A stretch of 64,000 nucleotides of DNA, taken from NCBI GenBank assembly GCA_000091205.1, contig AP006500.2; one strand, given 5' to 3'. A program made the translations under genes and the position numbers. Numbering within the stretch: the first letter of the stretch is position 1; every line of letters begins with the position of its first letter. Positions 1 to 64,000 of this stretch are shown here, one piece after another. This stretch comes from Cyanidioschyzon merolae (Eukaryota). The notes below the pieces were generated by a model. The model worked only from the letters and a program-made list of their open reading frames with translations. It had not been told where the DNA came from and searched no databases.

Positions 1-44
1 TAGCGCGCTGTCGATAGCCGGGGCTGCTCGGGAGGTCTAGACGT

Positions 45-1361
45 GTGGCGAATAGCACAGTGCATTCGTGCGCCATGTCCAATAATGACGATCTTGCATC
101 AGCTGCCGTTGGCCAAGACGACCACTCGAATCTTGTGGAGCGGCTCTGGCAGCACCTTGACGGTGCAGCGGCTGAAGACTTGACGCTGGCATCGCAGCGC
201 GCGCTCACCGGGGAGGACGGGAGCCGTATCGGCAGGGTCGCTTCGGAGATTCTGGGAAAAAGTTCGTTGCCACCGGAGTACATGCAACGAACGCTCGCAA
301 ATTTTGTTGACACAATCTATCTATCCCAACGACGCAAGCGACCTAGGCGCATCAGAGTCGTACGGCCCAAGATAGCACGCTCTTCTGGCGCAAACGAAAC
401 GCCAGCGCCCGCTATGGCCCGAGCGAGCGCCGGCACCAGCTGGCGCATACGTCGACCACAGAACCCCGAGACAGTTGGCGTACCAGCGATGCTCGAGAGC
501 GATGTTGATCTTGACGGAAAGGGCTCCGCGCCTCTGAATGCTGACCGCTCTGTTGCCAACGCGCGACAATCCCGAAACTACCGCTTGCAAGTCCTCCGAA
601 GACGACGTCAGTCCGAGAGCGGAAGTATGAGGAAGAACAGGCAACCTGCACCAACTCGGGCCCAGAATCCGAACAACCACGACAACTGTGCATCCAAGCG
701 CATTGATCCAGAGGAATCTGCAAAGACGCGTTGGACCCCAAAATACGCCGTATCAAACTTAGCTGCTTGTCTGCGCACGCTGCACTCTATCTTGAGTGAG
801 AGCGACTCCAGCCAGAGTCCTCTTCCGGACTTGTCTCCGCCGGACGCTGCACTAAGTTTTGAGAGCTCGACAGATTCCAGCATAGTGTCTGGTACTTTGC
901 AGAGTGCTGTGGAAATCGAGTCTGTGACTCTAATGGACACCGATCGCTGGGATGGGTATACGGCCCGTGCCATGATGCCGCATCGCGATCCGATTGGAGA
1001 ATTCGAATGCAGCCGCGACGCGAAGGATTCATCGAGCTGTCGTCGATCGCAGCACTCATCATCGCCATTGCCGGTTCTATCTGCGCAGGTTTCACCGGTA
1101 ACCGTAGATTCAACGGACTGGAGCAGTTCACAGTCGAAGAGGCAGCTGTCGCGGTGCAATTTAGCGATCGCGCTCGACGCGGTATGCGAATCCAAGGCGA
1201 GAAGCGAATGTTTCACGCATGCAGGCAGACGGAAAGCACCACAATCAGCAAAGAATCGGAGCGGAGCAGAGAACTGCATCGCTTCAGGGCAAGTGTTGAC
1301 TGCTCGCTCTCGTCTGCAGGCCCGACTGAAGAACAGGCGGACCTCCAAGGCATCGTACTGA
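45..1361 (+). CDS. Hypothetical Ser/Arg-rich low-complexity protein. May be 5'-truncated by the window edge; the track start is GTG.
   Basis: Long ORF with low-complexity composition and no recognisable domain. It overlaps the antisense ORF 608..1576, so only one of the two can be real. Confidence 0.25.
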   Translation: MANSTVHSCAMSNNDDLASAAVGQDDHSNLVERLWQHLDGAAAEDLTLASQRALTGEDGSRIGRVASEILGKSSLPPEYMQRTLANFVDTIYLSQRRKRPRRIRVVRPKIARSSGANETPAPAMARASAGTSWRIRRPQNPETVGVPAMLESDVDLDGKGSAPLNADRSVANARQSRNYRLQVLRRRRQSESGSMRKNRQPAPTRAQNPNNHDNCASKRIDPEESAKTRWTPKYAVSNLAACLRTLHSILSESDSSQSPLPDLSPPDAALSFESSTDSSIVSGTLQSAVEIESVTLMDTDRWDGYTARAMMPHRDPIGEFECSRDAKDSSSCRRSQHSSSPLPVLSAQVSPVTVDSTDWSSSQSKRQLSRCNLAIALDAVCESKARSECFTHAGRRKAPQSAKNRSGAENCIASGQVLTARSRLQARLKNRRTSKASY

Positions 1362-2251
1362 TGCATCGTATTATGGATCTGCTGAGTGCGTTGCAGTTGC
1401 TCGCGGCATCCTGTTGCGTTTTCGGGGTCAGGATCAGGGACGCTCCTCCCCGCGACGCAAGGACCGTGCATGATGCTGCGCTTGGTCGCGGCTACTCGTG
1501 ATGATGCTGTGTTTCTCACGGCAGGTGCCGTATTTCGCGGGGACTCTCGCCAATGGTACAAATAGGCGACGGCCACGGCCGTGAATGCTAGCTTTTTACA
1601 GTGCTAAATCAACGCATCTAACCAGACTCGCCAGGATGCGCGAAGGCCACCATTGACCAGGGCAGAGACCGCGTCTCGCCCTCATCGGATGCGATCGTTC
1701 TCAGGTCGCGAGAGTTTCAATACGAATCGAAACACACGTTCACTCTCCATGGGACTTCTGGTGTATTTCGTTTGCAGTGACGAAGCGACGAGCGCGTGTT
1801 CAGTGATGACTGCCGTTCAATTCGCGCATCAAATCTTTTGTTTCCATAACAAAAACACAAAACTATGCCACAACGGGTATCTGTATCGTAGGCGGTGCCA
1901 TTCCTTGACGGCGGGTTCTGACCGCGATGGGCGCTTGCATGTGCAGACCCCCGTCGCCAGGAGATCGTCGACGAGTTTGGATATCTTGCCACCACGCACC
2001 CGACGGCCTCTGCCAGCAGCGTTCCACGGGTACGCGACTGCGCCGCCGTGCAGAGGTTTACACGGTTCAGCGCGGCGTTCGCATTGCCCCCGCCAGTCCC
2101 GCACCGAAACTTGAACTTTTGGCGCTCATTGCTGCAGCCCCCGTGCCAAAACAGGTCGCTTGCGACCTTATACAACAAGTCCTCGGTCGAGTCCAGGGAT
2201 AACCCAGTCCAAACTGCCCTGCTCGGTTCACCGACTGCGTGCGCACAGGCC

Positions 2252-2737
2252 TTAGTTCCCGGTCGCGGCAGTGGCTGCCTGTGTAGCCGACTGACTAACT
2301 TGTTGCGCCTGCTTCTTCTGATAATCAGATACCGCTGCTCTGATAGCGTCTTCGGCCAGCATCGAGCAGTGAAGCTTCACCGGTGGCAGTTTCAGTTCCG
2401 ACGCGATCTGGCGGTTCGTTACCTTGACGGCATCTTCCAGTCGTTTTCCCTTGATAAGCTCCGTCGCGTAAGACGAACTTGCTATCGCGCTCCCACAGCC
2501 GAAAGTCTTGAAAACGGACTCTACAATGGTACCCGTTGTCGGGTCCACACGGATGGCAAGTTTCATGACGTCTCCGCAAGCGGGTGCACCAACGAGGCCG
2601 ACACCAACGTCCGGTGCGTTGCGGTCCAGACTCCCTACATTCTTCGGTTTCTCAAAGTGTTCTATAACCTTTTGGTCATACGAACGCGTAAGTCGCGGAC
2701 GAGCAAAACGTACTTGTTGAGCCAAACGCCAGAACAT
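2252..2737 (-). CDS. ISCU: Iron-sulfur cluster assembly scaffold protein IscU/Isu1 with an N-terminal presequence
   Basis: ATG at 2737. Translation contains YDQKVIEHFEKPKNVGSLD...GAPACGDVMKL...KTFGCGSAIASSS...LPPVKLHCSMLAED, which matches IscU signature motifs including the three conserved Cys and LPPVKLHCSML. The Arg-rich N-terminus is consistent with mitochondrial targeting. Confidence 0.85.
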   Translation of the reverse strand: MFWRLAQQVRFARPRLTRSYDQKVIEHFEKPKNVGSLDRNAPDVGVGLVGAPACGDVMKLAIRVDPTTGTIVESVFKTFGCGSAIASSSYATELIKGKRLEDAVKVTNRQIASELKLPPVKLHCSMLAEDAIRAAVSDYQKKQAQQVSQSATQAATAATGN

Positions 2738-3083
2738 GTCGTTGGTAACGCTTCACGTCCTCGTTATCGATTCCTCCAACACGGAGTCCAACTGGGTACC
2801 GTCTGTGATCTGCAGACGAGAGGTGCGCGTGTCACGGAAGCGCGTGGACGTCGCGTGCCTGACGCATGTCTGCAATGGTGTGCGTATTCTGTATATCATT
2901 GGATATAACGGACTCGAGTACCCACGGCCTGCTTGCGATCCTCGTACGTGAAGCATTCGCGCGCACGCGCTGGTCCGCTACAGCTGCTCCAGCACATGCT
3001 ATCCAACGTCCGGATACACTCGAGTTCGCAGACTTTCAGACTGCAGTGAAAACTTCGTAGACACGAAAGCGAATATTCAGGAA

Positions 3084-3650
3084 TTGTATTTCATGTTTGC
3101 ATATTACACACTAAACGGAAACGTATCCAAGGTGCACGCGAGAAGTCTGTGGTCGCGTGCACGCCGACGCCCTCGTCAGCCGTTTACGCGTTTGCAGGTC
3201 GGCGGGCACAGGCTCGAGTGCGCTGCACACGAGCCCCAGCAGGAAAGTATTGCTATCGTCCAGAGTACTTGGTCTCAAGCTGTGCAACAGCGCGAGCGTC
3301 TTGGACAAGTATTTTACGACCGCCTGTTCGCACTATATCCGGAACTACAGCCCATGTTCCGTTCGGATCCGGCACTTCAACGGATACGCCTCGTCGATAT
3401 GGTGGACGCTGGCGTTAAGCTACTGAATTCGCGGCGCGATTTGGAACAAGCGCTTCGTGATCTTGGGAAGCGCCACGTTAAGTACGGCACCCAGGAGGAG
3501 CAGTATCCCATCGTGGGCGAGAATTTGCTGCACGCCCTCGAGTCCATCCTCGGCAGCAAGCATTTTAGCGAAGATATGCGCAAAGCGTGGCTAGATGTCT
3601 ATGCATATTGGAGCTCGGTCATGTTGGAAGGTGCTCGCGAAGCTCAATGA
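3084..3650 (+). CDS. Single-domain globin (Vitreoscilla / flavohemoglobin-type globin domain). The exact start is uncertain.
   Basis: The C-terminal ~140 aa, IVQSTWSQ...FYDRLFALYPELQPMF...KRHVKYGT...YPIVGENLLHALESILG...AWLDVYAYWSSVML, aligns to bacterial-type SDgb/Vgb (YPIVGQELL, AWGKAYGVI). The only in-frame ATGs (3084, 3093) sit in an AT-rich patch ~50 codons upstream, so the real start may be non-canonical or spliced. Confidence 0.65.
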   Translation: MYFMFAYYTLNGNVSKVHARSLWSRARRRPRQPFTRLQVGGHRLECAAHEPQQESIAIVQSTWSQAVQQRERLGQVFYDRLFALYPELQPMFRSDPALQRIRLVDMVDAGVKLLNSRRDLEQALRDLGKRHVKYGTQEEQYPIVGENLLHALESILGSKHFSEDMRKAWLDVYAYWSSVMLEGAREAQ

Positions 3651-4084
3651 AATAAATGGGCATCAAAGCGCGAAAAGCGAACGAAAAGCTGGTGCCTGGT
3701 AGTACAGTGTGCGCCTGGTGACAGAGCTCCCGAGTCGACGCCTTCGACACCGTACGTTGCGCGATGCGCGCGAGAACGCCAGTGGCGTGGAGCTTGCGAG
3801 CGGTGCTACGTACACCGCTCCAATGAGGGATTTTGACGGTGAAAGCACGAACCTGTCGCTTCATGCGGCGGGTCGTACGCTGGCGGTATGCGGTCGCTGA
3901 AATGAGACTCACAGACAGCATGACGCCTCTCTGCAGGAAGTATCGCTTCCGAAAGCAACACCATGAAGTCTTGGATACGAAAAGAAGCATGTCGGCTTGC
4001 GCTCTAGTCGTAGTCCTTCTTCCTAATGAAGATCGCGCAGTGCTCATATACTTTTTCGTTTCAGTGTTTCTCAACTGTCTGAGA

Positions 4085-4275
4085 ACTGTCGTATAACTGA
4101 TTTGAATGAGGAATACAGTCCCCGGTGCACTATTCTGTAAAGCATATACCCTACAGGCAATTTGTCCATCATCCATACTGTACGTTGAATCATGGTTTCG
4201 ATCTCCTGCTATGCACCGCTGCGCAGGTGAAACAAAACAGAGTGGAACGACTCCAGGAACTAGAGTTTTCGGACA
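4085..4275. repeat. Copy 1 of a ~190-bp dispersed element that could be a structured ncRNA or SINE-like sequence
   Basis: Roughly 75% identical to 12765..12955 in the same orientation. The two copies differ by paired compensatory changes in inverted repeats: cctgc...gcagg vs ccagc...gctgg, and ctgta...tacag vs cagt...actg. Confidence 0.4.
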
Positions 4276-5609
4276 AATCGATACTTACTTCCCCAGCTGA
4301 CCATTGATCTAGGTTCCATGTCGCATGGAGGCACCTACGGAAACACCGAGGTCTGTCCTTGACTGGATGCAGCGCTTATGTTTCTGGAACACGCTCCTCG
4401 CTTGCCGCGTATCCACACCGTGCAGCGGTCTCCATGCATGCGTCCACATTAGAGGCCGTGCAGAGCGCGCGGATCATGGGCCCTGAGCCGCGCTCTGGGC
4501 TCCGCTGTGCGCGCACCCAACGCGCATCGCGCCTCGCGAAGCGCACCAACACCGATGAGCGCGCAGCGGCGCCGTCGCCCGCAGTCGCGTGCGGAAGTCA
4601 GCAACCGCTTTGACCAACATTGACTAGCTTCGTGGTGGCCGAGCGTGCGTCGTCGCAGACGGACGCCCCCAGCGTACGCATACAGCAAATGCACCCGACT
4701 ACGAACTCGCCTAGGACTGCGCCGTTGCACCTGGAACCGTTTGAGGGCACGACTCATGTTTGTGACAGGTTCAATTTGGTGTTGGCGCAAGCAGTGCACG
4801 CAGCTCAGTTGCGCCCGCGTCGCTCCTGAGAAGCCAACGACAGGGTTTGCACGGCGGGGAGCACGCCGCCGGCTCGGTTGCCAAGCGCTCGTCGCAAAGA
4901 GCGACCTGACGGGTTGGAAAGACTGGCTGAGTGGCGGTTGGCCCGGCGGCGAGGCAGGTTTTTTCAAGTGGCTTGACAGCGGTGGTGAGGATGATGTCCC
5001 CTACCTAGAGCCGGATAAGCAGCCCCGGGCCTCCAAGTCCGGAGCTCGTTCGTCGTCGAACAACGCAGCGGCTCGCAGTGACGCAGCTGCACCTCGTTCG
5101 AACTCGACGGCGGCCTCAACGCCACCACAGGGTGGTCGCGTCGTTACCAAGCTCGTGACAAACCCGATTACTGGCAGGATAACTTTGGAGTATGTCGTAG
5201 AAGACGACGAGAACAATACCAAGTGATGATAGAGTTGGTCAAGGCTGTACCTACCACGTCCAAGTGCGCTGGCGGAGTTGGGGACACGATTCAACAGGAA
5301 CACACCATGGAACTGCTTCGTGAATCAGCGAAAGATTGAGTCCGGTTCTGATGGACGTGGCTGGCAATGCCGCCATGCTTCAACAAGTTTCTCGGTGGTG
5401 TAAACGCGTCATGGCTACGTACTTGAACACGGAGACACCTGTCGGTCTAAAGCTCTAGTTTTATTCCAGTGCCGTTGCCAGGGCTCTCTTCGGGGGCAGC
5501 TGCGGCGCCCAGCGCTCCAGGCTATCGAGTCTGGTCATCAGGGGAATGGTAGATGCCTTCCTGCGATGCAAGAGTGCTCTGATGTCAACACCATTCCTCA
5601 TCGCATTTT

Positions 5610-5900
5610 TTTAATTTGACGAAACGTTTCCATAGGCCAGCGTTCTTCGATTGTGCGCTTTTTCTTTTCTTATTTTTTTGTTGTTTTTTTCAGTGCGCGG
5701 TGAAGTATCCATCAAACCCGCTGCCTCCAAGTTACATGACCTGTACTTCTTCTCGGATATTCTAGTCGTTCCATACGTCCTATTGTGTGCCTAGTGCCTG
5801 CCGAAAGCGACAGCAATGGCGCCTATAGCGCCGGTGCAGTCGCTGCACGGAGACAGAACGGCATTGCCGTAGCACAGAGGGCGTCGGCTCGAGGATTTCT
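5610..5900. repeat. Dispersed ~290-bp repeat (family 4), copy 1
   Basis: ggccagcgttcttcgattgtgcgctttttcttttcttatttttttg...ccaagttacatgacctgtacttcttctcggatattctagtcgttccatacgtcctattgtgtgcctagtgcctgcc ... acagagggcgtcggctcgagg is matched at 62880..63160. Confidence 0.5.
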
Positions 5901-7051
5901 CATCGCATGAAACGAGGTTTGCCATTCTTCACATACTGTTCCTATCCGAATGAACCCGCAACGTTTCCGCTGGCGTACACGGTGGTCGCTCTGCGTCAAT
6001 GGGTAGGCAGCGGATGCATCCAAGTCTGTGCTGTCGCGTCCGAGCCTTGACGTTTTCGCATAGGCCGCGCGATACGCTACTTCCAGGTTTCGTCTGAAAA
6101 CACCTTGGATCAAACCGGCTACGTCGCGCAAGACTGTATCTGCGCTTGGACACGAGCGTTGGGTTAGACGACACCGTTGGTGCCAGCTACAAGAAGTTTC
6201 GCCTTACGAGGCGGAAACCGAGGGCAACTCGTGCGGACACCGGTGCAACAGCGTCGCGGACGTAGCCCTGAGCAACTCTTCAGTGCAGGTCACTTAACCA
6301 CCAGGTGACGCATTTTCGCCAACGCATTCGCGATTAGCGACGTGAGCCGGCAATCGACGGGTGTCGGGACAGCAAGTGCTCGACGTGGTTCGAATGCGTC
6401 CACAGACGGGACACACCTGCAACGTACAGCTTTGAACCTCCGGTGCAGCGTACAGCGGAAGCAGAGGCGAACGCGGACGTATATGCCGTCACCGGTTAGG
6501 TCTACGGAGGTCAGGCTCCATTGGGACTCGCGTTCGTCGTCTTCAAGATCTGGTCCAGTCACGGTATATCCAAAACAACGCAAGTGAAACGAGACCTGCG
6601 TTCCGGATATGTAAGTCGCTCTACGGTTTAGGAGTGGAAAGATCAGGCTCTGCCGCCAAAGCTGGTTTCTGAGCGAAATCCCATGAACGCATGAACCGAA
6701 CTACCATCTCGAAACGAAAAGATCATGCTTTACGGACTCCATGGCTTTCCGAGCGAAACCCAATAGCTCCCCATCCACACCCCGAAACGATCAATGTTCG
6801 CAAAGCCCCGCTCCCCTGAATGAGCACCATGCGTGCAACCTCGTCCCAAAAGTAGGACGGAAATACCTAACGAATCTGGTCCAGCTTTTCTATCTTTCCT
6901 CCTCGTTCGCTGTGCCTAGAAAAATGGTGTACAAACACATCAGTGCTATTCAAGACCCTTTCCCGGTTCGCTCTCTGTCTTGATAACTAGTTGCTCTATT
7001 TTCTTGAGCCGAGCTTGCCAACCCCTCGTGCCGGCTTCGTCGCGACACCGC

Positions 7052-7735
7052 TTACCAGTAAGGTTTCTTTTGCTCAGCATAGACTTGCTTTTGCTGATCC
7101 TTGGCACATACCTCCACTTTTTCATACTTCACACAAACGTTTTCCTCCTTAACGCATTTCTTGCCATAGGATTCGCAGTTCTGCACGAAGGAGATGCATT
7201 TGCCCTCTGCGTGCTTTGCACATACTTTCTTGTACTTGGCACATACCTTGACGGTTTCGTATGCGCTACCGTAACGCTTGCATTTGTTGTAGTCCGTCTC
7301 TTCAGCGATGCAGATCTGCACTTTCTTACAGAACTGCTTCGCTTGTTGTTGTTGTTGCTGTGGCGAAGACCAACGCTGGGCCCAATACTTGTCCTGCTGC
7401 TGTTGCTCCTCGACATGTTGGCAGTCTTCCTTGTAGCCGTACTTGGAACACTTCTTTCCATACTCAACGCAAACCTGCACAGGCTTCTTTTCATACTGAT
7501 ATTCAACACACTTTTCCTCGTGCTTCACGCAAAGCAGCTCGTATTCTGCGCAGACGTTCACGGGCTTTAGGCAGACGGCCTCGTACTTGGTGCAGTTGTA
7601 ACCGTACTGGACGCACTGCGTTTCATAATAGCACTTCTGCTTCGCTTCATTGGAGAGTGCCCATTGCGGTGCAACGATGACGAACGCAATCGCCAATAGC
7701 AAAATAGAGAAACGCAAGTGTCCTGGTTTCATCAT
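7052..7735 (-). CDS. Secreted cysteine-module Gln/Lys/Tyr-rich protein, paralog A (family I do not recognise)
   Basis: ATG-ATG at 7735/7732 followed by the signal-peptide-like MMKPGHLRFSILLLAIAFVIVAPQWALS. An N-terminal Cys module (CYYETQCVQYGYNCTKYEAVC...) is followed by YKEDCQH, a W..RW motif, and a second 10-Cys module (CKKVQIC...KC..YG....C..Y..VC...GKC.....C..YG.KC.....VC.Y...VC). The protein ends in W. Confidence 0.7.
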   Translation of the reverse strand: MMKPGHLRFSILLLAIAFVIVAPQWALSNEAKQKCYYETQCVQYGYNCTKYEAVCLKPVNVCAEYELLCVKHEEKCVEYQYEKKPVQVCVEYGKKCSKYGYKEDCQHVEEQQQQDKYWAQRWSSPQQQQQQAKQFCKKVQICIAEETDYNKCKRYGSAYETVKVCAKYKKVCAKHAEGKCISFVQNCESYGKKCVKEENVCVKYEKVEVCAKDQQKQVYAEQKKPYW

Positions 7736-8148
7736 TGCAGCGTACGCTGATGCGGTGGTTTTCAAGCGCTTTCGTCTGAAAAACACCAATTTTTCCTCGA
7801 AATAAATGGTTACATCGGCCAGAGCTCGCAAAATCCCATGAACCGGACGCGCGTTCGATACGGGTGAGGTGAATCCCTGCATCTGCCGCATCTACCGCGA
7901 CCTGATGATGCGATTCCGCTAATCGGCGCAGATGAAGGAGCGGCCATACAAAGCCGTACCGGCGTATCAGCTTGCAGAGAAAACAATGCCCTCAATTCGT
8001 CAGCGTCGCATCTGCTGCGATGACAACGCGTACAGCGCCAGGAAGCTATTGCGGAATGCTCTACCAAGACCTGGTGCCTAGAACGCCGATGTACGACGAT
8101 GCCGCAGCCCCAGCGGGCATCCTTGTCCAGGAAACACGAGCGTCTTTC

Positions 8149-8170
8149 GTGCGTGCGTGCGTGCGTGCGC
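8149..8170. repeat. (GTGC)n microsatellite
   Basis: gtgcgtgcgtgcgtgcgtgcgc. Confidence 0.9.
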
Positions 8171-8249
8171 GGCTCTTTTGTTCTGGCATCATATTTGTGT
8201 ACATTCGTGTATGAGCGAAATGGAACGAGTCCCCGTAAATCGGGCGGAC

Positions 8250-9100
8250 GCACTAAAGTTTAGGTCCCTTCCAGCTGTTATGAACACCAGTTTTTGTGGA
8301 CTTTTTCTGCGACTGCTTCCTCTGCCTTTCTTTTACCCCGGCTTTACATGCGTCGGTCTCTCGTCTCCCTCCACCTGCTTTAACAGGTATCGAAGGTTGT
8401 CGATACCGTCGTCTATCAAGGACAGTCGCTTCTTTCGTTTGTTGACAACGCGTTTCATGGACAGGTGGAAGCTGCGATGCATGCTTCGCTTGCCGGTTTC
8501 ATATCCTTTTTACACAGGCCTGGTACGCAATTCGCAGCGGTGACACTCGGCCGTGGTCAGGTGTTTTCATGAGACCGCAGCATCTACGTTTCCGAGGGTC
8601 GCCCTGTGGCGCGCGAACACTCGCTTCATCCCAAGATGAAAGCACGTTACCGGCACATATCGCTCTCGCCGATGCTCTTCTCCGTTTCCGCACCTGGTGT
8701 CGTGCTCGACGATCATGTGCCTCTTCTGAGCGATCATCTCTACGAGTGCTCTTTCCGCCGTGCATACAAGCGCGTACTTCTCGATTCTATAGAGGAATTG
8801 CGGAACGCGATGTTGTCCGCGATGGAACACTTCCCGGAAAGGGAATCCCGGCTGGAGGCGATGTCGAGAATTCTCCAATCCTTTTCTACACACTCCGTAG
8901 AAAGCGAAAACGCTCTTTCCACTGGATCTGAACGGTGCGATGCCTAAAGTCCAAGACGATTTCCCATGCAAACAGAGGAGACGGGAGCCTCTGGGAGCAT
9001 TTATCATGAGACGCGTTATGCTGCCGTCAAACGCCTTTTCCGCCATCGTCACAATGAGAGGAGGATTTGTCTTTTGAACGGGATAGATCATCTCGCGCCA
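8250..9100 (-). pseudogene. Degenerate relic of a type-2 TnpB/Fanzor-like nuclease gene (copy Y)
   Basis: 8441-8505 is nucleotide-similar to 29945-30010. The minus-strand translation FHLSMKRVVNKRKKRLSLIDDGIDNLRYLL corresponds to the FRLCMKRVDNRCKWLIRDFNAAAEVVRLL tail of copy X, but the Cys residues and the RD/NAA residues are mutated. Confidence 0.35.
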
Positions 9101-10161
9101 CAAGTTCAGTGAACTTTCGGCATGAACGTGTACATAAGCCTTTAAGAGACGACGAGGATAATGTTTATCGTCAATCTGGTGAGACGATGCGCTGCACCCG
9201 CCGTTTGTGTTGGAACAGAATGATCGGTAGCCTAAAAAATGCGCGACTGGAGCATGGAAGCCGTAAGGAAATGAGAATGATAGAGCCTCATACGTGTATA
9301 TCGGGTAATCATATCGTTTATTTTACGAATACTTGTTCGATGGCGTCGCAAATTATCACGATTCCGGTGAGCTTACGAACTCCAGCGGCGGTCGGTCGAA
9401 AGGGCGGCTCCAAAAAGATGTCCAAATATCCTCGAAAGACGTGTCAATCCGTGACCCATTAATGCCGCACTTCGAATATCGAGGCTGCGCGCCTAAAACA
9501 GTTCGAAAGAATCGAAACAGAGGAAGAGAGCGAGCACCACAGTGCTCTATTCTGGTCTGACACCATCGCCTCGCCGTCTCGTGCGAGACACTGCGTTTCG
9601 CGGCATCGCCGGACGACTCGTGAACTGCTTCATTTTGTGCGTTGAAGGCGCCATTCGCGGAGCGATCCACCTCTAAAGTTGGATGCCCAACTCGAAGGCA
9701 TATGATGAAGAGCGTAACGCAGAAGACTGAGTTACAGCCCCTTCGGACTAGTCACCCAATCACGGGCATGGCGAGTGTCCTTCCTAGACAGGGTGTAGCG
9801 GCTTGTTTTCGTTGTACCACATCCATTTTATACTCGAAAGACAGATCCGCCGAGTCTTTCCACCGTTTCCTTTCTCTCTTAACGGCTATCGGCTCTGCTG
9901 TGCTGCGAGACCCCAACTTGCTCGCAGACTTTTGGCCCTTACCAAAGCACGTTCAATGCATGTCAGCTTCTACGAGCACACGCGGCATGCCCACACCTTA
10001 CGCATCCACCATACGAATGAACGCTGACCCATCAGGAACTTCCGTGGCGAATGCCCAGAACTCTACTGCACACGCGGTGTGCAACCTGTCCTTCGATCGT
10101 CGTGTTACGCTCCACCCGTCCCGCCATCTGTTCAGTCCGATAATAATGTTCGATAGGACCT

Positions 10162-11073
10162 TCAGCCCCACCATTGCATGTTGCCACCAGTGTAGTACTG
10201 CTGCTGCTGCTGCTGCTGCTGCCCTTTCTTAACTTGGGCGTACTGCTGCTTCTGTTGTTGTCCTTTCTGAAATTTGGCATACTGCTGCTTCTGTTGTTCT
10301 TGTTGCTGCTGCTGTTGCACGATCTGCGTAGCCTGTACCTGCTCTTGCTGAGCCTGTTGGCAAACCTGGACATTTTGATACTGCTGGCAAACCTGCTGGT
10401 ACCCTGTGCACTTCTGGCCGTACTGTGCGCATCCTTGCTCGTATTGCTCGCATTTGCCTTGTTGATACTGTGTGCACTTGTTCTCGTATTGCGCACACAC
10501 CTGTTCGGTTTGGTACTGCGTGGTATACTTCAGACACTTGTTCTTGTTCTGTTGGTACTTTGCGCACACCTGCTTGCAAACCGGCGTCTGCTGCCATCGG
10601 CGCATTGCGCCGTTCCATCCTTTCTTCTCCTGAACAGCCGCGGAAACCTGCTGCTTCTGAGGTGCTGGGGCAGGCGCAGGCTTCTGTGGTGCGACTTGTT
10701 GTTTTTGTTGCTGCTGCTGCTGCTGCTGCTGCTGAGCAACCGCCGATATTTGCTGCTGCTGCTGCTGCTGCTCGCAGCTAGAAGTGTATTCAACGCACTC
10801 CTGTGCATATTGTGCGCAGACCTGCACCGGCTTTTGCACAGTCTGGTACTGCACGCACTGCTGTTCCTGCTTCACGCACTCCTGCGCATACTGCTTGCAC
10901 TGCTGAATAGGCTGCAGGCATACCTTCTGATAACCAGTGCACTGGTTGCCATACTGAACACACTGCTGCTGCGTACTGCACTGTTGGTTCCAGGCAAACA
11001 CACCGGTTGTTACGGCACAGAAGGCCCAGACCAGAAGCACGACACGAGCAAAACTTGAATATCTAGACGACAT
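10162..11073 (-). CDS. Secreted cysteine-module Gln-rich protein, paralog B
   Basis: ATG at 11073 with signal peptide MSSRYSSFARVVLLVWAFCAVTTGVFA. An N-terminal Cys module (CSTQQQCVQYGNQCTGYQKVCLQPIQQCKQYAQECV...) is followed by polyQ runs and MRRW, then the second conserved 10-Cys module (CKQVCAKYQQNKNKC...GKCEQYEQGCAQYGQKCTGYQQVCQQYQNVQVC). The tail is Q-rich and ends in WWG. Confidence 0.7.
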   Translation of the reverse strand: MSSRYSSFARVVLLVWAFCAVTTGVFAWNQQCSTQQQCVQYGNQCTGYQKVCLQPIQQCKQYAQECVKQEQQCVQYQTVQKPVQVCAQYAQECVEYTSSCEQQQQQQQISAVAQQQQQQQQQQKQQVAPQKPAPAPAPQKQQVSAAVQEKKGWNGAMRRWQQTPVCKQVCAKYQQNKNKCLKYTTQYQTEQVCAQYENKCTQYQQGKCEQYEQGCAQYGQKCTGYQQVCQQYQNVQVCQQAQQEQVQATQIVQQQQQQEQQKQQYAKFQKGQQQKQQYAQVKKGQQQQQQQQYYTGGNMQWWG

Positions 11074-12764
11074 AATATGCTACCAATCTCTAGGAACGTT
11101 CTAAGGAACAAGACCAATAAAGTTTTTACTGTGACCATGCAATCCATCAGCCGGCAAGCCCATCACCCGGCCCCATGGGACACGTGAGCATAAGCCACAA
11201 ATCTGGCTGAACAGAGCCCAGACACGTTTCGCTTCCCCGCTCGATACGATTCTACAGGCCATCCAGACGCGATGCACCGGGAACCTGTGGCGCAGAGGCA
11301 CGCACAGAATGTCCGCATTGAGATCTCGGATCCTGTGACGGTGGTGGCGGGACGTGTCCGCGGCGCTTTCGGGTCCGTGTCCGTGTCCCGATTCATATCG
11401 AAGGGAAAAACAGCGCATCGCGTCGTGTCCCGGGCGTGCGGCGGACGCGACTCGTGAGTTTAGGGACAAAAATGGACATAAATAATCCGCGACCATAGGG
11501 TAAAAAATTTCTACCCACAGCTGGCCTCCAGGCTCTTTCGACTAGACCCCGGTATCGACTCAAGTTTCTCTCTCCACCCTCCAGCTTGCGAGGCTGTATC
11601 ACGAAATTAGATAGGAGGAGCCGCTCGGGTCTCGTACTGAGCACGGCACGTTGTCTGATAGTGATAGCGGCGTTGAAGTCTAGGTTCGCGAACTCCCTGC
11701 GTGGTTTGACGCTGGTCGAACCCACGTATACAAGGATTCCTCGAAGTGGTGCCCTTTGCGCCGCTACAGTCTCTTCATAGTCATGTCGCGCAAACTTTTT
11801 CCCGTCTATCTCACCTCTTCTACACCCGAGATCTGGGGGAGAAGAGGATTTATTGTTCTTTGTCGAACCCGGCGATGAAGGCCCTCTAGAATCCCCGAAT
11901 TCCATGTCCATGCAATCCTTTGGATTTTTCCTTCAACATAAACGAACCTCTATGCACTTAGGTGAGGACCTTCCCGGAGCGAGAAGGACTTGCAGTAGAA
12001 ACACGACATGTGCCTGGGTGTCTCCATGTGCTGAACGCCTGAGCGATTCACCCAGTGGAACGATCGTTACGTTTCACGATTGAAAATACTCGCTCGACGG
12101 AATTGAACCACTGGGAGCACGGAGGAAGGAGAAGCAGCCCTGCACCCCAATTGATTGGGAAAAAATCTCGAATGCAACGGGAATGGTGAAATACTAAGTT
12201 GTCTAACAGACCGACGTGTCCAAACGTCAGGGGAAAGTCTTCAATAGTTCGACAAAGTGATTGGTGCTGTTGTATGAGCCTTCTCTACGAACGAAATTGA
12301 GGCCGACAAATGAATCCGCTGCAGCTAGAATAGATGATAATGTAGTCGTTCTCTTCGAGTTCGATCATATATGCGATGAGCTCCCTCACCGCGAATATCC
12401 ATACATGCGCTGACCGTACCGTTCGAAAGAAGTCTCATCGGATCAAAAAACAAACCGACGTTTCAGTGCTTCTTACCGATCGAGACGTTCGGGGAACTCC
12501 GGGGTTGCGATTTCGATGGAAGATAACCGTGCGTGATGTAGGACTCGCTTCTAGCGACTGTATTCAAGTGTTCTCGGGGCCACACGAATAAGTTGTTGAG
12601 AGGCAGAGACGCCGGTGGCAGCCACTATCTTCGCTTTCGCCTTGCATAAGGTGATGAACAGGTCGCATTCTGCCATGGACCGCAAGCACGCTTTGAAAAC
12701 GTCAGTTTTGGGCGCGGAACGTATATACTTGTTTCTTTCTTTCATTATCCCTCAACAATCTGAG

Positions 12765-12955
12765 TACTATGGTATAACTGACGTGATTGAGGAATGCAGT
12801 CCTGTATGGGATGTTCAGTAAAGAATACATCCCACTGCGATTCATATGCAACATATTCGGTTCATTGCCTCGTGATTTCGATCTCCAGCCCTACACCGCA
12901 GCTGGAGTGAAACAAAACTGAGTTGAACCACTCTAAAAGATCACAAGCACAATCT
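12765..12955. repeat. Copy 2 of the ~190-bp structured element (see 4085..4275)
   Basis: Same orientation as 4085..4275, with compensatory stem changes. It lies in a 4.5-kb stretch that has no long ORF. Confidence 0.4.
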
Positions 12956-15617
12956 TTTAACATCTATTATGTGAAACGCGCCTAATCAAAGGGCAATTAG
13001 CACAGAACTGCGGAGTGTCCTCGTTGGTATATAGACAGGACTGAGGCGTACTTGTATCCACAGCTGCTTTCTGGAGTGTGTTCACCCGCGGCACTTGGGG
13101 CGACACTGTCTCGCCTCCGTGTGCGACGGCGACGACGGCTTCTGTTCGCGTGACCTTTTAGGATCAAGCGCCTGATACCGACACACGTCAACTAGGTGCT
13201 TCCCTCTCCTGGCGTCGCCGTACCTTACAGATGACCCGGATTCAATGACCTATCCGTCCAGCGCGAGATTTCTTTCTTGGCGGCTCTCGAAAAGTGGAGA
13301 CCAGGGCGTGTCAATAGAAAACTTCTTGTTCCGCGGTGATGAGCTCCCACACTCGACGGTTGCATATAACTTAGCCAGCAACAGAGCTGTCATAGCCGCA
13401 CTGGGCATTCCGCAGAAAACCAGCTCCCGCAGTGAATTTGTTGACATAGACGTTGCGGGGCTTTCTCTGCTTTCCCTTCGTCCACGAATGGAGCCCTGCA
13501 GGAATAAAATCGGGGAACGGTCTCCTTTTGCCAAATAGTTTACGAGCTAGGCAAAGCTTCAGTCATAGCACATGCTGGCCAGAGGCTTGGCGTTTTGTCA
13601 AATAGTTCTCGACGCAATTTGCATCGATGGCACTTTCAATTACAGGTCCGCAGCGGCAAATTGCTGTTCGGAGGCGCGAAAGCCATGAACGGCACAGCCG
13701 CGCCAGATCGGAACCGTGAATGACGGCTTCACAATTTCAGTCGAGAAGGATTCGTTCTTCGCAATGCAACATGGATGGATGCGTCAAGTTCTGCGAGGAT
13801 GCCGGCGGTGTACACGGATGCAATGTGTCGGCGCGTGTAAGTCGCCAGGAACGGGCGAACAGAGAACGAGCGAGACAATGCTGTGCATGACACGATGCGG
13901 GTGCATGAGGCGATACCGTGCGCGCTTGACTGCTTTCATCACGACGTAGATTCCGATCTGTTTCGTTCAAACGAAAGCTGTCCACCATCACGGGATGGAT
14001 AAAGGCAGTAGGCACAAAAGCGCTGCTGCTCCATCCTTGTGAATTCGTGTCGCGTCCCTATTGCTGAGCGACGCATACCAGAATAACAGTCTCGGTACGT
14101 TTTACCGAAGGGGCAGCATCACAAGCGCCGGTGATCTAGTTCGGAATCGAAAGCGCTGCGAAACGTGAACCGCTGCGGTCACGCGCGAGCGGGGCCTCCT
14201 CTCGTATTTCAGTTTCGAAACGAACGCGCATCAGAATATCTCATTGAGTCACAAACATGATCACGACAAGCTTTAGAGCGCCGCACAGTCAGAGCTAATC
14301 ATCTCCGCACGGGAGAGGACTAATCTTTCGAGTCAGAATGCATCCATACACGGTCTTCTGTCCGATATTGAGTGAATCTGGACATGCTTTCACAAAAATT
14401 GTCTGCAATCGGAAGGCCATCTCTGGTGAGTCAATGAATATTTTGAAGCGAAACGAGGGAGTGTATGTTGTCCTTCGTTCGCCCGGCGAGTAGGGCTCGA
14501 AACCTCCCAGCACCACGCGCCGCTCTGATCGCTGTACAGTTATCGTACCGCCAGCTGGTCGATGCAACTGCGCTGGTGCGCGTATCGTAGCACCTTGCCG
14601 TTCAAAGCGTCCGAGGAAAGCCAGTCAAGTATCAAAGGTGGAATGCGGGTCGCTAGACCGAGCACTCAGTTACGCGAACAAGTTACTTTAGGCCAATCCT
14701 CTTCTTCACATTTCCAGAGCGTTTTCGGACACTCCGCTTGCCGGTGCCCTTTACCCGGGGCCGTATGGAGATAGGCTTTCGCTGTCGCTGGATAGACTTT
14801 GATGTGCTTTTCGAGCAGGCGCGTAGAACCGGGTGCACAAGTGACCAACGAAGGCGACGTGGCCTACCGGAGTTTCCTTCCCGGGTCAGCGGCGCGAGGA
14901 AGATCTTCTGCGCAAGACCGTACTTTGACATACAGTCGTATGGTCCTTGGAACAAAGGCGTCGTGCAAGTACTCATGATCTTGCTTACTAAGCCAATGAA
15001 AGTCCGACGAAGCTGACAGAAACTGTGCGTGCAGGGCAACCAACCGAAATAAAAAGTGCTATACCAGCAGCAGCACTCTTGCTCCGGAACGCCGGAATCT
15101 ATTCTGTCACCCGAGCAGTAAAGCAGCTCCTGCTATGGGTATTTCCGAGAATACCGAAATAGCTTCCCAAGCGGTTGTTCAGCTCCGCCCTAGCCTAGAA
15201 CTACAAGGAAAGCCCCCCTTTCTGTGAAGAAACGTTTCTGCTCCAGCCAGCCAACATTTGACTCACAAGCGCGCGCATTCAGTGCGCTGCAGCTCCGATG
15301 AGACCAATATCTTACCATTTATGACATTTTCCGCCTAGAATTGCAGCAAGCGGAGTGCTCGCCCGGCGCGGCGCAGCGCGCCGTGTGTGGAGGCGTTTGG
15401 CGCCAAAGCGCTGCACAGCGCGCGACCGCCTTCGCAAGGGTAGCGTGCAACGCTTCTCTAAACGCTCGGGCGTTGCGTCCGCTGTTTGTACTGGATGACG
15501 ATCACCGAGTGCCAAACCTAGTGGCAGGCGATCAATCTGTACAGTAAGAACTCGCAACTGCTTTGCAAGTATCCATAAAAACCGAGTGGTTCTGATTCTG
15601 TGCAGACTCCTTGTGGT

Positions 15618-16676
15618 ATGGAGGTTCAGGCACCAGAAAGTGCGCGCGAACAACCTGCGGAAACTCGCCCTTCGCAGCGATTAGCTGTACTCTTTAATAG
15701 CTTTGCAACTCGAGACAAACAGAAAGTTGTCAACGACCGGGTAAACGCTGCTGCTCTGCTCAGCGCTTTGGAATCAGGGAACGAGTCGGCAGCAGCTGTT
15801 GTGCCCGCCATAGTTGAGCAGTTAACCGGTGGAGCGATACGAACTACGCCACTGGAACACGGCCATGGTTGGCTCGTTAGACCATCGAAACCCATTCTGC
15901 CCCAAAGTGTGTACGTGCCTCTGCGATCTTTTTCTTCCAAATATCGCTCGCGTAGTTCGGTATCACCCAATGGTCAACTGCCTGAAACATTAAAATTCTT
16001 TTTCAGCATTGGAGTTGTCGTGTACTGTGAACGCTGTACCGTTCGCGTCACGGAACCTACGACTGGTGCACCCGTCAAACATGAACCCGTGGAATATATA
16101 GGCCTGGCTGCTTTCGAAGCCGCGACACCTGATCGGCATGATTCGATCCCGGACGATGCGGGGCGCTCAGGCACCGAAGTGTGTCTTCAGATTGCACGGC
16201 ATTGTGAGCGGCACGCGGCGAACGAGATTCCAGTAGCTCCGAGGGATGTCGTGCTTTTCGCTGGCACGTACGACAGCAGTATCTGGAAGAGAGAAACGCA
16301 TGGGCCGAAGGAGCATCTGTCCCGGCCTGTACGAAGAGTTCCATGCATAACTAACCCAATTTTATGCTTACTCGGGAGAGATATCGATGCCGTAATCTGC
16401 TCTGGACTAGACGGCGAGAACGAGCCCACGCGGTGCGCAGCGAGGCATCTTTGCGAGCGCGTCTTTGATAGACGTCTCTCGTCGCAAAGGTGGAGCGACA
16501 CTCGTTGCCGCTACTGTACTCGTAGACTTTTTGAGAAAAGTTCCAGAACTCGCCGGCCAGAACTTAACGCTGGGATCGTCCCCCGGGCAGGATCTCAGCT
16601 TCGGCGCCTCGAGAGATGCCACATAAGAAAGATCGCTCAGGAGCGCGATAGAACGCTCTCGACATCTCGCCGTTGA
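15618..16676 (+). CDS. Hypothetical protein with no recognisable domain
   Basis: ORF of 352 codons from the first ATG (the track start 15600 is GTG). Composition is ordinary. No motif that I can assign. Confidence 0.3.
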   Translation: MEVQAPESAREQPAETRPSQRLAVLFNSFATRDKQKVVNDRVNAAALLSALESGNESAAAVVPAIVEQLTGGAIRTTPLEHGHGWLVRPSKPILPQSVYVPLRSFSSKYRSRSSVSPNGQLPETLKFFFSIGVVVYCERCTVRVTEPTTGAPVKHEPVEYIGLAAFEAATPDRHDSIPDDAGRSGTEVCLQIARHCERHAANEIPVAPRDVVLFAGTYDSSIWKRETHGPKEHLSRPVRRVPCITNPILCLLGRDIDAVICSGLDGENEPTRCAARHLCERVFDRRLSSQRWSDTRCRYCTRRLFEKSSRTRRPELNAGIVPRAGSQLRRLERCHIRKIAQERDRTLSTSRR

Positions 16677-19120
16677 GATTAGCGTTCTCTGGTCTCAGGT
16701 TAACATTCGGGGCGCAGGCAGACTGTCGACAATTTACAAACGCTTCGAGACACCTCACCAGCGATCGCACAGAGCTCCTCTGTGCTCGATGCGGTGGCAG
16801 GTTTGAGCGTCTCGCATGTCTAGCGCGCATGCGAAGAACTGATGGCACGTGAGCGACGGCAGCAGCAGCAGCAGCATCCCTGATGATAAATTCCGAACAA
16901 GTCCGCGCGAATATCTGCACGAGTGGCAGAGAGGCTTTTCCTAGTCCGGCGATATCCTTAGCGGCTGCGATCATACGTTTTACTCTACGAGTCCTGTCGC
17001 GGTTCCTTTTGCAAAAGTCTCGTACACTTCGAGAAGCACGAGATGCCACTGCCTCGCGTCTGTGGCAGCAAACGCTGTGCAAAACGGCCGAGCCGCATGA
17101 TATGCTGCCAACCGAATCGCTCCGAGTTGTATATTGCGAGGATACGAGATCCAATGAAGTGGCTCTCGGAGTTTCCCGAGAACGACGCCGCAGCGACCGT
17201 GGCGCTGTGCACCTTTTTCTGAGTCACTGAGAAGGAGCGTTATGGCCTGGGCCTTGCAAGAAACACTCGCCCAAGCCAGCATGCTCCGAAGCGCCTGCGA
17301 GTCTTTGCGGTACTTTGGTAGGCATTCCGATCTGCAGAGCTGATCTCACGGCTTTCTGCGACCTCGATTGAGGATACCGCTGGCGGGATGCGCCATCCGA
17401 ACGACCCTGGGCCAAAAGCGAGCGTGCAGTTTTCAGAAGAAACTTCTAGGTCTCTAGTACGAAAATCCTCCCACGGAATGGACGAGCTCTATTAAGAGAC
17501 GCTGCAGCGAGCAAGCAGCAACGCCAGTGGGAGTCGCAGTTCCTGTAGGTACGAGACATACGCCTCAACACGCTCTCGGCTTGCAAGCGAGTTCTGTAAA
17601 CGGTACAGGAATGACATTGACATGGCCTCCGCAATCTGTATTCAATCTACTGGGAAGAGGCGCTCATGCTGGATATCTTTTCGCAATATCTCGGGTATGT
17701 AGGCGAATAGCATCATCTTTGCCAGTTGCGCGATAAATAATAACGCTTGCTTATGGGGTTTATGATCAATTTGCTGGGAAGACTCGTCGATGCGTTACTC
17801 ACAAGCCGATGGACGTGCGGACAACATGTTCGAATCATCGATCGTATACCCTGCAAAAGTAATATGTACCGTCTCCCGTGCTCATGGATGTAGGAAAATT
17901 AGTTTTGATATTCCGACACCGTCGCATGAAAAGCAGAATGATCCCCAATTGCGCAGCTGCAACTTTTTGTTCGACAGAAGGTTTACCTGGACCAGCTATC
18001 CCAGAATGGAGGATGGGTACTGGAAATCTAAAATGCGTTCATCATACTGCACCCTACCTTCGAGCTCTATTACCCATGCTTCCTCTTGGATGTACTGGTC
18101 TTTTTGTACTTTCTATCGTGCATCGATTGTCTGCTGTGAGCATCCGCAATAGCACCTATGCAATTGGTACGGATGTGACACAGAGACAGAGTGGCTTTGC
18201 TATACCACTGACAGCATCAGCTCGAGGAGTGCTGCGCTCGACACGGTGTCAAAGTACATAATCATTCTGGGAGCCCGCAGGCTGCGCAGACAGACCTGCT
18301 GTCTGCGGCAGCGCGAAGCGGTATTCTGGGAGATAACTGCAACAAGGGCGACGCATAGACACATTCTACCCGCTCCGAGTGACAGAATAAACTGCGTTGC
18401 GGACGAGTTGCGCAGATCTCACTATAGTGCCCGCCACTGGGAGGAGCATGAAGCGTATGCGGGGCAGATTCGTCCCGCTCGCGGGACCTTTCGCCAAGAA
18501 GGTAAACATTTGACGATATGGAGAGCTTTCCCCTTTTAATGTTTATCGTAGAGGGGGAATGGATTTTTTATATCGTTGGTAGTTCATGGTTAGTCTCTGT
18601 TCTTTTTTCTGTATGGAGCAGTCGATACAATCACCTCTATATCTGGCAGGCACGAGACAGGATGGGCATCTCGCCGTTGAAGCGAAACGCGTTCCTGAAG
18701 AGTATCATGTTGATCTAACAAGATGTATTTGCATTGAAGACGGAGCAATCTATAGTTCAGTCTAATTATGTTCCAACTTTCAAGTGAGTACATTCAAGTG
18801 ATTCTTCGCACTATGTAACGGAGGCGTTCGAAGAGCGTCCTTTTTCAAAAAAGACACTAAAACAGGAAAGTTATGGGAAAGCGAGTCGACGAGCCCTGAG
18901 GCCCAGTGTCGCCGGCTGCCTGAAAAAACAAAAAACAGTGCCGAGTCAAGAAGAAAAGGAAAAGAAAAAGAAGCGAAATGGAGAGGCCCTACGTCGAAGG
19001 CTGCAATAAAGACGACAGTGCGACGAAATCGTAGTAAAACCCTGTCTTCGTAGACATATCAAGGGTCCGCACAAGGAAAAGTCGCAAGACGCCATCAGAA
19101 TCCATATCGCGTCTTACTCC

Positions 19121-19786
19121 ATGAGTATTATAAAGGCGCCGTTAGGACTAATGCATTTGGAGAAGGATACGTGTCGCAACGTGACGGACATCAAAACAAT
19201 TGACGTTCTGGAAGAATTTTTCAACAAGACCTTCACCCGCCACCTGATGCTTGGCACCGGGGAAACGTCGAGTGGAAATGAGCGAGCGCATGCCCTCCAC
19301 GAAAATCACGCCGAATACCGCATCAGCGGTACTCGATCCAGGGGCGACTTGTGTATTGACACCTGCGGGGCAGTCAGGTACTTCACGAACCTAAAGATCC
19401 ATTTGACCGTGAAACTCGAATGCTTCACGATACGCGTCCTGTTTGCGCTGTACTCGGGCCTCTCGCGCACAGGAATATGGGTCATTATCGATGGCATCAC
19501 GAATGATCGCCAGCACGAACAGGAGACTGAGCTCGTCGAAGAGAAGATATCACACAGGAGAACGAATGAGGCTTCTGTCATCCGTGCGGCTATGCAAGAG
19601 CATCGTGCGGACTTGGTGCTCGCGCATCCAGCAGAAAAGGTATCAGATATGAAAAAAGATGAAGAAAGATGCTGTTCCCGAGCCCTGCGCTATTTTACGC
19701 TTTTGGGCCGGGATCTGGAACGCATGGCCGAAAAGCAGCTGAGTCGCGGAAAAATGAAGATTCGGAGGAATGGAAGGCTTTCCTAA
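19121..19786 (+). CDS. Conserved ORF1 of the duplicated module (221 aa, unknown function). It could be the N-terminal WED/REC-like part of the type-1 Fanzor-like gene.
   Basis: ATG-initiated ORF that is intact in both copies (37034..37699) with ~5 aa differences. No motif recognised. It lies immediately upstream of the RuvC-bearing frames and in the same orientation. Confidence 0.4.
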   Translation: MSIIKAPLGLMHLEKDTCRNVTDIKTIDVLEEFFNKTFTRHLMLGTGETSSGNERAHALHENHAEYRISGTRSRGDLCIDTCGAVRYFTNLKIHLTVKLECFTIRVLFALYSGLSRTGIWVIIDGITNDRQHEQETELVEEKISHRRTNEASVIRAAMQEHRADLVLAHPAEKVSDMKKDEERCCSRALRYFTLLGRDLERMAEKQLSRGKMKIRRNGRLS

Positions 19787-21200
19787 TGGGTACGCGCCTC
19801 AACGTCGTTCCGATATGCAGCGCCAACTCATATTTCGTGGCAGTCTGCTCCAGCGTCCCTCATGGCATCGTGAGGGATATCTGTCCGGAGTTCGATGCAG
19901 GCAAGAAGGAGTTCATGGGCCAAAACCGGGAAACTCATTGGAAGAATATCTTCGATTTCAAACGTCTCAATACGGGCAAGAAAGGGTATTCACGGGGACC
20001 ATCGGAAGCGATGGGGCAGCCATGTGTGTACATTACCGGCGGCTGGGGGCGGATCGTCCTATCGTGCCTTCGGCTTCGCCCTCGCCGAAGCATGAAGAAA
20101 AGAAGGAGGCAGATCCTGCGACTCAGGAGGTGCAGGATAACGAGCTTGTCGCTGGCTCGGCGAAGCATGAAGAAAACAACAAGGCGGATCCTGCGACACA
20201 GGAGGTGCAGGATAACGAGCTTGTCGCTGGCTCGGCGAAGCATGAAGAAAACAACAAGGCGGATCCTGCGACACAGGAGGTGCAGGATAACGAGCTTGTC
20301 GCTGGCTCGGCGAAGCATGAAGAAAACAACAAGGCAGATCCTGCGACTCAGAAAGTGCAGGATAACGAGCTTGTCGTTGGCACCGACCCGGGGAACACAA
20401 ATATCGTTACCATCGCTGCACCCAAGCGTGCGGAAGATGGTCCTGACGTTAGCTCACGTCAGAAAGACATGCTTCTTTTAAAGTTCTAAACATAGAAATA
20501 CCATCGAGAATCGGGAATACTGAATACGAGGAAGAAAATCGAGACGTGGAATGCCGCAGTGCAAGAGCATCTGGAAGCTTTGAGCGAGCTGACGAGCCGA
20601 GGAGCGGACTTTCAGGCTTCTCGGAAATCCATGAAAGTTCGTGTTGCTCATTGGGAGGCGCTGTGGGATGAGTATCCAAAGCCCCGGTGGGCTCGTCAGC
20701 GACTGATCTTGTGCTGTGGGAAACAGGGAGCGTTCGCCAACTTTTTCAATGCGTTCGGCGCCCTCAAAGAGGACGAGAGTCAGAGGCTCGCAATAGCGTA
20801 TGGAGCAGGGCGCTGGATGACCCAAAAAGGGTGTACACAGCTCCATCGACAAGAGCGTACAAGAAGTGTGCACATCGTTTTGTCACAATACCTATCGATG
20901 AGTTCCTAACGTCCTATATGCACCATGAGCTGGGGTGCACACTTCCGAGCGTCGAGACGGAAAAGCGTCAGCGGGGCCCTGAGGATATAGCAAAGTACGG
21001 AGCGCTGACAGAGCAGCAAGTAGAAAGTAGGGCGAAAGTTCCTGGGCTACGTGCACTGGTGCGTACAACCAGTGATGGCAAGAAACGTATAGCGTTTGTC
21101 AATCGTGACTCGAACGCCGCTATCAATACCAGGAGATGTACGGTGATGGAGACGAGACCCCCGGAGTTGATACGATCCAACTTTACGCGGCAGCCTCTCA
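19770..21200 (+). pseudogene. Type-1 TnpB/Fanzor-like RNA-guided-nuclease-family gene (OrfB_IS605 / OMEGA superfamily). It is frame-disrupted and probably a pseudogene.
   Basis: RuvC-I-like NELVVGTDPGNTNIVTIA at 20367-20414 (compare the TnpB GIDLG..n.ATLS motif). The frame then breaks (stop at 20489). Further downstream are ...AIAYGAGRW / VYTAPSTRAYKKCAHRF....MHHELGC (a YTSQ.C..C-like zinc-finger region, 20830-20950) and RuvC-III NRDSNAAIN at 21101-21127 (compare dRDvNAAiNI). These motifs lie in at least three frames. Confidence 0.55.
20082..20381 (+). repeat. 75-bp in-frame tandem repeat, 4 units, encoding AKHEENNKADPATQEVQDNELVAGS
   Basis: Units start at 20082, 20157, 20232 and 20307. The last unit runs into the RuvC-I motif, so the repeat duplicates the approach to GTDPG. 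Copy B (37995..38219) has only 3 units. Confidence 0.9.
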
Positions 21201-21364
21201 AGGTGAACTTACCCAGGGACAAGTTGGAACCAGTAGTAGGTGGCCGGTCCAAAAAGACCGGGAGGCGTCTGCACGTCAGCGTACCGACATCCACACTATC
21301 GGCGTCGTGTATATGCGTCGGTATACCTGTTTGGTCTGTGGTAGCTGAGAAGCATGGCCCGTGG

Positions 21365-21964
21365 ATGCCTTTTTCGAGTCGTTTCTTTCGGCAGCTGGTT
21401 CGCGGTGTCAGCTATGTGCCGGTCGTGTACGTTGTCCACGATCTTGTCGGTACGATTGTTCCCGTGAGGGGTGCGTCTATGCAACCAACCCTGAACCCAG
21501 GTGCGGCTGCAGGGGAGCTACCTCCCGGACAAGTTAGCGGCAGTCAGGATGTCGTGTTGGTTAGCCGGCTTCTCCGCGCTGTTTGGAACGTAAGGCGTGG
21601 GGATATCGTCGTTTTGCGGTCTCCCGACGCGGGACCGCAGAAGCGACTCGTGAAAAGGGTGGCCGCTCTAGAGGGGGATCGCGTTTACAACCACCGCACT
21701 GGGAAGTTTGTGGAGGTTCCACCTGGCCACTGCTGGCTCGTAGGTGACAACCGTACGGTGTCCCGTGACTCGGCTAGCCACTACGGGCCGGTTCCGCTGG
21801 GACTCCTCGAAGGACGCGCAGTGGCGGTTATCTGGCCACCACGTCGCTGGCAGGTGCTCGCGACGTCACCAAGCACAGGTTTGTGGCTCGACACTCGGAA
21901 CAGCGAGGGAGACCAACTGCCAGCCAAGAAGCAAGTGCTGGCCAAGTCGGCAACTACGAAGTGA
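21365..21964 (+). CDS. IMP1: Mitochondrial inner membrane protease subunit, an IMP1/IMP2-type S26 signal peptidase
   Basis: ATG at 21365. Motifs: VRGASMQPTL (GxSMxPTL nucleophile Ser), RGDIVVLRSP, KRVAALEGD, GHCWLVGDNRTVSRDSASHYGPVPLGL (GDN...S.DSR.YG box D/E). The protein is about 199 aa. Confidence 0.8.
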   Translation: MPFSSRFFRQLVRGVSYVPVVYVVHDLVGTIVPVRGASMQPTLNPGAAAGELPPGQVSGSQDVVLVSRLLRAVWNVRRGDIVVLRSPDAGPQKRLVKRVAALEGDRVYNHRTGKFVEVPPGHCWLVGDNRTVSRDSASHYGPVPLGLLEGRAVAVIWPPRRWQVLATSPSTGLWLDTRNSEGDQLPAKKQVLAKSATTK

Positions 21965-22199
21965 ATGGCTGTACGTCCGGATGGTGAGCAGAGAACGGCG
22001 CTATGGAGCAGCACCCATTTCAGAATACCATACAACGGATCCGCTCAGCGAACTCGGGCGTAGACGCTCAAGTCTGGACCGCTTCGCATTGTCATCTACA
22101 AGAGGTTTTGTGGGCGTTTTCTTCGAGTACGTCCTTTTCCTCGCTCTTGTCTCCGGTATTGTATACGTCGAACGATGCATGTTGTCTTGTTGGGTTGCC

Positions 22200-23813
22200 A
22201 GTAACCGAGGCATGTCGACGGCAGCGGTAGAGTCGCGGTATCGCCTCTTCGGGCAGTTGTGGACGCGTTTCATGCCCAGGCAAAAGTTGCCATCGATGGG
22301 TCCTCTGTATGTGTATGCAACGTCGGTGCTGCGTTTGCAGCGGTGACAAACTTGGGTGTGTTCCGGCGTTCCCATGCGTCCCCAACGTACGTTCTCCCTC
22401 TCGGAAGGGCGCTTTGTGGTACCTGTACGCCAGCTCCATCACCCACCATATGGTATCGACGGGTGCAGAGGGCTTGCCCCGAGATCGTCCTCCGTTTCGG
22501 CGCCTGGTGCCGTAAACTGCGATGACGGGCTCGTTCTGGTCGATCGCCTCGGCGAGCACCAGACGCGCTGCAAACACAAGTGCAAACGCCTCCTCTCGAT
22601 GACTCAACATGCGCTGGCTTGCGCGCTCTTCGCTCCCTGAGTACGCTTTTGGCGAAACATGGCGATGATCGTGACGAGCATCGCGTTGCCGTACCTACTC
22701 GTGGGCATTGTGTGTCCACGTGCTTCACTTGTGTGCGAGCGTGCAGTCACGGCTTCTGGGACTCGCTGCTGCTTCCGTCGCTTGCTTGCTGGACGGACGT
22801 TTTTCGCGTTCATTATCTTCCGCTGATACGAAGAGTACAGGCGCGCTGGCAGAATGCACGGCTGCTGGTCCAAGTCAAGTATGCGGGCACAAAACCCGAG
22901 CAGCCATAGCTTCGCCTGTTGCCACCAGGGGTATTGGGTCTCTGTTTGGGTAAAAGAGGAGCGCAGGTGCAGGGGTCCGCACTGCATGCTCCAGGCTGGT
23001 GCAGAGTGCATTGGAGAGCATCCTCGCGAGGCGATGCATTTGTACGGGTCGTTGCTCGTCTGCGTAGTAGCTCGTCTGTGCTGTATAGGTCGTTGCTTGT
23101 CTGCGTAGTAGCTCGTCTGGGCTGTACGGGTCGTTGCTTGTCTGCGTAGTTGCTCGTCTGGGCTGCACGGGTCGTTGCTCGTCTGCGTAGTAGCTCGTCT
23201 GGGCTGTACGGGTCGTTGCTGGTCTGCGCAGTAGCTCGTCTGGGCTGTACGGGTCGTTGCTGGTCTGCGCAGTAGCTCGTCTGGGCTGTATAGGTCATTG
23301 CTCCTCTTCGTAGTAGCTCGTCTGGGCTGTACGGGTCGTTGCTCGTCTGCATAGTAGCTCGTCTGGGCAGGGGTGCTTTTCAGCTCTGACGGTGTCATGA
23401 ATCGTATGGGAGGTTCGCTGTTGTCCTTGTTGATAATGGCGATATTGGCCGATACGCTTACGCAGTCGGTCTCGACGAAAGACGCAACCTCTCCTGGTCG
23501 TATTGCGAAGCTGGTATTCCCGCAGTTTTTCCTTCCCGCTTGCATCTATTGCTTGCGAGGCATGGTGTCGCCACTGCCGAGCGGTGTTTCCTCGATGACC
23601 GTGAAGAAAAGCGGATTCGACTTGAGCACCGAATCGATTATTTGACGTGACAAATCCAGTCGACTTTCGGAACGGGCCTGCGAACAAGGCATCAAGGGGT
23701 GACGTCGAGGCTGTCTGCTCGTCAACCCAACAGAGCGCATTGCTGCGTCCACGAGTTGCCCTGAATCGGAAAGATCGAAAACTTGAAGCATGTGAGATTC
23801 GGGTATGCCACAC
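22200..23813 (-). pseudogene. Type-2 TnpB/Fanzor-like gene relic, convergent with the type-1 gene. It carries frameshifts and a 41-bp repeat insertion.
   Basis: Minus-strand frames give RuvC-I-like ARILDLDQQP (~22875), RuvC-II-like LVLAEAIDQNEPVIAVYG (~22553), zinc finger TPEHTQVCHRC...FCLGMKRVHNC (22348-22260) and RuvC-III-like YRDSTAAVDM (22237-22211). These lie in three different frames. The tail is clearly homologous to copy X (29850-30083): TCRHCEW...FRLCMKRVDNRCKWLIRDFNAAAEVV. Confidence 0.45.
23035..23375. repeat. 41-bp tandem repeat (~8 units) inside the type-2 relic
   Basis: Unit gggtcgttgctcgtctgcgtagtagctcgtctgggctgtac. A 41-bp period is not a multiple of 3, so the minus-strand ORF shows a 41-aa periodicity (QRPVQPRRATTQTSNDPYSPDELLRRRATTRAAQTSNYADK). 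Copy B has fewer units (about 40860-41100). Confidence 0.85.
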
Positions 23814-25213
23814 ATAAGGAGAGAAGAAGCGAAGCAGCTTGCAAATATGAGTTGGATATCGATTTCTGTTTTTTTACGGACCCGTGTTCGGGGGTATCGC
23901 GAATCATTCTGACTCCGATGAAGGAACGCATTCCAGCGGTAAATCGTTCAAGGTAACGCTCCGAAAACACGACCAAGAATCCTAAAACTACGCGTGAACC
24001 CGTATGCCCATAGTGCTGCACTTGGAATCTTGATGCCGCAGATCCAGAGAAAAACGTTTGGATGTATCGCAAGCTAGGAAGAGCGCAAGCAGCTCAAAAC
24101 TCCATGATAACGTAATACGGTTCTAGAGACCTGCTCTGGGGCCGCGCTCCCATCCGCAGAGGCAGCGCACGAAAGCAACAGCACTAGCCAAAAAAATGAG
24201 CTCGAACGGGTTCACATATCGGCATACATTGCATTACCGATTTCGCATGGCGTGGAACTGGGGAGAGAGCATCCCAATATGGAAACGTACTCAGCCGGGC
24301 ACGCGTCTGCATCCGCAGCATATGCGCAGGTCCCGTGAAAGGACCACCTGCGGCGCCGTGCGGCCCGCGCTGCACCAGGCCAGCTTCTCTGACAGCCTAA
24401 ACAGCGCCAATGCTCCCGTGACCTGGACTACGCTCAAGGTCTAGCTCCGCAGCAAACGACGTACCTGCTGTCGCTCGCCGCCCTGAACTAAACGCACGCA
24501 CGCGTACGCGTCCTCGAGTTGGGCGCTTCACGAAAGCGACCCGAGCAGCCGCAGGCTGCAAAACGTGCTCCCTTGTTGCCTAGCGCTTTCTCACGAGAAT
24601 AACCTCGAACCGGTACGCCTTCGAAGCAAAGAAAAGCGCCTGCGAGCTCGACCTCGTATGCAGCCTATAAACGAGGCTCCTGGGGTGCTCGTTATCGAGC
24701 TTCAGTGCACGCATCGATACAGCCCCCGCCACGTTTCCCACCGAACAAAGCACCGTGATCTCTGTTGCATCGTCATGCACCAGTCACGTATCAACCTCTG
24801 CGAAAAGCAAGCTCGATGCATACAACCAACAACAACCGTACGCATCAGCAAGCAAGCATCGAAGCAGATGGCAACAAACAGTGCCCTTGGCGCGTGCTGC
24901 TGCCTCCTTCGGGAGATTGTTTTCGGACAACGCAGCAGCGATCGCGCGCGCGCGCCTCGAAGGCCATCAGCTGCAATTCGACGCTGCCTCGAAAGTGTGC
25001 GTTCGATCCGCACTACGGCGGCGCGAGCTGTCACGACTCCGGTGACCCCCAGCGAACAGTTCGCATCGAGATAGAAGTCGAAGTTTGCAACGTGGCAGTG
25101 CCAGCTTGCGCTATAGCATGGCCCCGGAGGAGGCGCCAGTCCAATGCTTCCAAAGCAATTTGTGTTTGGACTTGTTCTAGCTCGAACAACATCTGTAATC
25201 CGATTGTATCTCA

Positions 25214-27091
25214 TTGAAAGCCATGAACATGAGGCTGCTCTATCTGGCCGCTATTGTAGTGGTCCTGGCGGCGACGCTGCTGCAAAGTGCGGCCGCCATG
25301 GACTACTATCAGAAGGATATGAAACAGAAGAAGCAGTGCTACACAGTCGAGAAGTGTGTGAAGCAGGAGCGCAAATGTATCCAATATGAGAAGGTTTGCA
25401 CGCAGCCGCAGAAGAAGTGCATCCAGCACGAACTTATCTGTGTGCAGCAAGAGAACCAGTGCAAGCAGTACGAGCCCGAATACCAGAATGTTAAAGTCTG
25501 TGTTGCGTACGAGAAAGAATGCGTGCAATGGAACTATAAGGATGAGTGCCAGCAGGAGTACGTCCAACAGAACAATTACTTCTGGGGCATGAGATGGTCC
25601 AATGAGAAGAAGAAGGAGCCTGTCAAGAAACAGTGCAAGAAAGTTCAGAACGGCTGCGCACAGTGGCAGGAGAACAAGAACAAGTGCGCACAGTATGGCG
25701 AACAACAACAGAAGATCGGACAAAAGTGCTCCGACTATGTCCAGGTGTGCACGAAGACGAAACCCGGGAAATGCATCCAGTATCAGGAGACCTGCAACAA
25801 CTATCAGCAGCAGTGTGCACAATGGGCTAACGTGTGCCAGCAGTACAAGAAGGAGATCGTCTGTCCTGAACCCAAGAAGGAGCCGCAGAAGAAAGTTAAG
25901 CAAGAGCAGTACGTGAAGAAGGACAACTACGTGTGGCGAATGTACGATCAAAAGAAAAAGTATGATCAGAAAAACGTAGAGCAGCAACAGAAGAATGAAT
26001 GGTTCCAGCAGCAGAATGAGAAGAAGCAGTACTATTGGCAGCCACAGAAGACCCAGTACTACAAGAAGAATGATTACAAGAAGAATGTTTACAACGACCA
26101 GAAACAGTACTACTGGGAGCCACAGAAGACCCAGTACTACAAGAAGAATGATTACAAGAAGAATGTTTACAACGACCAGAAACAGTACTACTGGGAGCCG
26201 CAGAAGACCCAGTACTACAAGAAGAATGACTACAAGAAGAATGTTTACAACGATCAGAAGCAGTACTACTGGGAGCCGCAGAAGACCCAGTACTACAAGA
26301 AGAATGACTACTACCAAAAGAAGGACAACTACGTGTGGCGAATGTACGATCAAAAGAAAAAGTATGATCAGAAAAACGTAGAGCAGCAACAGAAGAATGA
26401 ATGGTTCCAGCAGCAGAATGAGAAGAAGCAGTACTATTGGCAGCCACAGAAGACCCAGTACTACAAGAAGAATGATTACAAGCAGAATGTTTACAACGAC
26501 CAGAAACAGTACTACTGGGAGCCGCAGAAGACCCAGTACTACAAGAAGAATGACTACAAGAAGAATGTTTACAACGACCAGAAACAGTACTACTGGGAGC
26601 CGCAGAAGACCCAGTACTACAAGAAGAATGACTACAAGAAGAATGTTTACAACGATCAGAAGCAGTACTACTGGGAGCCGCAGAAGACCCAGTACTACAA
26701 GAAGAATGACTACTACCAAAAGAAGGACAACTACGTGTGGCGAATGTACGATCAAAAGAAAAAGTATGATCAGAAAAACGTAGAGCAGCAACAGAAGAAT
26801 GAATGGTTCCAGCAGCAGAATGAGAAGAAGCAGTACTATTGGCAGCCACAGAAGACCCAGTACTACAAGAAGAATGACTACAAGAAGAACGTTTACAACG
26901 ACCAGAAACAGTACTACTGGGAGCCGCAGAAGACCCAGTACTACAAGAAAAATGACTACAAGAAGAATGTTTACAACGACCAGAAACAGTACTACTGGGA
27001 GCCGCAGAAGACCCAGTACTACAAGAAGAATTACAATCTATACGGAAAGAAAGAAAATCCATACGTTCCGCAGTATTACTACTGGGAGTGA
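25214..27091 (+). CDS. Secreted cysteine-module Gln/Lys/Tyr-rich repeat protein, paralog C (625 aa)
   Basis: ATG at 25214 with signal peptide MKAMNMRLLYLAAIVVVLAATLLQSAAA. An N-terminal Cys module is followed by WNYKDECQQ, MRW and CKKVQNGCAQWQENKNKC...GKCIQYQETCNNYQQQCAQWANVCQQYKKEIVC. After that come 2.9 copies of a 134-aa repeat rich in K/Q/Y/N/W. Confidence 0.75.
   Translation: MKAMNMRLLYLAAIVVVLAATLLQSAAAMDYYQKDMKQKKQCYTVEKCVKQERKCIQYEKVCTQPQKKCIQHELICVQQENQCKQYEPEYQNVKVCVAYEKECVQWNYKDECQQEYVQQNNYFWGMRWSNEKKKEPVKKQCKKVQNGCAQWQENKNKCAQYGEQQQKIGQKCSDYVQVCTKTKPGKCIQYQETCNNYQQQCAQWANVCQQYKKEIVCPEPKKEPQKKVKQEQYVKKDNYVWRMYDQKKKYDQKNVEQQQKNEWFQQQNEKKQYYWQPQKTQYYKKNDYKKNVYNDQKQYYWEPQKTQYYKKNDYKKNVYNDQKQYYWEPQKTQYYKKNDYKKNVYNDQKQYYWEPQKTQYYKKNDYYQKKDNYVWRMYDQKKKYDQKNVEQQQKNEWFQQQNEKKQYYWQPQKTQYYKKNDYKQNVYNDQKQYYWEPQKTQYYKKNDYKKNVYNDQKQYYWEPQKTQYYKKNDYKKNVYNDQKQYYWEPQKTQYYKKNDYYQKKDNYVWRMYDQKKKYDQKNVEQQQKNEWFQQQNEKKQYYWQPQKTQYYKKNDYKKNVYNDQKQYYWEPQKTQYYKKNDYKKNVYNDQKQYYWEPQKTQYYKKNYNLYGKKENPYVPQYYYWE
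25916..27088 (+). repeat. 402-bp coding tandem repeat (2.9 copies), each unit containing four 78-bp subrepeats
   Basis: Units start at 25916, 26318 and 26720. The subrepeat encodes KQYYWEPQKTQYYKKNDYKKNVYNDQ (26 aa). Confidence 0.9.
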
Positions 27092-27479
27092 AAATCAGCA
27101 GGGAGCCACCGAACATCTGGGAGCGTCTGAAACGGTGGGGGCACGGGAAAGTTTACGGATTGGCGATTGCGCCGCTACGTACAGGTTAGACTCTTGCCAG
27201 TAAACCGATAGAGTACACCAGAATGCAGTTTGCGCTTATGGCGGGTACCTCGATCGTGTCAGGTGAGTTGCAAGGCATAGGCGCCGTGGTCTATATCGAC
27301 ACAGCATGCATGCTGTGTCTCTGCGAAGATCACCGGATCCGGCGGACGTTGCGGGCACCATAACTTAAACCACGACGGCAACATGTTACCGATATGAACT
27401 GTCATCGGTGCCAGCCCGTGACCCCCCAATAGCAGCCGCATTCAAAACAGTTCCTCATTGCAGCGACCGTGCCGCACGC

Positions 27480-28010
27480 ATTACAAGCACCGTCAGTGAT
27501 CGTATATGCCTGCTCACGAACCCGTCGATGACTAGATTTTTTTCTACTTTCCATATACCTAACGAAACTCCTGCTCACTAGTGTGAGGCATACCTCATCG
27601 GCCCACGCGTGCGACGCCGCGAACGCTCCCCGTGTGCTACAAACATCGCGGGGTTTTGCGCCTGCCCTGTACACACGCCGGGTACGGTCGGAATGGTGCA
27701 CAGCAGAGGGCAGCAGCGTCGCGGCCAGCGCCGGCGCGTAACGCGGGAGATCATTCGACGTGAGCTCCGCAACCCCCCGATACCTGATCCCCTGCCGCAC
27801 GCTGCAATGCACATCGGCTCGTCAGCGCGCGGCAGGGCACGCTTGCGTCAACGCGGCGTCGGACACGTGTCCTTCATCGATCGGCGGCGGTCTGCGACGT
27901 GTACGCACCGCGGTCGATACGCGCGCAAACAGATTTTGCAGGCATGGGACACGACGCCGACGCCGTCGTCGAAGGGAAACGCGTTCCTGACCATTCGTCG
28001 ACTTTGCCGG
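27480..28010. repeat. Dispersed ~500-bp element (family 3) immediately upstream of paralog D
   Basis: Shares cctaacgaaactcct..., cggcgtcggacacgtgtcc... and gcaggcatgggacacgacgcc...gaagggaaacgcgttcctga with 36165..36640. A ~70-bp fragment of the same element lies at 18640..18710, just left of module copy A. Confidence 0.5.
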
Positions 28011-28203
28011 GAAACATGCGATGCCGCATTCGGAGCATGCACTGCTGCCGGTGACGTGTCCCATGCACGCCGACGGCATGGCACGGCGACATCAAGGATG
28101 CAGCCTCTCCGAGCGTGCGACATTGGTGTTGAAGGCGTAGCATTCGAGTAGCGAGCGGTATTCATTCACGCGTAGAGCAATACAACTGCAACCTTAGGAA
28201 AAA

Positions 28204-29133
28204 ATGATCAAGAAAACTGTTTTGTGTTTTGCAGTAGCGCTGGTGCTTTGCATCGTAGCACCGATGAAGGGTGCGCAGGCCTGGTACAACACCGTAGCAC
28301 AGCAGGAGCAGTGCTATCAGAAGCAGGTGTGCACTCAGTATGACAACCAGTGCACAGGATATAGCAACGTATGTTTGCAGTGGGGCGAGCAGTGCAAGCA
28401 ATACGAGCAGGTGTGCACAAGCTGGGAAACCAAGTGCCTTGCCTATGAGGATGTTTACAAGACCACTCAGGTCTGCGCCCAGTACGCCCAGACGTGCGCA
28501 CAGTGGAACTACAAGGAGGACTGCCAACAGGTCAAGCAGGAGCAGAAGCAATACTATACTGCCGTGGAGACGCCAGTTGCAAAACAGGACTACAAGAAGA
28601 AGCAAGACTATGTCAAGAAGCAGGAGGATCAGCAGAAGAAGGACCAGTACATCTGGGGCCAAAACGGCTGGCGCTGGTACAACCAGGAGCAGCAGCAGAA
28701 GCAGCAGGTTCAGGTGAAGAAGGTCATCGAGACTCCGATCGCCACCCAGACCTGCAAGAAGGTGCAAGCTGGATGTGCTCGCTGGCAGCAGGACACCTCC
28801 AAGTGCGAGCAGTGGACTACAAACAAACAGAAGATCGGCGTTCGGTGCGCAAACAGCGCTCAGGTATGCTCCAACTACACACAGGGCAAGTGCGCTCAGA
28901 GCGAGCAGGTCTGCCTGAGTTATGGCCAGAAATGCACGGGCTACCAGCAAGTGTGCAAGTCGTACGGCTGGCAATGGGTCTGCCAGCAGGTTCAGGCCAC
29001 TGAACAGTACCAGCAGAAGCAGGTTTACGGCCAGAAGGAAGTATACGGCCAGCAACAGAAGCAAAAGTACCAGAAGGACCAAAAGCAGTACCAGGATCAG
29101 CAGAACTACTGGCAGAAGCAGTACATGTGGTGA
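28204..29133 (+). CDS. Secreted cysteine-module Gln/Lys/Tyr-rich protein, paralog D
   Basis: ATG at 28204 with signal peptide MIKKTVLCFAVALVLCIVAPMKGAQA. Modules: CYQKQVCTQYDNQCTGYSNVCLQWGEQCKQYEQVCTSWETKC, WNYKEDCQQ, WRW and CKKVQAGCARWQQDTSKC...GKCAQSEQVCLSYGQKCTGYQQVCKSYGWQWVC. The tail is Q/Y/K-rich and ends QYMW. Confidence 0.75.
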   Translation: MIKKTVLCFAVALVLCIVAPMKGAQAWYNTVAQQEQCYQKQVCTQYDNQCTGYSNVCLQWGEQCKQYEQVCTSWETKCLAYEDVYKTTQVCAQYAQTCAQWNYKEDCQQVKQEQKQYYTAVETPVAKQDYKKKQDYVKKQEDQQKKDQYIWGQNGWRWYNQEQQQKQQVQVKKVIETPIATQTCKKVQAGCARWQQDTSKCEQWTTNKQKIGVRCANSAQVCSNYTQGKCAQSEQVCLSYGQKCTGYQQVCKSYGWQWVCQQVQATEQYQQKQVYGQKEVYGQQQKQKYQKDQKQYQDQQNYWQKQYMW

Positions 29134-29849
29134 AAAACGCTGCTCTAGAAGCTGCTGGCGGTTTTCATTGCTCGAAATGAAGTGAACAAGGAATGTGGGT
29201 CAAGGTTTGGCGAATCCGAACCAGGGAAGAGGGCGGTGCTCTGCGAAGCGGAACAGCAATAGAAATGGAGCGACGGCGTGAGAGAGACAAGCCATTGAGT
29301 CATATGCTCAACCGGGTATAGACACATTCATTAAGTAAAGGAACGTTGGGATTCTGCACCCTGCATTCGCACACGACGCCAAAGGAGTAGCGCTCACGGA
29401 CGCCTGCGCCCGCAGGTGAACATGCACTGGGATACTTGATGTGACGTGCCGGCTGTCGGGCAAGAAGCTCTACGCCAATATACCGCCACAGAATCGGGTG
29501 CGCGTTTACGTCAGACTTTATCATTGGTGTAGGTTAGAGATTTTAATGAGTTGTATCCGCGCGACCAGGATTCAGTGCGAAAAAATCACTCAAACACTAG
29601 CCTCCGCCTTCGTTCGAAGAACGTCAGCCTTTCGGCGAATGCTGCCCTGTGTTCTCTGGGAATGCTACACGTGCACCGTAATGGGTTCCGTGTCCCAGAC
29701 ACATCAATGGCAGCATACTATGAAACAGGTCCATTGAGCTAACACGCACGTACACGCCAAAGGTCTGCTTCGTACCCATTGTCATCAACATCGGCCTATG
29801 CGGGCTTGTACTGCGAACGTTTCGATTTCCCCGCCCGTATCTCCCGCTT

Positions 29850-30420
29850 TCAAAACGCCTGTCTCCGCTGTCCATCTAGAATCGTTGTCAGCAGCCGAAC
29901 GACTTCTGCGGCAGCGTTAAAGTCCCGAATCAGCCACTTGCAGCGATTGTCAACACGTTTCATGCAGAGGCGGAAGTTGCGGTATACGCTTCGCTTGTAA
30001 TTGTCGCCGTATTTGAGCGCAGCCTCGGTGCGCCATTCGCAGTGGCGACAGGTGATTGTGGTCAAATGTTGTCGCATGTACACGAAATCTACTCGTCACT
30101 CGAGCGCCGCCCAGTGACGCGTGAGCGCTTGCGTCACCGCTTGGTGCATGAACTTGATGGGCACAAAAGGATGCATTCGATGCCGGCCTCGGTTTCCGCG
30201 CCCGGGAGCGTACCCTAGGACGACGGGCCTGTTCTAGGTGATCCCCCGACGAGAGCTCTGTGCGCTGCATGCGTCCATGCGAGATGTCTCGTTCGATCAC
30301 GGATTTGTGGAGCGCGATGTTGTCCATGACGAAACAAGTACCCGAGGAAATATCTCCGCATGAGAACGAGTCGAGAACTTTCGATTGGATCACGCTCGTG
30401 TCATGCGAAGAACACCGCAT
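29850..30420 (-). pseudogene. Type-2 TnpB/Fanzor-like relic (copy X), carrying RuvC-II-like, zinc-finger and RuvC-III tail segments
   Basis: Minus frames give CFVMDNIALHKSVIERD, which is homologous to LVLAEAIDQNEPVI of module copy A with the catalytic Glu replaced, followed by TCRHCEW...FRLCMKRVDNRCKWLIRDFNAAAEVVRLL (CxxC...C......C zinc finger plus RDxNAA). 30860..30960 matches the right-terminal region of the module (23900..24020): cacgacc.ag.atcctaaaactacgc. Confidence 0.45.
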
Positions 30421-31608
30421 GCTTCACTGGAAATGATTTCTATGATGATGCAAGCCTGAGTTAAAGGCGCTTTTTGCATGCAAACAAAAGGGACGCGAGC
30501 CTCCGGGTGCTGATCACGTGACAGGTATCGTGTTGTTGTCGAATGCCCTTTCGTCAATGACCGCACATATCGGACGATTCCTCTTTCGAACGAAATCCTT
30601 TATTTTACAGGACACCTGCATTGATATATCGGCATGGGGTTGTGCACAGGTCGTCAAGCAACGACATCGAGCTTTATTTACTCGCCAATCCGGTGGCACG
30701 AATCGCATCGCCTGCGAGTCGTCATGAAAAAATCCGAATATTTCAAGAAAGCGTGATTTGGGCATGCTCCACGAAAAGAACGGACACCAATCGAGTCCTA
30801 TACCTATGAACTGGATAAAGTAATCGGCGATTTTACGAGCGCTTGTTCGAAGGCTTCGCTAATCATCCTCAGTCCAGTCACGTAAAGTACGCCAGCGGCA
30901 AAGCGTCCAAGCAGCCTATCCAAATCCACGACCGAGCATCCTAAAACTACGCCCTGTTCCATAAACCTCGATTGCTGCTCTCTGAATATCGAGCATATCC
31001 AGCTACACCAAGTCTGAAACAAAATATAAAAGCAGGTATCATGCAAGCAGTCCGGGGTTCCATTTTCATTTGACGCGCGCGTCACGCCTCTGCCCACGTC
31101 CGATACTGCCATTTCGGACACGCTGACCCGCACCCGCCGCTAGTCCGTCGACATGAACCACGATCCTCTACATCTCGCGTACGGTATCCTGCTTGGTGAC
31201 GCTCGACAGACCCATACCCCAATGTCTGTTTCTCCGACGCGGATAGCTCTTTGCGATCACGCGTGCGCGCGCTCTGCCTTCGAAATGCCGCTCGCGCTGG
31301 ACAGCACGGCACCTGCCAGCACGTACGCCAGACGCATGTGTATGCGTGCCGCCACAAGATCGCCAGCACGCAAACGCAGCAGTGACACGCATCGACACGA
31401 GATCGGCATCCGAGCTGCGGATCCGTGCGCAACACGTGTCCGCGCGAATGTCGCCAGCGCCTGGATGCAACGATCGCCGCAATGCGCCGCTCGACACGGA
31501 AGCACGCCCCAGCGCTTCTTTACCGAAGAGCGAAGCCTTGTTCGATGTCCGTGGCGTCAAACAGGTGCGGAGGACAGCAGCGATGTGCACGCAACGCCGT
31601 GCTCTTGT

Positions 31609-33309
31609 CTAGTCGAGCGCAACCTTTGCCAAGGACGCACGTGTCTGCGTCTTGGCTCGGGACCCGATCAGGACGCGCCTCAAAGCGTCTCGATGCGAAC
31701 TCAGTACCGCCCAAATCCAGAGCATCGACATGAGAAGCGTCCAGAGGCTCAACGAACCCGAAGGGATCCATGTCCTGGCACCGACCAGCGTCCGAGATAC
31801 CAGGAGATGGGCGGTGCTCGCCCATATGGTCGTAGCGAGCAGCACCTTGCCACTGGGCCATGGCGCACACGATGCTCGTGTCGTATCCCGGCCATCGGCG
31901 TGATGCAGGGCGATTCGGACCATAGCGGTGGCGAGTGCAGCTCGCACTAGTAAGGTGATAGCATTGTTTGCAATCAAAAGCAGCGGATCTCCAGTGTGGA
32001 TGGCAGCCCAGCGCACGCCGGCGACAAAGCCGATGGAAACCACGGCATTGCACACGGTATGCGTTAGGAGCATACCCGATGAGAGTAGCGGTAAAACTGC
32101 TGTAGTGAGCAATGCGTCTGTCGTTCCAAACAGTGCTGCGGCAACGAGTGAGCGTAGATGCCAGGCCAGGAGCCTCGCGACCGGCGCTCCATGAATCGCT
32201 GCTGTTCGCAGCCATCGTTTTCCGTAGACAATCTCCAAAAACAGCGGAACGTAGACAGGGCCGACCACCGAAAGTAGAATCGCCAGGAGAATCGCACAAA
32301 GCCGTGCGTCTTGCGCGAAACGATATGCCTCGACGAGCTGAGCTGGATCATTCTCGCTGGCGGTGCGGGCTGCCAGGACGCAGACGCTCTCCTCCAGCGG
32401 AAAAAAGAAGAGCCGCAGCACCATCGACGCCAAATTTCCAGTTATCTTATAAGCTCCAATCTGCTCTGCTGTGAGGCGCGTGGAGAAAGCCAAAAACACG
32501 TTCTCTGCATCGGACGCCAAAAACTTGAGCGCAGCATGGAACGACGCATGTAGCCATAGCCGTCGGCTGTCCGTATCCCGCCTCTGATCCGCTTGGCGTC
32601 GTCTCTTTCGCGACCCGAGACGCCTCTGAAAACTTAGCCAGGAATGCGCCAGCACAACTACCCGGACGAAACTCTGTGCAAACCACCCCAATGCAGCGCC
32701 CAGTGCATCATCGCCAGTCACATAGGCAATCGATACCGCAGATAGATGCTGCGCAAGCGCCGCAAGGCCGTCCGCTCGTGCACGCCCTGCGAGTGCCCCA
32801 GCGTCGCCGTGCAACAAACACTGTACATGGAGCCATTCGCCTATGGATGCCTCTAACAGGGCTCCGGCTCCGACGAATGCGTACGCCATGTCCACGGGTC
32901 CGGAGCTGATTTTCGCTGAAGCTCTCTTCCGAAACGCAGCATCATTGCCAACAAAGACGATGACACACCAGAAGATATTCATCCAAAACCAGAAGCGTCG
33001 TTGAGCGAACTCGGGGCGCTGCAACACGACGCGCCGTACTACCTCCCGGGCAGGCCAGAGTGCAACTGCGACCGACAAGCCCAGGTACACGTCCGAGAAC
33101 GCTATCGCAGCTGGCCCAAACCGGCGCGCTAAAAGCGTACGCAGTGCAAAGCTGATCACTTTGCTCAACAGGGACCAGAGGATCGTGGACCTCACGTTCG
33201 CGCTAGCCGTCTCTATGGCGACCTGGGAACCGCTCATCCGGTCAGCGCTCGCGTGCCGTCTCGAGCGCTGCAACGGCTTCGGCTCTCCAGTCGTTCCCGC
33301 TTTTTCCAT
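31609..33309 (-). CDS. RFT1: Multi-pass membrane protein resembling RFT1 (the Man5GlcNAc2-PP-Dol flippase family protein)
   Basis: ATG at 33309. Translation is 566 aa with at least 10 predicted hydrophobic helices. The N-terminal segment STILWSLLSKVISFALRTLLARRFGPAAIAFSDVYLGLSV resembles the Rft1 N-terminus (LL.R.LTF.LNQ...R.....FG.A.I.FEL). The assignment is by resemblance only. Confidence 0.55.
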   Translation of the reverse strand: MEKAGTTGEPKPLQRSRRHASADRMSGSQVAIETASANVRSTILWSLLSKVISFALRTLLARRFGPAAIAFSDVYLGLSVAVALWPAREVVRRVVLQRPEFAQRRFWFWMNIFWCVIVFVGNDAAFRKRASAKISSGPVDMAYAFVGAGALLEASIGEWLHVQCLLHGDAGALAGRARADGLAALAQHLSAVSIAYVTGDDALGAALGWFAQSFVRVVVLAHSWLSFQRRLGSRKRRRQADQRRDTDSRRLWLHASFHAALKFLASDAENVFLAFSTRLTAEQIGAYKITGNLASMVLRLFFFPLEESVCVLAARTASENDPAQLVEAYRFAQDARLCAILLAILLSVVGPVYVPLFLEIVYGKRWLRTAAIHGAPVARLLAWHLRSLVAAALFGTTDALLTTAVLPLLSSGMLLTHTVCNAVVSIGFVAGVRWAAIHTGDPLLLIANNAITLLVRAALATAMVRIALHHADGRDTTRASCAPWPSGKVLLATTIWASTAHLLVSRTLVGARTWIPSGSLSLWTLLMSMLWIWAVLSSHRDALRRVLIGSRAKTQTRASLAKVALD

Positions 33310-33863
33310 GGAGTACTCGCGGAAGTGGTCCTAGCGGCGACGGAAACAACGCGCGAACGATAATTCTTTCGTCTTGTCGCACTTGACGCAACAAGCTCGC
33401 TACAACCCCGCTCACGCAGTGCAAGAGACCGCTGCAGCCCGCTGCGGAACGACTCGAGAGGCTGCCAAGCCGGTGCAAAACGTCCGACCTCCAAAGCGTT
33501 CCGCCAGTGCGGAGCATCCGTTACGTTGGGTGCCTCTTCTACAGCGCAACCGGCAGAGAGACGGCTACGATGGAGGCTCCAGTGCACGTACCGCGCAACG
33601 AGGAGTGTTCCACTTTACAACGGCAGCAAGCTGCAGGATACAACACGAGAATCACAGACTGTTGCTTATGGAGCTTCAAGCGTACCGATTGTACTGGACG
33701 CTGGCCTGAATCCGCGGAGGTATTCGTGTGGGATCCGGATGCGCAACGTCGTGAATCGTTTTTCTGTGCAGACGTCCTTGCTGAGGAACAACTGGACGTA
33801 TCTACTTTCATACGTAGTGTGTCTGTATAGTCGGTACACCTCGCTCGCTGGCGTCGAAACGGT

Positions 33864-34268
33864 ATGCAGCAGTGCGAACTTGACCACGTTGCACTGAACG
33901 CCACAGACGTTGATCGACTCTTAAAGTTTTACGCTGGGCTTTTCGGCTGGTGCACTGAACGAGTGGACGAGTGGCGCGAGGGCAAGGTGCCTTTCCCGTC
34001 GCTGCGCGTGAACGCCCGCACGATCATTGACCTGTTCCCGTCTTCAGAATCAATGACGCTGAAACAGAGCTCCGACACGCATCTGAACCACTTTTGCATA
34101 GCTGTAGATCTTTCGACTTTCCGTGCTGTACAAAGCAAAGCGCAAGAACTGGGTGCTGAGGCGGCCGGCGGGCCGCGGCAACTCTGGGGAGCCCGTGGTA
34201 TGGCAGTTTCCCAGTATTACAAGGATCCCGAAGGCAACTTGTTCGAAGTTCGTTGCTATGAAGCATAA
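33864..34268 (+). CDS. Glyoxalase / bleomycin-resistance / VOC-family protein
   Basis: ATG at 33864. The 134-aa protein contains LDHVALNATDVDRLLKFYAGLFGW...HFCIAVD...YKDPEGNLFEV, a typical VOC beta-alpha-beta-beta-beta module. Confidence 0.65.
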   Translation: MQQCELDHVALNATDVDRLLKFYAGLFGWCTERVDEWREGKVPFPSLRVNARTIIDLFPSSESMTLKQSSDTHLNHFCIAVDLSTFRAVQSKAQELGAEAAGGPRQLWGARGMAVSQYYKDPEGNLFEVRCYEA

Positions 34269-35125
34269 GCTTTGGAAAGCGGGTTATGAAAGGTCACTCG
34301 CGCGGCGGCATACCGTTTCCGGGCGAGCGAAGCGCACGTCGGCAGCGCGCGACAGCCTAGCACGCTGCACAGCGCCGAGCGCGTGCCTGGAAGAGCGTCC
34401 ACTGCGCTCGGGCGTCGCTACCCAGCAATAACGTCGTAGAGGAGGCCAGCACGTGCTGCATAGTGACCGGAGCCCGTTTCCAGCAATTCTTTGCGCGAAT
34501 CGCAGCCCATGATTCATCGACTGGAGGTAGGCTTGCGTCAGCGGTCTTCCCGTTCGCAGGCGAAACTGCACTGAGCTGCTCGTTCACCTCGAACGGTCGC
34601 GTTTGGCAAGCACGGTACAATGCAGAATATTGAGGGGGACCGGTCCCGCATCCGTAAAGTGCTCACATCGATCAGCGTGCGGAACGATATTTACATCCAA
34701 TTTCACGCGATACATATCGACCACCATCATGGTTTGGCTTCTGATGCCTCCAGACCAAATCCCGTGTTCAGAGGATCGCGCTTCTTTCGACGCATGCTGG
34801 TGCACTCGCCCGAGGACAGCGGGAACAGCAAACGCATGTCGCCGCAGTGCATATACACTGGATGGACGACCACTCGCTTTCGAGCAGTCGACGCTCGCGA
34901 GTATTCAGCAAACGTCTTCATCATGACGATGTCGCAGTTCCTAGGAATACGCTGTGACACAGCGGCCGGTGTCGCGTTGGTGGCATCCCGCTCCCTTGTT
35001 GTCGCTCGTGCGTCCGCATGTGCACCGATGGACGCACCAGTGGGCGTCAACGCATTCGGGGTACCAACTGCGTAGCGACGTCACCGAAAACTTGCGAGTA
35101 GCCGAACCTTTGCTTGACGCATAGC

Positions 35126-35833
35126 CTAATATCGCTCAAAACGAGCACCAAGTAGACCAGCACCTGCCCATGGAGTCGGTACGACAACAATATCGTGCGT
35201 GGTAATCGAGCAGTCAGCTTCTGAAGTGCGCAAACCCCTCACAATCGAAAACACCACAGGTTGAGCGCGATGCTCGGACACCGTCACCGCAAGCGTCTCC
35301 CAGTCAGTACAGGAGGCGACGCGTACAACTAGGTCGCCTTCTTGGAGGCCTCCCTGGGCCGCTGGTGACCCAGCCTCTACCTGCACCACCTTTGCGAACG
35401 GTCTCAGGTTCGACTGACCCAGACTCGTCCCAGTCCATTCTGAGCGTTGTGCTGGCTGGTTGTCTCCGGGGCGGTGTTCCCGGCTCGAGGCAGTCCGCAC
35501 TGCTGGTGCGCTCTCAACAACTCGTGACACAGACGCGGTAGACCGTGCGGTTTGCGCGTGTGTTGGCCCGCTCGTCAGCACCTCCGGAAGCAGCCTTTCA
35601 ATTTCTCTCATTATCAGACGATAATCGGTTTGCAGGCACACGAGACGTTGACGATACTGGCGGATCTGGTACACATCGCAGTCCGAACGGGGGAAGCCGT
35701 CCTCGTCAACGAGTGGACCTCGCACCCCGGCAGGCGTGACTTCTAGACAGGATACCAAGCGTTCAATCTCACGCTCGATTTCTTCTTTCTGTAAAGCTAG
35801 CGCTCGTAGGCGCTGTACGCTGTCGGAGGTCAT
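35126..35833 (-). CDS. PSMD9: 26S proteasome non-ATPase regulatory subunit 9 (Nas2/p27 proteasome assembly chaperone), with a PDZ domain
   Basis: ATG at 35833. Motifs: LVDEDGFPRSDCDVYQIRQYRQRLVCLQTDYRLIM (Nas2 N-domain), RPFAKVVQVEAGSPAAQGGLQEGDLVVRV (PDZ) and VVVPTPWAGAGLLGARF, compared with human PSMD9 LVPTRWAGKGLLGCNI. Confidence 0.85.
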   Translation of the reverse strand: MTSDSVQRLRALALQKEEIEREIERLVSCLEVTPAGVRGPLVDEDGFPRSDCDVYQIRQYRQRLVCLQTDYRLIMREIERLLPEVLTSGPTHAQTARSTASVSRVVESAPAVRTASSREHRPGDNQPAQRSEWTGTSLGQSNLRPFAKVVQVEAGSPAAQGGLQEGDLVVRVASCTDWETLAVTVSEHRAQPVVFSIVRGLRTSEADCSITTHDIVVVPTPWAGAGLLGARFERY

Positions 35834-36164
35834 TTTTTCGACGTCTCAGACAGGCGAACGACGGCGCGTAGCTCCAGGCGTTGCCCGGGAACCTTTACGG
35901 ACGAGGTCGTTTACGACGCTCAAAAGGTCCAAAGATCACAATCCGAAAAAAACATCGGAACTTGGTCTGAAAGAAATCTGAATAGAGCGCTGACGCTCTA
36001 TCCGACTTTTGATTAACAATAGCAACAACAACCGACCTCACGACATTGTCAAAGTCGAAACTGTCGAGCAACGGAACGCACGAAAACCGCACAACTCATC
36101 ACAGTACCTCATTCCGGCGTCTGTGCAGCATTCATAACAAGCATAGGGGATCAACGTATATTCG

Positions 36165-36640
36165 TACTCGATACACTACTATGCCTAGTTTGTTTACCAT
36201 CAGTAAACCTAACGAAACTCCTACTGAGTAGAGAGATGCATACCTCACCCGCACAAGCGTAACACCCTACGATGGCTACGCTTTCGACAGAAGCATCGCG
36301 AGGTATCTTGCCAGGCCCCAACATCCCCATGTATGTCAGGGCGGTACTGCGATAGGCTGTAGTCTCGGCACCAGGGAAATATCCTATCGCAGGGGATTAT
36401 TCCGTGTGAGTTTCCGATTTACGATACCTGATTTCCGCTGCAGAGCGATGCGTGCTGGTGAGAACACGCATGCGCCAATGCGGCATCGGACACGTGTCTC
36501 CTTTATGGATCGGTGTGAGCACTGCGGTCGGGCAGCGCTTCACGGGACCTGGCAGGCATGAGATACGACGCGCATGCCGCCGCCGTTGAAGAGAAACTTG
36601 ATCTTGATTTCCAGCGTATAGCCGAAATGTAAGAGTTGTA
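36165..36640. repeat. Family-3 dispersed element, second full copy, immediately left of module copy B
   Basis: See 27480..28010. Same orientation. Confidence 0.5.
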
Positions 36641-37033
36641 TTTTCGTTAACTTCATAGCCAAGCACAGTTTTTCAGTTCATTTGTGTTTCACACCTCAAC
36701 TAAAAAATTCGATTGATATTTCGCAGTATATAACGGAGGCTTTCGAATAGCGTGCTTTTTCGAAAAAGACGCTAAAAAAGGAAAGTTATGGGAAAGCGAG
36801 TCGACGAGCCTTGAGGCCCAGTGTCGCCGGCTGCCTGAAAAACAAAAAACAGTGCCGAGTCAAGAAGAAAAGAAAAGAAAAAGAAGCAAAAGGGAGAGGC
36901 CCTACGTCGAAGGCTGCAATAAAGACGACAGTGCGACGAAATCGTAGTAAAACCCTGTCTTCGTAGACATATCAAGGGTCCGCACAAGGAAAAGTCGCAA
37001 GACGCCATCAGAATCCATATCGCGTCTTACTCC

Positions 37034-37699
37034 ATGAGTATTATAAAGGCGTCGTTAGGACTAATGCATTTGGAGAAGGATACGTGTCGCAACGTGACGG
37101 ACATCAAAACAATTGACGTTCTGGAAGAATTTTTCAACAAGACCTTCACCCGCCACCTGATGCTTGGCACCGGGGAAACGTCGAGTGGAAGTGAGCGAGC
37201 GCATGCCCTCCACGAAAATCACGCCGAATACCGCTTCAGCGGTACTCGATACAGGGGCGACTTGTGTATTGACACCTGCGGGGCGGTCAGGTACTTCACG
37301 AACCTGAAGATCCATTTGACCGTGAAACTCGAATGCTTCACGATACGCGTCCTGTTTGCGCTGTACTCGGGCCTCTCGCGCACAGGAATATGGGTCATTA
37401 TCGATGGCATCACGAATGATCGCCAGCACGAACAGGAGACTGAGCTCGTCGAAGAGAAGATATCACACAGGAGAACGAATGAGGCTTCTGTCATCCGTGC
37501 GGCTATGCAAGAGCATCGTGCGGACTTGGTGCTCGCGCATCCAGCAGAAAAGGTATCAGATATGAAAAAAGATGAAGAAAGATGCTGTTCCCGAGCCCTG
37601 CGCTATTTTATGTTTTTGGGCCGGGATCTGGAACGCATGGCCGAAAAGCAGCTGAGTCGCGGAAAAATGAAGATTCGGAGAAATGGAAGGCTTTCCTAA
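37034..37699 (+). CDS. ORF1 copy B (221 aa, unknown function)
   Basis: Intact paralog of 19121..19786. Confidence 0.4.
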   Translation: MSIIKASLGLMHLEKDTCRNVTDIKTIDVLEEFFNKTFTRHLMLGTGETSSGSERAHALHENHAEYRFSGTRYRGDLCIDTCGAVRYFTNLKIHLTVKLECFTIRVLFALYSGLSRTGIWVIIDGITNDRQHEQETELVEEKISHRRTNEASVIRAAMQEHRADLVLAHPAEKVSDMKKDEERCCSRALRYFMFLGRDLERMAEKQLSRGKMKIRRNGRLS

Positions 37700-39038
37700 T
37701 GGGTACGCGCTTCAACGTCGTTCCGATATGCAGCATCAACTCACATTTCGTGGCAGTCTGCTCCAGCGTCCCTCATGGCATCATGAGGGATATCTGTCAG
37801 GAGTTCGATGCAGGCAAGAAGGAGTTCATGGGCCAAAACCGGGAAACTCATTGGAAGAATATCTTCGATTTCAAACGTCTCAATACGGGCAAGAAAGGGT
37901 ATTCACGGGGACCATCGGAAGCGATGGGGCAGCCATGTGTGTCCACTACCGGCGGCTGAGGGCGGATCGACCTATCGTGCCTTCGGCTTCGCCCTCGCCG
38001 AAGCATGAAGAAAAGAAGGAGGCAGATCCTGCGACACAGGAGGTGCAGGATAACGAGCTTGTCGTTGGCTCGGCGAAGCATGAAGAAAACAACAAGGTAG
38101 ATCCTGCGACTCAGAAAGTGCAGGATAACGAGCTTGTCGTTGGCTCGGCGAAGCATGAAGAAAACAACAAGGCAGATCCTGCGACACAGGAGGTGCAGGA
38201 TAACGAGCTTGTCGTTGGCACCGACCCGGGGAACACAAATATCGTTACCATCGCTGTACCCAAGCGTGCGGAAGATGGTCCTGACGTTAGCTCACGTCAG
38301 AAAGACATGCTTCTTTTAAAGTTCTAAACATAGAAATACCATCGAGAATCGGGAATACTGAATACGAGGAAGAAAATCGAGACGTGGAATGCCGGAGTGC
38401 AAGAGCATCTGGAAGCTTTGAGCGAGCTGACGAGCCGAGGAGCGGACTTTCAGGCTTTTCGGAAATCCATGAAAGTTCGTGTTGCTCATTGGGAGGCGCT
38501 GTGGGAGGAGTATCCAAAGCCCCGGTGGGCTCGTCAGCGACTGATCTTGTGTTGTGGGAAATAGGGAGCGTTCGCCAACTTTTTCAATGCGTTCGGCGCC
38601 CTCAAAGAGGACGAGAGTCAGAGGCTCGCAATAGCGTATGGAGCAGGGCGCTGGATGACCCAAAAAGGGTGTACACAGCTCCATCGACAAGAGCGTACAA
38701 GAAGTGTGCACATCGTTTTGTCACAATACCTATAGATGAGTTCCTAACGTCCTATATGCACCATGAGCTGGGGTGCACACTTCCGAGCGTCGAGACGGAA
38801 AAGCGTCAGCGGGGCCCTGAGGATATAGCAAAGTACGGAGCGCTGACAGAGCAGCAAGTAGAAAGTAGGGCGAAAGTTCCTGGGCTACGTGCACTGGTGC
38901 GTACAACCAGTGATGGCAAGAAACGTATAGCGTTTGTCAATCGTGACTCGAACGCCGCTATCAATACCAGGAGATGTACGGTGATGGAGACGAGACCCCC
39001 GGAGTTGATACGATCCAACTTTACGGGGCAGCCTCTCA
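37683..39038 (+). pseudogene. Type-1 TnpB/Fanzor-like pseudogene, copy B
   Basis: RuvC-I-like LVVGTDPGNTNIVTIA at 38205-38252. The zinc finger and NRDSNAAIN (38939-38965) are in the frame of ORF 38384..39802. The same frame disruptions as copy A are present, plus one extra stop. Confidence 0.55.
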
Positions 39039-39202
39039 AGGTGGACTTACCCAGGGACAAGTTGGAACCAGTAGTAGGTGGCCGGTCCAAAAAGACCGGG
39101 AGGCGTCTGCACGTCAGCGTACCGACATCCACACTATCGGCGTCGTGTATATGCGTCGGTATACCTGTTTTGTCTGTGGTAGCTGAGAAGCATGGCCCGT
39201 GG

Positions 39203-39802
39203 ATGACTTTTTCGAGTCGTTTCTTTCGGCAGCTGATTCGCGGTGTCAGCTATGTGCCGGTCGTGTACGTTGTCCACGATCTTGTCGGTACGATTGTTCC
39301 CGTGAGGGGTGCGTCTATGCAACCAACCCTGAACCCAGGTGCGGCTGCAGGGGAGCTACCTCCCGGACAAGTTAGCGGCAGTCAGGATGTCGTGTTGGTT
39401 AGCCGGCTTCTCCGCGCTGTTTGGAACGTAAGGCGTGGGGATATCGTCGTTTTGCGGTCTCCCGACGCGGGACCGCAGAAGCGACTCGTGAAAAGGGTGG
39501 CCGCTCTAGAGGGGGATCGCGTTTACAACCACCGCACTGGGAAGTTTGTGGAGGTTCCACCTGGCCACTGCTGGCTCGTAGGTGACAACCGTACGGTGTC
39601 CCGTGACTCGGCTAGCCACTACGGGCCGGTTCCGCTGGGACTCCTCGAAGGACGCGCAGTGGCGGTTATCTGGCCACCACGTCGCTGGCAGGTGCTCGCG
39701 ACGTCACCAAGCACAGGTTTGTGGCTCGACACTCGGAACAGCGAGGGAGACCAACTGCCAGCCAAGAAGCAAGTGCTGGCCAAGTCGGCAACTACGAAGT
39801 GA
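39203..39802 (+). CDS. IMP1: IMP1/IMP2-type S26 mitochondrial inner membrane peptidase, paralog B
   Basis: ATG at 39203. All catalytic boxes match copy A. There are 2 aa differences (P/T, V/I) in the N-terminal segment. Confidence 0.8.
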   Translation: MTFSSRFFRQLIRGVSYVPVVYVVHDLVGTIVPVRGASMQPTLNPGAAAGELPPGQVSGSQDVVLVSRLLRAVWNVRRGDIVVLRSPDAGPQKRLVKRVAALEGDRVYNHRTGKFVEVPPGHCWLVGDNRTVSRDSASHYGPVPLGLLEGRAVAVIWPPRRWQVLATSPSTGLWLDTRNSEGDQLPAKKQVLAKSATTK

Positions 39803-40037
39803 ATGGCTGAACGTCCGGATGGTGAGCAGAGAACGGCGCTATGGAGCAGCACCCATTTCAGAATACCATACAACGGATCCGCTCAGCGAACTCGGGCGTA
39901 GACGCTCAAGTCTGGACCGCTTCGCATTGTCATCTACAAGAGGTTTTGTGGGCGTTTTCTTCGAGTACGTCCTTTTCCTCGCTCTTGTCTCCGGTATTGT
40001 ATACGTCGAACGATGCATGTTTTCTTGTTGGGTTGCC

Positions 40038-41546
40038 AGTAACCGAGGCATGTCGACGGCAGCGGTAGAGTCGCGGTATCGCCTCTTCGGGCAGTTGTGG
40101 ACGCATTTCATGCCCAGGCAAAAGTTGCCATCGATGGGTCCTCTGTATTTGTATGCAACGTCGGTGCTCCGTTTGCAGCGGTGACAAACTTGGGCGTGTT
40201 CTGGCGTTCCCATGCGTCCCCAACGTACGTTCTCCCTCTCGGAAGGGCGCTTTGTGGTACCTGTACGCCAGCTCCATCACCCACCATATGGTATCGACGG
40301 GTGCAGAGGGCTTGCCCCGAGATCGTCCTCCGTTTCGGCGCCTGGTGCCGTAAACTGCGATGACGGGCTCGTTCTGGTCGATCGCCTCGGCGAGCACCAG
40401 ACGCGCTGCAAACACAAGTGCAAACGCCTCCTCTCGATGACTCAACATGCGCTGGCTTGCGCGCTCTTCGCTCCCTGAGTACGCTTTTGGCGAAACATGG
40501 CGATGATCGTGACGCGCATCGCGTTGCCGTACCTACTCGTGGGCATTGTGTGTCCACGTGCTTCACTTGTATGCGAGCGTGCAGTCACGGCTTCTGGGAC
40601 TCGCTGCTGCTTCCGTCGCTTGCTCGCTGGACGGACGTTTTTCGCGTTCATTATCTTCCGCTGATACGAAGAGTACAGGCGCGCTAGCAGAATGCACGGC
40701 TGCTGGTCCAAGTCAAGTATGCGGGCACAAAACCCGAGCAGCCATAGCTTCGCCTGTTGCCACCAGGGGTATTGGGTCTCTGTTTGGGTAAAAGAGGAGC
40801 GCAGGTGCAGGGGTCCGCACTGCATGCTCCAGGCTGGTGCAGAGTGCATTGGAGAGCATCCTCGCGAGGCGATGCATTTGTACGGGTCGTTGCTCGTCTG
40901 CGTAGTAGCTCGTCTGCATAGTAGCTCGTCTGGGCTGTACGGGTCGTTGCTGGTCTGCGCAGTAGCTCGTCTGGGCTGTATAGGTCATTGCTCCTCTTCG
41001 TAGTAGCTCGTCTGGGCTGTACGGGTCGTTGCTCGTCTGCATAGTAGCTCGTCTGGGCTGTTCGGGTCGTTGCTGGTCTGCGCAGTAGCTCGTCTGGGCA
41101 GGGGTGCGTTTCAGCTCTGACGGTGTCATGAATCGTATGGGAGGTTCGCTGTTGTCCTTGTTGATAATGGCGATATTGGCCGATACGCTTACGCAGTCGG
41201 TCTCGACGAAAGACGCAACCTCTCCTGGTCGTATTGCGAAGCTGGTATTCCCGCAGTTTTTCCTTCCCGCTTGCATCTATTGCTTGCGAGGCATGGTGTT
41301 GCCACTGCCGAGCGGTGTTTCCTCGATGACCGTGAAGAAAAGCGGATTCGACTTGAGCACCGAATCGATTATTTGACGTGACAAATCCAGTCGACTTTCG
41401 GAACGGGCCTGCGAACAAGGCATCAAGGGGTGACGTCGAGGCTGTCTGCTCGTCAACCCAACAGAGCGCATTGCTGCGTCCACGAGTTGCCCTGAATCGG
41501 AAAGATCGAAAACTTGAAGCATGTGAGATTCGGGTATGCCACACAT
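40038..41546 (-). pseudogene. Type-2 TnpB/Fanzor-like relic, copy B
   Basis: ORF 39839..40213(-) carries the CHRC...FCLGMKCVHNC...YRDSTAAVDM tail. RuvC-II-like LVLAEAIDQN is in ORF 39930..40448(-). Confidence 0.45.
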
Positions 41547-42783
41547 AAGGAGAGAAGAAGCGAAGCAGCTTGCAAATATGAGTTGGATATCGATTTCTGT
41601 TTTTTTACGGACCCGTGTTCGGGGGTATCGCGAATCATTCTGACTCCGATGAAAGAACGCATTCCAGCGGTAAATCGTTCAAGGTAACGCTCCGAAAACA
41701 CGACCAAGAATCCTAAAACTACGCGTGAACCCGTATGCCCATAGTGCTGCACTTGGAATCTTGATGCCGCAGATCCAGAGAAAAACGTTTGGATGTATCG
41801 CAAGCTAGGAAGAGCGCAAGCAGCTCAAAACTCCATGATAACGTAATACGGTTCTAGAGACCTGCTCTGGGGCCGCGCTCCCATCCGCAGAGGCAGCGCA
41901 CGAAAGCAAAAGCACAGGACGACTGCACCAGACACCAGCGAGACCGCGGCTCACGACCCGCTCGACAGACACCTGCGTTTGCTCCTTCATCGCACCGCTG
42001 CTTGCACTGCCTCAGACTCGTTCATAACCCAGCATACAAAAGCGTAGAGCGAGATTGTATCCCCCTTCACCGGCTGATCTGACAGGTGTCTTGCGCTGTT
42101 GCTGCTGTTGCTGCTGTTGCCGGTTCTGCAGGCCTCAACTCAAGCGCTCTGAAGTGCAGCAAGCGCATCGCCGGTTCCCCAGCACGTCTGCATGCGCTTT
42201 ACAGGCAACGGAAAGCCAGCGCGTGCGAGAGACGCTCGTATCCCGCCAACGCACTTGCCACGACTTTAACTCGACCAGGAGGCACAAACCTTCCTGCCCA
42301 GCCGAACCGAAGGTTGAACACGCTCTCGTAGCAGCGACGAATAACCGTCTGCGACAATCTTCAGGGACAAGAGGTCAGTCTCATACGAGTGCCTGACCAG
42401 AAAACCGTTATTCCCAGGTACCTAAACCCGAGCGTCTATCCCAGGTCACTAGAGCTGCACCTAGCGCCAGCACAGTGCACTCGGAGACGCAGCACTTACT
42501 CCAAAGTCGTAGCTTTCTCAAGTCGATATCGAACAGTGCTGGAACCGGTTCCCGGCATACTTGCGTCCATTCACGCTAGACTCTATGTGCAGTTCGAACA
42601 AGTGCCTACAAAACCTTGTGCAGTTTCCCGCATCCAGGATGCATATCGCACGCGCTGGTGACTGCTGAACCGCATCATCGACCGATCCACCAGGTGTTGT
42701 ACTGCTTCTTTCACTATCGATCCACCTGGCGCGTTCGCGTTGGTTCAGGATATGCACAGGCTGCCCGACGACAACCAGGACTC

Positions 42784-45700
42784 ATGTCCCAATTGCGTGA
42801 AAGTTCACCCGTGCACTATCTCGTGCCCCGACAACCGGCTTTCGTTGAAGCGGAGCTTAGAGCCGAGGGCACGCGTCTGCTGTTTCTGTTGCATCGCTCG
42901 CGCCAGCAACTGGAAACGCTTTGGAGTGAACGTTCCACCGAGTTACTTTCCGGATCTAGTCCAAAACATGAAATTGAACGTCTAGACCGTCGCTTTTATA
43001 CCGAGTTGAGAAAGCTTGATCGCCTTGTTTCCCGCTTCCACCTCCTCGGGGGGCTTCTCCCGGCAGCGTTGCACCGCGAATTGACCTGGCTCTTTCTCAA
43101 CCTCTGCTTGGGTGACGCGGCTATCACGCTACGTGACTTGGATGTTCGTAGCGTCTGCGCCGAACGACTCTCGGCAACTTTGTTGCAGCGGGATCGGTAC
43201 GAGGCCCAGGTCGTCCGGCTTGCTCAGGAGGCTGCAGGCGTATCGGCGCCGTGGTCAGGTTCAACCAGTGGCGAACGTTGGCGGAAGCTCACGCAACCGC
43301 TGGCAGCTTTCGAGGGAATCTTCTGTGCACTTGACCGCATACTGCGAGCGTATCACTTTGATGATGACGTGTCCAGTGCGAGTGTGGACTTGGTTCCGCC
43401 CTGCTCCAATGATATCGAAGCGGATGCCTTGTCGTTGCATGGTGCCGTCCATAGTCCTCAAAGCCGCTCGATTCACGTGAGAGCGCTACTCGGGCTTGTG
43501 GAAGTGATTCGACCCTTGTTTGCGAGCTGTGCGGAGCGCATCTGGTGGGATCACTATCGGCCTCGTATCGTGGCAGCCGCTGAGCAGCACGCTCCCGAAG
43601 CCAGACGCCAGCTCTATCTGGAAGCCATCCTGTGTACGAAGCTACTGCCCACAGAGCTGGAGAGTGACGCAGACACCTCCGGATGCACCTGGGTGCGCGA
43701 TGCCTTCGAACACGGCTACAACGCGGGCGCATTCTCCGACGCACAGTGGAGCGGCAGCACGTTCACGGAGTGGGATACGCTGTGGTTAGAGCTGTGGTCA
43801 CGCGTAGCCCGGGATTTGTTGCCTATGACCCAGCGTCATGCATGGCAGGAGAGTCTGTCCAAGCAACCGCAAGAGAGGCAACAGAGCGCAAGAGAGAAGG
43901 AGCAGCTTCTGCTGCCCAGCATCGCGTCACTTTCTCAGAAAATTTTCGAGTCTCTAGGGATGCCTCTGGCTGACTTTGCGTACGCTCGTCCCGAAGATCA
44001 TGGATTTCCTGAGAGCATGCGCTTTGCAGTTGGCTCCAACGTCCCGGAACGAAGGATTCGTGCCTGCACCGAGCTCATGGTGCGCTACATCGGCAGCGGA
44101 GTGGATCCGTATGCGACCAACGAGTGCATCCTTACGGGGCTCAGGCGGCTGCTTGCCCTGACGGACATTGCGATCCATCCCAACCGCGGTGGTGTCTGGG
44201 CACCGCGTTTCGGCGCCTTTGTCGAGACACTAGCCACAGCGATGTTCGAGCGCGTCTCCCAGCAACAGATACACGGAGATTCAGCGCTATACGATCGAAT
44301 CGCGGATTGTCCCCAGGAATCCGAGCACCAACTCAGCACTGCTTGCGTATCGCGCATTGTGGAGATGCTGTCGGAGACTCTGGAGCGGGCGCTCTTATCC
44401 GCGAACAGAGCGCTGGCGAGTCGAGCGCAACACTCTCTGCGGTTGATGCTGCGGATGCTGGCCCCGACGTCGGACTCGGCGAGCTCGGCACCGCATCTAT
44501 CCCTGAGTTGCACGCGTTGGGCTCGAGCGCTCTTCGAGAGCGTCGTCCTTGATACGTTCGAACAGGAATCCAAGGCGTCGAGACGTGCCACGGCTGTAGG
44601 CGTGGCGATGATCCTGTTACCGTACCTGCTGCCGCCTCAGGATGGAGCGCCTGACGGGCGCGATGACGAGCTCGAGTCACAAGTCGCATCGCGGGAGTCA
44701 GTGGAAAATCGCCTTGTGCTTCTCCTGGACTATATCCTGGAAGGCACTTCAGCGAGCGACGCACCGTTTGCCGAGGCCGCCTACCACTTCTGCCTGCGCC
44801 TGCTGGATCTGGTTCATCCATTCATGCAGACGGAGCAGCACGCTTCGGTCGAAGTGGGTGTGTTTCTCTCACGCTCTGCATACACATTCTTGATCGAGGA
44901 GTGGCTCTACCGGTTCGCCGAGCGCATCTTCGACGTCCTGGATGCACTGGAGGATCGCGATGCCTCCTCGCCAGCGCCGTCCCTACAAGTGTTCGAAAAC
45001 CTCATCATGAGAATGAGTGAAGTACTGCAGAGCTATGAAGGCGACACTGACGCAGCGGACTCGCTATGGCATCGCCTCTTCATCGAAAAGGTCCTGGAGG
45101 AGCGACTCACTGGCCACCGAGCACTCGACAACGCCACGAAAGAGTGGTCTGCTGTCGTTCGTGCCCTGGTTGCTTCGACAGACAAGGCACCGGTGCGTCG
45201 TCGCCACGCGCTGATGGATCGCCTCTTGGCGGCTGCAGCTGCAGATGCAGATGCGGCTGCTGCACTGACGACGACATCATCAACAACAACAACAACGCCG
45301 CCGACGCTCCAGGCATGGCGACTTGGCCTGCTGGGTCAGGCGTGTCGACGCTATGCAGACGCTTCGGAGCTTGCGCTTCGCTACGGAGATCGCATTGCGG
45401 TGCTAATACAACGTGCCTGTTGCGCTGTTGCTGAGCGCTCGGTCTACAAAGCGGGCGGCAAACTGCTCCGTGGCTTGATGCAAGGACTGACCGATTCGTG
45501 GCCTGTAGCTGTGCGAGCAAAACAGGTACCAGTTGCCGAGCGCTGGCAGCGTGTGCGCACGCTCTGGCATCAAGGCTGCTCCTTGAGTCTCTGCATTCAG
45601 CAGATCAGCTGGCAGCACATCGAGATTCAGTGGCATGAACCTTGCCCTGATGCGGTTCAGTATGCGTGGTCCTTGTTTGCGCAGAATCTGCGAGCGATAG

Positions 45701-48700
45701 AAGCATTCCTCGGTGACGCTTCCGCATCCATCGATACCAATAAGGCCAAAGCAGCTGCTCGCTGGCTCTTTGCGCTTCGTCGCGGAGCACGCTGGTTGCT
45801 CTCCGGGAAGCGCATGCGCTCTGGTCTGGATTCCATCGGTGACGAAATGATCGACAATGCTTTCAATGCAGAGGACGCGTTTGATACACTAGACGAGGAT
45901 CTCCCGGGCGCGTTTACCGACTCGAATGACGCTGAGCCCGTATCCGACTCGCCCCGCAAATCACCCGACTGGACTGCCTTGAATGGCAATGCTTCGGGCT
46001 TTCTCGACTTGCTTCCATCGAATGCAACGCAACTGCTCGAGCAGTGGCAAGCGCTGGTGCTGCGCATCGTCCTCGCTGCAGATCCGGATACGCTTCAACG
46101 CGATGCCCTGCGACCGTTGGAGATCGGGCACCAGGGCTTTTCCATCGATGACGCTGGGGCACAACGCGCCGGACGAGGTCGTGCTCGTCGACGCTTTGCG
46201 CTGCGGGCGGTTAACGAGTCCGCAGTGGATGTGAGCGGGTGGGCGCTGCTGGAGGCACCGCCCTGGAGCTTGCAGGCGTTTGCGTTGGCGGCACTGGAGA
46301 GCCGGCGCTCGCTCGCCGCTCGTGCCGGGAGCTTTGCGATATGCTGCGGCAGCATAGCAGCCGCACACGATGATGCATTCCCCAAGCCGCTCCTCAAAGT
46401 CTTGCTCTCGGAGCGCGGCGTCTTGAGTGACTTTCCGGGCGTCGGGCGTCGAGCACGGGCACTGCTGCTTCCCGCGTGTCGATTCCTGTCGCTGTATTCG
46501 CTCAGAGCGCTCGTTCTGAGACCCATTCTTCACGAACTCGACGCAGCGGCTGCAATCGACGACAAAGTTCTGCTTCGACAACAACGTACCCGTTTGGAAA
46601 GCGTTTTTCTTCTGCTCGATGCGCTGTCACCGCGACTCGCCAGCGAAGCACGACTCTTCCGGGAGCTCGTGGCGACGGTGTTACGCACTGCCTGTCGCGG
46701 TACCTGGATGACCAATCTAGCCAGCGTATATGCGTTTGCAATGAGGCTCTTGTTCAAGGTTGCGCTTCGTGTGCGCAGACTCGCGATGCTGAGCTCGACG
46801 CCACCTCGTGATGAGCGCTGTGCGACGCTGCCCAGCATCGACGCCGGACACCAGCTATCCGAGGGAGCATTTGCGTCGATGCTCCTCTGCGTCGCACAGC
46901 GGGGTGCGTATCCGGAGCCTTGCGCGAACGTCGCAGCGTTGACAGGCGCGACGCAGCAGCTGGCGTGGCCCACACGCGCAGTTGCTGCCTGGCTTCTGAT
47001 CCAATATGATCTCGTTCGTGAAGCGCACTGGCGGGCACTCGGTGTGCGGGACTCGTTCAGCGACTCCGTGGCGGTGAGCTGGCGACGAGCCCTGGACGCT
47101 GCCATGTCGCTCGCAAACGATGCCCATCATGCGGCACTGCGACGACTCGGTACGTTGCTGGTCTGCCGACTCAGCGCGTGCAGTATCGCGCGATCGAATG
47201 CTCTCGATGCTTCGTGGCGCTCCGCGGAGCAAGTCCAGGCCCTGTTGTACGCCATGTATCTGGATGCCAAGGGCCCGTTGTCGCTCTTCATATCGTCGGC
47301 ATCGAGTCCGACGGATGCTGCAGCAGCTGCAGCGGCAAACGAAGGCGATGTGTTGTCGAGTCTGACTGCTGCGGTCGCTCAGCAGTGGACGGGAGCAGCA
47401 GCTGCAGCGGGGTCGATCGCTGCCGGCGCCCTGGCGGATGTCATCCTCGATGCGGCGGCGGCATCGTGGGAGCTGCTCAGCGGTGGCCCTGTGTGGCCGT
47501 CCATTCGCGACGGCTGCCTGGGCTCTTCTCTCATGGTTAGTCGACAACCCGGTGAACACTGGACATTCGCCATGCTGACGCGAGTGCGATGCCTTGAGCG
47601 CCTCCATGGACTGATGGATGCATCGGAACGACAACGCGTCCAGTGGTACCGCGAGTCGGCGCCTGACCTCTCGATGCTCCACGGTACGCAGGTTGTCGAT
47701 GGCGACGGTGCCGCGGACGACCGCCTGCGCAAACTCGAGCACGAGATCCTGGTAGCCACCGCGAGTCGCGATCTGGACAGACTAGCGCAATGCATCGAAA
47801 AATGTCCGTCGCAGCTGGTATGGCGGAGTCTGATCGTGCCAGCGCTGCGATATCTGGCCGACCAGCCGCTGTATTCGGAAGCGGAGCTTGCCGACAAACA
47901 CCCGCTCATCGATATGGTGATGAGGTTAGCGAGTGCTCGTGTGCGACGGGCGCCCAATGCCTGGAATGCGCTCCTGGATGAGACTGTACCACACACCGAC
48001 GCGACAGCGGTCGTGCGTACGCTGCATTGCCTCGAAGCGCTGGGTCGAGTAGCGCCACCAGCTTCGTTGCGCTACGAGCTTCTCATGGGGCGCCTCTCTG
48101 GCGTCGAGCGGGATGCTGCTGCATCGCTCCTGGCTGTCTGGGTCGCGAATCATCGCTCGCTACTGACCGAGATGCTGGAGCGATGGCGGTTGTATGTCGC
48201 GGGACTGGAGGCGGCTTTCACGTCTGGGGGCGTGCCGGCTCAGGGCGCCTTGCCTGACCGTCTGTTCGCAGCCCGGGATACACTGATAAGCTTCCTGGAG
48301 CGACTTTGTAGCTGGCGACTGCACGATGTTGCAGCGTTCTTCCAGCAACAGCCGATCTCGGTGATCGACTGGTGCCTGGCGCAGCTGGGTACCGCGCTTG
48401 TGTTCAGCGACGACCTCCGTGGCGACGTTTCCGGAATGCCCGGGAGCACGGGCTCAGCGGCGACGCTCGGGCAACGCGAATCCTTAGCGCAGCATGCGCG
48501 CAACACCTGGTATCTCTTGGCACAGACGCGAGCGCTGGTCCTTTTCCAGCGTACGTTATACGCAGTCGCTGAAGCGCGTCGAGACCCTCGCTTGTGGCCG
48601 TTCCGCGAAGCCGCCCTGCAAGCTGTTCGCCTTGCGATGAATGACCACCCGTTTGCATTGGTTGAGGGCGCCACAGCCACAGCCGCAGGCACTTCAGCCA

Positions 48701-49203
48701 GCACACCAGCATTGCAATGGATCGACGAGCTACTACCCTTTCTGAACGACACCGAAGTTGCCGTTCGCAAAGTCGCTGCCCAAGCGCTGGCGGCATGGAG
48801 CCGCTGGTTCGTACCCCATGCCTCTGATCACGATGATGAACGCATGCTCCACGAACCTGTTATTCGGACGTACTGGTGCGAGGCCAATGATCGAATCGAC
48901 GACCAGGGCCGAGCGCTGGTGCTCGCCGCACTCATCCAGTACCATCCGTACAACGTCCGCCCGCGTTGGATGTCGGATGTGCTCCATGCACTGGTGCGCC
49001 TCACTGAAGTACGATCCTCGAATCGAGCGTCGCTTCATCATTCGACGGCTCGCCGACGCGAAGCAGCGCAGGTCGCGCGCCAGTGCCTGCAGGCGTTTCG
49101 CCATATGCACCACGCACAGTGGACTCGCGAACAGCAACAACTTGAACCGAGCGTTCGCGAGCAACTTGCGGACTTGTGGCTCGGAAGTGCGTACGTCGTC
49201 TAA
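42784..49203 (+). CDS. PSME4: Proteasome activator Blm10/PA200 (PSME4) homolog, a large HEAT-like repeat protein
   Basis: ORF of 2195 codons (the track start is TTG at 42616; the first ATG is at 42784). The C-terminus FRHMHHAQWTREQQQLEPSVREQLADLWLGSAYVV parallels the human PA200 end [35 protein letters not shown]. The rest is alpha-helical repeat sequence throughout. Confidence 0.7.
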   Translation: MSQLRESSPVHYLVPRQPAFVEAELRAEGTRLLFLLHRSRQQLETLWSERSTELLSGSSPKHEIERLDRRFYTELRKLDRLVSRFHLLGGLLPAALHRELTWLFLNLCLGDAAITLRDLDVRSVCAERLSATLLQRDRYEAQVVRLAQEAAGVSAPWSGSTSGERWRKLTQPLAAFEGIFCALDRILRAYHFDDDVSSASVDLVPPCSNDIEADALSLHGAVHSPQSRSIHVRALLGLVEVIRPLFASCAERIWWDHYRPRIVAAAEQHAPEARRQLYLEAILCTKLLPTELESDADTSGCTWVRDAFEHGYNAGAFSDAQWSGSTFTEWDTLWLELWSRVARDLLPMTQRHAWQESLSKQPQERQQSAREKEQLLLPSIASLSQKIFESLGMPLADFAYARPEDHGFPESMRFAVGSNVPERRIRACTELMVRYIGSGVDPYATNECILTGLRRLLALTDIAIHPNRGGVWAPRFGAFVETLATAMFERVSQQQIHGDSALYDRIADCPQESEHQLSTACVSRIVEMLSETLERALLSANRALASRAQHSLRLMLRMLAPTSDSASSAPHLSLSCTRWARALFESVVLDTFEQESKASRRATAVGVAMILLPYLLPPQDGAPDGRDDELESQVASRESVENRLVLLLDYILEGTSASDAPFAEAAYHFCLRLLDLVHPFMQTEQHASVEVGVFLSRSAYTFLIEEWLYRFAERIFDVLDALEDRDASSPAPSLQVFENLIMRMSEVLQSYEGDTDAADSLWHRLFIEKVLEERLTGHRALDNATKEWSAVVRALVASTDKAPVRRRHALMDRLLAAAAADADAAAALTTTSSTTTTTPPTLQAWRLGLLGQACRRYADASELALRYGDRIAVLIQRACCAVAERSVYKAGGKLLRGLMQGLTDSWPVAVRAKQVPVAERWQRVRTLWHQGCSLSLCIQQISWQHIEIQWHEPCPDAVQYAWSLFAQNLRAIEAFLGDASASIDTNKAKAAARWLFALRRGARWLLSGKRMRSGLDSIGDEMIDNAFNAEDAFDTLDEDLPGAFTDSNDAEPVSDSPRKSPDWTALNGNASGFLDLLPSNATQLLEQWQALVLRIVLAADPDTLQRDALRPLEIGHQGFSIDDAGAQRAGRGRARRRFALRAVNESAVDVSGWALLEAPPWSLQAFALAALESRRSLAARAGSFAICCGSIAAAHDDAFPKPLLKVLLSERGVLSDFPGVGRRARALLLPACRFLSLYSLRALVLRPILHELDAAAAIDDKVLLRQQRTRLESVFLLLDALSPRLASEARLFRELVATVLRTACRGTWMTNLASVYAFAMRLLFKVALRVRRLAMLSSTPPRDERCATLPSIDAGHQLSEGAFASMLLCVAQRGAYPEPCANVAALTGATQQLAWPTRAVAAWLLIQYDLVREAHWRALGVRDSFSDSVAVSWRRALDAAMSLANDAHHAALRRLGTLLVCRLSACSIARSNALDASWRSAEQVQALLYAMYLDAKGPLSLFISSASSPTDAAAAAAANEGDVLSSLTAAVAQQWTGAAAAAGSIAAGALADVILDAAAASWELLSGGPVWPSIRDGCLGSSLMVSRQPGEHWTFAMLTRVRCLERLHGLMDASERQRVQWYRESAPDLSMLHGTQVVDGDGAADDRLRKLEHEILVATASRDLDRLAQCIEKCPSQLVWRSLIVPALRYLADQPLYSEAELADKHPLIDMVMRLASARVRRAPNAWNALLDETVPHTDATAVVRTLHCLEALGRVAPPASLRYELLMGRLSGVERDAAASLLAVWVANHRSLLTEMLERWRLYVAGLEAAFTSGGVPAQGALPDRLFAARDTLISFLERLCSWRLHDVAAFFQQQPISVIDWCLAQLGTALVFSDDLRGDVSGMPGSTGSAATLGQRESLAQHARNTWYLLAQTRALVLFQRTLYAVAEARRDPRLWPFREAALQAVRLAMNDHPFALVEGATATAAGTSASTPALQWIDELLPFLNDTEVAVRKVAAQALAAWSRWFVPHASDHDDERMLHEPVIRTYWCEANDRIDDQGRALVLAALIQYHPYNVRPRWMSDVLHALVRLTEVRSSNRASLHHSTARRREAAQVARQCLQAFRHMHHAQWTREQQQLEPSVREQLADLWLGSAYVV

Positions 49204-50192
49204 GGACACGGCACACGTGATAAGGTATCTTGGAAAAAAACTGGACACGTACGAATCACATTTAAACATCCACGCCCATCGTGGCGCTACCAGGACAACG
49301 GGACACGTATCTCCTACGAAACGCGCGATCTGCAATGCAAACTTGCAATCTTAGATACAACTAGGCAGAAATCGGTACTTGATTCGATGCCTCACTGCAT
49401 CCAGCGCGCCGATCGGACACCGCATGTATGCCAAGCGGCTGGCAAGTAGCGGGAAAACGCATCCGCTGTTGTTCTTGTTGTAGTTGCTGTTGTTGTTCGC
49501 GATCCGTAGATTCGCAAGCGTGCGTGCGTGCGCGCACCCGAACGTAGCGACGCTCATTGCAAGTGATCGACAAGCATAGGATGCCTGCAATATCAACCGG
49601 TGATCACAGGGGCTTGTTTGCGCACACTGTGCTTCCAGAGCATGACGAGAACGATACACTTGCAATGGGGTGGACGCACGTGCCCTGTAAGGGCACATAC
49701 ACATACACACACATGAATGCAAGCATGCACGCACCCTATCGTCCAAGGAGCGGTCGACGAGCGGCACCGATAATGCGGTAACCTGGATCGTTTGCGCGAC
49801 TCCTTTGACGGGATCTTTTACGCGGCATACATCTTGAAAGGATGGAAAGTGATTCGCACGCCTCGTGTCTTGATTGGACACGCCACCAACTATGATCATC
49901 TCCATACGAAATGGCAAAGAGCGCATCTCTCCGTCTGTAAACTTTCCTGCAACGTATTGTTTTTTTCCATGAAAATTCTGCATACTCTGAACTGGACACG
50001 GTTCCTTTGGATTTTTTGAATTGAAACTGTTATGAATGATCATCCCGAATCAGAACTGTTAAGCAAACGGCCACGCCATGTAACGGGTGCCTGTACACGA
50101 GCCGCGCCCACACACCGAAGCGTGGAAGCGGCGAACTTATCGGACACTCGTATAGACAGGCATCCACCTCATGCGTCGCACATGGCAGCACA

Positions 50193-52397
50193 TTATGCAG
50201 TGGAGGATGCAGGCGCCTCCTCATCATTCGATGTCGATACAGGTAATGTGCTTTCGGTTGAGGCATCGGCGTTGGCGGCCGACGCTGGCTGTACTGGGGC
50301 AGTAGGCGAGCCCGGCGGCGGGCAGGTCGGCACCGTAGACGACGAAGACAACGATAACGATAACGATGATGATCGTGATGGTGATGATGACTCGGTCTCC
50401 TCTTCGCTCAGGTGATCCGATCCCAGAGCTGCTGAGGTAGCTGCTTTTTTTCTGCTTTGGAGGAGTTGCTCCGCTTTGCGAATATGCCGCAGGGACTGTT
50501 GGCTGATCACTGATTCGTCGGCTCCAAGTGCACGCAGTTGCGCCTTGGTAAACGCCATGTCGCACACGTTCTTGAGCTGCGCGAGTGCAGCACCGCCGTC
50601 CACTTTTTCCATGCGGCGAGCTTCGCGCAGGAGCTTGAGTTGGTACTTTTGTAAATGCGTGCGCACCTGCTTCGGACTGCGGCTCTTCACGATACCAGCG
50701 ATGGCAGCGAAATTCTTCGGACCGAACTTTTTGCAGCCTAGCAGAAAGAGCTCGTGTTCCACGTCTGCCCAATACCGTGTAGTGCCCAGCGGCCGTGCAT
50801 GACGTTCACCCCGCCTCGAGCGGCGCTTCGTAGTTAGGTTCAGCTCGCTTCCTGCAGATTGTGCGAGTGAAGGCGCCCCATTCGTGCCGACACTGGAGGA
50901 TCCCTCTGGGCCAGTCATCTCTGAGAATTCTCTGCGAGACCTTTGCCGTGCTGCGGCTGCCATTTGCTGACGATAATTCATCTTCTCGAGCGCCTCAGCT
51001 GCCGGACCAAATACTTCGCGTGCTGCAGAACAGGCCTCAGCCGCCTGGCGTGAAGGAAAGAGGAAAGTTCCATCGTGGAATGGTGCAAAAGCGCATTGAT
51101 TCCCTAGGCGTGTCTCGGGAACGTTACCGGTAGTTCCACTCGCGAACGACGCGGCTTTCCCAGTTTGGTGCTTATCCGAGTCAGTGATTTGCGCTCCTTC
51201 GTCGAGGGCAACCAAATTCCGGGCGCTGCTGCTCCTCGATACGACTGCATCCACAATGCCGGGAAGAAGACGCCGGTCGCACACGCCGAACCCCTGGCTA
51301 TCCTCGAATACAGAGCAATCCTCCCCGTCGATCGCCGCAGTGGGGGCACTTATCAGGTTCTGGGTGCCGCTTTGACCAACACCAGCGGTGAAACCGCTAC
51401 CGGATACGATGTGGCGAAGCTTCTCGGCCTGAGTGCGCTCCTTGTCCAAGAACTTCCTACTCGGCTCAAAGGTCGCAACGTATGCGGGTGTAAGCGGGGA
51501 GAATACACCAGCAATATGATGATGCACGTCCGGAGTTGAAGCGGACTCTCCTCTCAGATACTTCTCAAGCATGCGCTGCAGAGCAGCTACTTCCGAACGG
51601 GACTTCTCAAGCTCGCATTCGAGCCGGCGAATGCGATCCGACTGCTGCTCAATCATCGTCAACAAATCCGAATCTTCTGTGGCTTCACTCGATTTGTGTG
51701 CGGACTTGATTCCACGGTCCCACGTCTGCATAAAACGATCGTCACAGCCAAGCGCCTCGTCTCCAATGCCAATGTGCAGCATAGGCAGCGCATCCATCTG
51801 GGCCGTCTCATGGATAGAATGCATGTCCGAGGCGGAACTCACGGAGAATGCTACTTCACTAATCTGTCCAAAGTTTGAAGCATCAGCGCTTATCTCTGTC
51901 CCCGGTGAGCTGTAATCTGGATCAAGCGCATCGACAAGCACACCCAAAACGTCGTTCAAATCGATGTCCTCCGTAGCGCTCTCGCAAAAGCGTCCGGGTG
52001 CGCGCCCTGTCATGCGAGATGTCTGCAACGCTGTTTCCGTCAGTTTCACAGCTCTACCGCCGCTCACGCTCTGCTTCGTCTTCGATACTTCCACACAAGG
52101 TTGCAGCAACGACGCCGTGGGGCTCTCGTCTCTTCCACTCCACGCACACGTTTTGTCCTCTGCGTCTCTGAGCCAGCCCACTTCACGATCCGCGCTCGCG
52201 GCGTCAGGGCTCAACCGAGAAATTGCGCTTGCGCTCCTCGAAATGTTCCCACCGGCTTCGTTATACTCGCCTCTTTCGCACCTGCCCTTCCAGGCTTTCG
52301 AAAACGAACCGGCAAAGTCACACTCGGTTGAAGTAGGTGTAACACAGGTTGCAACGCCAACACCAGTTCCCGTATGGAGTGTTCCCAACGTCGCCAT
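50193..52397 (-). CDS. SHAQKYF-class Myb/SANT-domain protein with a coiled coil and a Ser-rich acidic tail
   Basis: ATG at 52397. Motifs: RYWADVEHELFLLGCKKFGPKNFAAIAGIVKSRSPKQVRTHLQKYQLKL (Myb_DNA-binding, SHAQKYF type); a coiled coil IRRLECELEKSRSEVAALQRMLEKYL; C-terminal SSSPSRSSSLSLSLSSSS. Confidence 0.55.
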   Translation of the reverse strand: MATLGTLHTGTGVGVATCVTPTSTECDFAGSFSKAWKGRCERGEYNEAGGNISRSASAISRLSPDAASADREVGWLRDAEDKTCAWSGRDESPTASLLQPCVEVSKTKQSVSGGRAVKLTETALQTSRMTGRAPGRFCESATEDIDLNDVLGVLVDALDPDYSSPGTEISADASNFGQISEVAFSVSSASDMHSIHETAQMDALPMLHIGIGDEALGCDDRFMQTWDRGIKSAHKSSEATEDSDLLTMIEQQSDRIRRLECELEKSRSEVAALQRMLEKYLRGESASTPDVHHHIAGVFSPLTPAYVATFEPSRKFLDKERTQAEKLRHIVSGSGFTAGVGQSGTQNLISAPTAAIDGEDCSVFEDSQGFGVCDRRLLPGIVDAVVSRSSSARNLVALDEGAQITDSDKHQTGKAASFASGTTGNVPETRLGNQCAFAPFHDGTFLFPSRQAAEACSAAREVFGPAAEALEKMNYRQQMAAAARQRSRREFSEMTGPEGSSSVGTNGAPSLAQSAGSELNLTTKRRSRRGERHARPLGTTRYWADVEHELFLLGCKKFGPKNFAAIAGIVKSRSPKQVRTHLQKYQLKLLREARRMEKVDGGAALAQLKNVCDMAFTKAQLRALGADESVISQQSLRHIRKAEQLLQSRKKAATSAALGSDHLSEEETESSSPSRSSSLSLSLSSSSTVPTCPPPGSPTAPVQPASAANADASTESTLPVSTSNDEEAPASSTA

Positions 52398-52441
52398 CTC
52401 TCCGCGCCTTTTTCGACAAACTTGTACCGGACTTGATTAGT

Positions 52442-52467
52442 CACACGCACACAAACACACACACACC
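52442..52467. repeat. (CA)n-type microsatellite
   Basis: cacacgcacacaaacacacacacacc. Confidence 0.9.
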
Positions 52468-54128
52468 TTCGTCAGTAATAGGGTCCCCGTCCTTTGAGCC
52501 AGTTAGAGCCTGCAGTTGCCGCCGCGGCGTCGTGCTTCTTCGCGCTTAAACGCAGTCAAACCTGTCGTATACGGAGCATCCGCACGTTACGCTATCGTCG
52601 CCGATCCTTCGTCGAAATCGCGAGACCCCGCGGCGGTGTCGCGCGATCGTCGAAGCGCGCACGAACACCACGAACACGAGGGCTTGTGAGAGGCCGCACG
52701 AATGGCTTGGTTCAAAGCGTGTCCGTTATATCCAGATAAGTTCGTTATCTGAGATTTTTTCGATGCGTCGCTATGTCACGCGCTCAGTCGTTATATGTGA
52801 CACGTGTTTGGCACGCGCTTCCTCCAGCGGCGATGCGGGCGGCGATCCTACCTGGCGGGCGCTAGGGCGCCGAGACGCGCTCAGTCGTGCGTTTCATCAG
52901 CGTTTTAAGATCGTTTCTTGAGCGTCTTGGGCGACAATCGCGCGCTGCTCGATGGTGCGCGGTTAGCGGCTCATCCAGACGCGGGACCTGCACAGAAGAT
53001 GGTACGAGCGGCGATCCACATGGCACACACGCCTGCAACCCGCGTACATATGTGGGGCATCGTTGTTGTCGGTATGCTGAACGCGTGATCCATGCGTCCA
53101 CGAGCTTGAGGCCATGCTTTTAGGGGAAGCGAAATATATTCAGAAATGAGTTAGAGAAGCGTTCGTCCGCGTATCCGGGACTATCGATTCTGAAAGCTAC
53201 GCGCTTTCCTGCACGCCGGTGTGTCTGCTGGGACCCGTCCGAGGCGTTCACAACACGGTACTCCACCGCGAGACGTCTGCGGAGACTGTCTCTTCACGGG
53301 ATCGAGGCGCGTTCCATCAGTGCCAGAAGCGTTCTACGGCGACACAGAAGATTTGTGAACTCCTCGGGTGTCCGTTCGAGACGTTAGTGACCTGCGCTGG
53401 AACCAGGGGCTTGTTGCCGGTCTTGAATAGACCCGCAGCGCAGACAAGGCCACTAACACCACGGATGACGCGCTGGCGGAACGTGGCGACGAAGGCAATC
53501 TCTGAGCACTTGCCGCAGCAGCGTGATGCGCCCCAGTGCGACTGAACTGCAACGAAGCCATGCTTACTGTAGACGAGCCCGAAGGAACGACGGAAGGAGC
53601 CCGTTCGGCTCCTTCCTTAATTCAGCGTTCTGGAACAGGAACAGGAACGTGTCCGTAAACGAGGCGGAGCATGTCGCCTGGCAATCAGCAAGCTCCGCCC
53701 ACCCGGTGGATCCTCGCGCGCCACTCTTGAGCGAATCGCGATTGGCACAGGCCCCACAACACCCACGTGCATGGAAGAAACACAATTCTTGAATCTGGTG
53801 CCAAATTGCTGAACATGCGAACAAAAGACTCGAGACTTTGATGCCATAGCATGCCAAGCGCTCTTTCGCCACCGCAAACCTCCATGGCATAGTTGGTATC
53901 CACAAGGTCGCCAGATCAACGTTACCGCTGTGTCTAACTCGGACACGCTTCCGAAGCATTTGGAGTGTTTTACCGTTCATAGAGAAGCTGTGCTGTCTCT
54001 CATGGTCGCCAGCCTGCCGCATCTGCGCACACGATAGGGAACGTGATTCAATGAACTGATCGCCGCACTGGCAGCACCCCAGGCGTGGTAGCGAACCGGC
54101 AAGGCAGGCTAGGCACCGAGAGGCTCGT

Positions 54129-54565
54129 ACACTCGCACCGTGATTCCCAAAAGACGCGTACAGATGCTCTTGATCCATCGACTCTGAATCCACCGTGTCG
54201 CAGTTCAACGCTTTCCGGGATATCGAGCAGTATCGTATACGCCTTTATGGAGGCGTGTAGGATCTTTTATAGGATGCTAGAATCACCGTGATTCCCAAAG
54301 ACGCGTACAGATGCTCTTGATCCATCGACTCTGAATCCACCGTGTCGCAGTTCAACGCTTTCCGGGATATCGAGCAGTATCGTATACGCCTTTATGGAGG
54401 CGTGTAGGATCTTTTATAGGATGCTAGAATCACCGTGATTCCCAAAGACGCGTACAGATGCTCTTGATCCATCGACTCTGAATCCACCGTGTCGCAGTTC
54501 AACGCTTTCCGGGATATCGAGCAGTATCGTATACGCCTTTATGGAGGCGTGTAGGATCTTCTAAA
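54129..54565. repeat. ~143-150-bp non-coding tandem repeat, ~3 copies, upstream of threonine synthase
   Basis: Unit caccgtgattcccaaagacgcgtacagatgctcttgatccatcgactctgaatccaccgtgtcgcagttcaacgctttccgggatatcgagcagtatcgtatacgcctttatggaggcgtgtaggatcttttataggatgctagaat. Copies begin at ~54138, 54288 and 54431. Confidence 0.9.
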
Positions 54566-54836
54566 CAACCCTTCAGTACCACCGCCGATCGACGCATCGA
54601 TCATCCGCCCTGTGCAAGTCATCGGCGGGGCAGGCGTCACGGATCGCGCCGCCGGCGAGCGCAGCGGCGCCTCGGACGGCCGTTGCTTCGCCAGCGTCGC
54701 TGCGCACGCTCTCCAGCCACAGGTACCGTTGTTGGAGCCGAACGTTACCTATCACGAACTCCGTCATGTTTGTATTCTGGTGGCCGTCACATTCAAGAAA
54801 TTTTCTTGCCTCACCTGTCAATAATTGTTACAGTGA

Positions 54837-56420
<1,584 letters not shown>

Positions 56421-59400
56421 GGGTGCGCTTCGCTCCAACGAATACAATTCACTGGACGAAATCCTTTTGCTTTCCGCATAAACGCTTGTTCTTGGACGCG
56501 GGACGCATAAATAGATGTAGCTTTGGATGCAATGAACGCGGCGTTCACGCTGCGGTACCGATGGAAACAACACGCAAAGTGAAGCGGGGACTATGCACCC
56601 GCCGTCGAGGGCGCTTCGCAGAATCCGCTGACCATTACCCTCCGCAGAGGTATGCTTCGCAACACGCGCGAGCGTCTCCAAGCAAAGCGCTTCCCGTCAC
56701 GCACCCTGTACCTTGAGGCATATTGGCGGATGTTGCGCACCACGTCACGTGCATGCCGTCGTGCGGCTCGCCGGATTCACACATCTAGGCGCGAATGTCA
56801 AAACAGACGCCTACTGTAGGATAGCGATACTGTGCTACTGAGATGCTGTGTCCGCATCGCTACTTCAGACGCTATGGCGGACGCTGACGGCACACTCGGT
56901 GCACGGTGGACCGTCATCGATGACCATGGCCCCCGAAAGCAAGCACGGGCATTGGCAGCTGAATCACAGGGGTAGGGCGTGGCATGATGAACGCTTTCCC
57001 GGATGCCGATGTACATTGCGCAGTCGGGAATCCCCAGTCAGTGCCGATATCTTGTTGATCCAACACCAATGCATTCCACGCGCCGGTGTTGCAAATTGTC
57101 AGGTATCGAACTTTTCAGAGGATAGATGGACACGGTCTGTGTTGTCGTGCATATTTTCGGTAGTATCGAATCATGGAAGATCATAAATGTTTACGAATTG
57201 TAGAGCTAAATTGTTCCCGGTGCATATATGCAACGCCGCAGCCGGTCAAGGTACCCAAACTGCACCACACCAGTGCCTCTGTCGTGGCAAGAATCCAGCG
57301 CCGCCTCTCCTGAACACTGATTTTTTTCAACGCAAGTCTTTCGCGTTTTAGCACAATGCACGCACAGACTACGAAACGGTTCCATCTAGATTTCGCTCGA
57401 CACAGAGCAGGTGTACACGACCAGGGCTTTAGGCTTTACCGAGTGTTGATCGATGTGCTCAATGCTCAGTCAAGAAAGGCCATGTGCGCATTGTTCATGG
57501 TGCAGAAAGACATACGACGGCGACGCTTCTCGCATTCGATTGCCTAGCCGTCCAAGGCTCCGGCAGCTTACCGGACACCAAGGATTGCATCCAGCTCTCT
57601 TTCTTCTTGTACCATTCTCAGCGGGCACCCATGCTCGTGATGCGAGTACGCCGTCGAGACCGCATCGAGTGCGGGAATCGAGTCAGAACGATTCCCGCAC
57701 TCGATGCACGCTCTCGACCATGGAACAGGCTGGCAGCCGTTGTGCACAAAAACACGTGCAGCGCCATAGACTGCTGCCGAACGACGCGACTTATCGGTCA
57801 TTTGCTTTTCCAATGCATTGATCAAGTGGTCGGATGCACGTTCCTTGTCACCGTGCAGAAAAAAAGAAATCCACGGCGACTCCAGGTGCGGTCCCGTGTG
57901 CTCGTGCCCGAAGTCATCCGCGTGATCCATTCGTGCGCCCAACGACGCTCTGAATGAAGCGTTCTGTGTATCATTCTCTGCTCGATACGGTGCACAGCGC
58001 GTCCAGCTGGGTCCCGGGGCTTACCTTGCCGAGTGGCATGGATGCGGTGGGTGCAGTGCGTATTCCTTTTTTCCATGGGATTCGCACACACGTGAGGTAC
58101 ACCTTGGGACGTAACCTTGCCCTTTCCTATGTATCTAGCTACAGTTCGTTACGTACCTTTTCGTCACCTTGTCTTCCGCAAGCACGCACGCGGACCGAAG
58201 GGCGCGGTGTCGCTCCCTCCCGCTCACCAGCGGAGAAGCAGCAGAGCAGTTCGGTGCGCGGTGAGCCTGGGAACGAATTGTCGAAGAATGGTGACGCGGA
58301 TGCGAACGACTCGTCTATAGATCTGTGAGCATAAGAGTGGCGTTCGAAAACAGACAAAGCGTCATAGACTGGATCGAGTCAGATCGGAGGCCATGCCACA
58401 AAGCGAAGCGCGATGTTGATTACTGCTGCATGCTCCATGACCGCTTTTGAGTGGTAGAAATCGAAGTCATCTAACAGCAGGGCAGACCAATTCGGGAAGT
58501 AGAAGCTACAGAGTGATTTTACGAAGGATGAAGTGTTGAGCGACACTGTCCATTTGGCGATTTGTAGGCGACGAACGACAGAATCGACACTGGGACTGAT
58601 CGTGCCCTCGTATTCGCTTGGTTCTTCTTTATGGAGACCGGGTTGCCGCACTTTGCGAACCCACATCCAGATGTACTACATTTCCTCAATAGTGTAATCG
58701 AGTGAGACTGACTTTGGTCCTTCCTCTTGAAACCTTTCGCGTTTCGGTTCGAAATCGATCGTGTTTTGCCGAATGCACGACGATATCTCGGCGAAGCGTT
58801 CTCCTTGCCTTGTCCAAGCGTGTCTCCTCATCATCGTACGTAATTACGGTACAGAAACTTCATGACCTGTCGCTTCTTAAGTACTATTTCTTTGAGCGGG
58901 TATCAAATGCAACGAATTCACTATGAGACAGTGATTGATGCAGAGTTTGGGTAGCACTATGTTGTTTGCATGTCGCTCAAGATACGGACTACGAGAAAGG
59001 CGGTTCATCCACCTGCCGTCCGTAAAATGACTGACTTGGACAATAAAGTTCCTCTTTCGCAGTGAACCACCGACAGCGTAAATAGTTTCCGCCAGCTTTC
59101 TCCAATCTACACGGTACATTCCTGCCAAAGAATATCCACGATGAAAACAACCAAATACGAAAACGACATGCCCGTGAACTTGTTCCGGAATGCACTGCTC
59201 TGTGTGTAACGCTGCGGGCGACGATGTGCATCCATGGCGAGGCTGCGGTGGTATCCGCAGTGTGAAGACCGCCACGAATAACACCGCAAGTTGCTCGTAT
59301 TCCATTAGATTCGCATCCTCAATGGACGCCCGCCCAGTTGAAAGCGCATACACCAATGCACAACCATGCATATGAAATGAGACTCGCAAGTGCAGCAAGC

Positions 59401-60067
59401 ACCTCTTTCGAATAGATTGCCCATCAACTCCAGACGGTGTCGCGAAACACCGATTCCGGGATCGTACCGAACAATTCCACCAAGTGCCGTCACGATATGG
59501 TGCCGTTTTGGAGCGCCAAGTACGCTCAACACATATCGGATGTGGTGGTGCACTCGCCGCAGACGTTCGCACGCTGCATCCGCAGCACCATTCCATGCGC
59601 GATGCAACGCCTCCTGCCTCGCCATACACTGCAGCCAGATGCCCAGAAGCCCGTAGGCTTCACACAACGTCTCTGGTGCACGTTCTCGGGTCGTGAGCGT
59701 TCCAGGACAACCTGGAATTCCATCACTGCAAAACAAAATTGGCAATAACGGTATCGCTGCTCGGGTTGTTGTTCAGATATCGGCTCTAGCGGCGCCGTCG
59801 GCAGGCGATTCAGGGAGTGCCTCGGCGGCAATGGGGGCCACCAGCGTCGCGCCTCAGCCCGCCGCCGCGCTGCCGTTACACCAGCACACACACACCTGCC
59901 TCGCTGTGGACAGCGCCAGCTTCGGTGCTGTCTCCGGCACGGCAGCCGCGGCACGCAACATAGCGCGCGCGTACCGCCTACCTGCTGGACGTTCCCGGGG
60001 GCGGGGATTCTTCGCACCTCTTCGTGCGGCTAGTCGTACGAGAACTCCAGAACCTGTTCTACGGAAC

Positions 60068-60733
60068 ATGGGCGGATCACTTTCTGGAATGCAGAAAATA
60101 GACCGAAAGGTCTTCGATATGCGGTTGACAGCAAAGAGGCTTGGTCGTCTTGCAGTCAAGCACCAACGTCTCGCTGAACAGGAAAAGGAACGGACGCGGA
60201 AAGCGCTTTCGAGCGGAAACCTGGAAGCGGCACGCACGCACGCCGAATCATCTATCCGCAACAACAAACAATCCAACGCATACTTAAAACTACAAGCTCG
60301 GATGGACGCTGTTGCGGCACGAATAGAGTCGAGTCAGAACTTGCGTCTCGCCACGGGGAATATCACGGCGGTGTCGACGCACCTGAGTCGAGCTGTAGAG
60401 CGAATGGACTTGGAAGAAATCGCGAGCCGTTTAGCGCAGTTCGAGCGCATTATGGAGGATATGGACGTGCGTTCCACATATGTGGACGAGACCATGCGTA
60501 CTGTGGCCGACGTCGGGGCGCCACGCGAAGAGGTGGACCGCTTGATTCAGAGAGTCGCCGATGAGTACGGTCTCGAGCTTGCCGATGCTTTGGCTTCACC
60601 AGGGTTGACTGCGCTCGATGCCACACGTGTTCGGCGAGCAGACGAAGAGCGCCGGAGGCAACGTCGTCTAGACGAGGAAGAGCGCGCACGACTAGAGGCA
60701 CGGTTCGCGAAGCTATCTGCGCCGGCACCCTGA
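60068..60733 (+). CDS. CHMP1: ESCRT-III subunit CHMP1/Did2 (Snf7 family)
   Basis: ATG at 60068 (or at 60089). MQKIDRKVFDMRLTAKRLGRLAVKHQRLAEQEKERTRKALSSGNLEAARTHAESSIRNNKQSNAYLKLQARMDAVAARIES aligns closely with human CHMP1 ([39 protein letters not shown]). The C-terminal part is acidic and helical. The track ORF extends upstream from 59693 without homology. Confidence 0.85.
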   Translation: MGGSLSGMQKIDRKVFDMRLTAKRLGRLAVKHQRLAEQEKERTRKALSSGNLEAARTHAESSIRNNKQSNAYLKLQARMDAVAARIESSQNLRLATGNITAVSTHLSRAVERMDLEEIASRLAQFERIMEDMDVRSTYVDETMRTVADVGAPREEVDRLIQRVADEYGLELADALASPGLTALDATRVRRADEERRRQRRLDEEERARLEARFAKLSAPAP

Positions 60734-60800
60734 TGTCGCCATCGCAACACCATGCACGGGAGATGTGCTGGTTATGCAATGCTCCGCGAATACATGGGCA

Positions 60801-60820
60801 GTGTGTGTGTGTGTGTATGT
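60801..60820. repeat. (GT)n microsatellite
   Basis: gtgtgtgtgtgtgtgtatgt. Confidence 0.9.
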
Positions 60821-61483
60821 CAACACCTAGTCATTCGTGTTCTCTGAATAAACCATCAGTGCCGCAGCGACTGCAGAGCGAAGAAGCTGAACGGCAGCAC
60901 AAAGCAAGATGGATTGGCGTTGACGCAACAGCTCCGCGTACGTGGAGTGTGCCTGACAACTAGCGCCCAGAGATACCGCATCTATGGAAAATGTTGAGCG
61001 AACACTTCCTACCAATACCTATCAACTGATTCTGTCCAGTTCGAATAGATCGGCCTCGTCGTGCCGCGCTGTGTATTCGTCATGAAACTGAATAAAATGC
61101 GTTTCAATTGGAGACGACATTTGATATCCCATCGCTTCTGCCAAGCGTCAAGCAAAGGGTTTTCCGCATGGCGCGTGCAAATCGTTGGAAACCCTGACCT
61201 CAAACCATTCTGATCGCGCTCGCTCATGCCGGTGACAAGCGTTTCAGCGTGCATTACATATTCGTCAAGACGCACGCGATCTGTTGCTGCGACTCGTTGC
61301 TGCTGACCAGCGCACCTATGCAAGCATCTACTCGATGCGTTCGCTCGGCAGGTTCCGCAACCCACAACGTTAACCGTCACCTCCGTGCCGTCCGCCAAAC
61401 AGACGATGGCGCAGGACCTTGCTCGTGCTCTTGCAGCGAGCTGGTCACCCGAGCAAACATACCGATGCGGGGAGTACCGGTGC

Positions 61484-62620
61484 TCAAATCTCCCGCTGTT
61501 GCTGGTCGAAAGAGAGCGCACCAGGCCCTTCGAAGACGAGCATGAGCACCCCCGCCATGATGCTGATCGTCTGTACGAATTCATACTGTTTGACATCTCG
61601 CGCATACTGACCAAAAGGTGAACGATCATTGACCTTCCAGAAAGCCGACATCAGCAGATTGTGTGCCGCATAAAACGCAATCAGAATGGACCCGCTGATG
61701 CGTGTCCGGTACCCAGCCAAAACCGCAACCATGACCGGTACTGCAAGCAGCGTTCCTAAAAATCCCAAGGACGATAGAAAATCGATGGGTAACAGCACCA
61801 GCATGATGCGTGCAGTCAGTTGCATGTATTCGAAAACTTTCTGGGAGCTCAGCAAGGCGGATCCTGAAGCGGTACCACTGCTAGCTGGGCGGCTGAATCC
61901 GCCCAGAAGTCCACCGGGAAGTGCGCTGAGGCCTTTTTTAATACGTGCATTCGCCGCAACCATGAGGAACGAGCCAGCCAGGCAAATATTCCGAACCAGA
62001 AACGACACGTTGCCCCCAGTTGCCGGAGCGTCCCTGCCGTACAATGCCTGTTGCACGAGGATATGGACGATGAGCACGTATGACGCTCGCTCCTGCAGTG
62101 AGAGCAAGGCCCGATCGCGCTGGAAAGCTTTCCCAGTGGTGCGTGCCCGCCCTGCTGCGATAATGGCCAGCGACGCCGACACCGAGAGGCACACCATACC
62201 CAGTAGGAAGAGGGTGCCGGCCCAAACGGGGACCCCGTAAAAGTGCCGCAGAAAGCGCGCTTGGCCACCAAGATCTGAAAGCACCCGCAAAGCGTCCTCC
62301 AAAAACGTAGCAACCAAGAGCACGCGAGTAATCATGGAAATGCTACCTTTCCCGATTCGCCCCGAGCGACCGAAGTGCGTCGACAGGTTTTGGACGGCAG
62401 CGGCAGCAGCGCCTCGTAGTGGCGAGCCACTGGTAGCGCTGGTTACCGGACCGGCAGCACCAGTCCAGCCAGGCCCCGAACTCGATTGCACAGGACTTGG
62501 TCCAACAGCCGCGTCTCCAGCGTACATAGGCTGTTGTTCCGCACTTGGAACAGCGCCGTGCGGCGCTCCGTAGCGCGGACCTCCATAAACGCCCCCCTGG
62601 GTGGGATAAATGCCTTCCAT
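61484..62620 (-). CDS. SURF4: SURF4/Erv29 cargo-receptor homolog with an extra Gly/Pro/Tyr-rich N-terminal extension
   Basis: The first ATG is at 62620 (the track start 62653 is TTG). The core VATFLEDALRVL...YMQLTARIMLVLL...YEFVQTISIMAGVLMLVFEGPGALSFDQQQREI matches human SURF4 (ISTFLEDGIRMW...YMQLGGRVLLVLMF...[33 protein letters not shown]). About 90 residues of G/P/Y/A-rich sequence precede the core. Confidence 0.8.
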   Translation of the reverse strand: MEGIYPTQGGVYGGPRYGAPHGAVPSAEQQPMYAGDAAVGPSPVQSSSGPGWTGAAGPVTSATSGSPLRGAAAAAVQNLSTHFGRSGRIGKGSISMITRVLLVATFLEDALRVLSDLGGQARFLRHFYGVPVWAGTLFLLGMVCLSVSASLAIIAAGRARTTGKAFQRDRALLSLQERASYVLIVHILVQQALYGRDAPATGGNVSFLVRNICLAGSFLMVAANARIKKGLSALPGGLLGGFSRPASSGTASGSALLSSQKVFEYMQLTARIMLVLLPIDFLSSLGFLGTLLAVPVMVAVLAGYRTRISGSILIAFYAAHNLLMSAFWKVNDRSPFGQYARDVKQYEFVQTISIMAGVLMLVFEGPGALSFDQQQREI

Positions 62621-62879
62621 GTCGCAGCTCACGTTTCTGAGAAACCGGTACAACCTTTGAGGCGACGGGAAACTATTCTCGAGTCCAAAGTGCGAACAGA
62701 GGTCGTCGACTCGCCGAACAGATCGTGTTGCAGAAAAAGGTCACCGTGCGCCGAGAACAAACGCCTTTCAAAAGAGAAACGTTGTCGTCGCCAGCGGTGT
62801 AATGGCGGCGAACAGCGTCCTAGACAAAACGTCTCCATCTGACGTGCAGACGCCTCCCAGTTTTTTTCCATTGACAAAG

Positions 62880-63160
62880 CGTTTACTTAGGCCAGCGTTC
62901 TCCAATTGTACGCTTTTTCTTCTCTTACTTTTTTTGTGTTATTTTCAGTACCCTGTAAAGGATCCATCAATCCCCTGCTCCCAAGTTACATTACCTATAC
63001 GTCTTCTCGGATATTCTGGTCGTTTCATACGTCCTATCGTGTGTGCCTAGTGCCTGCCTTTCCGTATCCGCCTTTGCACCTTAACCGCTGGAGTAGATAC
63101 TTCATAGAGTTAGACCAGCTTTTCTATATCACAGAGGGCATCGGCTCGAGGCGTGGTTCA
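62880..63160. repeat. Family-4 dispersed repeat, copy 2
   Basis: Matches 5610..5900 in the same orientation. Confidence 0.5.
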
Positions 63161-64000
63161 CCCGACGTAGAATCGGATCTCGTCTTCAGTTTGTGCTTGG
63201 ACAGTCTGCGGATGCAGGCTTGCCTTCGCTGCACGACACGCTGGAGACACTTGGCTGTTAGGATATATCCTGGGAGCCGCCCCTCCACTTCGTGATCATG
63301 CATCGAATGCGTTGTTGTCGGTTGGCTATGCGGGTTTGTGCTTGACACCCACCACAGTGGGTAAGCGCAGAAAGCGCAATGTGCCCGTGTGCGTATCCGA
63401 TTCGCTGGACCTTCCGACTAGAAGTTCGATTTAGATGCACCCTCCACGGGGTGTGTGAACGCACACGCCACCATTGCCTCCTGCATTCCAGTCGTTCATT
63501 GCGTATCTGCCACAGCGCTAGCATAGAATCAAAAGTACATTAGTCAAGGTCGATTCGAATGCGACCTTTATCTTGCCGGACGCGTGAAGCCACCCTAAAC
63601 CACAGGGGAAACTCTACGAACCACCCTTTCAGCGGCTTCGTATCCGCTCCCCAAATACATAGGCGGGCAAGTCGCTTATTCCAGCTTCGACGGCGAACAT
63701 ACTGCCAGCCGTCTTCCAAAGTATCCGCCGAGATTGTTTCCAAAGTTTAGGTAGGTACCCAAGGTAGAAGGTAAAACGGAGCCCGAGTTCGAGGATTGAA
63801 CCAGGATTTGCGCCGGAGCCTGCAGCGTTGATTCGGGAGGGGCGGATAACTGCTCAGAATTTTCGTCAGCTTTTTCTGCTGCTGCTGCCTCCGCCCCTCC
63901 GTTCGTTGCGGTCAAGGTCCCTGGCGTGGGCTTCCTTCGCCGTCGCCCAAGCACCCCGCGTTCGCCCACTTTCAGAGCTTCTCCGGAAAAACTAGACCTC

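Follow-up and report, generated by a model that had tools for sequence, protein, structure and literature searches.

What do four neighbouring, Cys-rich genes of the red alga Cyanidioschyzon merolae encode, and what could their products do in a free-living organism of hot, acid habitats? The genes lie on chromosome 18 of strain 10D, within the 64,000-nucleotide stretch analysed here (the window). A preliminary description of this DNA had seen in them an unnamed family of secreted proteins rich in Gln, Lys and Tyr, with two cysteine modules separated by a Q-rich linker. The four ORFs were confirmed at the coordinates given there, except for the start of gene C: the proposed TTG at 25214 is an artefact of the bacterial code and the eukaryotic start is the ATG at 25223 (MNMRLLY...), in agreement with the Cyanidiococcus orthologue. 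The genes and their parts are the following:

7052..7735, minus strand: gene A, 227 aa (ORF and Cys map)
7652-7735, minus strand: putative signal peptide of gene A (rule-based)
7421-7633, minus strand: N-module of gene A (Cys35-Cys105)
7106-7330, minus strand: C-module of gene A (Cys136-Cys210)
10162..11073, minus strand: gene B, 303 aa (ORF and Cys map)
10993-11073, minus strand: putative signal peptide of gene B (rule-based)
10774-10980, minus strand: N-module of gene B
10360-10578, minus strand: C-module of gene B
25223..27091, plus strand: gene C, 622 aa from the ATG at 25223
25223-25297, plus strand: putative signal peptide of gene C (rule-based)
25337-25549, plus strand: N-module of gene C
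25634-25864, plus strand: C-module of gene C
25916..27031, plus strand: coding tandem array in the tail of gene C (TRF and self-BLAST)
28204..29133, plus strand: gene D (CMR328C), 309 aa
28204-28281, plus strand: putative signal peptide of gene D (rule-based)
28312-28524, plus strand: N-module of gene D (Cys37-Cys107)
28525-28752, plus strand: loop of gene D, 76 residues, with IWGQNGWRW
28753-28983, plus strand: C-module of gene D (Cys184-Cys260)
28984-29130, plus strand: tail of gene D, ending in KQYMW

These genes are paralogues that can be aligned end to end (40-42% identity), all the module Cys being invariant, and a tblastn search of the window with the family recovers these four copies alone, without any relic. 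The product of gene D exactly matches BAM82536.1 / XP_005538572.1 / UniRef M1UWF1, annotated as "hypothetical protein CYME_CMR328C", while no NCBI or UniRef protein was found for genes A, B and C in the forms tried. In the protein collection, gene A appears only as a metagenomic, over-extended ORF call of 279 aa, none from NCBI; its start was fixed from the Cyanidiococcus orthologue (P0059/P0033, 63% and 61% identity).

Clusters of the family also occur in Cyanidium caldarium and Cyanidiococcus yangmingshanensis. They occupy the same syntenic block, with S26 peptidase, Rft1, PSME4 and Myb as neighbours, and one-to-one orthology is maintained for A, B, C and D. For example, the Cyanidium orthologue of gene D (CDCA14G3890) adjoins Rft1 as it does in C. 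merolae. In Cyanidiococcus, gene B corresponds to L011 8111-8971 (71% aa identity; pN 0.09-0.11 and pS > 0.76 in the modules) and gene C to L011 77-1204 (74% identity) and L010 8216-9610. Among the Cz/Cc orthologue pairs, pN ranges from 0.09 to 0.21 against a saturated pS of 0.76-1.04. The four loci are thus real genes that belong to an old conserved cluster under purifying selection.

[quoted passage not shown] The family is therefore of a 10+10 type, with all 20 Cys invariant in 11 of the 12 members, and its arrays are built on the heptad C-[VAI]-Q-Y-[EQG]-Q-[VK]. The motifs between and behind the modules are less uniform than had been proposed. W-N-Y-K-E-D-C-Q-Q holds for genes C and D, is degenerate in A (YGYKEDCQH) and fails in B (EYTSSCEQ). 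The W..RW motif of the linker is matched in ten of the 12 members under a broader form, [YFW]W-x(1-5)-R-[WF] or [KR]RW; the exceptions are Cz_D, whose IWGQNGWRW falls outside the pattern used, and Cd_3, which is devoid of the motif. As for the C-terminal Trp, it is found among the last three residues in ten of the 12. Thus, gene A carries YWAQRW in its loop and a short tail ending in KPYW, whereas gene B has a 65-residue poly-Q/PAPAP loop with MRRW and a Q-rich tail ending in MQWWG. Gene C combines FWGMRW with a K/Q/Y/N-rich tail of 408 residues ending in YYYWE. Within this tail lies a tandem array of about 12.6 copies of a 78-bp (26-aa) unit (...QKQYYWEPQKTQYYKKNDYKKNVYND...), nested in a 402-bp (134-aa) super-repeat (2.8 copies, 99% identity). 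Among near-identical environmental strains, copy number varies by whole 402-bp units, so that the reading frame is kept.

The predicted secretion stood up in all 12 members to a rule-based check (basic n-region, 12-residue hydrophobic core, small-x-small c-region). The core has a mean Kyte-Doolittle hydropathy of 2.6-3.5, and the c-region is frequently A-x-A followed by W. None of the 12 has a later hydrophobic or transmembrane segment, a GPI-like tail or a KDEL-like end, and the proteins are probably secreted. Once mature, the proteins would contain 12-37% Q, 8-20% K, 7-16% Y and 3-10% C. N-glycosylation sequons are nearly absent, and the members would appear to be non-glycosylated, cationic, structural proteins.

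No Pfam, NCBIfam or PDB match exceeds threshold, as expected for the unnamed family initially proposed; the best Pfam match below it is PF01508 (19.9 bits for a cut-off of 21.2, with the Cyanidiococcus A orthologue). When the family HMM was run against 1.84 billion protein representatives, strong scores were obtained only in Cyanidiales (Cyanidioschyzon, Cyanidiococcus and Cyanidium), and no member was detected in Galdieria. The family is an uncharacterised, lineage-restricted and secreted-looking one.

How such proteins could fold was approached by AlphaFold2 (AF2) runs on genes A and D, from shallow alignments of 7-8 sequences (pTM 0.31-0.35). For gene A, three of the five models are confident, with uninterrupted strand at pLDDT > 90 over residues 35-108 and 133-210; for gene D, this is the case of one model out of five, over residues 37-118 and 173-260. 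As the strand is unbroken in each module, the other module is its only possible partner. The N-module is thus predicted to pair antiparallel with the C-module, the Q-rich linker being the loop of one giant two-stranded beta-hairpin. The stack of beta-hairpins first suggested is kept in these models as a disulfide-stabilised beta structure, not as small stacked units.

Cys spacings bear on this pairing. Those of the N-module (6,7,7,7,7,7,13,7,9) are mirrored by the reversed series of the C-module (9,7,7,7,8,7,14,10,7), although this symmetry alone is not significant, since 11% of random orders fit equally well. The Cyanidium variant Cd_2 is more telling: two separate deletions have removed N spacings 6-8 (7,13,7) together with precisely those C spacings that would pair with them (10,13,7), leaving 7+7 Cys in a pattern that is still mirrored. 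This loss of partner segments in both modules supports their pairing. In the same way, the loop-proximal Cys spacings of gene B are shortened together in C. merolae and Cyanidiococcus (9 to 7 and 6/7 to 4). The modules lose partner segments together. It should be emphasized that an odd spacing of seven residues puts successive rungs on alternate faces of the strand. Disulfides of flat antiparallel sheets do not usually show this arrangement, which needs a strongly twisted ribbon.

After removal of the signal peptide, oxidation in the ER would precede the antiparallel pairing of the N-array (10 Cys) with the C-array (10 Cys). The product would be one beta-ribbon with two strands of about 75 residues each, held by up to 10 inter-strand disulfides (a cystine ladder) and forming a rod that measures some 20-25 nm. 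The hairpin loop would be made by the Q-rich linker with its conserved W..RW motif, and a disordered Lys/Gln/Tyr-rich tail of variable length would leave from the open end and terminate in Trp.

The heptads could also be read, with Cys at a and Tyr at d, as alpha-helical coiled coils linked by disulfides, either as an antiparallel helical hairpin or as inter-chain dimers. C-x2-Y-x3 is indeed the classical a/d spacing, AF2 confidence is not unanimous among models, and the family HMM weakly matches cytoplasmic or phage proteins with KCAEYEAKC heptads (P0045, P0050, P0054) whose composition is clearly helical. The mirrored deletions fit any antiparallel hairpin and do not discriminate between the two folds. 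However, strand is predicted at pLDDT > 90 in both independent runs, and the heptads (127 in all) have Gly at +4 in 20 cases and Pro at +3 in 12. These positions, the dominance of V/I/T at +1 and +6, the high Q/Y/V/T content and the scarcity of Leu (1%) all favour beta structure. Coiled coils are unlikely.

The function of a beta-ribbon rod has to be considered in the light of the organism. C. merolae 10D is a wall-less haploid, but a walled diploid phase of the species was recently discovered (PMC13353863). The wall of its relatives consists of 50-55% protein, and cellulose synthases are absent in the group (PMC13353863). Secreted lysyl oxidase (LOX), FAS1 and RBOH are diploid-biased in these algae; LOX, whose secreted homologue was also reported elsewhere (PMC6508830), is diploid-specific and absent from Galdieria (PMC13353863). 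The distribution of LOX parallels that of the family described here, both being apparently absent from Galdieria. Cross-linking documented in the lineage involves lysyl oxidase acting on Lys and RBOH-derived ROS; transglutaminase is not documented there, and the transglutaminase, DOPA or dityrosine chemistry put forward in the preliminary description is conjectural.

In this organism, the proteins most plausibly serve in an extracellular matrix or a wall that is cross-linked. More precisely, there is about an even chance that the family provides rod-like structural proteins of the diploid-phase proteinaceous wall, cross-linked via Lys by LOX and/or via Tyr. The rods would be building blocks of this largely proteinaceous wall and could become insoluble when the secreted, diploid-specific enzyme oxidises their numerous Lys residues and/or when ROS drive the coupling of Tyr. 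At pH 1-2, the proteins have a charge of about +9 to +23 per 100 residues, and a dense wall made of them could conceivably oppose proton entry. Wall location, diploid expression and this chemistry are proposed from the context; roughly one secretory-protein gene in two shows no differential expression between the phases of these algae (PMC13353863), which gives diploid bias no more than a moderate prior. Per-gene 2n/n expression data are published (PMC13353863 Data Set S8). The annotation of 2007, based on ESTs and sequence similarity, includes gene D; the ESTs presumably came from wall-less 10D cultures, and that A, B and C were not found as proteins in the forms tried fits low haploid expression. 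The family thus offers candidate building blocks for the unusual protein-rich cell wall of the group.

An unlikely alternative keeps the same fold but places the proteins in a coat of the cell surface or a protective secreted layer, formed in the haploid phase or independently of phase, rather than in the bulk diploid wall. It could be a glycocalyx-like acid shield of naked cells, a surface for mating or agglutination, or an envelope of the mother cell or endospore. The four genes are intact in 10D although it is propagated as a wall-less haploid, gene D belongs to the EST-based set, and besides the unbiased half of secretory proteins, Hog and some TFF-like secreted families are haploid-biased. 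However, lineages observed in nature solely in the walled diploid state retain the genes equally, the haploid-derived annotation did not yield A, B or C, and the cited literature describes no such coat on haploids. Furthermore, a rod with a cross-linkable tail and very high Lys/Tyr suits an insoluble matrix.

Adhesive or biofilm-matrix proteins, whose K/Y-rich repeat tails would glue cells to rock or mats, are decidedly unlikely. The tail of gene C (20% Lys, 16% Tyr), with 26-aa repeats of strain-variable copy number, recalls mussel foot proteins by its composition and repeat plasticity. However, the tails of A, Cd_1 and Cd_5 have only 15-17 residues with the full rod retained, which places the conserved core function in the rod; adhesion and a wall role are also not mutually exclusive. 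A secreted antimicrobial or toxin-like role, as giant analogues of defensins or tachyplesins directed against mat competitors, is highly improbable. The proteins are cationic, disulfide-rich and predicted to be beta-hairpins, and have weak matches to Toxin_30 and PLA2_inh, but these are all under curated cut-offs, the proteins are large (200-620 aa) with long low-complexity tails, processing sites are not conserved, and one-to-one orthologues under purifying selection are devoid of arms-race diversification.

Concerning the repeat-rich surroundings first described, the neighbourhood does contain a 5.4-kb segmental duplication (18792-24184 = 36707-41915) as well as scattered relics of elements, but all four genes lie outside such repeats, the sole intragenic repeat being the coding array of gene C. 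This duplication, tandem repeats and degenerate relics are found between and beside the genes. Even so, a fast-evolving effector or surface-antigen compartment like those of filamentous pathogens has a virtually negligible probability and is rejected: the organism is a red alga of free-living habit, synteny of the cluster and its neighbours extends over three genera, the conserved one-to-one orthologues have pN far below pS, and the genes lie outside the duplicated segments.

Among known systems, cystine-ladder peptides such as theta-defensins, tachyplesin and protegrin are antimicrobials of 17-18 residues, with two or three rungs two residues apart on one face. They share with the predicted structure antiparallel strands, serial parallel cross-strand disulfides and a cationic character. 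The family differs by predicted strands of about 75 residues, along which as many as 10 rungs follow each other at heptad intervals, by a loop of 21-76 residues and by a long low-complexity tail; the two are unrelated in sequence, the likeness being structural and drawn from prediction.

Elastin and collagen, the LOX substrates, are also secreted, Lys-bearing, fibrous or rod-like matrix proteins, and a LOX homologue exists in the same algae. The family, a putative LOX substrate, has neither their sequence or fold nor Gly-X-Y or KA/KP motifs. Mussel foot proteins, as Lys/Tyr-rich adhesives, resemble the tails of gene C and its orthologues by short K/Y-rich repeats of variable number, but the family is devoid of EGF-like or decapeptide motifs and its tails are dispensable in several members.

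Extensins and the HRGPs/pherophorins of Chlamydomonas and Volvox are secreted wall building blocks associating a rod with cross-linkable Tyr, as may be the case here, and Chlamydomonas wall glycoproteins are made insoluble by peroxidase or transglutaminase chemistry. In contrast, the family lacks Ser-Pro(n) (no SPP in 11 of the 12 members checked; Pro 1-5%), has almost no N-glycosylation sequons, and would form its rod from a disulfide-stapled beta-ribbon instead of a polyproline-II helix. The Paramecium surface antigen PF01508, Somatomedin_B, PLA2_inh, Toxin_30 and MSG have in common with it periodic Cys in secreted or surface proteins, but their matches are below gathering thresholds, cover 25-45 residues and do not extend to the 10+10 architecture.

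Bacterial mini-hairpin proteins (P0046 cluster, P0041, P0055, P0047), at least one of them on a bacterial contig, are uncharacterised secreted proteins that are also unnamed. They share a signal peptide and C-x-Q-Y/W-x-x-x heptads (HMM E-values 4e-7 to 8e-4 in the library of 1.84 billion proteins), but have 5+5 or 6+6 Cys, a tight turn of 9-10 residues and no K/Q/Y tail. This likeness may reflect homology or convergence of a simple repeat. Their Cys spacing (4,7,7,7,7,[9-10],7,7,7,7,7) corresponds to two heptad arrays mirrored around a short turn, which is counted as support for the hairpin fold of the family.

All four of the genes considered here are present as open reading frames, and their products align end to end with 40-42% identity, as expected from the shared architecture that the preliminary description attributed to them. 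They are referred to as A to D:

7052-7735, minus strand: gene A
10162-11073, minus strand: gene B
25223-27091, plus strand: gene C
28204-29133, plus strand: gene D (CMR328C)

The start of C is the ATG at 25223, and the Cyanidiococcus orthologue begins MTNRLLYLAAIV; the TTG at 25214 is not a start, being an artefact of the bacterial code used for the ORF listing. The genes are intronless and the GC content is 50-63%, in keeping with a thermo-acidophilic unicellular red alga. A tblastn search over the 64-kb window revealed no copies or relics of the family beyond these four.

An exact-sequence look-up identified D as CMR328C of C. merolae 10D (BAM82536.1, XP_005538572.1, UniRef M1UWF1), annotated in databases as 'hypothetical protein'. 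This gene belongs to a 1,253,087-bp contig that the gene IDs place on chromosome 18, and the ORFs adjoining its locus encode an Rft1 homologue and the Myb protein CMR337C. Several JGI and ENA metagenomes likewise contain the D protein, encoded on contigs that are about 99% identical. The same kind of look-up with A (three start variants), B and C (two start variants) returned no NCBI or UniRef protein, and A occurs in the protein collection solely as an over-long ORF call of 279 aa from metagenomes. Genes A, B and C appear to be absent from the 2007 reference annotation of C. merolae 10D. This gene set was based on ESTs and sequence similarity, and Hirooka et al. added 219 genes to it using diploid RNA-seq (PMC13353863). 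A full-text literature search found the gene IDs CMR321C-CMR328C in no paper, and a look-up of the family locus in the H3K27me3 target lists (PMC5405695) gave no match.

The mature products of A-D contain exactly 20 Cys each, split 10 + 10 over two modules (N-module and C-module) that flank a Q-rich linker, a K/Q/Y-rich tail coming after the C-module. The presence of two Cys modules had been correctly recognised, but the N-module is larger than the roughly 8 Cys first proposed. The Cys spacings are 6,7,7,7,7,7,13,7,9 in the N-module and 6/7,10,13/14,7,8,7,7,7,9 in the C-module. Over the 12 members now known from three genera, 127 heptads give the consensus C-[VAI]-Q-Y-[EQG]-Q-[VK], and a single heptad underlies both modules (hhalign probability 96%). 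In general form, the linker motif reads [YFW]W-x(1-5)-R-[WF] or [KR]RW. The C-terminal Trp holds for most members, within the last three residues, but not for all. Lys accounts for 8-20% of the mature proteins, Tyr for 7-16% and Gln for 12-37%, and their charge at the external pH is about +9 to +23 per 100 residues.

The cleavable signal peptide predicted at the outset is supported in all 12 members by a rule-based check (basic n-region, hydrophobic h-region, small-x-small site), with a mean h-region hydropathy of 2.6-3.5 over 12 residues. The c-regions of A-D are ALS, VFA, AAA and AQA, and most orthologues have A-x-A followed by W. No later membrane anchor was detected (maximum 19-residue hydropathy past residue 35 of at most 0.97), nor a KDEL or GPI-like end, and no N-glycosylation sequon is conserved across the family.

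The failure to recognise a named domain in these proteins was confirmed by the database searches. The Pfam family PF01508 (Paramecium_SA) scored 19.9 bits with the homologue P0033 and 12.3 bits with A, for a gathering threshold of 21.2, and did not match B-D. In the same way, Somatomedin_B, PLA2_inh, Toxin_30 and MSG reached 12.5-18 bits against thresholds of 22-24.5 (18.0 bits for PLA2_inh, with a cut-off of 22) and covered single heptad stretches. As every score is under its threshold, membership of the Pfam Cys-repeat families was rejected. The NCBIfam search returned zero matches, and a profile search of PDB sequences gave nothing meaningful, no family of solved structure being matched.

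A word-index homology search (two alignments) recovered the D cluster alone, and this low-complexity family called for an HMM search run exhaustively over 1.84 billion cluster representatives. It yielded five strong matches (E < 1e-30), every one of them annotated 'hypothetical':

Strong matches of the family HMM
D itself
A orthologue of Cyanidiococcus yangmingshanensis (CCYA15G3913 / F1559_000941)
Cyanidium caldarium CDCA14G3890
Cyanidium caldarium CDCA14G3897
a chimeric fragment of B

This profile search, which had been suggested as a check on the family, gave no strong match outside Cyanidiales, and among the 1.84 billion representatives there was no match in Galdieria, other red algae or any other eukaryote.

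The genomic context is conserved as well. Locus comparison and tblastn revealed four members within 11 kb in Cyanidium (locus L010), in the order [member][Iron_transport][member][S26 peptidase][ABC][C-like][D-like][Rft1][Nas2][glyoxalase][PSME4][Myb], and tblastn placed the orthologues of A, B and C together in Cyanidiococcus (locus L011). Gene order at these two loci agrees with that of the window and, in the rows of the orthogroup table of Hirooka et al. that cover CMR315C-CMR330C, this segment is collinear with the other two genomes (PMC13353863). This agreement implies that the three genera diverged after the cluster had formed and its A, B, C and D types had separated. The idea of a pathogen-type effector compartment does not fit this organism, a red alga whose cluster is syntenic in three genera.

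Comparison of Cyanidioschyzon with Cyanidiococcus orthologues gave pN of 0.09-0.21 and pS of 0.76-1.04, the latter saturated; pN/pS was taken across genera, within-species differences being too few for a test. At the sequence level, the family genes thus behave as constrained coding genes, and their conservation rules out pseudogenes or chance ORFs. The 7-sequence alignment has no conserved stretch of 7-10 columns. A related-locus search with A and its orthologues retrieved conspecific contigs only, 98-100% identical in protein and about 99.2-99.4% in DNA. That the family is genuine, secreted and Cyanidiales-specific can be held with high confidence.

As regards structure, AlphaFold2 (AF2) models were computed for A and D, and predict strands over both modules with pLDDT > 90.

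AF2 models of D and A
D, 7-sequence alignment: best model with mean pLDDT 71.9; one of five models confident
D, unbroken strand (pLDDT > 90): 37-118 and 173-260; disordered (pLDDT < 50): 113-178
A, 8-sequence alignment: best model with mean pLDDT 76.3; three of five models confident (76.3, 76.2, 75.0)
A, unbroken strand (pLDDT > 90): 35-108 and 133-210; disordered (pLDDT < 50): 113-131

In both proteins, the first and last Cys of a module delimit the predicted strand (74-88 residues). A disulfide-stabilised stack of beta-hairpins had been imagined initially; its beta and disulfide character is retained, but the models replace the stack by unbroken strands of about 75 residues. A turn-free strand of this length has, within a monomer, only the other module as partner, which suggests a single giant hairpin of antiparallel strands, with the Q-rich linker as its loop. 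The N-module would therefore pair antiparallel with the C-module, this pairing and the cross-strand disulfides being putative.

The Cys spacings point in the same direction. Those of the N-module, read against the reversed C-module, give 6|9, 7|7, 7|7, 7|7, 7|8, 7|7, 13|14, 7|10 and 9|7, with a total mismatch of 10 for the mirrored order vs 18 for the direct one. Mirror symmetry alone is weak, since 11% of random orders fit equally well. Furthermore, in B and its Cyanidiococcus orthologue both loop-proximal spacings are shortened jointly (9 to 7 and 6/7 to 4). The Cyanidium member Cd_2 (L010 4114-4803), whose N-module is near-identical to that of its paralogue Cd_1 save for a deletion, has lost 27 and 30 residues at two separate places. 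The losses remove N-module spacings 6-8 (7,13,7) and C-module spacings 2-4 (10,13,7), exactly the stretches expected to lie opposite one another in the hairpin, leaving 7+7 Cys with the mirrored pattern retained. The mirrored spacings, the shortening in B and the loss of facing segments in Cd_2 together provide support from sequence, independent of the models, for pairing between the modules. The heptads could instead form an alpha-helical coiled coil, with Cys at position a and Tyr at position d; this is disfavoured by the content in Gly, Pro, Val, Thr and Gln and by the near absence of Leu. The inter-module hairpin appears a reasonably probable structure.

By simple geometry, about 75 residues per strand would give a rod of 20-25 nm. 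The odd 7-residue spacing of the rungs would impose a strong twist on the ribbon, along one side of which cystines, Val and Tyr could be aligned. If true, a disulfide-stapled, heptad-periodic beta-hairpin with 75 residues per strand would be a new structural motif, relevant to protein design and to acid- and heat-stable biomaterials. Overall, the family is real, conserved and hitherto uncharacterised, and its predicted disulfide-ladder architecture probably novel.

Among the weaker HMM matches (E 4e-7 to 8e-4) are small secreted proteins that carry the same heptads, namely the product of L009 7790-8236 (P0066), P0041, P0046, P0047 and P0055. They carry C-x-Q-Y/W heptads and 5+5 or 6+6 Cys with spacings of 4,7,7,7,7,[9-10],7,7,7,7,7, these arrays being mirrored about a short turn of 9-10 residues in which D, N, G, T and R abound. 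A 20-kb bacterial contig carries at least one of these proteins, together with sigma-70, radical-SAM and threonine-synthase genes. None matched a family in Pfam or NCBIfam. Judged from their heptads and spacings, they resemble scaled-down forms of the algal hairpin, by homology or by convergence. The remaining weak matches, which were disregarded, comprise simple tandem repeats and helical proteins of the cytoplasm.

The tail of C contains a repeat array (25916-27031) in which 26-aa units are nested within a super-repeat of 134 aa. The copy number of this 402-bp super-repeat varies by whole in-frame units among environmental strains about 99% identical; relative to locus L001, C of the window has two extra units (804 bp), and relative to L004 it has one. 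The A orthologue of one environmental strain (L007 10001-10681) shows four non-synonymous differences, two of which (W118R and R121G) alter the otherwise conserved YWAQRW loop motif, and three other A contigs have a single synonymous change only. In a metagenome gene call on a JGI contig of 2654 nt (P0036), the exact first 111 residues of B run into a CSL zinc-finger sequence of the DPH3/KTI11 kind (...YYFSCPCGDQF...CNSCSL...), which points to a chimera of the assembly or else to a rearranged locus in a wild strain.

Several repeated elements surround the cluster:

18792-24184 and 36707-41915: direct segmental duplication, about 5.4 kb, 97-98% identity
20687-21964 and 38384-39802: Peptidase_S26 (signal or inner-membrane peptidase) genes, one in each copy of the duplication
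20927-21283, plus strand, and 11393-11911, minus strand: degenerate ORF fragments
54136-54560: near-perfect tandem duplication, offset about 148 bp, 99% identity

Each copy of the segmental duplication has, in addition, an array of four 75-bp units and a tandem array of eight 41-bp units, and C, D and Rft1 lie between the copies. From entries in the tables of Hirooka et al., the S26 genes are probably CMR326C and CMR333C, members of one orthogroup (PMC13353863). Over 132 aa the two ORF fragments are 34% identical (E = 5e-11), and both contain a stretch ...N-x-D-x-NAAI-x(8-10)-RP-x-L-x-SNF-x-QP..., without any Pfam match. This stretch resembles the RuvC-III end of TnpB/Fanzor (IS605/IS607 OrfB) proteins. 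One fragment sits immediately upstream of B, and the second forms an in-frame fusion with the ORF that precedes the S26 peptidase. The 'transposon relics' of the preliminary description are probably these two fragments. Six of 11 family genes from the three genera have the sequence GCGGACACG(TG), whose core is G-box-like, at 130-350 bp upstream (at 11353 and 11376 for B, at 27860 for D, and also upstream in L010 and L011). As a shared promoter motif it was rejected, not being significant after multiple testing, with 10 sites in the window overall.

The habitats of Cyanidiophyceae have a pH of 0.5-3 and temperatures of 40-56 degrees C. Strain 10D of C. merolae was shown to be a haploid clone that lacks a wall, the diploid of this species being walled, and walled diploids alone have been observed in nature (Hirooka et al. 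2026, PMC13353863). These algae have no cellulose synthases, and protein makes up 50-55% of their wall, which has been suggested to be impermeable to protons (PMC13353863, citing Bailey & Staehelin 1968 for the protein content). Between 35 and 50% of the secretory-protein genes differ between phases, a secreted lysyl oxidase (LOX), FAS1 proteins and an RBOH NADPH oxidase being diploid-predominant (PMC13353863). Among the entries of Data Set S8 of that study, CMA024C, a secreted 'unknown cupin family protein' (about 1,300 TPM in the diploid vs < 1.2 TPM in the haploid), and the newly annotated CMX014C (about 200 vs about 0 TPM) are examples of very strong diploid specificity. A germin-like cupin could supply H2O2 for cross-linking of the wall.

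LOX occurs in Cyanidioschyzon, Cyanidiococcus and Cyanidium and is absent from Galdieria (PMC13353863). The family has a matching distribution, no member having been found in Galdieria. A secreted LOX-like protein had been purified and proposed to cross-link unidentified wall proteins (Tomo et al. 2018, PMC6508830), and the secreted LOX was presented as diploid-specific in 2026, its substrate being left unnamed (PMC13353863). In the literature search, no paper names the structural proteins of the cyanidiophycean wall. Transglutaminase had been put forward as the cross-linking enzyme on account of the Gln and Lys content, but the enzyme documented in this lineage is LOX, which acts on Lys.

The secreted appearance of the family proteins, their predicted rod shape, their richness in Lys, Tyr and Gln and their positive charge led to the proposal that they could form the scaffold of the diploid wall, which agrees with the cross-linked matrix or wall envisaged in the preliminary description. 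Being rich in Lys and Tyr, they would be plausible substrates for cross-linking by LOX and/or ROS, and a dense wall of fixed positive charge may help to keep protons out. The chances that they have a structural role in the diploid wall, here a putative one, can be regarded as even. A more ambitious and rather doubtful reading is that an undescribed architecture, a ten-rung heptad cystine-ladder beta-ribbon rod of 20-25 nm with shorter bacterial versions, would be the principal scaffold of the acid-proof protein wall and its much-sought LOX substrate, its charge aiding proton exclusion at pH 1-2. The conserved four-gene cluster offers concrete knock-out candidates for the structural proteins of a cellulose-free wall that is half protein. 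Haploids of these algae are amenable to homologous recombination.

Two known types of structural proteins can be compared with this family. Proteins of the extensin, HRGP and pherophorin type have Ser-(Pro/Hyp)n motifs and a Pro-rich rod, whereas the 11 members checked have no SPP motif and only 1.0-5.2% Pro; the family was therefore not assigned to HRGP-type wall proteins. Adhesives of the mussel-foot-protein type have tandem K/Y-rich repeats with Tyr converted to DOPA; K/Y-rich tandem repeats are present in C and its orthologues, and the tails are short in A and in the Cyanidium members Cd_1 and Cd_5.

Follow-up and report, generated by a model that had tools for sequence, protein, structure and literature searches.

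Repeat-mediated segmental duplication is a known outcome of ectopic repair, and break-induced replication (BIR) or synthesis-dependent strand annealing (SDSA) within dispersed transposons has produced such duplications in yeast, Drosophila, and human genomes. The duplication described here is of this ordinary kind and represents neither a new mechanism nor a new class of element. As in the known cases, one junction lies in a repeat at both loci and the other is non-homologous, and the copies are in direct orientation, on one chromosome, and comprise a whole gene together with its flanks. It differs in that the seeding repeat probably belongs to a Fanzor1 (TnpB-like) family, the repair pathway being a reconstruction, and in that the host has one of the most compact and least redundant genomes of all free-living eukaryotes.

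The CMe-1A family of Fanzor1 elements, with a consensus of ~3 kb, was described from Cyanidioschyzon merolae (Bao & Jurka 2013, PMC3627910). Its published copies are ~80% identical to the consensus, and TE-N2_CMe, from the same source, is an element of 635 bp (PMC3627910). The elements at our locus come from the same species and measure 2.66 kb versus the ~3 kb of the published consensus, and terminal inverted repeats and target-site duplications are seen neither in them nor in CMe-1A or TE-N2_CMe (PMC3627910). Their copy-to-copy identity of 57-76% is in line with the ~80% to the consensus given for CMe-1A, and the coding region shows the same D...E...RD nuclease motifs (PMC3627910). Some homologues are intact (P0048, 752 aa), whereas the copies discussed here are pseudogenes.

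The gene that was duplicated resembles Imp1 and Imp2 of yeast (human IMMP1L/IMMP2L): it belongs to the S26 family, has the Ser/Lys motifs, and finds its best matches in Imp2/IMMP2L. However, Imp1 and Imp2 in the classical sense separated long ago and are now quite different, whereas the C. merolae pair is 99% identical and constitutes a lineage-specific, young Imp2-like duplicate. The arrangement of a host gene between two transposon-derived segments also recalls bacterial-style composite transposons or read-through capture, but here the boundaries are not element termini, a target-site duplication is absent, and the first flanking nuclease was already dead.

The window, that is, the whole stretch of 64,000 nt that was analysed, is located on chromosome 18 of C. 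merolae 10D. Two direct, collinear copies were delimited in it by self-BLAST and global MAFFT alignment, each of them carrying an IMP gene:

18792..24184, plus strand: copy A (5,393 nt), the ancestral donor locus according to self-BLAST, MAFFT, outgroup gene order, and contigs
21365..21964, plus strand: IMP-A, predicted S26 mitochondrial inner-membrane peptidase (Imp2-like), exact GenBank protein match to BAM82534.1
36707..41915, plus strand: copy B (5,209 nt), the derived recipient locus, situated between PSMD9 and a gene of 2,195 aa and seen in contigs
39203..39802, plus strand: IMP-B, the paralogue, exact GenBank protein match to BAM82540.1

The copies match each other with E = 0. They start 17,915 nt apart and are separated by 12,522 nt containing RFT1, a VOC/glyoxalase gene, and PSMD9/Nas2. 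Between A and B there are 88 substitutions in ~5,209 aligned positions, corresponding to 98.3% identity overall, and four indels. Two of these concern a single nucleotide, the third is a 75-nt tandem unit, and the fourth covers 107 nt within a 41-nt array. Once both tandem arrays and the leftmost 72 nt are excluded, the divergence is 47/4,399 or 1.07% (98.9% identity). The original prediction, which had been made from the same stretch, of two direct copies of 5.3 kb with ~98-99% identity and a spacing of 17.9 kb was upheld by both alignment methods, and the identities of the three genes in between were confirmed; its coordinates were 16-19 nt off at the left and exact at the right. It also had the copies diverging by point substitution and repeat slippage, which agrees with the substitutions and with the differences in array length. 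A RIP-like mutation bias was considered and rejected, as G>A and C>T changes are in excess in the unpolarised A-to-B comparison but no longer so after polarising with metagenome copies. Literature searches retrieved no account of the A/B duplication.

Near-identical repeats carry a general risk that an assembly represents one locus twice. For the present pair we consider the probability of such an artefact to be negligible, since the copies differ by the substitutions and indels given above, all four junctions recur in independent metagenome assemblies, and the 10D genome has been finished from telomere to telomere, to 100% (PMC1955436). Metagenome contig L013, which contains 23 ambiguous bases, crosses the left junction of copy A and L009 the right one; L011 crosses both junctions of copy B, and L003, L005, and L008 cross its left junction. 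An assembly artefact, against which the original prediction had asked for a check, is excluded. Several environmental populations, ~1% diverged from strain 10D, have both copies in the same positions. The duplication, which had been called recent, is hence fairly young, but only relatively so.

Upstream of each IMP gene lies a relic of a probable Fanzor1 gene:

18618..21277, plus strand: CMe-1A-family Fanzor1 pseudogene of locus A, with three frameshifts and two in-frame stops
20081..20381, plus strand: in-frame 75-nt (25-aa) tandem repeat in this gene, x4.0 in copy A (TRF)
36549..39115, plus strand: CMe-1A-family Fanzor1 pseudogene of locus B, a hybrid, with one extra TAG at 38562-38564
37994-38219: the 75-nt tandem repeat in copy B, x3.0 (TRF)

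At the DNA level the locus-A pseudogene is 76% identical to an element on contig L007 (5676-8343) whose 752-aa ORF is intact. Family HMM positions 25-765 were found in order across the frames of the relic, and the intact 752-aa homologue P0048 gave a continuous tblastn alignment over 18974-21184. It follows that the stretch 19121-19786, previously taken as a gene of its own (ORF1), is the N-terminal third of the Fanzor1 pseudogene. The motifs GTDPG, IDEF..TS (as IDEFLTS), and NRDSNAAIN are still readable; the zinc finger is degenerate even in P0048, which has the same 25-aa repeats. The relic is strongly matched by a large metagenomic family, with E-values as low as 6e-222; the Pfam TNB domain is matched with E = 0.23 only. 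With thresholds of E <= 0.1 or 10, Pfam assigned no family to either relic; the CMe-1 profile retrieved nothing relevant from the PDB, and an AlphaFold2 model of P0048 built on a 20-sequence alignment reached a mean pLDDT of 32, too low for use. Species, size, and copy features agree with those published for CMe-1A, so that the relic would belong to CMe-1A specifically rather than to a sister subfamily.

All three frameshifts and both in-frame stops are common to copies A and B, bearing out the earlier view that this nuclease was dead before the duplication. The additional in-frame TAG of copy B, expected near 38563, was confirmed at the position listed above and is due to a C>T change at 20724/38562.

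The second relic lies downstream of IMP and faces it:

22000..24130, minus strand: second transposon relic, decayed and convergent with IMP (counterpart in B ~39840-41860)
23041..23368, no strand assigned: 41-nt tandem array in this relic, x8.0 in copy A (TRF)
40908-41099: the 41-nt tandem array in copy B, x4.7 (TRF)

The second relic is of a family other than that of the first relic and, judging from a motif and from sub-threshold Pfam matches, probably TnpB/Fanzor-like. Its signature EHTQVCHRC...C..MKRVHNC...RDSTAAVDM is readable, and the C-terminal motif TxxCxxC...C..C...RDxNAAxNI is found in it and in a copy at 29850-30083. Diverged, collinear copies of the relic are located at 8240-9540 and 29680-30995 of the window and at 12533-13755 of contig L007, and three members of the family match PF07282 (Cas12f1-like_TNB) below threshold (E = 0.002-0.02). 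In an hhalign comparison with the CMe-1 profile only the 16-column RD-NAAINI motif was aligned, with a probability of 41%. We rejected the idea that the two relics are inverted copies of one family, because the CMe-1 HMM misses the second relic and an inverted DNA repeat is not found. A search with the concatenated pseudo-protein of the second relic gave no matches, probably because it was overwhelmed by repeat-rich candidates; a better-preserved 77-aa fragment (29850-30083), used in an exhaustive HMMER search, yielded short ORF fragments only and no intact member of the family, and a PDB search with the family profile found nothing relevant. That the second relic is Fanzor-like, as originally predicted, is probable from the C-terminal motif and the sub-threshold Pfam matches, but the relic belongs to a different, decayed family. 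The claim of unequal repeat numbers holds for both arrays.

For the origin of the duplication its two ends are most informative:

18618..18791, plus strand: old 5' terminal part of the element at locus A, not included in the copied tract (counterpart in B 36549-36706)
18792..18863, plus strand: mosaic junction zone, A-B identity 83% (counterpart in B 36707-36778)
24184..24185, no strand assigned: right junction with an abrupt drop in identity (41915/41916 in B)

In both copies the family homology continues for ~170 nt to the left of the high-identity boundary. The alignment of the independent family member on L007 begins at 18618 in A and at 36549 in B. A three-way alignment of this old 5' zone gave identities of 57% for A-B, 68% for A-L007, and 67% for B-L007, so that in this zone the two loci resemble one another no more than either resembles an unrelated member of the family. 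Going rightward, the A-B identity rises from 57% in this zone to 83% in the mosaic zone and then to 97-99%; the copied tract proper begins at ~18864, and at 18864-18940 copy A is 88% identical to L007.

The 72-nt mosaic zone contains 12 differences between A and B. At all of them the B-locus contig L011 has the B state; the A-locus contig L013 has the A state at eight and a third state or N at four, and never the B state. Outside this zone such a paralog-specific pattern is found at only 8 sites in the other 4,393 nt. The differences in the mosaic zone accordingly read as old ones. Since the family homology extends beyond the boundary at both loci, the copied tract is seen to start inside two CMe-1A elements that, on sequence grounds, were inserted independently, the boundary being 174-246 nt inside the element. 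By the same reading the locus-B pseudogene is a hybrid in which an old 5' end native to locus B is continued by sequence from A.

On the right side there is no older A-B homology beyond the drop in identity. The flanks, which had been described as sharp and unrelated on both sides, are therefore unrelated only at the right, the left ones sharing the 57% transposon homology for ~170 nt. The right boundary is situated ~50-75 nt past the detectable end of the family homology of the second relic, which peters out at ~24110-24135. No remnant of the remainder of the recipient element is present to the right of 41915, and no direct repeat that could represent a target-site duplication was found at the flanks of either copy. 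A retrocopy was rejected: copy B has no poly(A) at 41915/41916, and IMP was copied along with the ~2.5 kb preceding it and the 2.2 kb following it.

Two mechanisms had been proposed originally, ectopic recombination and composite transposition. According to the latter, CMe-1A, IMP, and the second relic would have moved as one composite or read-through element. The unit is indeed flanked by two transposon relics with their outer ends facing outward, and its right boundary lies only a short way past the last recognisable sequence of the second relic. Yet this boundary extends past the point where the family homology stops, the left boundary falls within CMe-1A, each locus has kept a diverged 5' terminus of its own, and a target-site duplication is missing. 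Moreover, the first nuclease was disabled before copying, an intact copy of the second family was not found, and only two copies of the unit exist in the window. We therefore judge composite transposition to be very improbable; ectopic recombination fits the data.

The direction of copying can be read from related species, a comparison that the original prediction had suggested. Cyanidiococcus yangmingshanensis (L033) and the assembly GCA_041825655 (L034-L036) have one IMP gene on record each, at the position of copy A; this single-copy call rests on a protein search and exact-sequence look-ups, the outgroup loci ending ~0.4-0.6 kb past PSMD9. The gene order of the A type, orf15600 - IMP - orf25214 - CMR328C - RFT1 - VOC - PSMD9, is kept in both outgroups. 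CMe-1-type coding homology is absent from their IMP loci, and so are 2-kb insertions next to the gene. As the single outgroup gene is at the A position and free of transposons, copy A is ancestral and copy B is derived.

We consider it rather probable that the segment was copied from A into an element at B by homology-primed ectopic copying with a non-homologous join on the right. In the lineage of C. merolae two transposon insertions would have come to flank the single ancestral IMP gene: a CMe-1A Fanzor1 insertion whose end lies 88 nt before the start codon, and a second, convergent TnpB/Fanzor-like element just downstream of the gene. Both elements would then have decayed. Another CMe-1A-family element, oriented alike, would have been present 17.9 kb downstream, past PSMD9. 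A break or a stalled fork in the 5' part of this downstream element could have been repaired with the upstream element as template, strand invasion taking place at ~18864-18960, in the best-conserved 5' block of the family. Synthesis of ~5.3 kb would have included the rest of the dead Fanzor1 gene, IMP, the second relic, and ~50-75 nt further, and the new end would have been joined to locus B without homology. Such a process would resemble break-induced replication, synthesis-dependent strand annealing, or template switching. Afterwards the copies would have undergone ~1% drift and repeat slippage with the IMP coding sequence nearly unchanged. We infer the repair pathway as well as what locus B looked like beforehand; given the missing remnant at the right, the recipient may have been a short 5' fragment (like TE-N2_CMe, PMC3627910), or its remainder may have been deleted.

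The missing remainder would need no extra assumption if the duplication had occurred in two steps, first a 17.9-kb tandem duplication of the element, IMP, the second relic, and the entire interval by unequal crossing-over (non-allelic homologous recombination) between the direct CMe-1A elements, and then a deletion of the additional interval and of the distal element that left 5.3 kb. The same hybrid element at B and the same non-homologous right junction are predicted by this route. It is nevertheless unlikely, in that it needs two rearrangements where one is enough and that neither 10D nor contig L011 to the right of copy B shows any vestige of a duplicated interval. Far more doubtful is a scenario in which a sister copy supplied an active Fanzor1 nuclease that, guided by RNA, broke the recipient, and a homing-type repair dragged IMP along, so that Fanzor1 would act as portable homology driving duplication in a genome that is otherwise minimal and the pair would be a first step of an Imp1/Imp2-like split.

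Alternatively, the duplication could be much older, the interior being held at ~99% identity by ongoing gene conversion between A and B, with the edges as the limits of conversion and not of the first copying. Four-taxon site patterns are star-like, and the concerted sites (11) are as frequent as the orthology sites (8), four further sites being discordant. Likewise, A and B of 10D differ by 1.07%, which does not exceed the A-A or B-B divergence between lineages (0.7-1.3%). Both observations are compatible with conversion, but chimeric contigs across a 99% repeat could by themselves yield the concerted and discordant sites. In addition, the left-flank identities, 57% for A-B versus 67-68% to an unrelated member, fit independent insertions, and the outgroups have a single IMP gene on record. 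An old duplication homogenised in this way is thus improbable. Some later gene conversion between A and B is possible, as is chimeric metagenome assembly; phasing of the A and B orthologues on the metagenome contigs gave a star-like, partly mosaic picture that fits either.

Both IMP ORFs are intact and both proteins are in GenBank, so that the prediction of two intact paralogous S26 genes made by duplication stands. Pfam PF10502 (Peptidase_S26) is matched by IMP-A with E = 1.7e-18 and by IMP-B with E = 2.9e-18 (67.6 and 66.8 bits versus a cut-off of 22.9). The proteins differ only by P2T and V12I, the paralog-specific nucleotides of the genes are at 21368/39206 and 21398/39236, and GASMQPT and LVKRVAALEGD are the same in both; from what is known of LepB and Imp we take GASMQPT to hold the catalytic Ser (GxSMxPT) and KRV the catalytic Lys. 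The best distant matches are IMMP2L proteins with 41-46% identity, and the existing annotation reads 'similar to Imp2p'. On the basis of this annotation and the IMMP2L homology the pair is predicted to encode mitochondrial inner-membrane peptidases.

C. merolae owes its role as a model to an extremely compact genome almost without redundant genes. A young, polarised duplicate of an essential-pathway gene with a readable junction offers a clean natural case of a duplication probably seeded by dispersed Fanzor-type elements. Strain 10D performs homologous recombination efficiently, and knockouts or expression studies of the Imp2-like gene have to reckon with two almost identical genes with identical flanks.

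Between the copies 2 of 600 nt differ in IMP versus 45 of 3,805 (1.2%) elsewhere (one-sided Fisher p = 0.036), and segregating sites number 5/600 in IMP versus 87/3,805 elsewhere (p = 0.0095). This gives weak evidence of purifying selection on the IMP copies: the count of synonymous and nonsynonymous differences that had been suggested found all five coding variants to be non-synonymous, although the divergence of IMP is below that of its surroundings. Finally, the 433-aa 'inner membrane protease' annotations in metagenomes are read-through ORFs from the dead transposon gene.

The duplicated segment is present in two direct and collinear copies, as found by a repeat scan, self-BLAST and global alignment. 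The copies start 17,915 nt apart and are separated by 12,522 nt.

18792-24184: copy A, 5,393 nt
36707-41915: copy B, 5,209 nt

In the global alignment 88 substitutions (98.3% identity) and four indels separate the copies. Of the indels, two affect a single base, one is a full 75-nt tandem unit and one covers 107 nt within a 41-nt array. Without the tandem arrays and the left-most 72 nt the divergence is 47/4,399 (1.07%). The original prediction was correct in its coordinates and identity estimate, in the differing tandem-repeat copy numbers, in the additional TAG of copy B (38562-38564) and in its core interpretation as a real duplication. The assembly artefact it had asked to be checked could be excluded because the C. 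merolae 10D genome, in which the window is part of chromosome 18, is finished from telomere to telomere (PMC1955436) and because independent metagenome contigs that match the window at about 99% identity cross all four junctions.

A-left: contig L013
A-right: contig L009
B-left and B-right: contig L011
B-left: contigs L003, L005 and L008

Judged from these contigs, the duplication is older than the divergence of the populations behind them.

Over its left 2.5 kb each copy can be read as a single decayed Fanzor1-family transposon gene (relic 1). A search with the reconstructed pseudo-protein yielded 47 homologues from metagenomes (E down to 6e-222), and P0048, an intact homologue of 752 aa, aligns to 18974-21184 without a break. 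This alignment takes in ORF1, formerly regarded as a separate gene, which therefore lies inside relic 1. Positions 25 to 765 of the family HMM are matched in order over three frameshifts and two in-frame stops, all of which (3/3 and 2/2) are common to A and B, as had been predicted for the frameshifts. P0048 also has the 25-aa tandem repeats in frame, which marks them as a trait of the family. Relic 1 shows the D, E and RD motifs; the Pfam TNB domain scores weakly (E = 0.23), and a PDB search returned no match for the family. Relic 1 fits the published CMe-1A family in its host species, in its size and in having no terminal repeats; that family has about 150 copies of about 3 kb and its 5' 635 bp in common with TE-N2_CMe (PMC3627910). 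Homology to an independent copy on metagenome contig L007 stops at 21277, 88 nt ahead of the start codon of the adjacent peptidase gene IMP. At 6001-8259 L007 encodes a family member of 752 aa, a seemingly intact Fanzor1 gene whose four 25-aa tandem repeats, all in frame, directly precede the first RuvC motif; even in this copy the canonical C4 zinc finger is degenerate. Homologous proteins and the family HMM revealed further short CMe-1-type relics.

5693-5782, plus strand: Fanzor1 relic
11501-11848, minus strand: Fanzor1 relic
57598-57981, minus strand: Fanzor1 relic
62744-62872, minus strand: Fanzor1 relic

Downstream of IMP lies relic 2, with the TnpB/Fanzor-type C-terminal signature TxxCxxC...C..C...RD..AA. 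It belongs to a dispersed family other than that of relic 1, and L007 holds a further decayed copy of this second family.

about 22000-24130, minus strand: relic 2
8240-9540: decayed relic-2 family copy
29680-30995: decayed relic-2 family copy, between the duplicates

Three fragments of this family match PF07282 below threshold, and a library of 1.8 billion proteins yielded fragments only. The best-kept motif, CxxC...C..C...RDFNAA, is found in the fragment at 29850-30083 (minus strand).

The original prediction had described sharp and unrelated flanks on both sides. This holds for the right boundary, which is abrupt, lies about 50-75 nt past the detectable end of relic 2, and at which older homology, poly(A) and a target-site duplication are all absent. 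Composite transposition of the segment, one of the two mechanisms originally offered, failed both the boundary and the target-site duplication test and is very improbable. On the left the flanks are related: the L007 element aligns from 18618 in A and 36549 in B, beginning about 170 nt before the high-identity tract does. The identities in this outer zone (A-B 57%, A-L007 68%, B-L007 67%) show that A and B are here two independent family members. In the following 72 nt (18792-18863) A-B identity is 83% with 12 differences; the B-locus contig L011 has the B state at 12 of 12 and the A-locus contig L013 at none. Only 8 such paralog-specific sites occur in the other 4,393 nt. From about 18864 on, where the family is most strongly conserved (88% to L007), A-B identity is 97-99%. 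This stepwise increase shows that the copied tract starts within two older, independently inserted elements.

The gene order of window 7052-35833 recurs in Cyanidiococcus yangmingshanensis (L033) and in another related genome (L034-L036): orf7052, orf10162, orf15600, IMP, orf25214, CMR328C (BAM82536), RFT1 (BAM82537), VOC, PSMD9 (BAM82539). In this comparison, which the original prediction had proposed, a single IMP gene is on record for each outgroup, and it occupies the position of copy A. CMe-1-type coding homology and 2-kb insertions around the gene are absent from both outgroup loci. Over these loci, which end 0.4-0.6 kb past PSMD9, copy A is therefore the ancestral locus and copy B derived. 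Between orf15600 and the CMe-1A element there is about 1.9 kb of extra intergenic DNA (16677-18617); as the entire orf15600-IMP spacer of Cyanidiococcus is only about 0.9 kb, this may be another insertion.

The simplest reading, and a fairly probable one, is a single homology-primed ectopic copying event from A to B, in keeping with the ectopic recombination originally suggested. A lesion in the locus-B element would have been the start and the locus-A element the template; copying would have run about 5.3 kb, and the right end would have been joined non-homologously. Had the two elements undergone unequal crossing-over and then a deletion, the end product would be identical, though we consider this unlikely. 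An older duplicate under ongoing gene conversion seems decidedly doubtful: star-like four-taxon patterns (8 orthology, 11 concerted and 4 discordant sites) give a weak hint of it, but the contigs used may be chimeric over a 99% repeat, and L013 contains 23 ambiguous bases. As a repeat-seeded segmental duplication the finding belongs to a common class of events, in a genome already published and annotated; a literature search found no paper describing it. What lends it modest interest is the unusually low redundancy of the host genome, a Fanzor family as the seeding repeat, and a junction and polarity that are directly readable.

Catalytic motifs and uninterrupted reading frames confirm an intact S26 peptidase gene in each copy, and GenBank already annotates both as 'similar to inner mitochondrial membrane peptidase Imp2p'.

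21365-21964: IMP-A, BAM82534
39203-39802: IMP-B, BAM82540

Between the two coding sequences there are 2 differences in 600 nt (P2T, V12I); outside them there are 45 in 3,805 (p = 0.036 in a one-sided Fisher test). Among eight sequences 5 of 600 sites segregate in IMP versus 87 of 3,805 elsewhere (p = 0.0095); all five IMP coding variants are amino-acid changes within the N-terminal 59 residues. These counts are modest evidence, consistent with constraint on both IMP copies. No RIP-like mutation bias was left once the A/B changes were polarised. Upstream of the ATG the IMP frame is open for 231 codons in A and 304 in B, back into the dead Fanzor1 C-terminus, and mechanical ORF calling gives 425- and 472-aa 'fusion' ORFs (20672-21964 and 38291-39802). 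The JGI metagenome annotation contains many proteins of 433 aa named 'inner membrane protease subunit 2', among them P0035. Since the outgroup IMPs have 198-199 aa, the long ORFs are most likely a gene-calling artefact.

The window also contains a set of four cysteine-rich paralogues (3-7% Cys). Their N-termini are hydrophobic and signal-like, they carry CxQ-type modules, and their order is that seen in Cyanidiococcus.

7052-7891, minus strand: cysteine-rich gene
10162-11073, minus strand: cysteine-rich gene
25214-27091, plus strand: cysteine-rich gene, 625 aa versus 375 aa in the outgroup
28204-29133, plus strand: cysteine-rich gene

The expansion of the 625-aa gene is probably accounted for by a nested coding tandem repeat (25898-27034) of 78-nt units inside 402-nt higher-order units, up to 99% identical, at which metagenome contigs break. 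A dispersed repeat (5606-5894 and 62861-63424; 77% identity in the window) is 87% identical to L007 4401-4960, roughly 700 nt upstream of the intact Fanzor1 element. A short one (27447-27610 and 36101-36260, about 71% identity) has one copy directly left of the locus-B recipient element, and at 54147-54587 a 147-nt tandem repeat is present in three copies with 88-99% identity.

Follow-up and report, generated by a model that had tools for sequence, protein, structure and literature searches.

Three peptide motifs of a RuvC nuclease, scattered over different reading frames of one strand on nuclear chromosome 18 of Cyanidioschyzon merolae 10D, raise the question of whether this locus holds the remains of a TnpB/Fanzor-type gene and, if so, of which element, how far it extends and whether it can still act. 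An earlier note had called a decaying gene of this family, of type 1, at 19770-21200 and had surmised several accompanying features around it. Positions are those of the window, i.e., the whole 64-kb stretch of DNA that was analysed. The answer is an ordinary one, since the family in question has been published: the segment 17972-21279 is almost certainly one old, inactivated copy of CMe-1A, a Fanzor1-encoding transposable element family of C. merolae. The family dates from a publication of 2013, and the finding is not new. Bao and Jurka (2013; Mob DNA 4:12; PMC3627910) described CMe-1A as one Fanzor1 family in C. merolae, with about 150 genome copies whose individual identity to a consensus of 3169 bp is about 80%, and without terminal inverted repeats. 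The 5' 635 bp of the element equal TE-N2_CMe, and the CMe-1 protein of 734 aa is encoded by a single exon, entered as '734 (1)' in Additional file 1 of that work (PMC3627910). The element in the window, hereafter copy A, and its two main parts are as follows.

17972-21279, plus strand: copy A of CMe-1A, delimited with blastn and a global alignment against the consensus given in Additional file 2 of PMC3627910
17972-18600, plus strand: 5' non-coding module, TE-N2_CMe-like, aligned to consensus positions 1 to about 635
18873-21279, plus strand: Fanzor1 (CMe-1) pseudogene, codons 1-729 of 734, from tblastn with the CMe-1 protein and codon-aware alignment

Copy A is 82.6% identical to positions 1-3091 of the 3169-bp consensus, in agreement with the published copy-to-consensus figure of about 80% (PMC3627910). 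Its 3' end is short by 78 bp: the homology does not continue beyond consensus 3091, at window position 21279, and in place of the missing 78 bp stands sequence that runs up to the start codon of a neighbouring IMP2 gene at 21365. The coordinates first given for the gene were therefore too narrow with respect to both the element and its coding remnant. The pseudogene reading runs through frames 0, 2, 1, 0 and 2, and tblastn matches CMe-1 residues 1-729 in five frame segments of 55-76% amino-acid identity. A profile of the family, searched against the six-frame pieces, gives E-values of 7e-41, 8e-38 and 6e-27 and covers profile positions 29-612 of 622, so that the match is far beyond chance.

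The motifs themselves occur where they had been noticed: the RuvC-I, middle and RuvC-III peptides lie on one strand and in the right order, in two frames, separated by stops and frameshifts. The following features were located in the remnant.

19121-19786, plus strand: open 221-codon stretch corresponding to CMe-1 residues ~84-294, the REC/WED N-terminal half of the protein (HMM positions 29-264, E 7e-41)
20081-20381, plus strand: 75-bp tandem repeat of 4 units (Tandem Repeats Finder)
20370-20417, plus strand: RuvC-I motif LVVGTDPGNTNIVTIA, frame 0 of the three-frame translation
about 20828-20938, plus strand: RVYTAPSTRAYKKCAHRF...IDEFLTSYMHHELGC, frame 2
20882-20938, plus strand: VTIPIDEFLTSYMHHELGC, with the RuvC Glu in DE[FY]xTS followed by the degenerate zinc-finger position, aligned with LLDEYKTSSVCPRC of SpuFz1
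21098-21127, plus strand: RuvC-III motif VNRDSNAAIN, frame 2

The catalytic Asp of RuvC-I stands in GTDPG at 20379-20393, and the RuvC-I motif of the family aligns with VIDPNKRD of SpuFz1 and MDPGRRD of PpFz1. IDEFLTS at 20894-20914 aligns with LDEYKTS of SpuFz1 and holds both the catalytic Glu and the [TS][TS] motif that, following this Glu, was proposed as the Fanzor1 signature (Bao and Jurka, 2013; PMC3627910). All three catalytic motifs, GTDPG, IDEF and NRD, are thus still legible in copy A. The peptide that had been read as a zinc finger is present at its place, and the canonical C4 finger is absent from copy A as well as from the CMe-1 consensus: the first position reads HH..C and the second lacks a cysteine pair, the region being YMHHELGC...ALVRT in copy A and YTHHELGC...ALVST in the consensus, with no CxxC pairs in either. 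The open stretch at 19121-19786 had been seen as a separate upstream reading frame, intact in both modules and perhaps encoding the WED/REC half. It is indeed open in both modules and does correspond to the REC/WED half, but it is the N-terminal part of the same Fanzor1 and not a gene of its own. The 75-bp repeat is in frame, with units of 25 aa, and its last part already belongs to the beginning of the RuvC-I strand. There are four units in copy A, three in the second long copy of the window (copy B, described below) and one in the consensus, and each unit matches consensus 2120-2196.

Whether a reading frame broken in this way could still belong to an intact gene, with introns or sequencing errors mimicking the frameshifts and stops, can be judged from the lesions one by one.

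18897-18899, plus strand: premature stop TGA, codon 9 (codon-aware alignment to the consensus)
18922, plus strand: frameshift of -1 relative to the consensus
19007-19009, plus strand: premature stop TAA, codon 46 (codon-aware alignment)
19745-19749, plus strand: frameshift, net -1 relative to the consensus, common to copy B
19980, plus strand: frameshift of -1 relative to the consensus, common to copy B
20487-20489, plus strand: premature stop TAA, codon 465 (codon-aware alignment)
20493-20495, plus strand: premature stop TAG, codon 467 (codon-aware alignment)
20836, plus strand: frameshift of -1 relative to the consensus, common to copy B

The legible catalytic motifs and the 221-codon stretch that is open in copies A and B are what such an intact gene would be expected to offer, yet they stand against four stops and four indels measured relative to a consensus that is itself a single exon. 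The indels are only 1-2 bp long, far below the length of an intron, and hence are not introns. Copy B carries the same four stops and, of the frameshifts, those at 19745-19749, 19980 and 20836, differing at the 5' indel near 18922. Moreover, in a metagenome contig from an independent environmental assembly (L001), 98% identical to copy B, all four stops recur as exact matches of 26-28 nt. Of three frameshift sites compared in the same way, those at 19980 and 20836 recur there, the one at 19745 being without an exact match. This recurrence, in copy B and for the stops and two frameshifts in the environmental contig, shows that the lesions are not assembly errors. In addition, the substitutions between copies A and B fall 13, 12 and 15 times on codon positions 1, 2 and 3, and such an even spread, without codon-position bias, indicates neutral drift since the duplication. 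The reading as an intact gene is therefore vanishingly improbable and effectively refuted already. Copy A cannot act because of its four stops, its four frameshifts and the loss of its terminal 78 bp; judged by its sequence, it is functionally dead, and no activity would be expected at the locus.

The assignment of the family to Fanzor1 does not depend on the 2013 paper. The repaired translation has more than 150 relatives of 50-70% identity, which bear either no name or the label PF26935 / DUF8286. A search from an intact relative of 676 aa (P0118) adds further proteins of 600-700 aa, and an exhaustive profile search yields 1860 cluster representatives at E<=0.001. When a profile built from 40 intact relatives was searched against solved structures (PDB), it matched PpFz1 of Parasitella (9cf0; E 1.3e-16) and SpuFz1 of Spizellomyces (8gkh; E 4.5e-11), GtFz1 of Guillardia following at E 0.079, and the DPG, DE[FY]xTS and NRD motifs are aligned between the family profile and the solved Fanzor1 chains. 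Only this profile reached Fanzor1; a narrower one of 13 sequences gave no match in the PDB. An AlphaFold2 model of the intact relative P0118 (pLDDT 87, pTM 0.82) has as its seven best Foldseek matches SpuFz1, PpFz1 and GtFz1, with E-values of 2e-17 to 3e-15; against SpuFz1 the E-value is 1.9e-17 and the TM-scores are 0.65/0.71. The next matches are Cas12f (E 1.5e-4), other Cas12 proteins and Fanzor2 (1.9e-3). As far as the predicted model goes, the WED-REC-RuvC fold is thus present in this relative. The Pfam profiles OrfB_IS605 and OrfB_Zn_ribbon, which had been suggested for checking the call, have no match in the four open reading frame pieces of the window or in six relatives, NCBIfam has none for the window pieces or close relatives, and PF07282 is carried only by one distant relative (P0238). 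In view of this lack of a direct OrfB match, the link to TnpB rests on the profile and structure matches to Fanzor1, and it is these matches, the latter with a predicted structure, that support a Fanzor1 assignment independent of the literature. Together with the CMe-1A identity and the position on nuclear chromosome 18, they make up four independent lines that bear out the call of a decaying nuclease gene of this family in a nuclear locus, including its type.

That relatives bear only a domain-of-unknown-function label might suggest that the motifs come from some conserved protein of the host with no relation to transposons, the outcome named at the start as fatal to the call. The behaviour of the family in genomes speaks against it. 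Besides two long copies, the window contains at least six fragments, and about 150 copies have been reported genome-wide (Bao and Jurka, 2013; PMC3627910). The pieces of the family outside the two long copies are given here.

5721-5895: family fragment
11558-11848, minus strand: separate C-terminal Fanzor1 fragment (tblastn, HMM and consensus alignment)
27909-27995: family fragment
56867-57033, minus strand: family fragment
57343-57960, minus strand: family fragment
62762-62867, minus strand: family fragment
62981-63166: family fragment

In metagenome contigs, 471 confirmed matches lie at different flanks, family copies share a sharp right end, and the best matches of the family are Fanzor1 structures. 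We therefore give practically no credence to an unrelated host family and retain the reading of copy A as a dead Fanzor1 element. Ordinary host genes do lie in the same window. Exact matches of their proteins to C. merolae 10D entries, those listed here and that of the IMP2 gene treated below, place the window on chromosome 18.

28204-29130, plus strand: CMR328C
31612-33309, minus strand: Rft1-like protein BAM82537
50196-52397, minus strand: CMR337C

A second, divergent copy of the nuclease had also been placed next to copy A, at 22200-23813. This copy does not exist: tblastn queried with three proteins of the family has no match in the segment, hmmsearch --max at E<=10 is empty on both strands, and hhalign of its 313-aa open reading frame against the family profile gives a probability of 0.4%. 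The segment holds a 41-bp tandem repeat and open reading frames.

The second long copy lies elsewhere, in the partner of a segmental duplication.

18792-24184 and 36707-41915: segmental duplication of 5.4 kb, 97-98% identity (self-megablast)
36524-39117, plus strand: copy B, dead like copy A, covering consensus 649-3091 (alignment to the consensus)

The duplicated block holds the Fanzor1 pseudogene and IMP2 together with about 2.2 kb that follow them, and copy B has one further stop at 38562. The left breakpoint of the duplication is inside the element. Upstream of about 18813, copies A and B are only ~60% alike, both still matching the consensus, and the 5' flank of copy B is similar to 27447-27884, a stretch that runs into another small family fragment. 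This divergence and the likeness of the flank suggest, at the level of sequence, an exchange between two different elements. A repeat that could explain the duplication was sought at its right edge, and none was found. Already dead, the copy was passively duplicated along with the adjacent IMP2 gene.

The relation between the remnant and this neighbour deserves attention.

21365-21964, plus strand: gene for a mitochondrial inner-membrane peptidase of Imp2p type, BAM82534.1, 199 aa (Pfam Peptidase_S26 at 1.7e-18; exact protein match)

A second IMP2 gene is annotated as BAM82540.1. The start of IMP2 lies 85 bp past the truncated end of the element, on the same strand and in the same frame and with no stop between, and this in-frame, stop-free join of remnant and gene creates a spurious 425-aa open reading frame at 20687-21964. 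The frame is chimeric, with the Peptidase_S26 domain as its C-terminal half, and gene callers applied to wild relatives likewise fuse remnant and IMP2 into a 433-aa product. An annotation trap is corrected here, in which automatic callers yield a false 'IMP2' protein of 425-433 aa. The same arrangement raises the question of whether the remnant serves its neighbour. A role as upstream or regulatory region of IMP2 is possible. The more specific proposal, that the remnant was co-opted as promoter or 5' leader and for this reason kept and duplicated with the gene, can point to the short in-frame distance on the same strand, to the duplication of both as one block and to the fused predictions in wild relatives. 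However, substitutions between the two remnants are as frequent as expected under neutrality, and physical linkage alone explains the co-duplication. Co-option is thus improbable, and passive carriage of a dead element beside IMP2 is the reading that we follow.

In characterised Fanzors, an omega-RNA is made from the element end and the 3' flank acts as the guide (PMC10432273), which makes the right end of CMe-1A of particular interest. An omega-RNA-like structured region had been expected at about 21100-21360, and this expectation found no support in copy A: the region 21040-21360 folds no better than its shuffles (z -0.59), Rfam at E<=1 has no match in 17500-24500, and the 78 bp that copy A has lost are those where the family's conserved terminal hairpin sits in other copies. 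At the level of the family the right end is well defined. Eighty loci with relatives were taken from metagenome contigs, and 33 non-identical copies were compared; conservation drops from ~0.9 to ~0.45 two bases past consensus position 3169, a sharp fall that fixes the right end there. Of 24 unique sequences, 23 form a terminal hairpin from their last 24-27 nt (mean z -2.5), with compensatory exchanges at two pairs (U-A versus G-C, and G-C versus U-A). This hairpin is compatible with a guide-adjacent RNA stem or with a structure that forms in the DNA during transposition, and does not discriminate between the two. Over the last 310 nt of the 33 copies, the consensus fold from RNAalifold is weak, at -12.4 kcal/mol, and its covariation term is close to nil.

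By analogy with known systems, an intact copy would carry a single-exon gene of about 734 codons for a Fanzor1 protein that has WED, REC and RuvC domains. This CMe-1 protein would bind an omega-RNA transcribed from the 3' end of the element, as SpuFz1, GtFz1 and bacterial TnpB do. The flanking sequence would serve as guide of this RNA, and the complex would cut matching DNA beside a TAM. We infer this RNA-guided cleavage from family knowledge of Fanzor1 and TnpB. Intact family members are abundant in Cyanidioschyzon populations of hot acid springs and are without the canonical zinc finger. As a tentative proposal, on which our expectation leans somewhat to the negative side, intact CMe-1 members may still be active RNA-guided nucleases, the terminal hairpin possibly being the guide-proximal stem of an undescribed omega-RNA, and, separately, the duplication that made the second IMP2 may stem from recombination between two different CMe-1 elements. 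If intact members are active, copy A would simply be a fossil of that system. The right-end hairpin of the family could be of help in attempts to rebuild a Fanzor of a thermo-acidophilic alga. For discovery, the locus itself matters little: the 2013 catalogue already gives consensus and protein sequences for the Fanzor1 elements of C. merolae, and copy A is dead. Its exact boundaries and lesions are usable for masking. The motif-based call, made from the letters alone, was correct, and three side claims that accompanied it were wrong or unsupported.

Compared with known nucleases, the CMe-1 family has the RuvC nuclease core in common with bacterial TnpB (IS200/IS605, IS607; OMEGA systems) and Cas12f, and differs from them in a much larger N-terminal REC region and in having no direct Pfam OrfB match; a TnpA partner was not noticed either. 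With the solved Fanzor1 proteins SpuFz1, PpFz1 and GtFz1 (PDB 8gkh, 9ceu-9cf3; PMC10432273, PMC11423790) it shares the domain order, at a sequence identity of only about 12-15%, and unlike characterised Fanzor1 this lineage is without the CxxC...CxxC zinc finger. In SpuFz1, the metal-binding active-site residues are D383, N385, E541 and D606 (Saito et al., 2023; PMC10432273); its strings IDPN, DEY and NRD are consistent with these residues, as judged by the motif strings, and copy A keeps the equivalent D, E and D. The closest known system is CMe-1A itself, with which copy A shares the genome, the family, DNA and protein similarity and the 5' TE-N2_CMe-like module. From the CMe-1A consensus it differs in being dead, in three extra 75-bp units, in the loss of the last 78 bp and in its position inside a 5.4-kb segmental duplication.

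The two duplicated modules that carry the dead copies A and B of CMe-1A, the published Fanzor1-encoding transposable element family of Cyanidioschyzon merolae, are 96-98% identical, and this identity begins only at about position 18813 and extends rightwards (window 18500-18900 compared with 36410-36815). To the left of this point the modules are only about 60% alike, yet each matches the CMe-1A consensus. The 5' module of copy B differs from that of copy A and is also found at a fragment near 27450-27995 (36101-36513 compared with 27447-27884). Judged from these alignments, this suggests that two distinct elements recombined or underwent gene conversion, with a breakpoint within the transposon.

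The right end of the family is sharply defined (3' ends of the metagenome-contig loci L008-L087; window 62762-62839, minus strand). Of 24 unique copies, 23 have a hairpin in the terminal 24-27 nt, and compensatory base-pair changes occur in it between subfamilies. It may represent either a guide-proximal omega-RNA stem or a hairpin used in transposition.

Tandem repeats are present in the Fanzor1 coding region and in a neighboring ORF:

20081-20381 and 37994-38219: minisatellite with 75-bp units, in the coding frame, immediately before the RuvC-I strand
23041-23368: 41-bp tandem repeat, 8 units, 90% match, inside a 313-codon ORF (22604-23545, minus strand)

The unit number of the minisatellite differs among family members: there is one unit in the consensus, 3 and 4 in the two window copies, and a larger number than in the consensus in some relatives from metagenomes (P0001, P0002). 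The second repeat lies within the stretch in which an earlier note had placed a second, divergent Fanzor copy (22200-23813); this claim is not borne out, and no family could be detected for the 313-codon ORF. Large tandem repeats also occur at 25916-27031 (blocks offset by 402 bp, 78-bp sub-periodicity, 96-99% identity) within two long ORFs that overlap on opposite strands (25214-27091, plus; 25211-26791, minus), and self-comparison of the window revealed a short near-perfect direct repeat of 278 bp at 54136-54560 (99.6% identity at an offset of 148 bp).

The dead Fanzor1 C-terminus continues in the same frame into the host gene IMP2 (mitochondrial inner-membrane peptidase Imp2p-like), without an intervening stop (20687-21964 and 38384-39802). 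For this reason, the 'inner membrane protease subunit 2' of 433 aa that gene callers predict on related metagenome contigs (P0113 and many cluster members) is spurious. The RefSeq IMP2 protein has 199 aa.

While Fanzor1 proteins normally contain a C4 zinc finger, more distant intact relatives present two His and two Cys at this site (THHEFGC...LLWC; residues 577-623 of the 676-aa P0118 compared with the CMe-1 consensus), the last Cys being lost in the C. merolae lineage (LLALV). The metal site may thus be non-canonical or in the course of degenerating.

Follow-up and report, generated by a model that had tools for sequence, protein, structure and literature searches.

The CMe-1A family of Fanzor1 elements is already known from Cyanidioschyzon merolae (Bao & Jurka 2013, PMC3627910) and is identical to the 3.2-kb interspersed repeat with a WSV486-like truncated ORF described from this organism by Nozaki et al. 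2007 (PMC1955436); the latter study reports the repeat family as transcribed. In published accounts the repeats are called ‘randomly distributed’ and no target site is given. The Fanzor1 proteins of Parasitella parasitica (PDB 9cf0-9cf3) and Guillardia theta (9cer-9cet) have been characterised experimentally, and both are matched by a profile of the CMe-1A family. A transposon remnant directly 5' of a coding sequence is also familiar from TE exonisation, TE promoters and host-TE chimeras (e.g. P-element, mPing in 5' gene ends). The host gene of interest here, IMP2, is predicted to encode subunit 2 of the mitochondrial inner membrane peptidase, an S26 family protein comparable to Imp2/IMMP2L (MEROPS S26).

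The analysed window comprises 64,000 nucleotides of C. merolae 10D, from the 1.25-Mb chromosome with CMR3xx locus tags, and all positions given below refer to it. An ORF of 425 aa (20687..21964, + strand) reads without interruption from a TnpB-like RuvC-III motif into an S26 peptidase, and the arrangement in a duplicate ORF (38384..39802, peptidase ATG at 39203) is identical. Both observations agree with an earlier note on this DNA, which had put the stop-free run from the zinc-finger region and RDSNAAIN to the peptidase methionine at about 75 codons; from NRDSNAAIN to the ATG at 21365 the actual run is 79 codons. Behind the RuvC-III motif the ORF divides into three parts, namely 51 Fanzor1 codons, a linker of 28 codons, and IMP2. 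The features of the locus are:

18385..21280, + strand: CMe-1A Fanzor1 copy 1, a 3'-truncated pseudogene (DNA homology, tblastn, right-end HMM)
18792..24184, no strand: segmental duplication unit of 5.4 kb, partner at 36707-41915, 97-98% identity overall
20081..20380, + strand: 75-nt tandem repeats within the Fanzor ORF (AKHEENNKADPATQEVQDNELVAGS units)
20385..20387, + strand: RuvC-I aspartate codon (GTDPGNTNI), GxDPGxxN being conserved in alignments A3 and A5
20487..20495, + strand: in-frame stops TAA (20487) and TAG (20493), at the site of S-R-A in other family members, in both duplicates
20837, + strand: 1-nt deletion in the Fanzor ORF, frame 0 to 2, polymorphic
20900..20902, + strand: RuvC-II glutamate codon (IDEFLTS), DEFRTS being conserved in A3 and A5 and aligning to Parasitella Fanzor1
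21101..21127, + strand: RuvC-III motif NRDSNAAIN, aligning to nRDqaAvlN of PDB 9cf0
21128..21280, + strand: 51 genuine Fanzor1 C-terminal codons (TRRCTVMETRPPELIRSNF...GGRSKKTGRRLHVS), by homology to family C-termini
21281..21364, + strand: linker of 84 nt, 28 stop-free codons, found at IMP2 loci only and without other homology
21365..21964, + strand: IMP2 copy 1, 199 aa, an exact match to the annotated protein BAM82534.1 / XP_005538570.1
36549..39118, + strand: CMe-1A Fanzor1 copy 2, with stops, frameshifts and 3' truncation as in copy 1
39119..39202, + strand: linker copy 2, one substitution relative to copy 1
39203..39802, + strand: IMP2 copy 2, 199 aa, BAM82540.1 / XP_005538576.1

Around the junction the copies share about 99.5% identity, with 6 differing positions across 20900-22000. 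Because both belong to one recent 5.4-kb duplication and show only these 6 differences, copy 2 does not count as independent evidence. The duplication is not present at the syntenic loci of Cyanidiococcus, each of which has one IMP2. The junction frame was open in all nine haplotypes examined, a count of little power since these haplotypes differ by at most about 1%.

Membership of the family in Fanzor1 is assigned by its similarity to the experimentally characterised proteins. A wide profile (A5, the family plus 25 full-length relatives) matched the Fanzor1 of Parasitella (9cf0, E=3.1e-19) and that of Guillardia (9cer, E=8e-4); the narrow family profile (A3) found no real match in the PDB, and the wider one was required. 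An AlphaFold2 model from A3 (14 sequences; pLDDT 34.4, pTM 0.23) was too poor for a fold comparison. The match to 9cf0 falls into two stretches and includes GxDPG, DEFRTS, NRDxxAxxN and the C-terminal RPPxxSRE. Unlike the solved Fanzor1 proteins, the CMe family lacks the canonical CxxC...CxxC finger, carries an additional C-terminal tail of ~30 residues (…LKVELYEKKLEAVVGGRSKKTGRRLHVSWRRFV) and contains 25-aa internal tandem repeats; the window copies, moreover, are dead genes. Searches of the family proteins against Pfam and NCBIfam up to E<=10 returned nothing beyond a trace of PF07282 in one member (E=0.67), and among the A5 members scanned the best PF07282 match had E=5.6e-5 (4/28). The C4 zinc finger of the Bao & Jurka pattern and of PF07282 is replaced in the family by HH-x3-C-x9-C, and in the window copy the last Cys is an Arg (...EKRQRG). 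What had been labelled ‘ZnF’ in the frame is not a canonical C4 finger in this family.

With the published CMe-1A elements the window copies share the organism, the size of ~3 kb, the absence of terminal inverted repeats, a TnpB-like ORF with the RuvC D/E/D residues, and membership in a set of many decayed copies that are ~70-80% identical. They differ from them in lacking the last ~77 aligned positions (stop and right end) and in reading into host DNA. DNA homology of copy 1 to a paralogous element (locus L003) extends from 18385 to 21278 at 72-78% identity, and related repeat sequence possibly begins at ~17960, where some family matches start. The ORF at 19121-19786 (frame 2) reads into the family N-terminus of copy 1, and from ~19730 onward the tblastn matches of family proteins change frame in the order 1->0->2. 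The number of 75-nt repeats is unequal between the two duplicates, and like units occur in the family proteins P0003 and P0011. The catalytic triad D...E...D is present in order, in GTDPG (D 20385), IDEFLTS (E 20900) and NRDSNAAIN (D 21107), the third motif likewise being conserved in A3 and A5. Nevertheless both window copies are pseudogenes and neither retains the intact ORF of an active nuclease: in each, two in-frame stops are accompanied by at least three frameshifts, and the reading frame changes near 19740, 19985 and 20837. At 20837 the frame is restored by an extra C in three metagenomic haplotypes. Introns were rejected as an explanation of these shifts in frame, since TAA and TAG stand in the place of conserved residues and 20837 is a 1-nt polymorphic indel.

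The translation of 21128-21280 is 65-72% identical to the C-termini of the family proteins P0002-P0015, and its RPPxLxR part is a conserved element of Fanzor1 proteins, 9cf0 among them. Because this stretch is native, conserved Fanzor1 C-terminal coding sequence, 51 of the 79 codons are open by descent. P0002-P0015 end in ...HVSWRRFV*, 5-6 codons beyond the point equivalent to 21280, and only the 28 codons of the linker lie beyond the normal stop position of the family. In intact relatives the common motif GGAGGCGTCTGCACGTCA is followed by a TAG stop and by a conserved non-coding right end of ~85 nt, which was seen in ~40 independent family copies. The right-end HMM matches both IMP2-linked copies at positions 3-220 of 297 only; in copy 1 this match ends at 21280 and DNA homology at 21278. 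Positions 221-297, i.e. the element's own stop and the right end as candidate omega-RNA scaffold, are missing from both.

The linker has no homologue outside the IMP2 loci and none in the right-end HMM. A diverged right end was rejected as its source because the HMM does not extend past 21280, and so was an internal segment of the element brought there by rearrangement, for which only a 12-nt match to the VHYRRL coding region with dissimilar flanks was found. The probability that 84 nt are free of stops is 0.31 in linker shuffles and 0.51 when the 84 nt are taken from anywhere in the window; multiplied by 1/3 for the right phase, the chance of a 28-codon linker of this kind is roughly 10-17%. 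Other annotated ATGs in the window are preceded by 2-141 stop-free in-frame codons. The codon log-likelihood ratio of the linker (-0.108 per codon) corresponds to the 3.4th percentile of true coding windows, with no frame preferred, a codon usage of non-coding type. Among haplotypes, variable sites per 100 nt are four times as frequent in the linker as in the IMP2 CDS (4.8 vs 1.2), and all four linker variants fall on codon positions 1 or 2 and are replacement-type in the putative frame. This contrast is weakened because, of 7 sites that are polymorphic in the IMP2 CDS, 5 vary non-synonymously, and constraint on the duplicates may be relaxed. The linker also contains two out-of-frame ATGs (21313, 21354). 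One of them, 11 nt before the IMP2 ATG, stands in good context (AGCATGG) and the context of the IMP2 ATG itself is weak, from which it would follow that the 5' UTR is very short or leaky; for a simple model this is slightly odd. Most likely, the linker is the non-coding 5' flank or 5' UTR of IMP2.

In the 199-aa peptidase, PF10502 (Peptidase_S26) scores 67.6 bits (Pfam's curated cut-off 22.9 bits; E=1.7e-18); residue 15 pairs with position 9 of the profile, and the S26 domain begins at about residue 7-15. Met1 aligns across 12 orthologues from Cyanidiococcus to animals and fungi, in all of which 31-43 residues precede GASMQPTLNP. Ser38, Lys97 and Arg98 fall into invariant columns of this alignment (A6), and an N-terminal signal-anchor lies at the annotated start. 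IMP2 of C. merolae shares with Imp2/IMMP2L the PF10502 domain, the SMQPT serine motif 38 residues from Met1, the KRV lysine motif and the GDN...S.DS box, and at 199 aa it is within the family range of 160-220 aa. Gene order is conserved in Cyanidiococcus (loci L128-L132: CMR324C-like, IMP2, repeat protein, CMR328C-like, Rft1). At these loci IMP2 is preceded by a plain intergenic gap of 0.9-1.15 kb in which neither Fanzor nor right-end sequence was found, and in-frame stops occur 9 and 1 codons upstream of its ATG. Orthologues in related genomes do, then, lack the upstream segment, a point that had been raised as a check. Unlike Cyanidiococcus with its single gene, C. merolae has two tandemly dispersed IMP2 copies, each with a transposon pseudogene before it.

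We consider it highly probable that a decayed CMe-1A frame is merely by coincidence in phase with IMP2, which starts at its own ATG behind a non-coding linker. In the lineage of C. merolae, a CMe-1A Fanzor1 would have entered the intergenic DNA just upstream of IMP2, in the same orientation, and would then have decayed through the gain of two stop codons and of three or more frameshifts. The element presumably also lost its last ~77 aligned positions, with its own stop (...HVSWRRFV*) and the ~85-nt right end where an omega-RNA scaffold would be sited. The truncated Fanzor frame would since adjoin 84 nt of unique DNA that is by chance stop-free and in phase with the ATG at 21365; the frame reads through because the transposon's own stop codon was lost and the phase happens to fit. 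Later, the 5.4-kb block of pseudogene, IMP2 and downstream DNA would have been duplicated, and the junction would be present twice because the whole block was duplicated after the junction had formed. This order of insertion, decay and duplication is the one that we infer. Translation of IMP2 from its own ATG would give the canonical signal-anchored S26 peptidase of 199 aa, with the linker remaining non-coding. A chance open frame had been the fallback in the earlier note and is the best supported reading here, with the refinement that two thirds of the supposed ‘tail’ are real Fanzor1 coding sequence.

Compatible with this reading at the protein level, and with a probability that we put somewhat short of even, is a start of IMP2 transcription inside Fanzor DNA. 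In that case a putative core promoter and/or 5' leader would be provided by the element's decayed 3' end, with translation still from 21365. Such a TE promoter or 5' UTR is plausible because only 84 nt of non-TE DNA separate the element from the ATG. The ancestral gap in sister genera measures 0.9-1.15 kb, and the DNA that formerly lay upstream is today separated from the gene by more than 3 kb. Across the family, the median distance from a right end to the same-strand host ATG downstream of it is 98 nt, which leaves scant room for an independent promoter, and essential genes are among those preceded in this way (ATP synthase beta, 92 nt; kinesin, 21 nt); transcription of the repeat family has been reported, as cited above. 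Against a start within the element, its leader would include the out-of-frame uATGs in the linker, the IMP2-linked copies have CTTACCCAG in place of the TATA-like CTATATGAG that the family conserves ~150 nt ahead of the right end, and 84 nt could in principle fit a compact core promoter and a short UTR. Logan contigs with the peptidase gene begin at duplicate-variable sites and extend >1 kb past the stop, and are uninformative on transcript ends; a search of the accessible literature for transcription-start or UTR maps of C. merolae found nothing usable.

The earlier suggestion of a chimeric protein, or of a functional N-terminal extension of the peptidase, is not supported by our data. Such a protein would start at one of the in-frame ATGs inside the Fanzor remnant, at 21146 (73 codons before IMP2) or at 20918 (149 codons), and the conceptual peptides of 21146-21364 in the open frame include METRPPELIR..., LEPVVGGR, VPTSTLSASC... 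and HVSVPTSTLSASC.... The frame is indeed open in both copies and in 9/9 haplotypes, and gene prediction of the prokaryotic type yields a product of 433 aa in JGI metagenomes. Yet the IMP2 Met1 is conserved in eukaryotes with the signal-anchor directly behind it, orthologues without Fanzor have stops 1-9 codons before the ATG, the linker is non-coding-like with replacement-type changes, and the reference annotation gives 199 aa. In a chimera, moreover, the membrane anchor would sit behind 73-149 residues of nuclease debris. The locus resembles host-TE chimeras in that the remnant lies in the same orientation and in one uninterrupted frame with the gene. It is unlike them in that the evidence speaks against translation of the TE sequence, and promoter donation is only putative; coding constraint was not detected, and the extension is neither common to orthologues nor required by the domain. 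We regard a fusion protein as very unlikely, and the chance that the peptidase carries this N-terminal extension as slight. The practical warning is that in several metagenomes annotated by JGI, longest-ORF callers have made of this junction an ‘inner membrane protease subunit 2’ of 433 aa.

The idea that the junction encodes a Fanzor omega-RNA had the position right, as the conserved non-coding right end of intact members follows the common motif and stop exactly there, but the segment itself is gone here. A terminal hairpin can be drawn by eye in each of two right-end subfamilies, and such hairpins are possible in the right ends of individual copies; even so, intact right ends fold weakly (RNAalifold on 39 right ends: consensus -4.5 kcal/mol, essentially no covariation; mean MFE z -0.5). 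With HMM positions 221-297 missing, a linker that has no homologue elsewhere and folds no more stably than its shuffles (z=+0.75), a cognate nuclease that is a pseudogene, and no match to Rfam (gathering thresholds) over the whole window, a still functional omega-RNA with the IMP2 5' end as guide is hardly conceivable. ARAGORN, too, found nothing in the window.

The IMP2 junction, as a known transposon family beside a correctly annotated gene, is in itself of little importance. Independently of it, a position ~0-250 nt before a host start codon, in head-to-tail arrangement, is much commoner among CMe-1A right ends than expected by chance. The nearest downstream gene is on the same strand for 27 of 36 right ends, and in 17 of the 36 a host ATG of the same strand lies no more than 120 nt away, compared with 5.6% of random intergenic positions; the median distance to the ATG for such random positions is 725 nt, as against the 98 nt given above. 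This clustering differs from the random distribution in published accounts, and a literature search for reports of a Fanzor insertion preference near promoters found none. It is tempting, if rather doubtful, to see a family-wide rule of insertion or retention ~0-250 nt upstream of ATGs, with IMP2 as a decayed example. Either a promoter or 5' leader for the downstream gene would come from the element's 3' part, because there is little room for a host promoter, or nucleosome-free 5' gene ends would be targeted in an orientation-specific manner. If true, both promoter supply and 5'-end targeting would tie the Fanzor family to host gene expression, and a genome-wide confirmation of the pattern against mapped transcription starts would bear on Fanzor target choice and on whether such elements serve as mobile promoters in a eukaryote whose genome is very compact. 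The window itself holds one further case:

62759..62870, - strand: solo right end of CMe-1A (HMM 188-297), in the same orientation as SURF4 and 138 nt before its annotated start codon (62620)

In the window, a 425-aa open reading frame (20687..21964, plus strand) carries the motif NRDSNAAIN (21101-21127) and then runs through 79 stop-free codons into the ATG at 21365 of an S26 peptidase, which matches Pfam PF10502 with 67.6 bits (profile position 9 corresponding to residue 15 from this Met). A second copy shows a like arrangement (ORF 38384..39802, peptidase ATG 39203). The stop-free run described in the earlier note (about 75 codons, in both copies) is thus confirmed; since both copies lie within one segmental duplication, however, it constitutes one observation and not two. 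The copies differ at only 6 positions within 20900-22000. The duplicated block comprises the Fanzor pseudogene, the peptidase gene IMP2 and ~2.2 kb of downstream DNA. Beyond its upstream boundary each copy still resembles the element family, yet the copies are unlike each other.

Features of the window (coordinates, strand where assigned, description)
18792-24184 and 36707-41915: segmental duplication, 5.4 kb, 97-98% identical overall
20081-20380 and 37919-38293: 75-nt tandem repeats, also in family proteins P0003 and P0011; copy number varies between the window copies and among relatives
11525-11848 (-) and 57598-57969 (-): two more diverged Fanzor1 fragments, 30-47% aa identity to family proteins
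62759-62870 (-): solo right end (element 3' terminus) in the reference genome, 138 nt 5' of the annotated SURF4 ATG
25223-27088 (+), 28204-29130 (+) and about 10162-11073 (-): secreted-looking, Q/Y/K/C-rich repeat-protein family
23007-23470 and 40861-41201: 41-nt tandem repeats, GGTCGTTGCTCGTCTGCGTAGTAGCTCGTCTGGGCTGTACG-like, 3' of IMP2 within the duplicated block

Searches with the 425-aa ORF recovered near-identical 433-aa chimeric ORFs from JGI metagenomes and 14 clusters of TnpB-like proteins with 65-72% identity to its upstream part. The C-termini of these relatives read ...NRDFNAAINIRRCAVLExRPPELTRENFxGQPLKVELYEKKLEAVVGGRSKKTGRRLHVSWRRFV*, which identifies TRRCTVMETRPPELIRSNFTRQPLKVNLPRDKLEPVVGGRSKKTGRRLHVS (21128-21280, 51 codons) as native C-terminal coding sequence of the family. 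An exhaustive HMMER search (E<=0.001) yielded 1180 representatives, many of them 600-700 aa long, and a profile of 28 of these matched the solved Fanzor1 structures of Parasitella (9cf0, E=3e-19) and Guillardia (9cer, E=8e-4) in an alignment that takes in DEFRTS, NRDxxAxxN and the terminal RPPxxSRE. The upstream sequence belongs to CMe-1A, a Fanzor1 family for which Bao & Jurka reported about 150 copies, a length of about 3 kb and no terminal inverted repeats (PMC3627910). CMe-1A corresponds to the 3.2-kb interspersed repeat of Nozaki et al., for which 253 copies, a WSV486-like ORF, transcription and a 'randomly distributed' occurrence were reported (PMC1955436). The two additional fragments within 64 kb indicate that the repeat is densely scattered. 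The zinc finger previously read in this frame is not a canonical one: in both the narrow (A3) and the wider (A5) family alignment the C4 finger (CxxC...CxxC) between RuvC-II and RuvC-III is absent, and HH-x3-C-x9-C stands in its place (window about 20915-20975). Long intact ORFs persist in some copies despite the missing canonical finger. Directly 5' of the RuvC-I motif, the family ORF contains the 75-nt (25-aa) repeats, …KHEENNKADPATQEVQDNELV….

Both window Fanzor copies are dead genes, as evident from TAA 20487 and TAG 20493 in place of conserved residues and from three frame changes near 19740, 19985 and 20837, all of which are common to both duplicates. The shift at 20837 comes from a 1-nt indel for which natural populations are polymorphic; in three metagenomic haplotypes (L118, L046, L012) an extra C restores the frame, so that 489 codons run without interruption to the stop codon of the peptidase.

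At the DNA level, homology to the paralogous element L003 ends at 21278. Metagenomes were scanned with the 18-mer GGAGGCGTCTGCACGTCA, which the copies have in common; in the 119 loci identified, the family continues with ..GTTGGAGACGTTTTGTCTAG, including its own stop, followed by a ~85-nt conserved non-coding right end terminating in ...GAAAGGCGTT(T/C)G, beyond which the flanks are unique. To an HMM of this 3' region (297 positions) the IMP2-linked copies align at positions 3-220 only (21063-21280 and 38901-39118), and hence they lack the stop codon and the entire right end. Apart from a chance 12-mer, the linker between remnant and ATG (84 nt, 21281-21364) had no other occurrence in 123 loci and the window. 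The family 3' consensus (columns ~150-170, ~150 nt before the right end) contains a strongly conserved TATA-like CTATATGAGAAAAAG, where IMP2-linked copies have CTTACCCAGGGACAAG (window 21205-21225); as the stretch codes ELYEKK, its conservation may simply reflect coding constraint.

With 51 codons accounted for by the native Fanzor C-terminus, only 28 are left to explain. A shuffled linker is stop-free in the given frame in 31% of cases, as is any 84-nt stretch of the GC-rich window in 51%, and other annotated genes in the window have 2-141 stop-free in-frame codons 5' of their ATG. Including the 1/3 phase match, the probability of a chance coincidence is about 0.10-0.17. In the Fanzor/IMP2 frame the linker has non-coding-like codon usage (-0.108 bits per codon, the 3.4th percentile among true coding windows of 28 codons read in frame); it resembles off-frame sequence and favours no frame. 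The earlier note had proposed a check of this kind for 21130-21360. Variable sites were counted across nine haplotypes, seven from metagenome contigs plus both window copies: their density per 100 nt is 4.8 in the linker, 1.8 in the Fanzor part and 1.2 in the IMP2 CDS. Each of the four linker variants affects codon position 1 or 2. That the frame runs on into IMP2 is a coincidence produced by 3' truncation; the note had itself named a chance open frame as the alternative.

A search with the 199-aa peptidase recovered two IMP2 orthologues: that of Cyanidiococcus yangmingshanensis has 198 aa and 57% identity, that of a second relative 199 aa and 61% identity. The relatives' loci are syntenic with the window (CMR324C-like, IMP2, Q/Y/K-repeat protein, CMR328C-like, and Rft1 on the opposite strand) and hold a single IMP2 behind a plain intergenic gap of 0.9-1.15 kb; across 20 kb neither Fanzor nor right-end sequence was found. 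Insertion and duplication are therefore specific to the C. merolae lineage, which owes its two IMP2 genes to the duplication.

From the observed anatomy and comparisons we infer the order of events. In the best-supported account, a CMe-1A element would have inserted immediately 5' of IMP2, oriented like the gene, and decayed; a deletion would then have taken its stop and right end and joined the Fanzor frame to a unique 84-nt stretch, probably the 5' flank of IMP2, stop-free and in phase by chance; and the block would have been duplicated afterwards. On this account IMP2 is translated from its own ATG.

Transcription of IMP2 could plausibly start inside the Fanzor remnant, given that non-TE DNA accounts for no more than the last 84 nt before the ATG, but such a leader would be burdened by out-of-frame ATGs at 21313 and 21354. 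The latter (21354-21356) has a strong context (AGCATGG) 11 nt 5' of the IMP2 start codon, whose own context is weak (GTGGATGC), which implies that the 5' UTR is very short or that scanning is leaky. As to an omega-RNA, the position holds, since the right end belongs there; the content does not, the would-be coding segment being missing from both copies. The linker itself folds no better than shuffles (z=+0.75), and a search for conserved structure in intact right ends demonstrated none. A chimeric protein or N-terminal extension is disfavoured by the relatives' in-frame stops 9 and 1 codons 5' of the ATG and by the alignment of IMP2 from 12 sources (red and green algae, animals, fungi, Thecamonas), in which C. 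merolae Met1 aligns with Met1 of every other protein and the catalytic GASMQPTLNP follows after 31-43 residues; nothing 5' of 21365 is thus required for, or common to, IMP2.

That Met is the annotated start of both 199-aa peptidases (BAM82534.1, BAM82540.1; 'similar to inner mitochondrial membrane peptidase Imp2p'). Eight proteins of the window have exact matches in C. merolae 10D, where they map to the 1,253,087-bp chromosome with the CMR3xx locus tags. The C. merolae genome is nearly free of introns, consistent with the long single-exon ORFs of the neighbours (PSME4-like, Rft1, SURF4, threonine synthase). Prokaryotic-style gene calling of JGI metagenomes (contigs L001, L002 and others; proteins P0001, P0023-P0032) has turned the continuous frame into a 433-aa 'inner membrane protease subunit 2'. 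This Fanzor-remnant and IMP2 fusion is an annotation artefact, and now represents the 90% cluster holding the true 199-aa protein.

The IMP2 junction (21280/39118, plus strand) fits a wider pattern. The sample comprised 38 right ends from metagenome contigs L005-L123, non-redundant and each flanked by 600 nt or more. Of the nearest downstream long ORFs, 27 share the strand of the right end and 9 lie on the other strand (binomial p=0.004). A same-strand ATG occurs within 120 nt of 17/36 right ends versus 5.6% of random intergenic, element-masked positions on the same contigs (p~1e-12), and the median distance to the ATG is 98 nt versus 725 nt (Mann-Whitney p=2e-8). Gene calling here relied solely on long ORFs. 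Several Cyanidiophyceae are represented in the metagenomes that supplied the loci, and an insertion shared by orthology between diverged lineages may enter the counts repeatedly. By sequence the downstream ORFs are host-like (kinesin, ATP synthase beta, glycerol-3-phosphate dehydrogenase, topoisomerase III, branched-chain aminotransferase, inositol monophosphatase, Pth2, SURF4). In contrast to the published random distribution of CMe-1A (PMC1955436), right ends here lie head-to-tail just 5' of host start codons, which may reflect survivorship or target preference, the two being inseparable in these data. All components are already known (the CMe-1A repeat from 2007 and 2013, IMP2 with its current annotation); only this orientation-biased clustering is potentially new.

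The Q/Y/K/C-rich repeat proteins, annotated as hypothetical, are built from …QYYWEPQKTQYYKKNDYKKNVYND… units of 78 and 246 nt and have no Pfam matches in precomputed annotations; Cyanidiococcus possesses syntenic orthologues and several paralogues. The 41-nt repeats overlap a 313-aa minus-strand ORF of doubtful reality.

Follow-up and report, generated by a model that had tools for sequence, protein, structure and literature searches.

The type-2 locus of Cyanidioschyzon merolae 10D, located in a 64-kb stretch of chromosome 18 (the window), is very probably a dead, internally deleted IS630/Tc1-mariner (DDE_3) transposon, which is bounded by terminal inverted repeats (TIRs) and has Fanzor1 as its passenger gene. 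Both halves of the element have recognisable homologues, and TIRs delimit it. Dispersed copies with differing junctions exist, the copies are pseudogenes, and one of them lies in a segmental duplication. The original prediction had taken 22200-23813 for a divergent Fanzor. The Fanzor1 homology of the C-terminal part stands; however, the element is larger (22012-24123) and is a chimera of transposase and Fanzor.

Extent, ends and copies of the type-2 element

The ends of copy A and the other copies in the window are as follows.

22012..24123, minus strand: type-2 long form, copy A (T2), 2112 bp, both ends fixed by a seven-copy DNA alignment
24099..24123, minus strand: decayed 5' TIR GAACCGTATTACGTTATCATGGAGT, aligned with the family 5' TIR consensus CAACCGTGTCAGATGAAAATGGAAC
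22012..22036, minus strand: decayed 3' TIR GTTGTATGGTATTCTGAAATGGGTG; the family 3' TIR consensus is GTTCCATTTTATTCTGACATGGATG
39850..41854, minus strand: long form, copy B, with stops and frameshifts as in copy A and fewer minisatellite units
29702..31081, minus strand: short form, copy X, 1380 bp, DDE_3 aa ~1-235 plus the Fanzor C-terminus
8202..9568, minus strand: short form, copy K8, 1367 bp, the most degraded

Copy A consists, in order, of the 5' TIR, the DDE_3 N-terminus, an in-frame junction, Fanzor1 from ~130 to the end, a 3' tail and the 3' TIR. Collinear tblastn matches to it were obtained from P0319, an intact DDE_3 protein, and from P0318, the closest intact relative on the Fanzor1 side. 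The 5' quarter corresponds to a transposase N-terminus and the remainder to Fanzor1 residues ~130 to the end, the two being joined in frame. In the 25-bp TIR consensus, 21 of 25 positions agree between the 3' TIR and the reverse-complemented 5' TIR. TIRs were recognisable at both ends in six copies. A TA lies directly outside the 5' TIR of copy A (24124-24125), and ~50 bp separate the 3' TIR from the IMP2-like stop codon. When 12 ends were scored, with boundaries picked after the alignment had been seen, TA was found at five flanks, including both ends of L010, and TA with one substitution at five more. A TIR pattern search of the 64-kb window, allowing at most 3 mismatches, recovered copy X alone.

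A dispersed transposon family with defined termini, 25-bp TIRs and at least seven insertions, counted from the 64-kb window and metagenomic C. merolae contigs, is supported by these observations. A real transposon family had been predicted, and the copies elsewhere were indeed bounded by the same TIRs. Nevertheless, the terminus had been misplaced. The block at 23872-23993 does recur, at 30831-30952 (71% over 122 bp) and again around 9400-9480, but the proposed right end (23900-24020) is internal, ~80-200 bp inside the true 5' TIR, and encodes the first DDE_3 helix-turn-helix (HTH).

The short form is ~1.3 kb long and has at least six dispersed copies, and its transposase-Fanzor junction differs from that of the long form. 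Four new dispersed copies from metagenomic C. merolae contigs (L008, L010, L012a and L012b) each have the short-form junction. A simple internal deletion of T2 was considered as the origin of the short form and rejected, since the junctions differ. At the recurrence predicted at 29850-30420, the peptides FVMDNIALHKS, TCRHCEW and IRDFNAAAEV were present, but the element extends beyond this interval. The degraded copy predicted at 8250-9100 was confirmed, with 65% DNA identity to the 29.9-kb copy over 395 bp. No full-length copy with a complete transposase and a complete Fanzor was seen in the window and the metagenomic contigs. The copy at 39.8-41.9 kb is not an independent insertion; it lies within a 5.4-kb segmental duplication (18792-24184 = 36707-41915), which is why it is 96-99% identical to copy A. 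Copy B was born by segmental duplication, not by transposition.

The 5' part encodes a transposase N-terminus

The following features were located in the transposase part of copies A, X and K8.

23522..24040, minus strand: DDE_3 transposase N-terminus, with one in-frame stop; contains the block 23872-23993
within 23522..24040, minus strand: HTH1 of copy A, YGFTRSFRILGRVFGALP*TIYRW
23711-23764, minus strand: HTH2 of copy A, SGQLVDAAMRSVGLTSRQ
23576-23611, minus strand: first catalytic-Asp motif of copy A, LFFTVIEETPLG, Asp now Glu
23500..23548, minus strand: transposase/Fanzor junction, …TMPRKQ*MQAGRKNC then GNTSFAIRPGEVASFVETDCVSV…, in the same frame on either side
30538-30573, minus strand: copy X, first catalytic Asp (D1), PICAVIDERAFD
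30301-30336, minus strand: copy X, second catalytic Asp (D2), CFVMDNIALHKS
9026-9061, minus strand: copy K8, D1, PLIVTMAEKAFD
8794-8829, minus strand: copy K8, D2, CSIADNIAFRNS

Residues 14-136 of P0319 aligned with 24007-23627 (tblastn, E 1e-9). The N-terminal 244 aa of the family consensus form a single open frame, and this N-terminus matched Pfam DDE_3 with 34.2 bits (E 2.8e-8; gathering score 28.6), besides a weak match to HTH_Tnp_Tc3_2. When T2 and X were searched individually against Pfam, no match was obtained, and the raw ORFs gave only Peptidase_S26 on the adjacent gene. The true frame of the block 23872-23993 reads YGFTRSFRILGRVFG. A codon-phase test of the 122-bp block (0.67, 0.65 and 0.68) revealed no third-position excess and was uninformative.

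We also considered the N-terminal half as the WED/REC region of a Fanzor with motifs collinear to CMe-1. This was ruled out, because the consensus is one DDE_3 frame. The misleading WED/REC motifs were LFFTVIEE, set against hFVTID, and FSERYLERF, which is from another frame. Likewise, FVMDNIALHKS of copy X had been read as a RuvC motif but belongs to the DDE transposase, where it holds the second catalytic Asp.

The catalytic triad (D, D, E/D) is incomplete. In the long form, D1 is replaced by Glu and the rest is deleted; the short form kept D1 and D2, and its third catalytic residue is deleted. The C-terminal third of the transposase is deleted in every copy, and the second Asp is additionally gone from the long form. 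The junction of copy A, with a stop codon at 23546-23548, is the site where the last DDE_3-alignable residues meet the first P0318-alignable ones (aa 128 onward).

The C-terminal two thirds are a Fanzor1 remnant

The C-terminal two thirds of the element are supported as the remnant of a Fanzor1/TnpB-like RuvC nuclease, with the following features.

23450..23479, minus strand: Fanzor1 ETDGV motif (FVETDCVSVS), matching IETDGVSV of the Fanzor1 profile consensus
22859..22888, minus strand: ARILDLDQQP, candidate RuvC-I by position and spacing only
22799-22843, minus strand: RLYSSYQRKIMNAKN, downstream of the candidate RuvC-I
22413..22682, minus strand: Fanzor1 helix and beta-strand (…EERASQRMLSHREEAFALVFAARLVLAEAIDQNEPVIAVYGTRRRNGGRSRGKPSAPV…), P0318 aa 288-377, E 2e-16 (tblastn)
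22337..22372, minus strand: RuvC-II Glu motif and first zinc-ribbon CxxC, GTPEHTQVCHRC, aligned with P0318 VWEHYTTQKCHRC and profile VDEFRTT
22211..22240, minus strand: RuvC-III, YRDSTAAVDM, aligned with P0318 NRDFNAAINIL; the consensus restores NRDFNAAVDIL
30186-30230, minus strand: copy X Fanzor, RPVVLGYAPGRGNRG
30039-30083, minus strand: copy X Fanzor, MRQHLTTITCRHC
29901-29930, minus strand: copy X Fanzor, IRDFNAAAEV
8534-8566, minus strand: copy K8 Fanzor, KHLTTAECHRC
8441-8470, minus strand: copy K8 Fanzor, FHLSMKRVVN

The consensus reconstruction suggested by the original prediction bore out the homology: the seven-copy consensus matched the Fanzor1 HMM with 28.8 bits (E 2.4e-11; maximum of 1000 shuffles, 5.8), and the alignment covered the AYG strand, VDEFRTT and NRDLNAALNI. 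Moreover, a three-copy profile scored 31 against the Fanzor1 profile in hhalign, compared to 16.4 +/- 3.0 (maximum 25.6) for 120 column shuffles. In tblastn, P0318 was collinear with T2 through aa 128-192 (23542-23336, E 4.6e-4), aa 370-432 (E 0.014) and aa 481-538 (E 0.026), and its aa 315-406 matched copy K8 at 8791-8513 (E 9e-10). Copy X scored 5.9 against the Fanzor1 profile (HMMER; shuffle maximum 3.0). On the six-frame translation, a broad Fanzor1 HMM and the CMe-1 HMM gave a single type-2 match, the C-terminal fragment of copy X (E 0.03). A phmmer search of PDB sequences with stitched type 2, and likewise with stitched type 1, returned nothing.

All the peptides quoted in the original prediction were found on the minus strand as described, including ...LVLAEAIDQNEPVIAVYG (22509-22595) and FCLGMKRVHNC (22253-22285), and their assignments fared differently. 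ARILDLDQQP was present, and its candidacy as RuvC-I comes from position and spacing; in a comparison with P0318 (AIVKGLDPGRVNL…RFYSRKRH) and CMe-1 (VVGADPGN…YYRESGIMNARK), a significant alignment was not found. The RuvC-I region is wholly deleted in the short form. The segment 22413..22682, for which the hhalign score of 31 is further evidence, changes frame relative to the adjoining parts, with one frameshift on either side. The RuvC-II Glu is not in LAEAIDQNE, as had been proposed, but in GTPEH; T2 GTPEHTQ and consensus VVDiEHLTT both aligned with VDEFRTT, the pattern sought being a Glu followed by [TS][TS]. Copy X has Gln at this position. As for the predicted zinc ribbon plus RuvC-III, RuvC-III and CHRC were upheld. 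In the zinc ribbon (C4, TNB, PF07282), CHRC is kept in all copies, but the second Cys pair falls outside the conserved columns. The E values against Pfam Cas12f1-like_TNB were 0.016 for the consensus and 3e-5 for P0318 (CHRC...CEHC).

P0318 matched the Fanzor1 HMM with 111 bits and the CMe-1 HMM with only 21 bits. A phmmer search of PDB sequences with P0318 alone found nothing; a profile including P0318 matched the PDB Fanzor1 entries 9cf0 (8.6e-20), 8gkh (6e-11) and 9cer (2.5e-6). The AF2 model of P0318 (pLDDT 67.5) matched SpuFz 9ceu/8gkh in Foldseek (E 3.5e-10), with Cas12f next. A RuvC/TnpB fold is recognisable in this model of P0318, the one protein tested for it. A search of 5.8 billion clusters with the stitched T2 protein returned only ORF fragments of its own locus, from JGI metagenomes. 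When the 3' ~220 nt from six copies were folded with RNAalifold, no conserved fold emerged (-1.9 kcal/mol, 7 pairs), the copies being too decayed to give this test power.

Decay of the long form

23041..23368, minus strand: 41-nt minisatellite, 8 copies (TRF), with a period that is not a multiple of 3

The number of minisatellite units varies among copy A, copy B and natural variants, and the reading frame shifts between variants. Copies A and B have two in-frame stops and two frameshifts in common with six natural variants. A 313-codon ORF (22604-23545) is open downstream of the junction stop, across the minisatellite and the RuvC-I region. An intact ORF for an active nuclease is absent from the type-2 long form. 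All copies are pseudogenes, and neither the long nor the short form has the capacity to encode an active transposase or an active nuclease.

Type 1 belongs to another lineage

17973..21300, plus strand: type 1, a CMe-1A Fanzor1 element, complete although pseudogenised, in convergent orientation to type 2
21365-21964, plus strand: IMP2-like gene, between types 1 and 2

The 5' 630 bp of published CMe-1A aligned with 17973-18599 at 79%, and type 1 was matched by the published CMe-1 protein and 180 family proteins. Membership of CMe-1A was judged by detection with the family profile and about 80% identity to the consensus. The CMe-1 family HMM matched type 1 and the remnants 58020-57571 and 11932-11396; T2, X and K8 went undetected. 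No DNA similarity was found between type 2 and the CMe-1A 5' region, and neither a BLASTP comparison of the two types nor an hhalign comparison of T2 with the CMe-1 alignment gave a significant match. Judged by these sequence comparisons, type 1 is a member of the CMe-1A family and type 2 is a separate lineage. The predicted distinctness of the two types is therefore upheld, the CMe-1A family HMM being blind to type 2. At 12750-11396, another DDE_3 gene has, directly downstream and in the same orientation, the C-terminus of a CMe-1-like Fanzor.

Proposed history and alternative explanations

The ancestor would have carried, on one strand, a 5' TIR, a DDE_3 transposase, Fanzor1, a 3' tail and a 3' TIR. 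Binding of the transposase to the 25-bp TIRs would have mobilised the element, with TA as the probable target. The Fanzor, to judge from characterised Fanzor1 enzymes, may have been an omega/fRNA-guided RuvC nuclease, the RNA of which is normally encoded 3' over the TIR. One surviving deletion derivative, the long form, retains transposase ~1-170 and Fanzor ~130 to the end; another, the short form, retains transposase ~1-235 and Fanzor ~315 to the end. Since the short form has at least six dispersed copies, it was presumably mobilised in trans. The long form later acquired the 41-nt minisatellite, two stops and two frameshifts, and was then copied passively with CMe-1A and the intact IMP2-like peptidase gene in the 5.4-kb segmental duplication.

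If transposase-only and Fanzor-only elements with common TIRs had recombined or nested, the chimeras could have formed without a single two-gene ancestor. Consistent with this, the single intact relative found for the Fanzor half, on contig L015 (JGI contig Ga0399894_004485), shares the 3' terminus of the type-2 family, and neither an adjacent transposase nor a recognisable 5' TIR was found there. Contig L016 carries a related DDE_3 gene; its 5' terminal sequence is similar, and a Fanzor is not evident downstream of it. Moreover, sets of chimeric elements with common 5' transposase regions and differing 3' parts have been described (Bao and Jurka, PMC3627910). However, both independent junctions keep the transposase-then-Fanzor order and strand, as deletions of a two-gene element predict, and the same order and strand are seen at 12750-11396. 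We consider such recombination unlikely. A Fanzor-only transposon lineage, with an ORF at 22200-23813 and a right terminus at 23900-24020, would account for the Fanzor homology of the C-terminal part and for the block beside copies X and K8; it has a precedent in PUl-4, in which mariner TIRs flank Fanzor alone (PMC3627910), and L015 has a Fanzor of the same lineage without transposase. This explanation is very unlikely, given that the supposed terminus aligns with the HTH of an intact DDE_3 transposase inside the TIR and that the open N-terminal frame of the consensus exceeds the Pfam DDE_3 gathering score.

It is also conceivable that the long form is no deletion accident, and that its product is or was a natural, functional fusion in which the DNA-binding domain of a transposase is attached to the Fanzor nuclease, as the in-frame junction and the open 313-codon ORF might suggest. 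But it is represented by one insertion and its segmental duplicate only, all variants have the two stops and two frameshifts, the number of 41-nt units alters the frame, the first catalytic Asp is already replaced, purifying selection is in effect absent, and the 5.8 billion clusters contain no such protein apart from ORF fragments of its own locus. A functional fusion of this kind is extremely improbable. That the long form was once a functional HTH/Fanzor1 fusion or, as a related possibility, that the lineage arrived from a large DNA virus, has a very slim chance of being correct; the viral origin comes into question because virus-like genes adjoin the sole intact relative, whose 3' terminus is that of the type-2 family. 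If true, a Fanzor1 without its own N-terminus would have been targeted, or co-targeted, by an HTH domain recognising the TIRs of the element. Internal deletion of a two-gene DDE_3/Fanzor1 transposon is the reading that we prefer.

Significance and comparison with known systems

The genome of C. merolae is among the most compact and repeat-poor of eukaryotes. One unclassifiable Fanzor family, CMe-1A, was previously on record for this alga. Type 2 would be a second, independent Fanzor1 lineage, which arrived with a mariner/IS630-type element as its vehicle, multiplied mostly as the 1.3-kb derivative and became extinct. Together with type 2, the chimera of DDE_3 and CMe-1-like Fanzor at 12.7-11.4 kb hints that CMe-1A may have begun on a similar vehicle. 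For annotation, the long open frames at the type-2 locus are transposon debris and not host genes, and so is the read-through 'gene' in which the 3' end of CMe-1A is fused to the IMP2-like peptidase. Type 2 offers neither a new mechanism nor a usable nuclease.

Type 2 has the features of IS630/Tc1-mariner DDE_3 (PF13358) elements, namely two N-terminal HTHs, TIRs, the first-Asp motif DE(t/s)xF and the second-Asp motif (v)(m/l)DNxxxH. The fold of Spizellomyces punctatus Fanzor1 (8GKH) is matched by P0318 in its predicted structure, and T2 still shows recognisable RuvC-II (Glu) and RuvC-III (Asp) motifs. Unlike characterised Fanzor1, T2 is a pseudogene with no detectable omega/fRNA structure, and its N-terminal ~130 residues are replaced by transposase. 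CMe-1A and type 2 reside in the same genome and share ETDGV, AYG...PxP, a catalytic Glu followed by TT/TS, RDxNAA and a tandem repeat within the linker that precedes RuvC-I. However, CMe-1A has about 150 copies and neither TIRs nor CxxC, whereas type 2 has TIRs, the CHRC motif, a DDE_3 moiety and few copies.

An association of Fanzor1 with Mariner/Tc1 has been reported (PMC10530073), and Fanzor1 in Tc/mariner elements lies 3' of a 5' transposase, with chimeric derivatives also occurring (PMC3627910, PMC10530073). PGv-1, PUl-1 and PUl-4 (Bao and Jurka 2013, PMC3627910) resemble type 2 in being TIR-bounded, with a 5' mariner-type DDE transposase and a 3' Fanzor1. Also as in type 2, this group has transposase-less and chimeric derivatives, TIRs of about 24-33 bp and probably a TA target. 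Type 2 differs from these elements in residing in a red alga, for which only CMe-1A is listed there, in consisting of deletion chimeras only, and in a TA duplication that is only suggestive. Fanzor1 within mariner-type elements is thus already known, and type 2 adds an extinct example.

Type 1 and the distinctness of type 2

One Fanzor1 family, CMe-1A, is on record for C. merolae (Bao and Jurka, PMC3627910), with about 150 copies roughly 80% identical to a ~3.2-kb consensus, without TIRs and with target-site duplications given as undetermined (PMC3627910). Type 1, the plus-strand element at 17973-21300, is CMe-1A. Its stitched translation matched 180 family proteins at 54-73% identity in a protein search and also matched the published CMe-1 protein. 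In the window, the CMe-1 family HMM found both type 1 copies and the remnants 58020-57571 (a CMe-1 Fanzor remnant) and 11932-11396, and had no match in T2 (the type-2 long form), X or K8 (two short-form copies); the original prediction that type 2 is a lineage distinct from type 1 holds.

Immediately before its RuvC-I, CMe-1A carries an in-frame tandem repeat with a 75-nt (25-aa) unit (20081-20381, 37994-38219), which varies from 0 to >5 units family-wide (alignment A1). Fragments of the CMe-1A 5' region, which has been equated with TE-N2_CMe (PMC3627910), were located at 5721-5895, 62981-63166 and 57033-56867 (67-79% identity). Together, CMe-1A fragments and type-2 copies give the 64-kb window more transposon debris than is usual in this genome.

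Copies and ends of the type-2 family

Every peptide quoted in the original prediction was found on the minus strand where it had been placed, and self-comparison confirmed both related copies, X at 29.8-31.1 kb and K8 at 8.2-9.6 kb. The JGI metagenome contigs were scanned once with the three-copy alignment, and loci of two kinds were returned: loci already in the window, as carried by other strains (L001-L006 and L007/L009, 97-99% identity), and four further copies inserted at new, dispersed sites (L008, L010 (= L011) and two in L012 (= L013/L014); 63-70% identity). The seven-copy alignment delimited the elements as follows.

Type-2 elements in the window
22012-24123, (-), T2 (copy A)
39850-41854, (-), T2 duplicate (copy B)
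29702-31081, (-), X
8202-9568, (-), K8

The ends were sharp (5' CAACCGTGTCAGATGAAAATGGAAC, 3' GTTCCATTTTATTCTGACATGGATG) and formed inverted repeats matching at 21/25 positions. TA lay immediately outside 5 of 12 ends, both L010 ends included, and five further ends were one substitution off. A real transposon family, as had been proposed, is thus supported by dispersed copies sharing sharp ends and inverted repeats. The block 23872-23993 does recur at 30831-30952 (self-comparison); however, it had been taken for the element terminus, and it is internal, since the elements run between the coordinates listed.

The new copies, X and K8 were all about 1.3 kb and did not contain the segment equivalent to T2 23345-22562. 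At the short-form junction, the transposase is kept through its second Asp motif and is followed by the helix preceding the AYG strand. That Asp motif (CFVMDNIALHKS in X) had been read as a RuvC motif. Because the junctions differ, the long and short forms would be independent derivatives of something longer. The RuvC-II position is Gln in X, and RDxNAA is lost in K8.

The C-terminal part is Fanzor1-like

Type 2 gave no Fanzor match by Pfam or by phmmer against PDB sequences, its relationship to Fanzor was not detected by BLASTP against type 1 or by hhalign against the CMe-1 alignment, and a protein search returned only fragments of its own locus. A diverse Fanzor1 set was gathered by the CMe-1 profile (1434 matches among 1.84 billion representatives), and 87 of these sequences formed a broad Fanzor1 HMM. 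On the six-frame window translation this HMM found only the X C-terminal fragment (E 0.03). The three-copy profile gave a clearer result, aligning to the Fanzor1 profile by hhalign with score 31 (...EEAFALVFAARLVLAEAIDQNEPVIAVYG...GKPSAPV against ...KKRVFAxFFN...VVVAYG...GExSVPT), which 0/120 column shuffles reached (16.4 +/- 3.0, maximum 25.6); its second-best alignment was the collinear RDxNAA motif.

The C-terminal part of the seven-copy consensus (KKPVIVVYGTRRGNGG...EPSVPV...YVVDiEHLTTVKCHRCEW...FRLCMKRVDN...RRNRDFNAAVDILRLL) scored 28.8 bits on the Fanzor1 HMM (E 2.4e-11; maximum of 1000 shuffles, 5.8), in an alignment spanning the AYG strand, the VDEFRTT glutamate motif and NRDLNAALNI. 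Among 5.8 billion proteins, the consensus had exactly two relatives, P0319 and P0318. P0318, an intact Fanzor1-like protein, scored 111 bits on the Fanzor1 HMM versus only 21 on the CMe-1 HMM. A profile containing it matched solved Fanzor1 structures (9cf0, 8.6e-20; 8gkh, 6e-11; 9cer, 2.5e-6), and its AF2 model matched SpuFz (E 3.5e-10), ranked above Cas12f.

The N-terminal part is a transposase

The Fanzor assignment holds for the C-terminal part; a Fanzor-only element does not. The N-terminal 244 residues of the consensus form a single open frame and are not Fanzor. They matched Pfam DDE_3 (PF13358) with 34.2 bits against a gathering score of 28.6, with weak Tc3-type HTH matches too. The relative P0319 is an intact DDE_3 transposase of 317 aa. 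When P0319 and P0318 were searched against the window by tblastn, a collinear minus-strand series was obtained over T2.

Anatomy of T2
24007-23627, (-), P0319 14-136 (E 1e-9); HTH1 YGFTRSFRILGRVFGALP*TIYRW, the repeated block formerly called terminus, and HTH2
23576-23611, (-), first catalytic-Asp motif LFFTVIEETPLG, just past the P0319 alignment
23542-23336, (-), P0318 128-192 (E 4.6e-4); ETDGV motif, FVETDCVSV
22682-22413, (-), P0318 288-377 (E 2e-16); helix and AYG strand
22414-22214, (-), P0318 370-432 (E 0.014); GTPEH--TQVCHRC against VWEHYTTQKCHRC
22249-22070, (-), P0318 481-538 (E 0.026); RRYRDSTAAVD against TRNRDFNAAIN

The two halves join in frame near 23515. A minisatellite (41 nt x 8) separates the junction region from the RuvC core, at the linker position equivalent to the CMe-1A repeat; its copy number varies among variants and alters the reading frame. 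ARILDLDQQP, after the minisatellite, is a candidate RuvC-I by position and spacing only. Two in-frame stops and two frameshifts were common to copies A and B and to 6/6 natural variants. No family member can yield a working transposase or nuclease. Six copies compared over their 3' ~220 nt showed no conserved RNA structure in RNAalifold, which speaks neither for nor against a former guide RNA.

Genome setting

C. merolae is an intron-poor red alga. Of four uninterrupted ORFs compared by exact sequence, three equal annotated C. merolae 10D proteins (the Rft1 homologue BAM82537, CMR328C and CMR337C), which places the window on chromosome 18. The copy at 39.8-41.9 kb is indeed related to T2, yet arose by segmental duplication and not by independent transposition, because 18792-24184 is duplicated as a 5.4-kb unit at 36707-41915 (self-comparison; direct orientation, 96-99% identity). 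A CMe-1A truncated at its 5' end shares the unit with type 2 and an intact gene for an IMP2-like S26 peptidase. The left breakpoint falls within CMe-1A, and the published CMe-1A 5' 630 bp maps to 17973-18599, upstream of copy A only. Both peptidase copies (21365-21964, ~39203-39802) are intact, with 199 aa and 2 differences, and both duplicates are present in natural populations (L003, L005).

Just ~70 bp separate the CMe-1A 3' end from the start codon of the peptidase downstream, and the long plus-strand frames 20687-21964 (425 aa) and 38384-39802 (472 aa) read through from the Fanzor C-terminus into the peptidase; JGI gene call P0130 (433 aa), 'inner membrane protease subunit 2', is one such frame. 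Elsewhere, 25214-27091, 28204-29133 (CMR328C) and ~10162-11073 encode a small family of secreted-looking proteins, rich in Cys, Gln, Lys and Tyr, with signal-peptide-like N-termini and nested 78-nt and 402-nt tandem repeats (QKQYYWEPQKTQYYKKNDYKKNVYND). A ~147-bp unit occurs in about three tandem copies at 54136-54563 (98-99% identity).

Origin of the type-2 family

On the best reading, type 2 would descend from a mariner/IS630-type TIR transposon with a Fanzor1 passenger, transposase 5' and Fanzor 3', which would survive today as deletion chimeras only. The chief doubt is between a single two-gene ancestor and recombination of separate elements, transposase-only and Fanzor-only, with common TIRs. 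Such recombination is favored by the intact relative on L015, which has the same 3' terminus (GTGGACCACGTGTTCCATTTTTCATTAACATAGGTGTAGG) and neither an adjoining transposase nor a recognisable 5' TIR. A two-gene ancestor is favored by another DDE_3 pseudogene in the window, which runs directly into the C-terminus of a CMe-1-like Fanzor on its own strand. This pseudogene (12750-12050, (-)) is nearly complete, with Pfam 51.3 bits and all three motifs (D, D, E) visible, and shares 27% identity with the transposase of type 2; the final ~110 residues of the Fanzor follow at 11932-11396 (-). The arrangement recurs at L012:1-1164 (69% identity) and suggests that CMe-1-type Fanzors, too, were once carried by mariner/IS630-type elements.

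The Fanzor1 on L015 (JGI Ga0399894_004485, ~4990-7300) is intact and belongs to the type-2 lineage. Its real ORF is about 745 aa, gene call P0318 being N-terminally short, and the family 3' terminus lies 33 bp past it. Its neighbours (RNA ligase, 2H-SAK and Peptidase_S74 genes) are viral-looking, and its GC content (55.7%) is C. merolae-like.

Tc1/mariner was not among the annotated C. merolae repeat classes that were found listed. The type-2 family is new but extinct; its kind, Fanzor1 on mariner-type elements, is already known. The 5'-transposase/3'-Fanzor architecture and such chimeras have been described for PGv-1, PUl-1, PUl-4 and others (PMC3627910), in the same order as we infer for type 2, and the Mariner/Tc1-Fanzor association was confirmed by a later survey (PMC10530073).
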